A stretch of 26,578 nucleotides of DNA from an uncultured Deinococcales bacterium (GCA_964247135.1 CAXTTL010000042.1:1-26578), one strand, 5' to 3'; shown: positions 1 to 26,578, counted from the stretch's first letter. Notes: generated by a model from the letters alone, not told the origin. Numbers and translations: made by a program.

Positions 1-4
1 GGAT

Positions 5-268
5 TTGTACGACAAGTTGACCGAAGAATTCACGCTCGAGCAGGCGAGCGCGATCCTCGGGCGCGATTTGCGGGAATTCTGGACATACTTTCCAGTCCTG
101 CGGCTCAGCTACCCAGGTTTAAAACTCGAGTACACCCCGACGCAGATTGTGCTCAGCAGCGACCCAAGTTTCGAGATTCTCATCCCCGCCAATTCGGGTG
201 TGGTCGCCGTTGGCGGTTTGTCCGAAATGGAGAATAGAAAGGTCAATCATGTGGTACTTCGTATTTGA
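5..268 (+). CDS. Hypothetical protein, probably 5'-truncated by the window edge
   Basis: The frame is open from the window start and its stop overlaps the next gene. No recognisable motif. Confidence 0.55.
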   Translation: MYDKLTEEFTLEQASAILGRDLREFWTYFPVLRLSYPGLKLEYTPTQIVLSSDPSFEILIPANSGVVAVGGLSEMENRKVNHVVLRI

Positions 269-596
269 AGCTCTTTTTGCGCTTCTCGGATTCGCGCTCA
301 GCCTGGTCGTGGGACTGTTGATGGTCATCGTGAGGCTGTTCAAGCCAGTAACCGACGAAATCCTCAACCACCTCAACCGAGCCGCCAGCAGTGCAGGACA
401 ATGGTGCGCCCGAGCGATTCGCTCGAGCTTGCAACGGGCGGCGCGGCGCGTCAAACAACTTGGTGTGCATTGGAAAAACCGCCAGCGCAAGCCGTGGTTT
501 AAACGCACCAAACGACCCACCAAAAACACCCAAATCGAAGGCCGCGATATCGTCGACGCTTACGTCGGACAGGGCAGTTATTCCAACAAACCCTAG
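249..596 (+). CDS. Hypothetical membrane-anchored protein (115 aa)
   Basis: ATG at 249 gives a hydrophobic segment (MWYFVFEALFALLGFALSLVVGLLMVIV) followed by a basic tail. It overlaps the upstream ORF. Confidence 0.6.
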   Translation: MWYFVFEALFALLGFALSLVVGLLMVIVRLFKPVTDEILNHLNRAASSAGQWCARAIRSSLQRAARRVKQLGVHWKNRQRKPWFKRTKRPTKNTQIEGRDIVDAYVGQGSYSNKP

Positions 597-605
597 GAGG
601 AAATC

Positions 606-1043
606 ATGGCTCACCCCTATCACCACGCCGTCTCGAGCGCCAAGCAATTCGGCGGGCAAGCCGAGGAGTACCAAAAAATCCACGACTGGTTTGACGCCAG
701 CAAAAGCCTGATGACCTTGCCCCATCACCGAATGCTCAGACATCACAGCTTCGGCATTTTCGAGTGCGAGGCGGTGTTTGGCACGACCATCAAACTCTCC
801 ACCGGCAAAGAAATCCCGCTGCGCTGGATCGGCGAGCAACACGTGCGCGAAGACCTGGGTTACATCCCGAGTTTTGAGGAGTGGGTGGTTGCGGTGGCTC
901 GAGGAGGCTTGGACAAACAAGGACGACCTGTTCCAGAACCGTGGATGCACGCTCGAGCGCAAAAGCTCTCCAAAGACCTGACCGAACCTATAAAAACATC
1001 GATCGAGCAAACTGTTCACGCTTGGCAAGGAATTGGCCCATGA
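606..1043 (+). CDS. DUF6915-like His-rich protein
   Basis: Motifs MAHPYHHAxSS, IHDWFDxSK, HRxLRHH, GEQHVREDLGYIPS and EPWM match the DUF6915 family as I recall it. Strong RBS AGGAGG lies upstream. Confidence 0.8.
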   Translation: MAHPYHHAVSSAKQFGGQAEEYQKIHDWFDASKSLMTLPHHRMLRHHSFGIFECEAVFGTTIKLSTGKEIPLRWIGEQHVREDLGYIPSFEEWVVAVARGGLDKQGRPVPEPWMHARAQKLSKDLTEPIKTSIEQTVHAWQGIGP

Positions 1044-1708
1044 GCCAAGAAGTCGCCTTTCAAATCAAGCTGCAGGTCGAAGGTCCAACGCTGAGCCTCA
1101 ACGAGCGAACCAAATTGATGATCAACATCTCAGAAGCGCTCGAGCGCCAGCGGGCAAACGTTGGCTTTGGTTGTCAGGATCACGCGGTGACAGCATTCAC
1201 TTGCCAAGTCATGCCACAGGCGCAAGCGCCCATATCTGCGGTGATGCTCGAGCCGCAGCGGGTGATGTTGGTCGAACCCATCAATCTTGACGAGTACAGC
1301 GAGAACCGACGTGCTCAAGGCTTTGAGTACGAACTGCAAGCGCTAATCGATTGGTTGCGTCTCGAGCATTCCTGGGTGCGCAAACTCGAAATCCACTGCG
1401 CGACGCGCAGCGAGCTTGACGATGAAAATCAGCACTACACCAGTTTCACCGCCCGCACGAAAATCATGGCTGAAGATGACCTCGACAAAATCGCCAAGTT
1501 GATCGAAGACCCCGAGGTCGACGTTGAGGAATTCATTGAAGGTGTCGAAAATGAAATTGACGATTACCTGAACCAAGACGGATTCAGCACGGAGACCGCC
1601 GAGATGATCGAGGCGCTGGACGAAAGCAAAATCAGTGTTGACGTCAGCGAAAACCGCAGCTTGCTACCGATGACGAGACTCTATACCGAAATCCTGCCAA
1701 CTTCTTAG
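1040..1708 (+). CDS. Hypothetical protein with highly acidic C-terminal region (222 aa)
   Basis: ATGA overlap with the DUF6915 stop. A 60-residue C-terminal stretch has 23 D/E and 3 K. Confidence 0.75.
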   Translation: MSQEVAFQIKLQVEGPTLSLNERTKLMINISEALERQRANVGFGCQDHAVTAFTCQVMPQAQAPISAVMLEPQRVMLVEPINLDEYSENRRAQGFEYELQALIDWLRLEHSWVRKLEIHCATRSELDDENQHYTSFTARTKIMAEDDLDKIAKLIEDPEVDVEEFIEGVENEIDDYLNQDGFSTETAEMIEALDESKISVDVSENRSLLPMTRLYTEILPTS

Positions 1709-1735
1709 CGTGTCAACTCGTCAAGAAGTCAACTT
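1696..1735. repeat. 8-bp-period array, parS-like
   Basis: gccaactt cttagcgt gtcaactc gtcaagaa gtcaactt; same unit type as the arrays upstream of parA. Confidence 0.55.
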
Positions 1736-1753
1736 GCTCAAAGAGGAGAACAT

Positions 1754-2068
1754 GTGAACCCCATTCCAAGCGTTCGAGTGGTGCTCACTGCTAAAGATCA
1801 CACCCACCGACTCATCTTCAATGCAGCACCCTATTTCAATGGAATCGAGATACACGAACTTCAACGCCAGCTCGAGACCAACGATCAACGGTTGCTGCAA
1901 AACATTGCCCTGGGGATGTCGCGGCACGAGGTTTTGGTGAATCACTTCCTCGCCGCCTTTGCCATCTCAAAAACCAACCGACAAGAACAGGGTTTTGACA
2001 CCAAACTCAATCGAGACGACCTCAGCACCTACCTCGAGTTTCGTCAAACACGGCCAGGAGACTTATGA
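1754..2068 (+). CDS. Hypothetical protein (104 aa)
   Basis: RBS GAGGAG, GTG start, and ATGA overlap with the downstream ATPase. Confidence 0.65.
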   Translation: MNPIPSVRVVLTAKDHTHRLIFNAAPYFNGIEIHELQRQLETNDQRLLQNIALGMSRHEVLVNHFLAAFAISKTNRQEQGFDTKLNRDDLSTYLEFRQTRPGDL

Positions 2069-3081
2069 CACCAATGCAGCTCATCCCAGTCCTTCACACC
2101 CTCTTCACCCAGCCCAAAGCCCGTCCAGTGATGCTCTGGGGCGCACCGGGCATCGGAAAAAGCTCAATCGTCGCCCAGGTCGGCAAAAGCCTCAAGTTGC
2201 CGGTGATCGATTTGCGACTGTCTCAACTCGCGCCGACCGACTTGAGGGGTTTGCCCGTGCCAAACTTTAAAAGCGGCTTGTCGCACTGGCTTCCCCCAAC
2301 CTTCCTGCCCCGAGACGGCGTGGGCATCTTGTTCCTCGACGAGATCAACCAAGCCCCACCGGTGATGCAGGCGATGGCTCAACAATTGATTCTCGACCGG
2401 CGTTGTGGCGAGTACGAACTCCCCAACGGCTGGCGGATCGTCGCGGCGGGCAACCGCAACAACGACATGGCGGCGGTGTATGACATGCCTGCCCCACTGG
2501 CCAACCGCATGTTGCACTTTGAACTCGCCGCCGACCCAGCCTCATTTTTTGAGCACGCCGCCAGTCAACACTTCTCCGAGCGCGTGATTGCCTTCTTGCA
2601 TTTTCGTCCAAACTTGTTGCACCAAATCAACACCGAACACGCCTTCCCAAGCCCGCGCTCCTGGCAGATGGCGAGTGAACTGCTCGAGCTGGGCTTAAAG
2701 ATTGACAGCGCGGTCGGTGTCGCGGCGTGCGCGGAATTTGAGGTCTTTGAACAGGTCTACAACCAACTGCCAAACATTGACGCCATCCTGGCGGGCAAAG
2801 GAGCACGAGAAAAATTCCCAAGCGACGAACAGCCGGCCGCCAGGTATGCCACGGTGATCGCAATTGCGCTGCGAAGCGACGATGACAAAAAAGCAGAGCA
2901 CGGTCTAACTTGGCTGCAAAGCGTGGCACACGCCGAATTTTTGCAACTCGGTTTGATCCAAACCAGTTTGACCCTCAAACGACACGGCAAGGCGGCAGCC
3001 TTTTACTCACTGAGCGCCCAAAAACCTGGCCTTCAAAAACTGGTGGAAGCCATCCACCACGCCAAAGCCGCCGCAGCCTAA
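2065..3081 (+). CDS. MoxR-like AAA+ ATPase
   Basis: Walker A GAPGIGKS, DLRLSQLAPTDLRGLP, Walker B ILFLDEIN, sensor AAGN, Arg finger LANRM, and PSPRSW. Confidence 0.92.
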   Translation: MTPMQLIPVLHTLFTQPKARPVMLWGAPGIGKSSIVAQVGKSLKLPVIDLRLSQLAPTDLRGLPVPNFKSGLSHWLPPTFLPRDGVGILFLDEINQAPPVMQAMAQQLILDRRCGEYELPNGWRIVAAGNRNNDMAAVYDMPAPLANRMLHFELAADPASFFEHAASQHFSERVIAFLHFRPNLLHQINTEHAFPSPRSWQMASELLELGLKIDSAVGVAACAEFEVFEQVYNQLPNIDAILAGKGAREKFPSDEQPAARYATVIAIALRSDDDKKAEHGLTWLQSVAHAEFLQLGLIQTSLTLKRHGKAAAFYSLSAQKPGLQKLVEAIHHAKAAAA

Positions 3082-3092
3082 AGCGAGGACCA

Positions 3093-3281
3093 ATGAATAT
3101 TCAAGACGCGATCAAAAGCCTCGCAAGCTCACACCAGAGCGAACGTGACATCGCCTTCAAACTCCAAGCCCAGCACAACAAGCTCGAGGTCGCTCGAGCT
3201 TTGGATCACATGCGGCGAACGGGCGAAATCGAACAAGTTGAGTCAGGCGAGTACCACAATCCCAAACGAGGACAGCCATGA
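3093..3281 (+). CDS. Small winged-helix DNA-binding protein (62 aa)
   Basis: RBS GAGGA precedes the ATG at 3093. SERDIAFKL...EVARALDHMRRTGEIEQVESGEY fits a wHTH pattern. ATGA overlap with the next gene. Confidence 0.6.
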   Translation: MNIQDAIKSLASSHQSERDIAFKLQAQHNKLEVARALDHMRRTGEIEQVESGEYHNPKRGQP

Positions 3282-3865
3282 CCATGCTGCTCGAACCAAC
3301 AAGCCCATCGATCCCCTTCAGAGCGCTCGAGGGGAATTTGGCGACCCCTCAGAGCGACCTCCCGGTGTTTGATGAATCGATGCTCAAGCACCAAAATGAG
3401 GTCCGCGTGGCACGTTGGTGGCACGGAGTCTTTGAACTGTGCGTCAAGGTCGGTCACGACGAAACCACCACCCATGACGAATACGAATCCCTCAAAACAG
3501 ATCGCGGCGATCCGCGACACGACCCCTGGGAAATCACCAAAGACGGTGAGGTCAGACTGCCAACCACCAACGAAGGCAATCGTTATTTGATATCGATGGA
3601 CTACAGCCCATTTGAAATTCTGAAGGCATTGCTCGAGCAAGGTCTCAGCATCTCCCTGGCGTGTCTCAGCACCATGAACATGGTCGCAAAGCGAGCCGAG
3701 TCGCTGATGGACTGGTTGAACGACGAATGGACGTATGTTTGGGTCGAACTCAAAATCACAAAAGGCAATCGTGTCATCCACAAGGATTCGTGCTTGGGCG
3801 TCGAAGACAGACACGATTACTTGGAAACATTCGTCAATGGGGTGATCCATGATTTTTTCGAGTAA
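3278..3865 (+). CDS. Hypothetical protein (195 aa)
   Basis: RBS GAGGA, coupled to both neighbours. No recognised motif. Confidence 0.7.
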   Translation: MTMLLEPTSPSIPFRALEGNLATPQSDLPVFDESMLKHQNEVRVARWWHGVFELCVKVGHDETTTHDEYESLKTDRGDPRHDPWEITKDGEVRLPTTNEGNRYLISMDYSPFEILKALLEQGLSISLACLSTMNMVAKRAESLMDWLNDEWTYVWVELKITKGNRVIHKDSCLGVEDRHDYLETFVNGVIHDFFE

Positions 3866-4268
3866 CCCTTACCAGCGCGATAACATCAAACGCCTGCTCG
3901 AGCGTTACGACAAAATCTACAACTTCACGCAAAGCCAACTGCGCCTGATGGAGATCATCAGACCGAGATATCCGATTTTCGACAAAAACTTTTCGAGCCA
4001 AGCCCGACAATCGCTCAACATCTGTGGACTCAACCTCGCCAAGTACCTCATGCCGGCGCACACACGATGGGATCGCCAAGATCACTTTGATGAATACGAT
4101 TGGTTCAAAGCCGGTCTGTGCGTCGCGGCGCTGGTGGTCTGGTACAGGGATTTGGAGGACGAACCCTCAATCTCAAACAGACCGCCGATTTTAGTTGGGT
4201 CGGACCTGATCCAAAAAATACCGCTCTTGCAAGAAGCTCAAGACTGGGGGGTACACATTGAACGCTGA
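3849..4268 (+). CDS. Hypothetical protein (139 aa)
   Basis: Overlaps both neighbours in operon fashion. Confidence 0.65.
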   Translation: MIFSSNPYQRDNIKRLLERYDKIYNFTQSQLRLMEIIRPRYPIFDKNFSSQARQSLNICGLNLAKYLMPAHTRWDRQDHFDEYDWFKAGLCVAALVVWYRDLEDEPSISNRPPILVGSDLIQKIPLLQEAQDWGVHIER

Positions 4269-5361
4269 AACCGCACGACAGCGCCTTTCGGGCACCACCA
4301 TTTTGATGCTCGAGCAGCAAGCGTTTTTTGGAACGCTGCTGATCAACGCCAAGGTAAGCCTCTGTGACGCGGTGACCGCCTACACCGATGGACAACACAT
4401 TTTCATCGGCAGCGGGTTTTGCCAACGACTCTCGAGCCAAGAACTGCTGGCGGTACTGGCTCACGAGGTGCTACACATCGCGCTGTGCCACGTGCAACGA
4501 ACCGAATACCGCAACCGTCAAATCTGGAACATCGCCTGCGATGTGGTGGTCAACTCGATGCTCGAGGCTGCGGGATTTGAAGTTCCAAAAGGTGCGATTC
4601 TGATACCAGCATTTGATGGCATGGACGCGGAAACCATCTATGACTCGCTGCTCGGCGATCACGAGCAAGCTGCCGAAATGGGGATCGTGCCTGGATTTGA
4701 AAACGGCGAGGTCATCCCCAGCAATGACCTCAACCACGACAACCCAGTCGCCAACGGGGCGAGCCACCAACAAATGTGGAAAAACACCATCGAACAAGCC
4801 GCAAATTCTTACAAAGCTGGCACGCAGCCCGCATGGTTGAAGCGCTTGTTGCAAAGGTCCGCCGCTAAAATTGATTGGCGCAAACTGCTCAGTCGATACT
4901 TCACCAGCGCCAGGGACGACTACAGCGGTTTTGACCGGCGCAACTTGTACCGCAGGTACTACCTGCCACAACTGGCGTCAGAAACCGTCCAAGTTGCCCT
5001 GTGCATCGACACCTCGGGCAGCATCGAGGGCGAAATCCTGGCGCGTTTCCTCGGCGAAGTTCAAAGCCTAACCCAGAGCACCAATGCCAATGTGAAGCTG
5101 TATTACGCCGACGCGGACATTTCAGGACCCTATCCGCTCAAACGGCGCGGAGCATTGCCCGCGCCGGTGGGCGGTGGCGGCACAGATTTCCGCCCATTCT
5201 TTGATGCCATCAAGCCAGGAAAGTTCGACCTCTGTGTCTACCTGACCGATGGTTACGGCACTTTCCCCAATCAACCACCGTCCATGCCGTGCCTCTGGCT
5301 GGTGACCGAAGACGGCATCAAGCCAGACGCCTTCCCGTTTGGACGCGTCGTCCAACTTTAA
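4258..5361 (+). CDS. DUF2201-family metallopeptidase (HExxH) + vWA domain protein
   Basis: AYTDG, HEVLH, NIACD, MIDAS DTSGS, GGGGTDFRP and YLTDGYG. This family is the usual partner of MoxR-type ATPases. Confidence 0.9.
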   Translation: MNAETARQRLSGTTILMLEQQAFFGTLLINAKVSLCDAVTAYTDGQHIFIGSGFCQRLSSQELLAVLAHEVLHIALCHVQRTEYRNRQIWNIACDVVVNSMLEAAGFEVPKGAILIPAFDGMDAETIYDSLLGDHEQAAEMGIVPGFENGEVIPSNDLNHDNPVANGASHQQMWKNTIEQAANSYKAGTQPAWLKRLLQRSAAKIDWRKLLSRYFTSARDDYSGFDRRNLYRRYYLPQLASETVQVALCIDTSGSIEGEILARFLGEVQSLTQSTNANVKLYYADADISGPYPLKRRGALPAPVGGGGTDFRPFFDAIKPGKFDLCVYLTDGYGTFPNQPPSMPCLWLVTEDGIKPDAFPFGRVVQL

Positions 5362-5375
5362 GCCTCAACGGACAA

Positions 5376-5714
5376 GTGGTGAATACCCTGGAACGAACCG
5401 CCAAACAAATCGATCTCGAGTTAAAGACCAACGACCATCAATTCACCCACAGCCGCATCTCTCTCGGTTACAGCAAAAACTCGAGGTTCAACCTCAAACT
5501 CTCGATCATCCCAGTCCAAATTACGCCGTCAGGATTTAACTTCCAACCCCTTGGAGACTGGACTTGGAAAAACTTGCCGTTGGGCACGATCGAACGCTAC
5601 AGCAACAAAGCGCTGCAACCGTACATCGGGAAGCTCGAGTCTTCGCTTGAGACCAAAAGCGGCGACATTGGGATTTCATTGACAGGTCGCTGCAAGAGTA
5701 TCAACTTCAACTGA
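5376..5714 (+). CDS. Hypothetical protein (about 112 aa; start uncertain)
   Basis: GTG codons at 5376 and 5379 lie just after the DUF2201 stop. The ORF is followed by a hairpin. Confidence 0.55.
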   Translation: MVNTLERTAKQIDLELKTNDHQFTHSRISLGYSKNSRFNLKLSIIPVQITPSGFNFQPLGDWTWKNLPLGTIERYSNKALQPYIGKLESSLETKSGDIGISLTGRCKSINFN

Positions 5715-5732
5715 ACCCTTAAAAAATCCCGT

Positions 5733-5768
5733 CAGACCCTCGAGAGGCTCGAGGGTCTGTATTTGTTC
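5733..5768 (+). terminator. Hairpin (12-bp stem) with weak T-rich tail
   Basis: CAGACCCTCGAG-agg-CTCGAGGGTCTG then TATTTGTT, immediately before the RBS of the GHKL gene. Confidence 0.55.
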
Positions 5769-5779
5769 AAGGAGCCATT

Positions 5780-7495
5780 ATGATTCGAGCACAACTCCAC
5801 CCACAACTGATCGCAGAATTGCCCAGGATGTTCGGGGGGCTTCAATGCATCATGACCGAAGTATTTCAGAACGCCTCGCGTGCGGGCGCGAAAAACGTCA
5901 GCATCACCAATCTGGACGATCACACCCTGCTGATCGAAGATGACGGTTGCGGACTTGACCAACCCCAAGAGCTGCTCGAGGCAGGATTTTCGGGCTGGAC
6001 AGGCGACGTGATTGACCCGGCGGGCTTGGGCATCTTTTCCTTATTCAACAGCCAATTGGTCAAAGCAGTCAGCTTCCAAAGTCGCCACTGGTTGGTCCGC
6101 ACGACACCGGCAGAGGTCTTGGGTGGGCTGGAAATTCAAGTGACGAGCGCACCCGAAATTCTTGGCTTTCGCGTCATCATCGGGTTTCTCGAGGGTGTGA
6201 CCCTGTTTCAAAGAGACCGCCGTGAAAAGTCGGTGTTTGTCGACAACCCAGAAGCGCTCTTGAAAACCGCACGTTCCTATTTTCCGTTTGAACTGAGCTA
6301 CAACTCCAAAATCATCCCAATTGCCGAACATCCAAAAACCCTAGTGGTTCAAGGCGAATACGGTACGCTCGAATGGGGCATTGATTGGACAAAGCGCTTC
6401 GCGCCAGTCTGGCAAGGGCAGCGCCTGTTTGGCAAAAACTGCGTTGAATTGTTGGAAAAACTCGCCAAACAAAGCCAGTACCCGAAACTGGCAGCCCGAA
6501 TTTTGGAGTTTAGCCTGGTCTGGAGAATCAACCCAAACTCTGGGCTGAGACCAAAACTCCCAGACCGACACTGCCTGCTCGAAACACCGCTGCTCGAGCG
6601 GCAACTCAAAACCATGTTGGATGACTTGCTTGACGCGGTCATCGAGCACGGCAAAAGTCTCTCGAAAGACTGGGGTGAGGTGGTTAAGTCCAATGACGTG
6701 AAAGACGACCGATTTTTGTACGCACTCTCAAAACGTTTGCTGCCCGTGTTGGGATGGTATCTGTGCAGCACCCCAAAGCTAAACAGCGTTGTCTTCCAAT
6801 ATCGCCATCACGAGGGCATTACCGTCGACATGGAAGAAGTCGTTGTTTTTGACCAGGGCTGCATTTTGATCCAGGATCAATCCACCTGCGATACCATCAA
6901 CTTGCTGCGAAATTACGGCTTTGATTACCCACGTGCAAGTCAGCATCCCTCGGGGCTGAAAACCAAAATTCAGTACCTCAGACACGACAATCCCGATACA
7001 GATTTAGCCGTCAGGCTGGTGCAAGAAATTCGCGTGGGAAACACGGAACTGCCGTTTGTGTGGCACGTCGAAAATGACCAAACCAAACCAGGTTTTGTGC
7101 TCGCCCTAAACCTTCACGACGCCCTCAAGGTGTTTCGTTCGAACTCTCAATTTAGCCGTGACATCGAGACCCTGATTGGCTTGTCGATGGACAAAAAAGG
7201 AGATCTTTGGGACAACGACATTTTCGTCAGCGACGAGGGATTTCAAGCAGAGGTGCTCAGACGCCTGGTGATTGAGCAGCTCGTTAACAGTTACGACCGT
7301 GACCACAAGTTCAAAAACCTTGAACTCGAACGCAACCAACTCGAGGTTCAAGTTGAACGTTGGCAGGCACTGCAGCGCGAAATGCCAAATCTGACCGATG
7401 ACTACGCGCTGGGAGAGGTCAAATCCACGATTCAAGGCTCGATTGCAGTTGCGCTCGAGGTGCTCAAACGGCGAATGCACGACCTGGCAGCCTAA
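5780..7495 (+). CDS. GHKL (HSP90/MutL-like) ATPase domain protein with uncharacterised C-terminus
   Basis: N box EVFQNASRAGA, G1 box IEDDGCG, G2-like DPAGLGIFSL, RBS AAGGAG, and a coiled-coil-like C-terminus. Confidence 0.85.
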   Translation: MIRAQLHPQLIAELPRMFGGLQCIMTEVFQNASRAGAKNVSITNLDDHTLLIEDDGCGLDQPQELLEAGFSGWTGDVIDPAGLGIFSLFNSQLVKAVSFQSRHWLVRTTPAEVLGGLEIQVTSAPEILGFRVIIGFLEGVTLFQRDRREKSVFVDNPEALLKTARSYFPFELSYNSKIIPIAEHPKTLVVQGEYGTLEWGIDWTKRFAPVWQGQRLFGKNCVELLEKLAKQSQYPKLAARILEFSLVWRINPNSGLRPKLPDRHCLLETPLLERQLKTMLDDLLDAVIEHGKSLSKDWGEVVKSNDVKDDRFLYALSKRLLPVLGWYLCSTPKLNSVVFQYRHHEGITVDMEEVVVFDQGCILIQDQSTCDTINLLRNYGFDYPRASQHPSGLKTKIQYLRHDNPDTDLAVRLVQEIRVGNTELPFVWHVENDQTKPGFVLALNLHDALKVFRSNSQFSRDIETLIGLSMDKKGDLWDNDIFVSDEGFQAEVLRRLVIEQLVNSYDRDHKFKNLELERNQLEVQVERWQALQREMPNLTDDYALGEVKSTIQGSIAVALEVLKRRMHDLAA

Positions 7496-7508
7496 ACACG
7501 GAGCAGAC

Positions 7509-7742
7509 ATGAACATCAAAGCCACCAAGAAAACCGTCCGAGGGCGTTTGCACTTGCGCATCTCGAGCCTGACGCAAGAAAAACTGATCCCCATGATTTC
7601 AGAGACGGCTTTGAAAGCGGCACAAGCCCAAATCAAAGGCTTGGAAGAAAAAAGCTTTCAAGCCATCGAACGTATCTGTGCCCATACAAATGCCCAAATC
7701 ACAACCAATCCAACGCAAGGTGCTGGCGATGAAAAAAGGTGA
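7509..7742 (+). CDS. Hypothetical protein (77 aa)
   Basis: RBS GGAG precedes the ATG at 7509. Basic N-terminus with GRLHLRIS, a possible RHH beta-strand. Confidence 0.55.
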   Translation: MNIKATKKTVRGRLHLRISSLTQEKLIPMISETALKAAQAQIKGLEEKSFQAIERICAHTNAQITTNPTQGAGDEKR

Positions 7743-8268
7743 TCCGGTTCAGTTTCGGGTCGCCACCATAGAAGTGTCCATTTGGGGCACCGGCACCATC
7801 GATAAAATCCGCACAGACCTGTTGACAATCGAGTTAAAGCTCGAGACCTTTAACTGGGAACCGGTCAAACTTTCGTACCGACAAGAATTCTTGCTGGCAG
7901 ACCGCATCGTCTACAAAACCACCCGCACCAACCAAGGGTTCGTCGATGTCAAACCAGCCCAGTGCTGGGCGATTGGTGATCCAAGCCGCGAAGACCTCGA
8001 GATCACGGCGCGACCGCTGCAACGGTTCATGGTTGCCAACATTTACAGCACGCCTTCCAACAGTCTTGCCTATGAGAGCCTAGCTCGAGTCGAGCAAAAC
8101 GCCACTGGAATGAAATTTGAAGAGGTGCTCTATGACTGCCCAAAGTGTGGTCAATGCCAAGTCGGAAAATACTGGGGCGGTGTGCTGTACGCCGCCTGTG
8201 GAGATTGCAGAATCAATGTTTCTTGCTGCTATCCGCTGCGCAAACCAATAAGTCAGCGAGTCAAGTAG
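7729..8268 (+). CDS. Hypothetical protein with C-terminal zinc ribbon (179 aa)
   Basis: CPKC...CGDC motif pair. It overlaps the upstream ORF. Confidence 0.65.
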   Translation: MKKGDPVQFRVATIEVSIWGTGTIDKIRTDLLTIELKLETFNWEPVKLSYRQEFLLADRIVYKTTRTNQGFVDVKPAQCWAIGDPSREDLEITARPLQRFMVANIYSTPSNSLAYESLARVEQNATGMKFEEVLYDCPKCGQCQVGKYWGGVLYAACGDCRINVSCCYPLRKPISQRVK

Positions 8269-8299
8269 CCAACTGGTCAACAAGTCCATTCGCCAAAGT
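8252..8299. repeat. 8-bp-period array, parS-like
   Basis: gtcagcga gtcaagta gccaactg gtcaacaa gtccattc gccaaagt, spanning a stop codon. Confidence 0.55.
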
Positions 8300-8342
8300 G
8301 CTGATCGTTGCCAGCAAGTTTAATCGGCAACGATCAGCACTT
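8296..8342. repeat. Perfect 17-bp inverted repeat with 13-nt loop
   Basis: AAGTGCTGATCGTTGCC (8296-8312) and GGCAACGATCAGCACTT (8326-8342). Confidence 0.85.
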
Positions 8343-8448
8343 GACCTGTGAAAATTGCTGACCAGGACTTGAAGACGGGGATTACAATTTGGAAACGTTT
8401 ATCAAAGGGGTCAGTTATGAAAAAGCAATCAAGGGAACGTGAGATTTG

Positions 8449-9048
8449 ATGTCAAGTAAAAAGCAAAACCACCTTAAAATCGCACCGACGCTGATCATTG
8501 TTCAGACCGACGTCCACGACCAAGAGACCACCGTTTGGACCAAAGACGGTTTTGATCATGTGGTCGAGCCGCAAGCCTTAAAGCAAGCCCGCGCACATGC
8601 GAAAAAGCTCAAGTCCGAACTGCATTTGCACGCCATTCGAGATTTTGAAATCCAAAATGGCGCCGCTCGAGGGTTTCGACTTGGCGACTCGGTGGTCGTG
8701 TTGCTCAATCCAAACGCAACCCTCGACGACGGCTGGTTTGGCAGTGTCGTTGCAGAAAACGATCAGCGGGTCACGGTGAATGTGAAGAATACCCTAAACC
8801 ATCACGTTCGCACCATCGAATTTCGAAGGCTCGACGGCACCGGCTGGCTCGACAAAAATCTGAGAATCCAGCCGGTTACGGCTGAATTTGTCTCGTTCTG
8901 GCAACGTATGCAACTGATCGATGCCATCCGTTACAGGCTCCAAAATCCCGAGGTGCTGGACATCAAAACCTTGGAAAAAGCGGCAAAAGTCCTCGGCGTT
9001 GGGTCGGAAAACCTCAGCATCATCAAGGATCAAGATGCCAAGCGTTGA
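8449..9048 (+). CDS. Hypothetical protein, tandem paralog A1 (199 aa)
   Basis: Shares LHLHxIRDFE and RGFRLGDxV blocks with the next ORF. Confidence 0.75.
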   Translation: MSSKKQNHLKIAPTLIIVQTDVHDQETTVWTKDGFDHVVEPQALKQARAHAKKLKSELHLHAIRDFEIQNGAARGFRLGDSVVVLLNPNATLDDGWFGSVVAENDQRVTVNVKNTLNHHVRTIEFRRLDGTGWLDKNLRIQPVTAEFVSFWQRMQLIDAIRYRLQNPEVLDIKTLEKAAKVLGVGSENLSIIKDQDAKR

Positions 9049-9625
9049 AAATCGAGCACCCAGACCCTCGAGTCTTGAGGTCGTCCAAATCATGCCAGAG
9101 GTGGACAAACCATACGCAATAGTCTGTTGCCAAAACGGACTGAGGTATGTGGTGAGACCCGACGCTCTGGTCGCGGCAAAACTTCACACCAGCCCTCCGC
9201 TACACCTGCATTCGATCAGGGATTTTGAAGTCAAATTGGGCAGCCAAAGGGGATTTCGTCTGGGCGATGAGGTCATCGCCGTTCACGGTGGGGACCATCC
9301 GATGGAGATGGGAGCGTTTGGCAGGATCACCGCAGAAATGTCGGCTTCGGTCGAGGTCACCATCTTTGATTTTGAAAACGTTGAGCTGGAATCGAAAACG
9401 CGTGTCCTCAATTTTAACCGCTTGAGCGGTTGGGAAGAATCAGACAAACGTGATCGTCAGCAAATTTCACCCATGACCACGGGATTTCGATTGCAGTGGC
9501 AAACGGTGAACGCCCAGCTCGCCATTCAACATCACGTGTTCAAAGAATCCAACCTCGAGAAACTCAGGCAAATCGTAGACATCCTCGGCATTCAACTCTC
9601 AATACCCGAACTGGAGAATCCATGA
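9035..9625 (+). CDS. Hypothetical protein, tandem paralog A2 (start 9035 or 9092)
   Basis: LHLHSIRDFEVKLGSQRGFRLGDEV here versus LHLHAIRDFEIQNGAARGFRLGDSV in A1. Confidence 0.75.
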   Translation: MPSVENRAPRPSSLEVVQIMPEVDKPYAIVCCQNGLRYVVRPDALVAAKLHTSPPLHLHSIRDFEVKLGSQRGFRLGDEVIAVHGGDHPMEMGAFGRITAEMSASVEVTIFDFENVELESKTRVLNFNRLSGWEESDKRDRQQISPMTTGFRLQWQTVNAQLAIQHHVFKESNLEKLRQIVDILGIQLSIPELENP

Positions 9626-10113
9626 AACTCGAGTACCACCGTCACGAAAATGCGCTCGAAATCGGGCACTGCACCGCTTCGCCGCCGCGCACCATTCGCA
9701 TCACGTTTGCCAACGAAATCGCCATTTTTTATTCCGTGGGAATAGATGAAGCGTTTCTCAATGAACAAACCGAAGTCCGCGATGTGCTGGCATTGGCAGA
9801 CAAACGCGGGACTTGGACTGCCATCGTGGACCAGCTCAAGCTTTTTTTTGAAGATGTCACGCCGCTCGGCAGCCAAGGCAAAGCACTCGCCAGTCACGCC
9901 TACATTGCCGAAGACACCAACGGTTGCGTTCATGGCTTGGTCGTTGACCTTGACTCAGAGCCGGAGTTGGTGCGCAGTGCGCTTAGGGAGTACCTCAGCG
10001 AGGGTTGGGCAGTTCGACGCGTGACGCTCGAGGAATCAAGGAGAATGGCAGAAAACTTTTGCACCTGCGAGGGGCGATGCACTCGTCAAAATGCTGTATC
10101 GCAAACGCTGTAG
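9622..10113 (+). CDS. Hypothetical protein (163 aa)
   Basis: RBS GGAG, ATGA overlap with A2, and a Cys-rich C-terminus. Confidence 0.65.
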   Translation: MKLEYHRHENALEIGHCTASPPRTIRITFANEIAIFYSVGIDEAFLNEQTEVRDVLALADKRGTWTAIVDQLKLFFEDVTPLGSQGKALASHAYIAEDTNGCVHGLVVDLDSEPELVRSALREYLSEGWAVRRVTLEESRRMAENFCTCEGRCTRQNAVSQTL

Positions 10114-10302
10114 GCGTTGTTTCGAATCTGATTTTGCCTGTTGGAAAAACGCGTTGTGGCAGCACCAACCACGTTACGCTTTGATCGAGGCGGGATCGTG
10201 AACGCAGTGGGAAGACGGCAAGACCAATTTCACGCGAGTCAATAGGTTCGTTTGCGCCTGATCAAATTCAAAACCAATCTCAATTGTCTCTCAAGGGGAA
10301 CC

Positions 10303-10671
10303 ATGCTCGCACAAAACAATCCAGAACCAACATCCGAAACTTACCCAGAAAGTTTTGTCCTCAACCAAGCCAACATCGTCACTCCAGGCGGATTTGATGA
10401 TCACTGGTGGGCGCTCGAGCGGTTTTTATTTGCAAACAATTTTCAAAACGATTGGAAGCTTTTTTTGAACCTGATCAGCAAGTCAAATCGTGTAACCTTG
10501 ATCGCGCCAAGGGGCGATCATTTGACGAAGTTCACCCAGCGCACGTCTCCCGTGTTGGTGATCCAAGCCTTCGTTAGCTTTAACAAGGTTGTAATAATGC
10601 AGCAGCTCAAACTTCAATTGTTTGGCAACCAACTCAGCATTGAACTGGTGCGTTCCAAAGAGTCCGATTGA
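10303..10671 (+). CDS. Hypothetical protein (122 aa)
   Basis: RBS AAGGGG precedes the ATG at 10303. It converges on the par operon. Confidence 0.55.
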   Translation: MLAQNNPEPTSETYPESFVLNQANIVTPGGFDDHWWALERFLFANNFQNDWKLFLNLISKSNRVTLIAPRGDHLTKFTQRTSPVLVIQAFVSFNKVVIMQQLKLQLFGNQLSIELVRSKESD

Positions 10672-10680
10672 ACGTCTCCC

Positions 10681-11004
10681 CTATGCTTTTTTAAGCCATT
10701 GTTCAATTGCATCGCGTACCGCATGGCGAATTTCCAAGTCTTTTTCGGCGCATTTAATGTTGAGTTTGCGTTTTAAATCTTCAGGCAAGTGCGTGCCAAA
10801 TTTGATCCATTTTTCGGGCATCGGGACTGGCTCGAGCACGGGTGGCAAGCCAACTTCTTGACTTGCCAACTCGTCAACTCGCTGAGTAGTCATAACTTGT
10901 CTTGATGCTTGGTCGTCGATTTCCAAGTCTTGTTTGTCTTGCGATTTGCCAAATTTACCGAGCGCCTCAAGGGCTTTGGTTCGATCAGTCCGGACGGTCT
11001 TCAT
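10681..11004 (-). CDS. Ribbon-helix-helix centromere-binding partition protein (ParG-like)
   Basis: C-terminal KFGTHLPEDLKRKLNIKCAEKDLEIRHAVRDAIEQWL fits an RHH. Polar N-terminal arm. ATGA-coupled to parA. Confidence 0.8.
   Translation of the reverse strand: MKTVRTDRTKALEALGKFGKSQDKQDLEIDDQASRQVMTTQRVDELASQEVGLPPVLEPVPMPEKWIKFGTHLPEDLKRKLNIKCAEKDLEIRHAVRDAIEQWLKKA
10849..10896. repeat. 8-bp-period array inside the RHH partition gene
   Basis: gccaactt cttgactt gccaactc gtcaactc gctgagta gtcataac. Confidence 0.55.
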
Positions 11005-11552
11005 AAGAACTTCCTAAACGCCAGCTCGTATTCATGGAGACGCGTCGGGACTTCACCAAACGAACGTTGATATTCCACCCTGCTCGGGATGATACCGATC
11101 ACGGGTATTTCGGCATCCTCGAGTGCCAATCGCATTTCCATGCCCAGCTTTCCAGTCGGAGCCTGGGTCAAAAGGACACCGTAAGGTCCTTCAAACCCAG
11201 AGGCAAAGAAGGTATCCATCGTACTGCGAAGACGGTCGATGTCCAGAAGATTGGTTCGGGCAACGATGACACATTTGTCGGCAGCTCGAGCCGCAGCACC
11301 CAAGAGTTTGGGATCATTTGGCGGGGTATCAATCACGAGTGTCCGTTTTTGACTCACGGCAGTGTCCATTTCGCGAGATGGAAAAACGGAAAATGGCAAG
11401 GTGACTTTTTTGGACCATGACAAACATGTTCCTTCGGGATCAAAGTCAATCACGGCTGACGGTTTGCCGTTGGATTGGAGTAAGGCTGCCAGGTGCATCG
11501 CGGTGACACTTTTCCCCACCCCGCCTTTGCGTGAAAGTATTGAAATGACCAT
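11001..11552 (-). CDS. parA: ParA-family partition ATPase (short, type Ib)
   Basis: Deviant Walker A KGGVGKS, DFDPEG and VIDTPP. No N-terminal HTH. Confidence 0.92.
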   Translation of the reverse strand: MVISILSRKGGVGKSVTAMHLAALLQSNGKPSAVIDFDPEGTCLSWSKKVTLPFSVFPSREMDTAVSQKRTLVIDTPPNDPKLLGAAARAADKCVIVARTNLLDIDRLRSTMDTFFASGFEGPYGVLLTQAPTGKLGMEMRLALEDAEIPVIGIIPSRVEYQRSFGEVPTRLHEYELAFRKFL

Positions 11553-11558
11553 AATCCC

Positions 11559-11564
11559 AAACTA
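11559..11564 (-). promoter_or_regulatory. -10 box of leaderless parA transcript
   Basis: Minus strand reads TAGTTT-gggatt-ATG (TANNNT + 6 nt + start), with no clear SD. Confidence 0.6.
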
Positions 11565-11566
11565 CT

Positions 11567-11899
11567 CTTAGGAAGTTGACGTGTCAAGTAGTCAACGTGT
11601 CATCTCGAGAACAAGACAACTACGTGACTAGCTGACTCGCTAAGTTCTTGATTGGGGGGATGAATCAGTCTGTCAAAAATATGCTGTTTTACACAGAGAA
11701 ATACCAAACCCCAACATCTTGAAAATATAAGCTACTCAAGTAGTTGACGCGCTAAGAAGCTGAATGGTTGTAAATTTTGGTAGTTGACCAGTCCGTCAGC
11801 AGGGTAGTCAGCAGGTTGGCACGCCAAAAAAAGATACGAGTCATCCAACACTGTAGGAAGTTGAGTAGCCAACTACCCAACGAGTTGACAAGTCAAATC
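11567..11899. repeat. Centromere-like (parS) 8-bp-period arrays upstream of parA
   Basis: 11575-11646: gttgacgt gtcaagta gtcaacgt gtcatctc gagaacaa gacaacta cgtgacta gctgactc gctaagtt. 11735-11766: ctcaagta gttgacgc gctaagaa gctgaatg. 11860-11899: gttgagta gccaacta cccaacga gttgacaa gtcaaatc. Confidence 0.7.
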
Positions 11900-11914
11900 G
11901 AAACGAGACCATCC

Positions 11915-12310
11915 ATGAACAAGCAGACACCCAAGTCCAGACAGCAATTTGAACACGTGACGCCCAACGGATTCACCACGTCGGTCCTCGCACAAAGTTA
12001 TGAAACCTCGCAACACACGATCGTTTTGTTTATCGAGACCGATGACAATCACGGCACCAGCGCCGTGAACTGCATCGAGAGTCTAAGTGAAGCATTTCAG
12101 AAGCTTCACCTCGAGACGGGCGATCCAAACAAACCCATCAAATGGATTGTATGCAACGCCAACACTTACAGCCCCAAACCTGAACCTGCCGAATACGCCG
12201 AATGGGGGAGAGGAGACGGTTGGAAGTGGCTGTCGCGTGCGGCGCTGGCGGCGGAGACGGCAGACGAACACTTGCCGGAGTACCGTGGCGAGCTGAATCG
12301 CTGGACTTGA
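11915..12310 (+). CDS. Hypothetical protein (131 aa)
   Basis: ATG at 11915 and an ETDDNHGTSAVNCIE motif. It converges with rep. Confidence 0.6.
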   Translation: MNKQTPKSRQQFEHVTPNGFTTSVLAQSYETSQHTIVLFIETDDNHGTSAVNCIESLSEAFQKLHLETGDPNKPIKWIVCNANTYSPKPEPAEYAEWGRGDGWKWLSRAALAAETADEHLPEYRGELNRWT

Positions 12311-12313
12311 GCA

Positions 12314-13750
12314 CTAGCTCAAACGTTTTGATTTTGAGACTCGAGGCTCAAGGTCAGGTTCGAGAGCGCCCAACAACACTGAGCGGAATTCAGCCGAGTC
12401 CTTGGTCCTCCATGCCGTGACCAATTTGGATTTCACCGTTCTCAGATCGTCGCTCGTCAGGCGCAATCGGCTCTTGGCGAGTTCAATTTCATTGTGGTTC
12501 AAAAAACGCTCAATCAGCAAGTTCATGCTCACAAAAACATGATCAATCTGTTCATCGCGTGTCCCGACTCGAAAAACCTGTTCAAAATCGTCATCGTCTT
12601 CAGAGATTTGCGCTTGAGGGTTGGGTGTTTTCGTTGTGGTCATCTGTGCCTGACCCTCGTCGACATATTTGCCCGTCTCGTCGCAGATCACGTCGCGCAC
12701 AAACCCTGCGGGATTTCGGGCGTGAAAGTTCTTCAAGAGTTGTTCAGCCAGTTGAGAACGCTCTTGCACCCGTAACGCGCCGTACCGCTGCACCAGCTCG
12801 ATGATCGAACCCAAGGACAAACCAAAGCGCCGAAGTTTCTCGAGCGTCAGCGGGCGCAATCCAGTCTCAACCACACTGGCACGTTTCTCGAACACGTAGG
12901 TGATGGATTGTTTGCCGCCACGTCCAAGGTAAATCACTTCTTTAAGATAGCCACGTTCGATCAACTCCTCGTGCGCACCCTGCAGGGCACGACGAATCTT
13001 GTTTGGACTGTTGTCGTTAAATTTGCACTCTGCCCCCCAAGCCAGCAGGTTCTCGCTGAATTGAGGGCGCGAAACATCGTCTGGATGGGAGAAATTGGCG
13101 CGTTTGCCGTCAAGCAATCGGTACAGACCACGGCTCGAGGGGCGCTGCAGGGAGCGCAAAAAATCGAGGTTGAGTGGTTTGGTGTATTTTGCCCTGATAC
13201 TGTCCATGATCGGCGTCGAAAGTCCCAGCACCAATTCGGTTTGCTGACCAAAGGTGGCGCTCCTGCCGATGAAAGAAAATTTTTCGATGTAAGAAAACGT
13301 GCTGGTGGTCCAGCGCGTATTGCGGGTATCAAACCACGAGTCAGAGGCTGTATAGACCGCGCTGCGCAGCCTGAACAGGGAGGCTCGCAGCGCCGTGTAA
13401 TAGTGTCCGCTGTCGGCCAGCCCTGCCCTGGTCAGAATTCGGTAGGGGGTGGTGACGAGTTCATTTTTTTCCAAATTCCCCTCCTCAAAAAACAGGTCGT
13501 AAATCGCCAGCACAAAGTCGTTGTCCAGCCCGTGAGGCACGCCACCGTACTCGCTCGGGGCAACACACTCGAGCGTCCCGTGGCGCTGACCGAGCGCAAT
13601 TTCAACTTTCCAGGTCGTGAAATCACTGGGGATGCGCTCTTGAAGGCTGATTAGACCGAGGCGGGCCACGTTGGCTTCCTCGACCTGGGTCGTACCCACC
13701 CCCCCCAGGCTTTGCTCGAGCGCTTTAGGTCGCTTGGCTGTTTTGGTCAC
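12314..13750 (-). CDS. repA: Plasmid replication initiator (replication initiator protein A / RPA family, Deinococcus-Thermus type)
   Basis: EEANVARLGLISLQERIP, GGVPHGLDNDF, RGLYRLLD and RRALQGAHEELIERGYL. An iteron array is adjacent. Confidence 0.88.
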   Translation of the reverse strand: MTKTAKRPKALEQSLGGVGTTQVEEANVARLGLISLQERIPSDFTTWKVEIALGQRHGTLECVAPSEYGGVPHGLDNDFVLAIYDLFFEEGNLEKNELVTTPYRILTRAGLADSGHYYTALRASLFRLRSAVYTASDSWFDTRNTRWTTSTFSYIEKFSFIGRSATFGQQTELVLGLSTPIMDSIRAKYTKPLNLDFLRSLQRPSSRGLYRLLDGKRANFSHPDDVSRPQFSENLLAWGAECKFNDNSPNKIRRALQGAHEELIERGYLKEVIYLGRGGKQSITYVFEKRASVVETGLRPLTLEKLRRFGLSLGSIIELVQRYGALRVQERSQLAEQLLKNFHARNPAGFVRDVICDETGKYVDEGQAQMTTTKTPNPQAQISEDDDDFEQVFRVGTRDEQIDHVFVSMNLLIERFLNHNEIELAKSRLRLTSDDLRTVKSKLVTAWRTKDSAEFRSVLLGALEPDLEPRVSKSKRLS

Positions 13751-13756
13751 GCCCTC

Positions 13757-13762
13757 AGTTTA
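13757..13762 (-). promoter_or_regulatory. -10 box of leaderless rep transcript
   Basis: Minus strand reads TAAACT-gagggc-GTG (TANNNT + 6 nt + start). Confidence 0.6.
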
Positions 13763-13787
13763 GCCCGATTTTTGGCGTGAGGTTGAG

Positions 13788-13838
13788 ATTAAAAGAAAAA
13801 AGGCTTTTGATGTTAATAACTTGTTGAAACAACAACAG
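13788..13838. other. AT-rich tract, candidate DNA unwinding element of the origin
   Basis: ATTAAAAGAAAAAAGGCTTTTGATGTTAATAACTTGTTGAAACAACAAC lies between the rep promoter and the first iteron and includes a TTGTTG-aaa-CAACAA inverted repeat. Confidence 0.55.
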
Positions 13839-13883
13839 GGCGAGTGGACCTTCGTGTCGGTGAGGGCATTGAAGGTCACAACT

Positions 13884-14304
13884 GACCGAGTGTTACGGGC
13901 TTTTGGGTGTCATTTCGACCAAGTCTTACGGGCTTTGGCGCCCCATTTCGACCGAGTCTTACGGGCTTTGGACCAACCAGCCATCGCAAGGAGGGTCAAA
14001 TTGACCAAGTATTACGGCTTTACGACGGACAACTGACCAAGTATGACGACCCGAAATTGACCGAGTATGACGGGAAATCGACCAAGTATTACGGGTCGTC
14101 AAACAATCAAAATGACGAAACTGACCAAGTGTTACGGGTGATTGCTGCGACGACGGACTCAATCCGACCAAGTATTGCGGAGGTCGGTTTTTCAAACGGA
14201 AAGTAACAAAATATCTTCTCAAGCAACCAGATTCGCAGATTTCACGCGATTCGCGCCACGCCGGTACAAAGCTGAAAAGCCACGAATCGACCAAGTATTA
14301 CGGG
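13884..14304 (+). repeat. Iteron array (replication origin), 10 direct repeats of about GACCRAGTVTTACGGG
   Basis: Copies start at 13884, 13917, 13950, 14003, 14035, 14059, 14080, 14123, 14166 and 14289, directly upstream of rep. Confidence 0.88.
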
Positions 14305-14400
14305 AAGGAACCGAAGCCAAAACACAAACGAGCCAGGCGTTCCATGTCTCGTCACCACCGCAGACCATCGCCGATCACTTCCCAAATTCTCAAAGGTCGA

Positions 14401-14406
14401 TAGAAT
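14401..14406 (+). promoter_or_regulatory. Candidate -10 box (TAGAAT)
   Basis: TAGAAT is followed by RBS AAGGA and the ATG at 14420. TTCCCA lies 16 bp upstream. Confidence 0.45.
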
Positions 14407-14419
14407 AACAAAGGAATAC

Positions 14420-14707
14420 ATGAGCCAAAGAACCTTCACCCACAAACACAAAAAAGGACAACTCAAGATCACAGCCGGTTGGGACCGACCACTGGGATAT
14501 AGTTTTTTGGTGGTCGAAATCAAGGGGCGAGAAAAACCGCTCTACACAAATTTAAGCGACCCTGAAGGACCCGATGTGCCGCCGCAAAAATGCCAGCAAA
14601 TCCTTCAACAACTCGAGATACCAATCCCGAAGGGATTTATCGAACAGCTTGGCGAAGATAGAATCATGAAACCAGGCAACCTCTACAGCGACTTTGGGGA
14701 AATCTAG
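14420..14707 (+). CDS. Hypothetical protein with GWDRPL motif (95 aa)
   Basis: RBS AAGGA. The GWDRPL...LYTNL...GN pattern resembles small plasmid/ICE hypotheticals as I recall them. Confidence 0.75.
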   Translation: MSQRTFTHKHKKGQLKITAGWDRPLGYSFLVVEIKGREKPLYTNLSDPEGPDVPPQKCQQILQQLEIPIPKGFIEQLGEDRIMKPGNLYSDFGEI

Positions 14708-15168
14708 TGGCCAAAAGAAACCTTCAACAAATCCATGGCACCAACATCGAAAATTTGACCGACTTTGGACGGCAGCTCCAAAGTATCCTCAGCCTCAACG
14801 AGCCAAACCAAATCGTCCAACACTACGGCTCGTTCCTTCAGGGCGCTTGCCTGGTGCTGGGTGAGGCATTGCAGTGGCTCGAGCCTCAATTGCAACTGTG
14901 CGTCACCATCCGAGACAACGGGGCGACCGATCATGTTCTTGCCCGCTTTAACGACGTCTATCTCGACGCAGACGGTGTCGGCAGTTACGCGGACGTGGCA
15001 ACCAAGATGCAAGCCATCGAAATGGTTCAAACCGTCAGCATTCGCCCGCTGCATTTGGTTCAATTGAACCCTGAGATTCAATCGGATTCTGAAACGGTTC
15101 AAAAGCTGGTCGCTTACCTCAAACCCAAGCTCGATTTTAACGGCTTGCGCCACGACCTTCAAAAATAA
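14707..15168 (+). CDS. Hypothetical protein, possible Cys-His-Asp fold (153 aa)
   Basis: TAGTG stop/start overlap. Motifs GACLVLGEAL, DHVLA and YLDADG. Confidence 0.65.
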   Translation: MAKRNLQQIHGTNIENLTDFGRQLQSILSLNEPNQIVQHYGSFLQGACLVLGEALQWLEPQLQLCVTIRDNGATDHVLARFNDVYLDADGVGSYADVATKMQAIEMVQTVSIRPLHLVQLNPEIQSDSETVQKLVAYLKPKLDFNGLRHDLQK

Positions 15169-15178
15169 GTGATCAGAC

Positions 15179-15217
15179 CAAGGCGTCCCGCATCAGTGTG
15201 GGACGCCTTGATTTGTT
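15179..15217 (+). terminator. Intrinsic terminator-like hairpin
   Basis: CAAGGCGTCCCgca-tcag-tgtGGGACGCCTTG then ATTTGTT, 10 nt after the stop. Confidence 0.65.
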
Positions 15218-15268
15218 GGGCTGTGAAATTTCCTCAACATAAAAAGAGATTGAGAATTATGGTTTGAG

Positions 15269-15316
15269 CGTGATTTGAGCCATTTGGTCACCCCCCACCG
15301 AATGGCTCAGATCACG
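15269..15316 (+). repeat. 20-bp imperfect inverted repeat
   Basis: CGTGATTTGAGCCATTTGGT-cacccccc-ACCGAATGGCTCAGATCACG. Both mismatches are T.G on the + strand. Confidence 0.8.
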
Positions 15317-15409
15317 AAATGAAACCGCGAACAGGGGAGACACCACCACATTCTGAAAGGAAACACTGAACCCGCCGTCGAATCAAATCAAGCCGTCAAA
15401 AAGGAAATC

Positions 15410-15988
15410 ATGAAAAAACTCTTTATGCTCACCCTGTCCACCGTTCTCGTTTCAGCCCTCTCGAGCTGCTTTCCGCTGATCACAACCGGGACGGCGATCA
15501 CCAGCGGCGGCTTCAATGGCACGCCGCTGGCCAGCCAAAGCGACCAAAATTGGCGCACCAGTTTTGACTTGTTCACCGCCGCCGTCAAGCGGCTCGATTA
15601 CAACGCCATCAATGATTTGCTGGTCGCCCCGTACTTCACCCCGATGCAAATCTCGTTGCTCGAGCAAAAGTTCAAAAATAACCCAGCACTGAGCGAGAGC
15701 GTCCACGCGCAAGCCGCCAAAATCAGCTTTGAAATCACCCGTGTTAACCAACCCAACCAAGGCAATGCCGTTGGGTTGTACCTGAACTACACCATCAACA
15801 CCGTCCCTCGAGAGATCGCCGTGATCGTCGCCAAGGACAGCAGCGGTGCCATGAAAATCGTACCCACCAGCGTCTACGCCGCCACAGGACAGGGCGGGAC
15901 GATCTTTGCCGTGCTGGGCATCAAGGCGGACTCCCCGGACGTGCTCAACATGCTCAACACCATCCAAAAGGAATTGGGCATTCAATGA
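15410..15988 (+). CDS. Putative lipoprotein (192 aa)
   Basis: Signal peptide MKKLFMLTLSTVLVSALSS-C with lipobox LSSC. RBS AAGGA. Confidence 0.75.
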   Translation: MKKLFMLTLSTVLVSALSSCFPLITTGTAITSGGFNGTPLASQSDQNWRTSFDLFTAAVKRLDYNAINDLLVAPYFTPMQISLLEQKFKNNPALSESVHAQAAKISFEITRVNQPNQGNAVGLYLNYTINTVPREIAVIVAKDSSGAMKIVPTSVYAATGQGGTIFAVLGIKADSPDVLNMLNTIQKELGIQ

Positions 15989-16749
15989 GCCTCAACCTCG
16001 TGACCCTGCTGGGGGCGATCGCCAAACCCCCCATCTTCAACCAAACCGCCAAAGGGGTCGCGGTCTGCAATGTGGTGCTGGGCGGCTCTGAAGACATCGT
16101 CTTGCTCGATCGGCGCCTCAGCTCGGTCACCTGGACCCACAACGTGACCTTGTTTGGGCAAGACGCCGAATTGTTGCGCGGCGCCAACGAGGGCGAGGCA
16201 TTGTTTGTCAGCGGTTCACTCGAGTACCGCAGTTGGGATGCGGGCAACAGCAAGCAACTGCGCGTCCGCGCCAGGTTCGTCGAATTTCTCGAGCGCGACT
16301 CGAGCAGCGTCACTCGAGACCAAAGCGGCTTTTCGCTCAAGTTCGCCAAAAATGAAGTTCAATTCAACGGCACCCTGACCCGCCCGCCAACCAGCGGGGT
16401 GATGCCCAACCGAGCGCCCTACTGCAACCTCACCGTGGCGATCAACGACTCATGGTTTGACCGAGCAAGCCAGAAGTGGAACAGCGCCGACCATTACGTC
16501 GATGTCGTGCTCCACGATGCCCTGGGACACCTCGCGGCGACGTTCGAGCAGGACCAAGCGGTCTACGTGGTCGGACGGTTGATCAATGATCCGTGGACGG
16601 GCGCGTCCGGTGAGGCAAGGTTCAAAACCAAAGTCTTTGGCAGCGACCTCGAGGCACTGATCAGGCGACCAAAATTGCTCGATTCAGCCCTGGACCTTGA
16701 CCCGTATGCCGCGAACCCGTCACAAAATGATATCATCGGGACAATTTAA
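15985..16749 (+). CDS. ssb: Single-stranded DNA-binding protein, two OB folds (Deinococcus/Thermus type)
   Basis: OB1: LNLVTLLGAIAKPP...GSLEYRSW. OB2: NEVQFNGTLTRPP...HYVDVVL...GRLINDPW. It lacks the C-terminal DDLPF tip. Confidence 0.88.
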   Translation: MSLNLVTLLGAIAKPPIFNQTAKGVAVCNVVLGGSEDIVLLDRRLSSVTWTHNVTLFGQDAELLRGANEGEALFVSGSLEYRSWDAGNSKQLRVRARFVEFLERDSSSVTRDQSGFSLKFAKNEVQFNGTLTRPPTSGVMPNRAPYCNLTVAINDSWFDRASQKWNSADHYVDVVLHDALGHLAATFEQDQAVYVVGRLINDPWTGASGEARFKTKVFGSDLEALIRRPKLLDSALDLDPYAANPSQNDIIGTI

Positions 16750-16769
16750 CATTTAAAGGAATGAAATGT

Positions 16770-18428
16770 ATGCTTCAACACGCGAACAATCCAAGCTACA
16801 ATTTTAAAATTCCTGAACCGCCCAGCAGTATCACCTTCAGAAACCAACAGCGTTCAGCTTACGATAGTGTTTTCACGCATTTACAGCAGGGACATCGTCG
16901 TCAACTGCTGAACTTTCCAACCGGATATGGCAAAACGAAAACTGCTGCGGCAATTTGTGGCGCTTTTCGTCGAACCCTGTTCTTGGTACATCAAAAAAAC
17001 TTACTCTACCAAGCGGTCAACGCCTTTAAGGAAGCCTACCCAAAGGCGAGTGTCGGCATCATCTGGCAAGGTCAAACCGATTACACCAGCGATTTTGTGG
17101 TTGGCATGATCCCCAGCGTCGTCAACAGACTCGAGCATATCCCTCGAGATGCCTTTGATTGCGTGATCGTCGACGAGGCGCACCACGCCGGATCGAAGGT
17201 CTGGATCAAGGTCATCGAATATTTCGGCTACACACTCAGACTCGGCTTGAGCGCCACCCCAGAACGCCTCGACGGGGTCAGCCTCGCCAGCATCTTTGAC
17301 GTGGTCGCCTACTCGGTCAGCGTTCGGCAGGCAGTCCTCGAGGGGGCGCTCGCCAAACCACTCGCCAAACAGGTCAAAACCCATGTCGACATCACCCAAG
17401 TCAACACGTCTGGCGACGACTTAAACCAAAAAGAACTCGGTGCCTGCATCAACATCGATCAGCGCAACCAACTGATCGTCAACACGTATCTGCAACACGC
17501 TAGAGACCGAAAAACCCTGGTCTTCAGCGCCAGCATCAAACACGCCCAGGCACTTGCCAAAATCTTCATCGCGGCGGGCGTTCGAGCCGACGCCGTCTGG
17601 GGAGATGACCCCATGCGAGACATGAAACTCGCGGACTTCAAAGCAAACCGAACCGAAGTTCTGATCAATGCCAGTTTGCTGATCGAAGGTTACGACGACG
17701 ACACGATCAATGCCATCTTCATGGCGACGCCAACCAAGTCACGCATCAAATACCAGCAGTGCATCGGTCGCGGGCTGCGCTGGCTGATCGACAAGGTCAA
17801 TTGCCTGGTCGTGGACTTTGTCGACAACGTCAAAAAGGGCAAGCACCAACTGGTCGGCTTGTGGGACTTTTTTGGCAAACGAATGCGCACCAAGAAGGAA
17901 AAAGAGGACGGCGAAATTGAACTCGAGATTGACCAGATCGCCGACGCGATGAATAGTGAAAACGCCGAACAACGCTTCAACGAACTGTTTGGCGGCACGC
18001 TCGACACGAGCAATTTGCTCGAGGAGGTCGAGCTGCTGATCCCGCCTCCAGACAGCGACGCGGAAACCTGGCATATCGGCGCTCGAGCCTGGGAGAAAGA
18101 CCCAGCCACGCCAAACCAGTTGGAACGCCTCAAAATGGCTGGTTTTGATGTTCAGGAAGCTGTTTACACCAAAGGCGAAGCCAGCCACTTGATTGACCGG
18201 ATGGACGCCAGCAACGCCCAGAAAAAACTCTTGCTCGGTTACGGGTTCGACGTCCTGAACTACCCATGGACGTATCAAGCCGCCAGCAACACCATCAGTG
18301 AGGCCAAACGAAGCGGACGGGTGCCCAATTGGGAACGCATCAAGCGCCTGACCAAACCGGGCACGGCGCCCAAGTACACGCCAACCAAAGCCCCACAAAA
18401 AACGTCGTTTAAAAGGAGCAACCCGTGA
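16770..18428 (+). CDS. SF2 DEAD/DEAH-box helicase (ResIII/Irc3-like); start 16770 (alt. 16761)
   Basis: PTGYGKT, DEAHH, SATP, EGYD and QCIGRGLR. Two short C-terminal repeats: ATPNQ...TKGEASHLID and ASNAQ...TYQAASNTIS. Confidence 0.9.
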   Translation: MLQHANNPSYNFKIPEPPSSITFRNQQRSAYDSVFTHLQQGHRRQLLNFPTGYGKTKTAAAICGAFRRTLFLVHQKNLLYQAVNAFKEAYPKASVGIIWQGQTDYTSDFVVGMIPSVVNRLEHIPRDAFDCVIVDEAHHAGSKVWIKVIEYFGYTLRLGLSATPERLDGVSLASIFDVVAYSVSVRQAVLEGALAKPLAKQVKTHVDITQVNTSGDDLNQKELGACINIDQRNQLIVNTYLQHARDRKTLVFSASIKHAQALAKIFIAAGVRADAVWGDDPMRDMKLADFKANRTEVLINASLLIEGYDDDTINAIFMATPTKSRIKYQQCIGRGLRWLIDKVNCLVVDFVDNVKKGKHQLVGLWDFFGKRMRTKKEKEDGEIELEIDQIADAMNSENAEQRFNELFGGTLDTSNLLEEVELLIPPPDSDAETWHIGARAWEKDPATPNQLERLKMAGFDVQEAVYTKGEASHLIDRMDASNAQKKLLLGYGFDVLNYPWTYQAASNTISEAKRSGRVPNWERIKRLTKPGTAPKYTPTKAPQKTSFKRSNP

Positions 18429-18706
18429 AAAGGAAGATCACCGGCATCCTCAACCCAACCCTCGCCAAACAATTTGACCCAGGCTGGCTCGAGGCATTGA
18501 AACTCAAAGACAACAGCAAAATCACGCTCGAGCTGACCAACACCGGCATCACCATCAGTTCGTATGAATCGGTGCTCGATTCGGTCAGGGGAATTTTCGC
18601 GGTCAGCAACCCCAAGCCCAAAGCGGAAAAACTCAGAATCGCCCCAGCAACGATCCCGCCAGCCGAAACAACGCCCAATGCGCCAGGGGAGCAAACAAAT
18701 GCTTAA
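18425..18706 (+). CDS. AbrB/MazE-like antitoxin-type protein, divergent (93 aa)
   Basis: WLEALKLKDNSKITLELTNTGITI resembles the second half of the AbrB/MazE fold. RBS AAGGAG. It precedes a PIN-like ORF. Confidence 0.55.
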   Translation: MKRKITGILNPTLAKQFDPGWLEALKLKDNSKITLELTNTGITISSYESVLDSVRGIFAVSNPKPKAEKLRIAPATIPPAETTPNAPGEQTNA

Positions 18707-18971
18707 CAGTCAAAACCTGGCAAAATTCCTGCGCGGCGAACCGGCGACCGAACTCGAACAGGTTCTAAAAAACGGCTCGAGCACCATCTCGACCGTGACC
18801 GTGATGGAACTGTGCCACGAGATGGCAAGCGTCAGCCCAAAGCAAATCCTGGGGGCACTCGATAGGCTCGGCATTGAAATCCAACCCCTCAGCCTCGAGT
18901 TGGCACTGGAATCGGTCAAACACCGCAAGGAACATCCGCTCGAGCAGGCAATCCTCAAAACAATCGCTTGA
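18699..18971 (+). CDS. Degenerate, C-terminally short PIN-domain (VapC-like) protein (90 aa)
   Basis: LAKFLRGEP, ISTVTVMEL and LGIEIQPLSLELA follow the VapC pattern. The first Asp is replaced by Asn and the final TxD motif is absent. Confidence 0.65.
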   Translation: MLNSQNLAKFLRGEPATELEQVLKNGSSTISTVTVMELCHEMASVSPKQILGALDRLGIEIQPLSLELALESVKHRKEHPLEQAILKTIA

Positions 18972-18992
18972 CAACTACGAAACTAATCATCC

Positions 18993-19027
18993 AAAGACCC
19001 TGTGCCACACAGGGTCTTTTGTATTTG
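18993..19027 (+). terminator. Intrinsic terminator
   Basis: AAAGACCCTGTG-cca-CACAGGGTCTTT followed by TGTATTTG. Confidence 0.75.
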
Positions 19028-19082
19028 TGAAAAAACCTCGAAACGAAAATTAGAAACAAATACAGTGACTTTGAGGTGAACC

Positions 19083-19610
19083 ATGAACGAATTAAAGGTA
19101 AATGGCCAAACGCTTTCCATCGAACAAGAACTGCAAAATGCAATTCAAATTAAACATGGCGGAGTTCGCGCAAGAAGAAAGGCAGTGAAAGTGTTGACAC
19201 AAGCGTATATGCCGATTGCAAGTTACGTGGCACAACAAGTTCACGCAAGTTTGGTGTTTCACTGGAAACCGTTATCTGTCGAAGCAATAATTGATTTCGC
19301 ACAACAATTGACCAAGGTGGCGGTCAAAAAATTGCGGCGACCAATGTGGGCAGATGACGCTCCAAATTTCAGAGAAGGTTTTGTTCTCGAACTGCTAGAG
19401 TTATTGAGACACGGTTTGGCGATGGATTATTGCACGTTTGACTACCAACTGCTCACTTCGCGCGAAAAACAACACCGTACAGAGCACGATCTGAAAATGA
19501 TCATGTTCAAAAACTTTGAGTTGTTTGAAACGATTTGGATGGTTCCGGACAGACAAGTGAAAGCCGTTAACCGTTTTCTTAGTAGTTTCGATAACACTCA
19601 GGCTGCCTAA
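19083..19610 (+). CDS. Hypothetical protein resembling sigma-70 regions 1.2-2 (175 aa)
   Basis: RBS GAGGTG. The pattern LSIEQELQNAIQIKHG...AVKVLTQAYMPIASYVAQQV...LSVEAII...AVKKL aligns with sigma regions 1.2, 2.1 and 2.2. The CDS call is more secure than the sigma call. Confidence 0.6.
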   Translation: MNELKVNGQTLSIEQELQNAIQIKHGGVRARRKAVKVLTQAYMPIASYVAQQVHASLVFHWKPLSVEAIIDFAQQLTKVAVKKLRRPMWADDAPNFREGFVLELLELLRHGLAMDYCTFDYQLLTSREKQHRTEHDLKMIMFKNFELFETIWMVPDRQVKAVNRFLSSFDNTQAA

Positions 19611-19754
19611 AGCGACCTGCTGCATGAACAATCGCCACCATTGTTCATGCTCTTTGAAAAATCTAAGCGGTTGGTTTCAGACACGAAAGATTCATCCAAC
19701 CCTGTGAAATTAACTTCAAAAAGCTTGAAAACAATAAATTTACGAAAGGACAAT

Positions 19755-20885
19755 GTGAACCACATCCAACCAAAACCCAATTTTCCGTTTGACAGTTTCC
19801 CCGTGTCACTCGAGCTGCGAATCTTGCGAACCCTCTCCAAAGTGGTCAGTTTGCGTGGACCCGAGGCGTATCAAGCCGTCAACTTCGACAAACAAGTGGA
19901 CGCCGCTGAATTCCACAGGTGCATCGAAGGACTCACATACGCTCAACATCTGGAATCAGACGGTCTGGTCGCGCCGAGCGAGTACGGCATTTTGCCAAAA
20001 GGTTTGCGTCGCCTCGAGCAGCTCGAGGCACGCCACCGTGAGCGGTACATGCAACACCTGGATGCGATGATCTTGAGGACTATCAAGGACAGCCCAAAAC
20101 CCTTGTACGGTTTACAGGTCCAACGGGGCATCAAGACCTTAACGCAAGGCGAATTTGAACCGACTTTGGGCGAACTTTCTCCGCCACTTCATCGCCTAAT
20201 CTTTGCGAATGCCGTGGCCACAGATTTGGCAAAACAAGAGGCACCGCCTCGACCGCCTGTCAGTCACTTCTTGCTCACCCCCAAAGGTGAAGCCTTGCTG
20301 GTCAAGAAAGAAACATCAATGAACAAACCCGGACAGCGCCTCAGCCGCAAAGAACGGCGCCAGCGTCTCAAAATCGGCGCATTGATCATATTGCCTGGAA
20401 TTCTGGGCAGCCTCGCCCTTGGGGTCATGAGCTTCGTCCCCGTACAGAGCAGCGCCAAACTGCTGTCAACCCGTACTGACGGCGTTAAGACCTACCAGGT
20501 CGAGCGCGGTCACACGACTCAACCGGTCGAATACAACGTCCAACCACCAGTCGGCGGCGTCCATTCGCCACGGGTTGCCCCATGTGTGATCGTGGAAACC
20601 TTGATCTCCAGTGAAGAAGCGGTTCACAGCTTGGAGCACGGCGCCGTCTGGATCACCAGCCGCGACGGGTGGAAGGCGGGCGATAAAACCGCGATCGTCA
20701 GCGCCCAAAAGACCTACCCCGCAATCTTGGGCAGCCTCGTGCCTTTTCAAACCAGCCGTTATGTGCTGAGTGCCTGGGGCAAGCAATTGCCGCTCGATAA
20801 GCTTGACCCCAGAAAGCTCGAGCTTTTTTTGAGAGAATTCAGCAACAAGGGACCCGAAATCGTCAACTGTCCCACTGGAAAATAA
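19755..20885 (+). CDS. Fusion: two winged-helix (second PadR-like) domains + TM helix + DUF3105-like domain (376 aa)
   Basis: GTG at 19755 after AAAGGA. PadR-like: LDAMILRTIKDSPKPLYGLQV...LHRL...LTPKG. TM: IGALIILPGILGSLALGVMSF. DUF3105: VEYNVQPPVGGVH, VHSLEHGAVWI, LSAWG, GPE. Confidence 0.75.
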   Translation: MNHIQPKPNFPFDSFPVSLELRILRTLSKVVSLRGPEAYQAVNFDKQVDAAEFHRCIEGLTYAQHLESDGLVAPSEYGILPKGLRRLEQLEARHRERYMQHLDAMILRTIKDSPKPLYGLQVQRGIKTLTQGEFEPTLGELSPPLHRLIFANAVATDLAKQEAPPRPPVSHFLLTPKGEALLVKKETSMNKPGQRLSRKERRQRLKIGALIILPGILGSLALGVMSFVPVQSSAKLLSTRTDGVKTYQVERGHTTQPVEYNVQPPVGGVHSPRVAPCVIVETLISSEEAVHSLEHGAVWITSRDGWKAGDKTAIVSAQKTYPAILGSLVPFQTSRYVLSAWGKQLPLDKLDPRKLELFLREFSNKGPEIVNCPTGK

Positions 20886-20987
20886 CTCGAGTGTTTTGTG
20901 CGGCAAACGCTTGGAGGTGGAAACAAGATTACAAGTATTAATTCGGACAGTAAGCAACAAACCTTAAACGTTTGAAAGGAAGTTGAG

Positions 20988-21491
20988 ATGTCGTTAATTA
21001 AAACTTTTACCCTGAAGCTTATCCCCAGAAGCGCACTGATCGTGACCAGCATATTGATGCTTTCATTGTGCAGCCAAAGTTTTTTAGACAGCGCACCGCC
21101 CGCATCGGAAATTGGTTTTGCGTTGGTGAGCGTATTGCGCGTCTACCTGTGCAGTGTTGGATTGATCTTGGGGGCGGTAGGAAGTACATTCTTCTCGCAA
21201 CATTACAAAACGGTTGAGGGGTACAAAAACAGCCTTGCTGTCTTCCCAATGCCAACTTTTAGTATTTGTTGCATTGCGGTTGTTTCAAGTTTTTACCTGA
21301 TCGATTTTTTAAAACCGCTTATCCAACAGAGTTGGGGAAGCTTCCCCGTCACCTCCTCAGCAAGAGTGTTGTGGTTTGAGCAACGTGCGGCGTTCAGTTT
21401 CTTGTTTTTGCTCGTTTCCACCTTGTTTTTTCACTCGTTCGGGTTGCGAAAATTGGAACCTCCCCAACCTTCAACAATTTCAGCCACTTGA
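20988..21491 (+). CDS. Hypothetical integral membrane protein (about 4 TM)
   Basis: Four hydrophobic segments, RBS AAAGGA, and a T-rich composition. Confidence 0.65.
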   Translation: MSLIKTFTLKLIPRSALIVTSILMLSLCSQSFLDSAPPASEIGFALVSVLRVYLCSVGLILGAVGSTFFSQHYKTVEGYKNSLAVFPMPTFSICCIAVVSSFYLIDFLKPLIQQSWGSFPVTSSARVLWFEQRAAFSFLFLLVSTLFFHSFGLRKLEPPQPSTISAT

Positions 21492-21514
21492 AACTTTGTG
21501 CATCGCAGTAGTCC

Positions 21515-21541
21515 AAATGACCTCAAATCTTGAGGTCATTT
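21515..21541. promoter_or_regulatory. Perfect 12-bp inverted repeat (terminator or operator)
   Basis: AAATGACCTCAA-atc-TTGAGGTCATTT directly upstream of the RBS of the annealing-protein gene. Confidence 0.55.
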
Positions 21542-21561
21542 TACGTTTAGAAAGGAAAATC

Positions 21562-22206
21562 ATGTCCGAAGAAACCAAAATCGCAAAGACCTTTGACCCG
21601 CGAGACCACTTGATCAAACTCGGCAAGAAAGACTATCTTCCCGTCGCGGGGCGGCTGTTGTGGTTGAATTTCGAGTGCCAGAATTTCACCATCGACACCG
21701 AACTGATCGAAATGTCGGACAAACACGCAGTTTTCAAAGCGACTGTCACGATCACTCAAGGTCAGCATTTGCGCAAAGCCAGCTCATACAAGCGAGAAGA
21801 CCAAAATCACTTTCCAGATTCTGTCGAAAAAGCCTGTACCGGCGCAGTCGGTCGTGCCCTGGGAATGCTTGGCTTCGGTACACAATTCACCGACGAGTTC
21901 GACGAGGTCACCAACAAAACCAATCGACAGGTCGACACAGGACGAGAAACGAAGTACAGCAATCAAAAACCACAACATTCGAGTGCCAACGACAAGCAGG
22001 TCGGTGTGGCAAAACTCAAGGGCATCGTAGGCATGGCGGCAAATGCCTTGGGCTGCCAAGGGGAAGCCCTCAACGCCAAAATGCTCGAACACGCTCGAGC
22101 ATTCAATCCCCAGATTCAGCAGTTGGCAGAATTAAACGATGCCCAGGCCACCCAACTCAAAGACCAATTCGTGCAAATGCAACAGCAAGCCCGCCAGCAA
22201 AATTAA
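21562..22206 (+). CDS. Rad52-superfamily-like single-strand annealing protein (phage-type), 214 aa
   Basis: RBS AAAGGA. Motifs KDYLPVAGRL, AVFKATV and EKACTGAVGRALGMLGFG, then a polar linker and small C-terminal helical domain. Confidence 0.7.
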   Translation: MSEETKIAKTFDPRDHLIKLGKKDYLPVAGRLLWLNFECQNFTIDTELIEMSDKHAVFKATVTITQGQHLRKASSYKREDQNHFPDSVEKACTGAVGRALGMLGFGTQFTDEFDEVTNKTNRQVDTGRETKYSNQKPQHSSANDKQVGVAKLKGIVGMAANALGCQGEALNAKMLEHARAFNPQIQQLAELNDAQATQLKDQFVQMQQQARQQN

Positions 22207-22253
22207 CCACCGAACACAGTGTAAAAAACGCATTGCACACCTGAATTGTCGTC

Positions 22254-22259
22254 TAGAAT
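22254..22259 (+). promoter_or_regulatory. -10 box of a leaderless transcript
   Basis: TAGAAT-tttgcc-ATG (22266), with no SD. Confidence 0.55.
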
Positions 22260-22265
22260 TTTGCC

Positions 22266-22667
22266 ATGCCACGCAGTCCGCACAACACCTACCAAGAACC
22301 CATTTTGCCGATCACGCTCGAAGATCACGCTCGCCTGGCTCGAGCCGCACAAATCCTCGACTGCCCCCAACCGCCGCGCACCACAGCCGGTTACGAACGC
22401 AAGGCGCAATTGCTGCTGGTGGCGAGTCTGCTTAACCCTTGTAAAAAAGAGGCGATGGTCGACTTGTTTTACTGGCTCAGCGTCAACGTGGAACAACTCA
22501 AGCATGAACTCGAGCAACCGCACCGGCAAATGGGAGAGACCTCAAAATTGCTCAAGCTCCAAAACCGCGACTTGCTTGGCCTGATCAAGGTTGTCAAGCG
22601 CCGATTGCACCAACAGCGGCAAGCCAGACCGCTGAATCCAATTCGAATTGCCAATCAACTCAACTGA
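22266..22667 (+). CDS. Hypothetical protein (133 aa)
   Basis: Leaderless-type start and a helical/coiled-coil-like C-terminus. Confidence 0.6.
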   Translation: MPRSPHNTYQEPILPITLEDHARLARAAQILDCPQPPRTTAGYERKAQLLLVASLLNPCKKEAMVDLFYWLSVNVEQLKHELEQPHRQMGETSKLLKLQNRDLLGLIKVVKRRLHQQRQARPLNPIRIANQLN

Positions 22668-22843
22668 ATTTGAAGGCATTCGGGCTGACCTGTGAAAAAG
22701 CCGACATCGGATTTTGGGATCTCAAGTAACCTGAATCCGTGCCCAGGATATCAAATCCTAATCAAAAGCACCCCACGTTCCAGATGTTTCGGAACTTGGG
22801 CTTCCGCCTTTTTCCGTCACTGGTTCAAACAAAGGAGCGTACT

Positions 22844-23107
22844 ATGCGTTCGATTTTGGTTATCAGTGAAAACCGTTGCACGGTCAGATTCATTGCCGAG
22901 AGACTTCGTTCACGCGAAGTACTCGAAAGCATGGCTGGCTTTGACTACCTTGAGCTTGAGGATGGTCGAGATTTGATCTGGGCAGACGATTTTCGTCTTC
23001 CGGGTCAAAGAGTGCTCGTCGGAAATCGGCAACCGCATCCCGAAGAGCAGTTCATCCTGTTAACCAGGCATGGACTTTTCCAACGGTGCGTCTGCGTCGT
23101 GGACTAG
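22844..23107 (+). CDS. Hypothetical protein (87 aa)
   Basis: Strong RBS AAGGAG precedes the ATG at 22844. Confidence 0.6.
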   Translation: MRSILVISENRCTVRFIAERLRSREVLESMAGFDYLELEDGRDLIWADDFRLPGQRVLVGNRQPHPEEQFILLTRHGLFQRCVCVVD

Positions 23108-23232
23108 ACGATACTCGTCGGTTCTGATGCTGAGATCAATCAAAAACCTTTGGTTTTTGGTTGATCTTTTCGCGCAAATTTCAGTTAAACTGCCTTCGAA
23201 AAGGCAGTCATATCAGTCTTGGAAAGAGTCAA

Positions 23233-23697
23233 ATGCCCAAAGCCCAACGCCTCAAATTCTTGGTGCTCGACAACCCCAAAGCACCCTTCATCAGCAACGC
23301 CAGGTTCTCGTTTGAGGACAGCCCCGTCATGGCCCAGTACGCGAAAACGATACGGCTCGAGAACCCCCTGTCCTCGGACGGCTTGTTCTTCAACTTGGAA
23401 ACCTCCGCCTCTGGGGACGCCACGATCAGTTTGTGCCGAGACGACTCGGGAACCAACCTGAGAGATTTCTTGCGCAAACCCGTGATGGCTTATGAGGTTT
23501 TTTCACACCGCGACCCCAATCAACGGGTTTATGCCGAGCGCCGCTTTGTACCAGACACCAAATGGGTGCTAACTCGAAACGGTTTGGTCATGGGGCAGCT
23601 TGGCTGGGTGGAAGACGGCTCTGATGAAATCCAGTATTTCCCAAGCGCCGCCAGCGCCAACGCTCGTTTTGAACGTTTCCAAGGAGTCGGTTTATGA
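23233..23697 (+). CDS. Hypothetical protein, tandem paralog B1 (154 aa)
   Basis: Shares FF...GDxT...NLxDxLxKPVxAY...YAER...W...Q.F.SA with the next ORF. Confidence 0.72.
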   Translation: MPKAQRLKFLVLDNPKAPFISNARFSFEDSPVMAQYAKTIRLENPLSSDGLFFNLETSASGDATISLCRDDSGTNLRDFLRKPVMAYEVFSHRDPNQRVYAERRFVPDTKWVLTRNGLVMGQLGWVEDGSDEIQYFPSAASANARFERFQGVGL

Positions 23698-24221
23698 ACG
23701 ACCCTCAAAGTAAAGAACTAAGGCGACTCGAACGGATCAGGCGATTTCAAGACCCAGCTTACGTAGAGACATTTGAAAATCGTCCAACCCGCAAACTGCC
23801 CGTGTTCATCAATCCACACTCGGGCTTTGAAACCCTCGGGACACAAACCATCGCAGGCGAGGCTGCCATTCGGGTCTTCAACACCCTGCTCGAGCAGGGC
23901 AGTTCCATGTTGGAAGAAATTTTCTTTGAGTTCAGTTGCAACGAGGAAGGCGATTGCACGGTCAACCTCAACCAAGACCATCTGCACTTAAACCTCAAAG
24001 ATGAACTGGACAAACCGGTCGTGGCCTACCTCTTAAACGACAATCCTTCACAAGCAATTTACGCCGAGCGGCACTTGCTCGAGGACCAAGAATTTTGGAT
24101 GGTCACCAAGAATCATAAAGCTCTGCTCCAAAACGGTCAATGGGGAGACTTGAACGCACCCGATGTTCAACATTTTCACAGTGCCCTGGATGCAGACAAG
24201 GGTTTTGAACTCGCCAAATAA
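23694..24221 (+). CDS. Hypothetical protein, tandem paralog B2 (175 aa)
   Basis: RBS AAGGAG and ATGA overlap. NLKDELDKPVVAY...IYAERH here versus NLRDFLRKPVMAY...VYAERR in B1. Confidence 0.75.
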   Translation: MNDPQSKELRRLERIRRFQDPAYVETFENRPTRKLPVFINPHSGFETLGTQTIAGEAAIRVFNTLLEQGSSMLEEIFFEFSCNEEGDCTVNLNQDHLHLNLKDELDKPVVAYLLNDNPSQAIYAERHLLEDQEFWMVTKNHKALLQNGQWGDLNAPDVQHFHSALDADKGFELAK

Positions 24222-24247
24222 ACCTTCACCATTCCCGCCAACCTTTG

Positions 24248-24272
24248 AACCTCGAGCATCTCGAGGTTTTTT
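24248..24272 (+). terminator. Intrinsic terminator
   Basis: AACCTCGAG-cat-CTCGAGGTT followed by a T run. Confidence 0.7.
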
Positions 24273-24335
24273 ACTTGGTGCCATCACCTGTCGCCTTTCC
24301 TCGTCGCAAATAATCAGTTCAAAGGAGAATTAATC

Positions 24336-24488
24336 ATGACCAAAAAGCCCGAACCTCAAAAACCAGTCGACACTTTTACCCCCAACCCACAACCGACCCT
24401 TGTGCCCAAAGCCAACGCCAAACTCGAGTTCATTCAAGCCTTGGTTCATGGTTTCAAAGTCGTGAACGCAAATGGAGGTCACGCTTGA
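24336..24488 (+). CDS. Small hypothetical protein (50 aa), not in the ORF track
   Basis: RBS AAAGGAG. Translates to MTKKPEPQKPVDTFTPNPQPTLVPKANAKLEFIQALVHGFKVVNANGGHA. The stop overlaps the TTG start of the helicase. Confidence 0.65.
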   Translation: MTKKPEPQKPVDTFTPNPQPTLVPKANAKLEFIQALVHGFKVVNANGGHA

Positions 24489-26554
24489 TCCTCAATCCGC
24501 AACAACAAAACGCGGTCGAGCACGATCAAGGTCACGCCCTGGTCGTCGCCGGTCCAGGATCGGGCAAAACCAGAACCCTGACCGCCAGAATCGCCTATCT
24601 GATCGGTGAGGGCGTACCCGCCAACCAAACGACGGCCATCACCTTCACCAACAAAGCGGCTCGAGAAATCAAGAAACGCCTCAGCCTCCAACTCGGTGAG
24701 GCGGTCGGAGAGTTGAACATCGGCACGTTTCACGCCGTGGGCTTGAACATCATCCGGTCCCACGGAACCGCCATCGGTCTGATGGCCAAAATCGGATTGC
24801 TCGAGCAAAGCGAATCGCTATCGGTCATGCGAGAATCATTGCGGGCGCTGGGCATTGAGATCAGCAAAAAAGCTGGCACCACGCAATACCCGGTCTTCTT
24901 GGGTGCGGTCTTGCGCGAGGCGAAAATGAAATTGCTCGAGAGTGCAGATTTGCTCGAGTATTACCGACAGCAAAAGCTTGCCTTCCATCACGGTTTGCCA
25001 GTTGAAATTGCCGCCGCCGCGTACCAGCAGTATGAAAAACGCAGCCGCGCCCGAGGGCTGCTGGATTTTGACGACCTGATCATGCTGGCGGTCAAAATCC
25101 TCAAAACCTCTCCAGAGGCACTCGAGGATTGGAAACTCAAAACCAGTTATTTGCTGGTCGACGAATTCCAAGACAGCAACTCAGCCCAGTACGAACTGAT
25201 CAAAGCCTTTGAGAGCGCCAACGTCATGGTGATCGGCGACGCCGCCCAAGCCATCTATTCCTGGCGCGGTGGGAACCCCAGCATCTTTGAAGACTTTGAG
25301 CGTGAATTCACGGCAAAGCGTTTCGTGATCTCCCAAAATTACCGTTCCTCAGACAGCATCCTGGCAGCCGCCAACGCCATCATGAAAGATGGACTGCAAA
25401 CCATACCCAACCTGGTCGGAATGCAAGGATTCGGCAAACCCGTTCAATTGTTCGTCGCCGACGACGCCGAAACGGAAGCGCAATTCATCGCCGGTGAAAT
25501 CGCCCGAGTCAGCAAAAACCCTCACGCCAATTTTAACGACTTTGCAGTGCTCTACCGAACCAACATCCAATCCCGAGCGCTCGAGCAAGCGCTGGCTCGA
25601 GCGGGCGTGCCCTACAAACTGGTCGGCGGTTCAAGTTTTTGGAGCAGAATCGAGGTCAAAATCTGCATCAGCTTTCTGCGCCTGGTCCAAAACCCAGCCA
25701 ACGACCCAGCCCTGGAGTATCTGATCGAACACGCCCTGCACTTTAAACACGTGCCAGATTGCTCTAAACTGTCCTTGGGCGAAAGCAGCTTGGAGAAAAT
25801 CAAAGCCTACGCCAGACAAAAAGACCTCTCACTGCTCGAGGCTTTCGGCGCCGAATTCCCTGGCTTAAAGGCACCCGCTTTAAATGCCATGCACTGGCTG
25901 TACGAGATCGCCATGCCCAAACTCTTCGAGGAGGCGAGCGACGCGGTCAACCTCCTGACCCAAGTCCTCGAAGCCTGGGGTTATATCGGACAACTTGGTG
26001 CGGAGGCGACAGACCCCGACCAAGAAACCTCCAGGATCGCCCAGGATCGCCTTGAAGGCATTGCCGAGGTCATTGGCATGGCTCAAGAGCACGCCGACCA
26101 AGGAGGCGACATTGAGAGCTTCCTGGAGATCATCACCCTCGAGCGCTCACAGCAAGAACAGCGTTCAATACTCGAGCACGATCCAGCAAGCGACCTCAAC
26201 ACCGGCAGGGTCACCCTGTCGACCATCCATGCCGCCAAAGGGCTGGAATGGAACCGCGTGTTCGTGGTCGGTTTTGACCAAGGCATCATGCCCGCAGGGA
26301 TGAGTTTTGAAAATGAAACGGCTTACCACGAAGAGCGCCGGGTGGCGTTCGTCGCCATCACGCGGGCGGTCGAATCACTGACCCTGACCCGCGCCAGACG
26401 CCGCAGGTTTGGCTCAGAATGGGGCGAGACACAGCCCAGCGAATACCTCAAAGCGCTCGAGCCTCACATCGTCGAAGTCCGTCAACAGACAAATGAACAA
26501 CCGATTCAAGATGTGCAATTTCCTCAGAATCAAAGCGTGATTGCGCTAAACTAA
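24485..26554 (+). CDS. uvrD: UvrD/PcrA/Rep-family SF1 DNA helicase
   Basis: AGPGSGKT, TFTNKAARE, DEFQD, GDAAQAIYSWRG, QNYRS, STIHAAKGLEW and EERRVAFVAITRA. RBS GGAGG. Confidence 0.93.
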   Translation: MILNPQQQNAVEHDQGHALVVAGPGSGKTRTLTARIAYLIGEGVPANQTTAITFTNKAAREIKKRLSLQLGEAVGELNIGTFHAVGLNIIRSHGTAIGLMAKIGLLEQSESLSVMRESLRALGIEISKKAGTTQYPVFLGAVLREAKMKLLESADLLEYYRQQKLAFHHGLPVEIAAAAYQQYEKRSRARGLLDFDDLIMLAVKILKTSPEALEDWKLKTSYLLVDEFQDSNSAQYELIKAFESANVMVIGDAAQAIYSWRGGNPSIFEDFEREFTAKRFVISQNYRSSDSILAAANAIMKDGLQTIPNLVGMQGFGKPVQLFVADDAETEAQFIAGEIARVSKNPHANFNDFAVLYRTNIQSRALEQALARAGVPYKLVGGSSFWSRIEVKICISFLRLVQNPANDPALEYLIEHALHFKHVPDCSKLSLGESSLEKIKAYARQKDLSLLEAFGAEFPGLKAPALNAMHWLYEIAMPKLFEEASDAVNLLTQVLEAWGYIGQLGAEATDPDQETSRIAQDRLEGIAEVIGMAQEHADQGGDIESFLEIITLERSQQEQRSILEHDPASDLNTGRVTLSTIHAAKGLEWNRVFVVGFDQGIMPAGMSFENETAYHEERRVAFVAITRAVESLTLTRARRRRFGSEWGETQPSEYLKALEPHIVEVRQQTNEQPIQDVQFPQNQSVIALN

Positions 26555-26578
26555 AGATATAGCAAAAACCGAAGTCAT

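Follow-up and report, generated by a model that had tools for sequence, protein, structure and literature searches.

CTCGAG on a Deinococcales plasmid, probably the local trace of a palindrome iterated throughout the host genome

The stretch of DNA analyzed here, referred to in full as the window, is a 26,578 bp contig of an uncultured Deinococcales bacterium. It is an accessory RepA/ParA plasmid, combining a replication initiator and partition genes with an accessory distribution (Table 1). The RepA protein marks the window as a plasmid-type replicon; tblastn places its relatives (35-48% identity) on 133 plasmids, 81 of them from Deinococcus and 35 from Thermus, with Meiothermus also represented. 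No terminal overlap was found at the contig ends, and a search for the plasmid DNA in 30 relatives did not find it. The plasmid is assigned to this host by metagenomic binning and shared word usage, its tetranucleotide correlation being 0.949 (median 0.975). The assignment of the host to the Deinococcota is borne out by its RecA, whose nearest named record (87% identity) comes from a MAG labelled "Deinococcales bacterium".

Table 1. Genes and CTCGAG features of the window (strand "." for features on neither strand in particular).
Feature	Position	Strand	Remarks
MoxR-type AAA ATPase	2065-3081	+	
DUF2201 VWA/metallopeptidase	4258-5361	+	Paralogue on low-density contig C112
Small ribbon-helix-helix protein, partition module	10681-11004	-	Beside ParA
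ParA ATPase, partition module	11001-11552	-	Module 10681..11552
Replication initiator RepA	12314..13750	-	Pfam RPA, PF10134, E 1.7e-21
SSB	15985..16749	+	254 aa, two matched SSB stretches, PF00436
Three ssb CTCGAG sites, three reading frames	16288..16318	+	16288, CTC-GAG (Leu-Glu); 16299, GAC-TCG-AGC (Asp-Ser-Ser); 16313, ACT-CGA-GAC (Thr-Arg-Asp)
ResIII/DEAD-type helicase	16761..18428	+	Sequence match
UvrD-type helicase	24485..26554	+	Sequence match; 11 CTCGAG sites inside
CTCGAG palindrome, 96 copies	1..26578	.	Spread along whole contig
Octamer GCTCGAGC	34..26462	.	29 of 96 CTCGAG sites
GCTCGAGC starts	34, 421, 951, 1138, 1246, 2682, 3192, 3631, 3896, 4308, 6592, 10413, 10830, 11284, 13714		
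GCTCGAGC starts, continued	14877, 15658, 18081, 18526, 18775, 18938, 20816, 22093, 22338, 23888, 24799, 25579, 25595, 26455		

An exact word search finds 96 CTCGAG sites in the window (3.6/kb), close to the count of about 95 in the initial annotation. Its estimate of about 7 expected copies also agrees with the shuffled sequences, since 100 dinucleotide-preserving shuffles give a mean of 6.82 (sd 2.43, maximum 13) and none reaches 96. The word is thus enriched ~14-fold (13.8x), and the sites are not clustered, because each 2-kb bin holds 3 to 12 of them. According to crude ORF-based gene calls made for this analysis, 75 sites are coding (57 in frame 0, 12 in frame 1, and 6 in frame 2), and the other 21 fall between or beyond the called genes. 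All three frames are therefore occupied, as had been stated, and the three ssb sites offered as examples are exact in position and reading. Although in-frame CTC-GAG accounts for 76% of the coding sites, the claim that Leu-Glu codon usage alone does not explain the excess withstood a codon- and dipeptide-preserving shuffle. Synonymous codons were shuffled 500 times within each gene, with the proteins, all dipeptides, and the per-gene codon usage kept, which yields 15.8±3.5 coding sites (maximum 26) against the 75 observed.

The present analysis shows that the excess is a trait of the host and not of the window. The whole genome of 5.09 Mb contains 33,925 copies (6.7/kb), and CTCGAG, a word of 67% GC, is its commonest hexamer, at 24.8 times the mononucleotide and 35 times the dinucleotide expectation. 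The excess in the window follows from the host carrying CTCGAG about every 150 bases throughout its DNA. The density is 6.66/kb in coding and 6.79/kb in non-coding DNA, is also equal in upstream DNA, and is flat along genes, in agreement with the earlier proposal of a frame-independent iterated palindrome of the HIP1 type imposed by the host. Coding sites number 27,103, compared to 3,787 after synonymous shuffling. Frames 0, 1, and 2 hold 17,039, 3,912, and 6,152 sites, versus 2,971, 264, and 552 in the shuffled genes, every frame being 6-15x above the null and frames 1 and 2 being enriched 15x and 11x. The in-frame form CTC-GAG constitutes 63% of the coding sites, and the proteome has 21,907 Leu-Glu pairs against 9,259 expected (2.4-fold), with the Glu-Leu control at 9,365. 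As many as 17,039 Leu-Glu pairs (78%) are spelled CTC-GAG, compared to 1,099 expected. The 4th-order (maximal-order) Markov observed/expected ratio is only 1.24 genome-wide, since nearly every CTCGA or TCGAG pentamer belongs to a copy of the motif; this null is therefore uninformative here.

The initial annotation regarded TCGA as the core of the word. This is not supported, as other NTCGAN words are unenriched (ATCGAT has an observed/expected ratio of 0.96, and GTCGAC and TTCGAA are avoided) and the one-letter differences of CTCGAG between congeners are even over the outer, middle, and inner positions (59/61/58). The constrained unit is thus the whole hexamer. Its flanks display a weak G...C preference alone, one base on each side, with no extended repeat, and a search for depletion among the one-off neighbor words of CTCGAG found none. 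The spacing was considered through nearest-neighbor gaps. These are near random (CV 0.98), with a three-base periodicity that stems from coding, a deficit of gaps <20 bp, and ~20% fewer gaps >300 bp than in a Poisson process, which lends weak support to selection for even coverage.

The conservation of the sites was assessed with the tests described by Xu et al. 2018 (PMC5861425) for HIP1. Between the congeneric genomes G000 and G001, 250 of 284 CTCGAG sites are kept (88%), versus 45% for all hexamers, and between G000 and G005 (263 kb compared, 85.6% identity) 1,473 of 1,878 are kept (78%), versus 46%. In the non-coding DNA of the latter pair, the corresponding values are 166 of 233 sites (71%) and 42%. 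Codons are better conserved inside the motif than outside it, 87% vs 54% for CTC and 88% vs 62% for GAG. The sites turn over through point substitution, frequently with a change of amino acid (109 non-synonymous and 84 synonymous differences).

The trait extends over the host family. All 19 family genomes, which span five genera and are kin to one another rather than independent samples, contain thousands of GCTCGAGC each, and a reversed control word occurs 0-7 times in 16 of them and 33-165 times in the other three. CTCGAG is also iterated in further genera of the order, the pattern being patchy outside the family; genus g9 avoids the word, with 4-19 copies of GCTCGAGC versus 18-210 of the control word. 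The locus of the nearest RecA record has 7.7 sites/kb, and the median for 79 unrelated recA loci is 0.08 CTCGAG/kb. Literature searches found no published description of this CTCGAG palindrome.

The plasmid has 54% of the CTCGAG density of the host, the fourth lowest among the 222 contigs that are 8 kb or longer; plasmid, conjugation, or defence genes are present on the three contigs below it. All measures of saturation put the plasmid in an intermediate position. The Leu-Glu excess is 1.9x, compared to 2.4x for the remainder of the genome, and CTCGAG spells 60% of the Leu-Glu pairs, compared to 78%. Frame 1 is used at 29% and frame 2 at 12%, compared to 42% and 50% in the remainder. Marked at roughly half the level of its host, the plasmid is probably partly ameliorated mobile DNA. 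The signature that, according to the earlier suggestion, it acquired through long residence in the host is present, but only in part. A counter-case is provided by G008, where a RepA-bearing contig has the host-level density (3.77 vs 3.90/kb) and the octamer share of its host as well.

We have also considered a different history for the window, in which the half density and the octamer-rich sites would stem from residence in another host, the plasmid circulating among, or having recently left, Deinococcales with iterated GCTCGAGC, or from mis-binning. The octamer makes up 30.2% of the CTCGAG sites of the window, compared to 12.5% in the genome (binomial p=3.5e-6), which is the highest share among the 222 contigs, and in frame 0 alone the values are 33% and 10.9%. 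Its density on the plasmid is equal to or higher than that of the host (1.09 vs 0.83/kb), while sites with other flanks lag behind (2.52 vs 5.83/kb). Two other lineages of the order iterate GCTCGAGC itself, with shares of 68% in G027 and 38% in G147, compared to 9-17% in the samples of family f1, and in the host's genus the chromosomal flanks of CTCGAG are close to neutral. The absence of the plasmid from the 30 relatives points in the same direction, as does its relaxation for GGCC, GTCGAC, TTCGAA, and CTGCAG, all of which the host avoids. However, the GC content of the window (52.4%) matches that of the host (52.7%), and seven words that the host lacks entirely (GAGCTC, CAGCTG, CGTACG, CCGCGG, GCATGC, GGATCC, and CCCGGG) are wholly absent from the plasmid too. 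Moreover, the octamer share is raised in the seven lowest-density contigs when pooled (20.8%), as a graded force would explain just as well. A past in another host, or a binning error, is doubtful, though it deserves real weight.

The explanation we favor, and consider likely, is that the CTCGAG excess of the window locally reflects a highly iterated palindrome that pervades the host under a DNA-level force, with the plasmid partly ameliorated. The host belongs to an uncultured Deinococcales family and keeps about 34,000 copies of the word, which a directional force at the level of DNA would maintain. Such a force would act on all six letters of the word, whichever replicon of the cell carries it, in any frame and whether coding or not. 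It would dictate codon choice, given the share of Leu-Glu pairs written as CTC-GAG, and would have added roughly 12,000 such pairs to the proteome. As conservation between congeners is far higher at the sites than in the surrounding DNA, the force would still be operating; this conservation is compatible with selection as well as with a biased repair or conversion drive. As to its nature, we tentatively suggest that the palindrome may be read by a dimeric sequence-specific DNA-binding or -modifying factor and serve as a "self" mark, by analogy with the current ideas on HIP1 (methylation-linked uptake and recombination, or repair). Sites born by point substitution would then be retained.

A ratchet of the type set out by Elhai for methylation-directed repair (PMC4390886, section 3.4) would instead make the excess a by-product of repair, with no function under selection. 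An orphan m6A CTCGAG methyltransferase would mark the parental strand, and mismatch repair guided by the mark would preferentially fix substitutions that create sites. CTCGAG sites do arise through single substitutions, and the order has cultured members with solitary active methyltransferases of this kind, where m6A methylation affects 99.5% of the sites in Meiothermus ruber, 94.1% in M. chliarophilus, and 94.6% in Marinithermus; no partner endonuclease is listed for them (PMC4752239, supplementary file 3). A link to methylation is for this reason possible. In addition, G027, which iterates GCTCGAGC, has a homologue of the XhoI-partner methyltransferase, and an XhoI-type endonuclease was not found there. 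In the host family, however, the connection to a methyltransferase made in the initial annotation found no backing. None of the probed types is common to the 19 motif-rich genomes, which are 57-94% complete and could contain non-orthologous enzymes of the same specificity; this includes six small DNA methyltransferases of G000 and two gamma-class clusters. PF01555 enzymes are absent from G011, a motif-rich genome assembled in one contig. The XhoI-partner type occurs in 0 of the 19 genomes and is commonest in the word-avoiding genus g9 (15/22). The density of 6.7/kb also far exceeds the saturation of roughly 1/kb predicted by the model, and the one-off neighbors are undepleted. We regard such a ratchet as unlikely.

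A neutral sequence-specific mutational or gene-conversion bias, by which a repair or recombination enzyme of the lineage turns near-cognate words into CTCGAG without any function, appears somewhat less likely still. It would account for the uniform density over coding, non-coding, and upstream DNA and along genes, for the near-Poisson spacing, for a process that overrides protein sequence, and for the intermediate levels on mobile DNA, as expected of a time-dependent process. On the other hand, no candidate enzyme was found, Vsr being absent from G000 and no shared Vsr having been found in the family, the neighbor words are not depleted, and the trait has persisted across five genera.

Two further explanations have practically no chance of being correct. 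Leu-Glu codon and dipeptide usage, in spite of the predominance of in-frame CTC-GAG, is refuted as the cause by the synonymous shuffles, and also by the enrichment in frames 1 and 2, the equal non-coding density, and the conservation of codons inside but not outside the motif. A dispersed repeat of the MITE or REP type is refuted by flanks that are near background beyond one weakly preferred base per side, by sites inside conserved genes in all frames, and by orthologous positions that differ by single substitutions.

CTCGAG has several properties of a highly iterated palindrome, being the top GC-rich palindromic word, frame-independent, conserved, and lineage-wide. Like HIP1 (GCGATCGC) of the cyanobacteria, it outnumbers all other words of its length by a wide margin, is found in genes and spacers, is kept between genomes to a greater extent than codon conservation accounts for, spreads through substitutions, and lacks an agreed function. 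The letters of HIP1 are GC-GATC-GC and those of the octamer form here GC-TCGA-GC; the word of the host family, a member of the Deinococcota, is different and shorter, a bare hexamer. HIP1 is over-represented 15- to 300-fold according to Xu 2018 (PMC5861425) and reaches 300-2,700 copies per Mb in Elhai's table (PMC4390886), compared to about 6.7/kb for CTCGAG, which additionally inflates Leu-Glu in the proteome. The partner enzymes DmtA and DmtC are described for HIP1 (PMC13756078), whereas no conserved cognate methyltransferase was found among the family genomes. The alternate cyanobacterial palindromes listed by Elhai 2015 (GGCGCC, GCsGC, rCCGGy, and GGGATCCC; PMC4390886) include a six-letter one, GGCGCC, which replaces HIP1 in Calothrix PCC 7103, and their flavor varies by lineage, as the hexamer and octamer flavors do here. 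They occur at about 1,000-2,000 per Mb and, according to the same source, are accompanied by a specific methyltransferase whenever frequent; no methyltransferase shared by the present family was found.

The orphan CTCGAG methyltransferases M.Mru1279II of M. ruber and M.Mch9957IV of M. chliarophilus (Blow et al. 2016, PMC4752239) are solitary m6A enzymes for the same word in the same order, and the host family yielded no orthologue of them. For a Nocardia orphan enzyme, in contrast, the CTCGAG motif clusters at the replication origin near dnaA and is not iterated genome-wide (PMC4752239). The XhoI/PaeR7I-type restriction-modification systems recognize the same six letters. Restriction targets are normally avoided in genomes, as CTCGAG is in g9. 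An XhoI-type target is rejected for the host family, where neither the endonuclease (PF04555) nor its partner methyltransferase type was detected in any of the 19 genomes and the site is 25x enriched; among 151 genomes of the order, 6 have an XhoI-family endonuclease with an adjacent N6/N4 methyltransferase.

The DNA uptake sequences of naturally competent lineages (DUS of Neisseria, USS of the Pasteurellaceae) are likewise short words accumulated genome-wide, also inside genes and with effects on protein sequences. They differ from CTCGAG in being non-palindromic, 9-12 letters long, and present at about 1/kb. An uptake-sequence role is now proposed for HIP1 (PMC13756078, section 14). In the DNA of the host, CTCGAG parallels, at a higher density, the still unexplained HIP1 of the cyanobacteria.

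The present analysis establishes CTCGAG as a genuine word of the host lineage, in the class of the highly iterated palindrome HIP1 of cyanobacteria, and shows that the plasmid in the window bears a partial signature of it. The window contains 96 CTCGAG sites, compared to 6.8 ± 2.4 expected and a maximum of 13 in 100 dinucleotide-preserving shuffles, and the sites are evenly spread, with 3–12 per 2 kb. Our own ORF-based gene calls place 75 of them in coding DNA: 57 in frame 0, 12 in frame 1, and 6 in frame 2. The three examples in ssb cited by the initial annotation, at 16288, 16299, and 16313, read as Leu-Glu, Asp-Ser-Ser, and Thr-Arg-Asp, exactly as it had claimed. When synonymous codons are permuted within each gene, which keeps the proteins and the per-gene codon usage, 15.8 ± 3.5 coding sites are obtained (maximum of 26 in 500 shuffles). 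The excess thus outlasts the codon- and protein-preserving shuffle that the initial annotation had named for its refutation, and a codon or dipeptide artefact is ruled out.

The excess is a trait of the host, not of the window. In the 5.09 Mb host genome (G000; 386 contigs, 84% complete), CTCGAG is by far the commonest hexamer, with 33,925 sites (6.66/kb) that make up ca. 4% of the genome and correspond to 24.8 and 35 times the mononucleotide and dinucleotide expectations, respectively. The fourth-order Markov observed/expected ratio of 1.24 is uninformative, because the constituent pentamers themselves consist of motif copies. The density is 6.66/kb in coding and 6.79/kb in non-coding DNA, and it is flat along the genes, reaching 8.2/kb in the last 60 nt before the starts. 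Frames 0, 1, and 2 hold 17,039, 3,912, and 6,152 sites, as compared to 2,971, 264, and 552 after the synonymous shuffle. Around the sites, nothing is favored apart from a weak G...C preference, so that CTCGAG is a bare word and a repeat element is ruled out. The nearest-neighbor spacing is close to random (CV 0.98), with 628 gaps below 20 bp versus 1,948 for a Poisson process, and with gaps above 300 bp ca. 20% below the Poisson value. The proteome of the host is affected and has been measurably rewritten by the word: Leu-Glu occurs 21,907 times versus 9,259 expected (Glu-Leu control, 9,365), and 78% of these pairs are spelled CTC-GAG, compared to the 5% expected from context-free codon usage.

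The sites are also conserved between congeners. In 44 kb compared between G000 and G001 at 84.8% identity, 250 of 284 CTCGAG sites (88%) are conserved, against a background of 45%, whether all hexamer windows or only the other NNCGNN words are counted. The comparison with the better assembled G005 (263 kb at 85.6% identity) gives 1,473 of 1,878 sites (78%) versus a background of 46%. Here, the conservation amounts to 82, 68, and 80% in frames 0, 1, and 2, and to 71% in non-coding DNA, the values for all hexamers being 47, 46, 47, and 42%, respectively. In the codon-conservation control inside and outside the motif, as applied to HIP1 by Xu et al. (PMC5861425), CTC is conserved at 87% inside CTCGAG versus 54% outside, and GAG at 88% versus 62%. 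Most differences between G000 and G005 are single transitions, and no position within the motif is favored (59 outer, 61 middle, and 58 inner; n = 178), which argues for the whole hexamer as the constrained unit. The TCGA core suggested in the initial annotation is therefore not sustained, and other NTCGAN words are not enriched. A CpG-deamination signature is absent (inner-position changes in 58 of 178), and a VSP-type repair signature was rejected, as Vsr was not found in G000 and neither depleted neighbor words nor a C-to-T excess at CpG is seen. Of the in-frame differences between G000 and G005, 193 sites in all, 109 entail an amino-acid change.

The window, which makes up all of contig C42 of G000, is read as an accessory plasmid-type replicon; the ends of the contig do not overlap. 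Its genes include those for the replication initiator RepA (PF10134), for ParA and a ribbon-helix-helix partner, for an SSB that matches the SSB family over two stretches, and for two helicases. Relatives of the RepA (35–48% identity) are found on 133 plasmids, 81 from Deinococcus and 35 from Thermus; the window DNA was not found in 30 related genomes. The MoxR/DUF2201 pair (see the table) may form a module that mobile elements carry.

The CTCGAG density of the plasmid, 3.6/kb, is 54% of that of the genome, which ranks sixth from the bottom among the 297 contigs of 5 kb or more and fourth from the bottom among the 222 of 8 kb or more. The plasmid is intermediate on every saturation measure taken: compared to the rest of the genome, the Leu-Glu excess is 1.9-fold versus 2.4-fold, the share of Leu-Glu spelled CTCGAG is 60% versus 78%, and the opportunities used are 29% versus 42% in frame 1 and 12% versus 50% in frame 2. 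The three contigs of lower density (C137, C75, and C112) carry mobile or defence genes, so that mobile DNA of G000 tends to lag the chromosome; the element on C75 is probably conjugative. That RepA plasmids always lag their host is not supported: in another genome, G008, the contig with a RepA homologue (46% identity) has 3.77 CTCGAG/kb versus 3.90 in its host. As to other palindromes, GAGCTC, CAGCTG, CGTACG, CCGCGG, GCATGC, GGATCC, and CCCGGG are absent from the plasmid and absent or nearly so from the host, and the plasmid is relaxed for GGCC, GTCGAC, TTCGAA, and CTGCAG.

Features of the plasmid, of other low-density contigs, and of restriction and methyltransferase loci (contigs of G000 unless a genome is given)
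Contig	Positions (strand)	Feature	Remarks
C42 (window)	2065-5361	MoxR-type AAA ATPase and DUF2201 VWA/metallopeptidase protein	
C42 (window)	19641-20885 (+)	414-aa protein with PadR-type regulator domain and DUF3105	
C112	12844-14037	Paralogue of the window's DUF2201 protein	Adjoins 1,499-aa Eco57I-type enzyme
C112		Giant restriction-modification-type enzyme and the DUF2201 paralogue	CTCGAG density below the window's
C137		Primase, ParB, transposase	CTCGAG density below the window's
C75	10387-17938	Type IV secretion coupling protein and TraG-type ATPase	Half the usual CTCGAG density
C189	4856-5632 (-)	Solitary 258-aa N6/N4 DNA methyltransferase	Between DinB-family gene (dinB) and ftsZ
C320		D12-class enzyme	Present in 7/19 family genomes
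C178		C5 enzyme	Orthologues in 3 genomes
C207		Methyltransferase candidate	Orthologues in 4 genomes
C4	28577-29977	466-aa methyltransferase-like gene	Orthologues in 3 genomes, two with in-frame stops
G005:C76	182942-184300	Stop-bearing orthologue of the C4 gene	
G012:C72	42092-43402	Stop-bearing orthologue of the C4 gene	
C14	36040-37936	NgoPII-type endonuclease and C5 methyltransferase	Complete type II pair
C36	19235-21059	PvuII-type endonuclease and N6/N4 methyltransferase	Complete type II pair
G031:C1	1095688-1096226	XhoI-family endonuclease gene	Broken by 1 TGA and 1 TAG; GCTCGAGC unenriched in this genome (1,825 versus 1,304 control)

Since rpoB was not found in G000, recA served as the marker in the search for relatives. 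The closest named RecA record (87% identity) belongs to a MAG labeled 'Deinococcales bacterium', the next matches having at most 70% identity. The 21-kb recA locus of this MAG has 7.7 CTCGAG/kb and no GAGCTC. In unrelated bacteria, 79 further recA loci have a median density of 0.08/kb and do not exceed 1.25/kb. The enrichment in some Deinococcota mentioned in the initial annotation holds. All 19 genomes of the host family, in five genera, contain 838–4,448 copies of the octamer GCTCGAGC, which includes CTCGAG, versus 0–165 copies of its reversed-letter control. In the order as a whole (151 genomes), the octamer is patchy in abundance: it is enriched in genus g13 and in several genera of family f2, flat in genus g7 (35 genomes), and avoided in genus g9 (22 genomes; 4–19 copies versus 18–210 of the control). 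Among the plasmids sampled from cultured organisms, CTCGAG is the top hexamer in a stretch from Meiothermus taiwanensis (2.3/kb, ca. 7-fold), and no excess is seen in Deinococcus deserti. In an A. silvanus plasmid, CTCGAG is raised 3.7–6-fold, and CTGGAG is raised as much, so codon usage may explain the excess there; with 3.7-fold in the second 50-kb sample, this case was dropped as an example of enrichment without methylation.

The octamer also distinguishes the plasmid from its host. In the window, 29 of the 96 CTCGAG sites (30%) lie within GCTCGAGC, versus 12.5% genome-wide, which is the highest share among 222 contigs (p = 3.5e-6); for frame-0 sites only, the share is 33% versus 11%, with a background of 6%. 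In absolute density, the octamer does not fall behind on the plasmid (1.09/kb versus 0.83/kb in the genome), and it is the sites with other flanks that lag (2.5/kb versus 5.8/kb). The share is 20.8% in the seven lowest-density contigs and 9–17% in chromosomal samples of six family genomes. In G027 (L121, L253-L255) and G147 (L246-L248), which belong to one other family, 30 of 44 (68%) and 57 of 151 (38%) CTCGAG sites, respectively, lie within the octamer, which is the top 8-mer of both (ca. 0.8–1/kb); their iterated word is thus the octamer. That the octamer is simply a stronger site is unsupported on the host-genus chromosomes, where site conservation is 81, 83, and 84% for zero, one, and two preferred flanks (p = 0.14). 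The flanks look nearly neutral there, and the pattern on the plasmid may therefore stem from a past in octamer-type hosts, from mis-binning, or from a force that acts in a graded way.

The host is under heavy restriction pressure, with many palindromes nearly absent: single-strand counts in the 5.09 Mb are 0 for GAGCTC, 5 for CGTACG, 7 for GGATCC, 11 for CCGCGG, 15 for CAGCTG, and 17 for GCATGC, and GGCC is at 0.016 times the expectation. The avoidance of GGCC fits the NgoPII-type pair and that of CAGCTG the PvuII-type pair. None of the 9,391 Glu-Leu pairs is spelled GAG-CTC. The missing GAGCTC is not a mirror effect of CTCGAG; it belongs to a wider avoidance of GRGCYC (both-strand counts: GAGCTC 0, GAGCCC/GGGCTC 10, GGGCCC 2), which we take to be the BanII/HgiJII specificity and which looks like ordinary restriction pressure. 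RGATCY is a second degenerate set avoided.

The link to a methyltransferase proposed in the initial annotation could not be upheld in the host family, since every candidate is patchy and none, including the small methyltransferases of G000 examined, is common to the 19 genomes. The solitary enzyme on C189, which has atypical codon usage and was missed by our gene caller, is strain-specific, with no orthologue in 30 relatives. The HsdM-like genes of the family (ca. 500 aa) were discarded, being either divergent subunits of type I systems or solitary genes of no relation, and G000 has no homologue of two gamma-class methyltransferase clusters taken from other enriched genomes. XhoI-family endonucleases (PF04555) occur in 6 of the 151 genomes and in none of the host family (0/19). 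Their partner methyltransferase, of the PF01555 type, is present in 30 of the 151, chiefly in the motif-avoiding genus g9 (15/22), where PF04555 was not found. As this type is absent from the family (0/19) and commonest where the motif is avoided, it was rejected as the partner of the palindrome. G027 is the only motif-rich genome with a homologue, a solitary one, and the single-contig motif-rich genome G011 lacks PF01555. In the supplementary tables of Blow et al. 2016 (PMC4752239), m6A CTCGAG methyltransferases are listed as active type II enzymes with no endonuclease partner, with 99.5, 94.1, and 94.6% of the sites methylated in Meiothermus ruber, M. chliarophilus, and Marinithermus hydrothermalis, respectively, and none is listed there for M. 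silvanus. Solitary CTCGAG methylation thus exists in the order.

Concerning the cause, the reading that we tentatively put forward, at somewhat less than even confidence, is that a sequence-specific factor would recognize CTCGAG as a 'self' mark, in analogy to HIP1, for which a role in uptake or recombination is now proposed (PMC13756078). A methylation-directed repair ratchet, as modeled in section 3.4 of PMC4390886, ranks second and is considered unlikely to have made the excess. A function-free conversion bias ranks third, as a somewhat less likely origin still. Site conservation fits selection and biased drive alike and cannot separate them.

A broader form of the 'self'-mark reading, to which we give little credence at present, would take CTCGAG and GCTCGAGC as lineage-specific watermarks of Deinococcales. 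The machinery of DNA uptake, recombination, or repair would read them, and no single dedicated methyltransferase would be needed. Hexamer and octamer flavors would each mark other host lineages, and a mobile element would therefore bear a record of its past hosts in the flanks of its sites (30% octamer in the present case).

To our knowledge, HIP1 is known from cyanobacteria only, and it has been without explanation for some thirty years. CTCGAG passes the same tests of abundance, frame independence, and conservation, but it is another word in another phylum and is several times denser; the octamer in G027 and G147 has HIP1-like length and density. Written out, HIP1 is GC-GATC-GC, and the Deinococcales octamer is GC-TCGA-GC. 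In a full-text literature search, with most subscription journals outside its coverage, no paper was found on CTCGAG as a highly iterated palindrome or on an iterated palindrome in Deinococcota, and nothing relevant on CTCGAG over-representation in Deinococcus, Thermus, or Meiothermus; Elhai 2015 (PMC4390886) and Xu 2018 (PMC5861425) leave Deinococcus and Thermus unmentioned. New here are the plasmid-versus-chromosome comparison, the hexamer and octamer flavors, the order-wide testing of methyltransferase candidates, and the tie to the published Meiothermus methylomes. With cultured M. ruber and M. chliarophilus showing solitary CTCGAG methylation, the idea is testable at the bench. On plasmids and conjugative DNA, the gradation of the signal offers a possible clock and host-history marker for mobile elements in these communities, and a practical help in assigning plasmids to hosts in metagenomes. 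If the watermark reading is true, HIPs would have arisen a second time, independently, in Deinococcales. Any explanation of HIPs must cover both GC-GATC-GC and GC-TCGA-GC and, in the host family, must also do without an obvious conserved methyltransferase.
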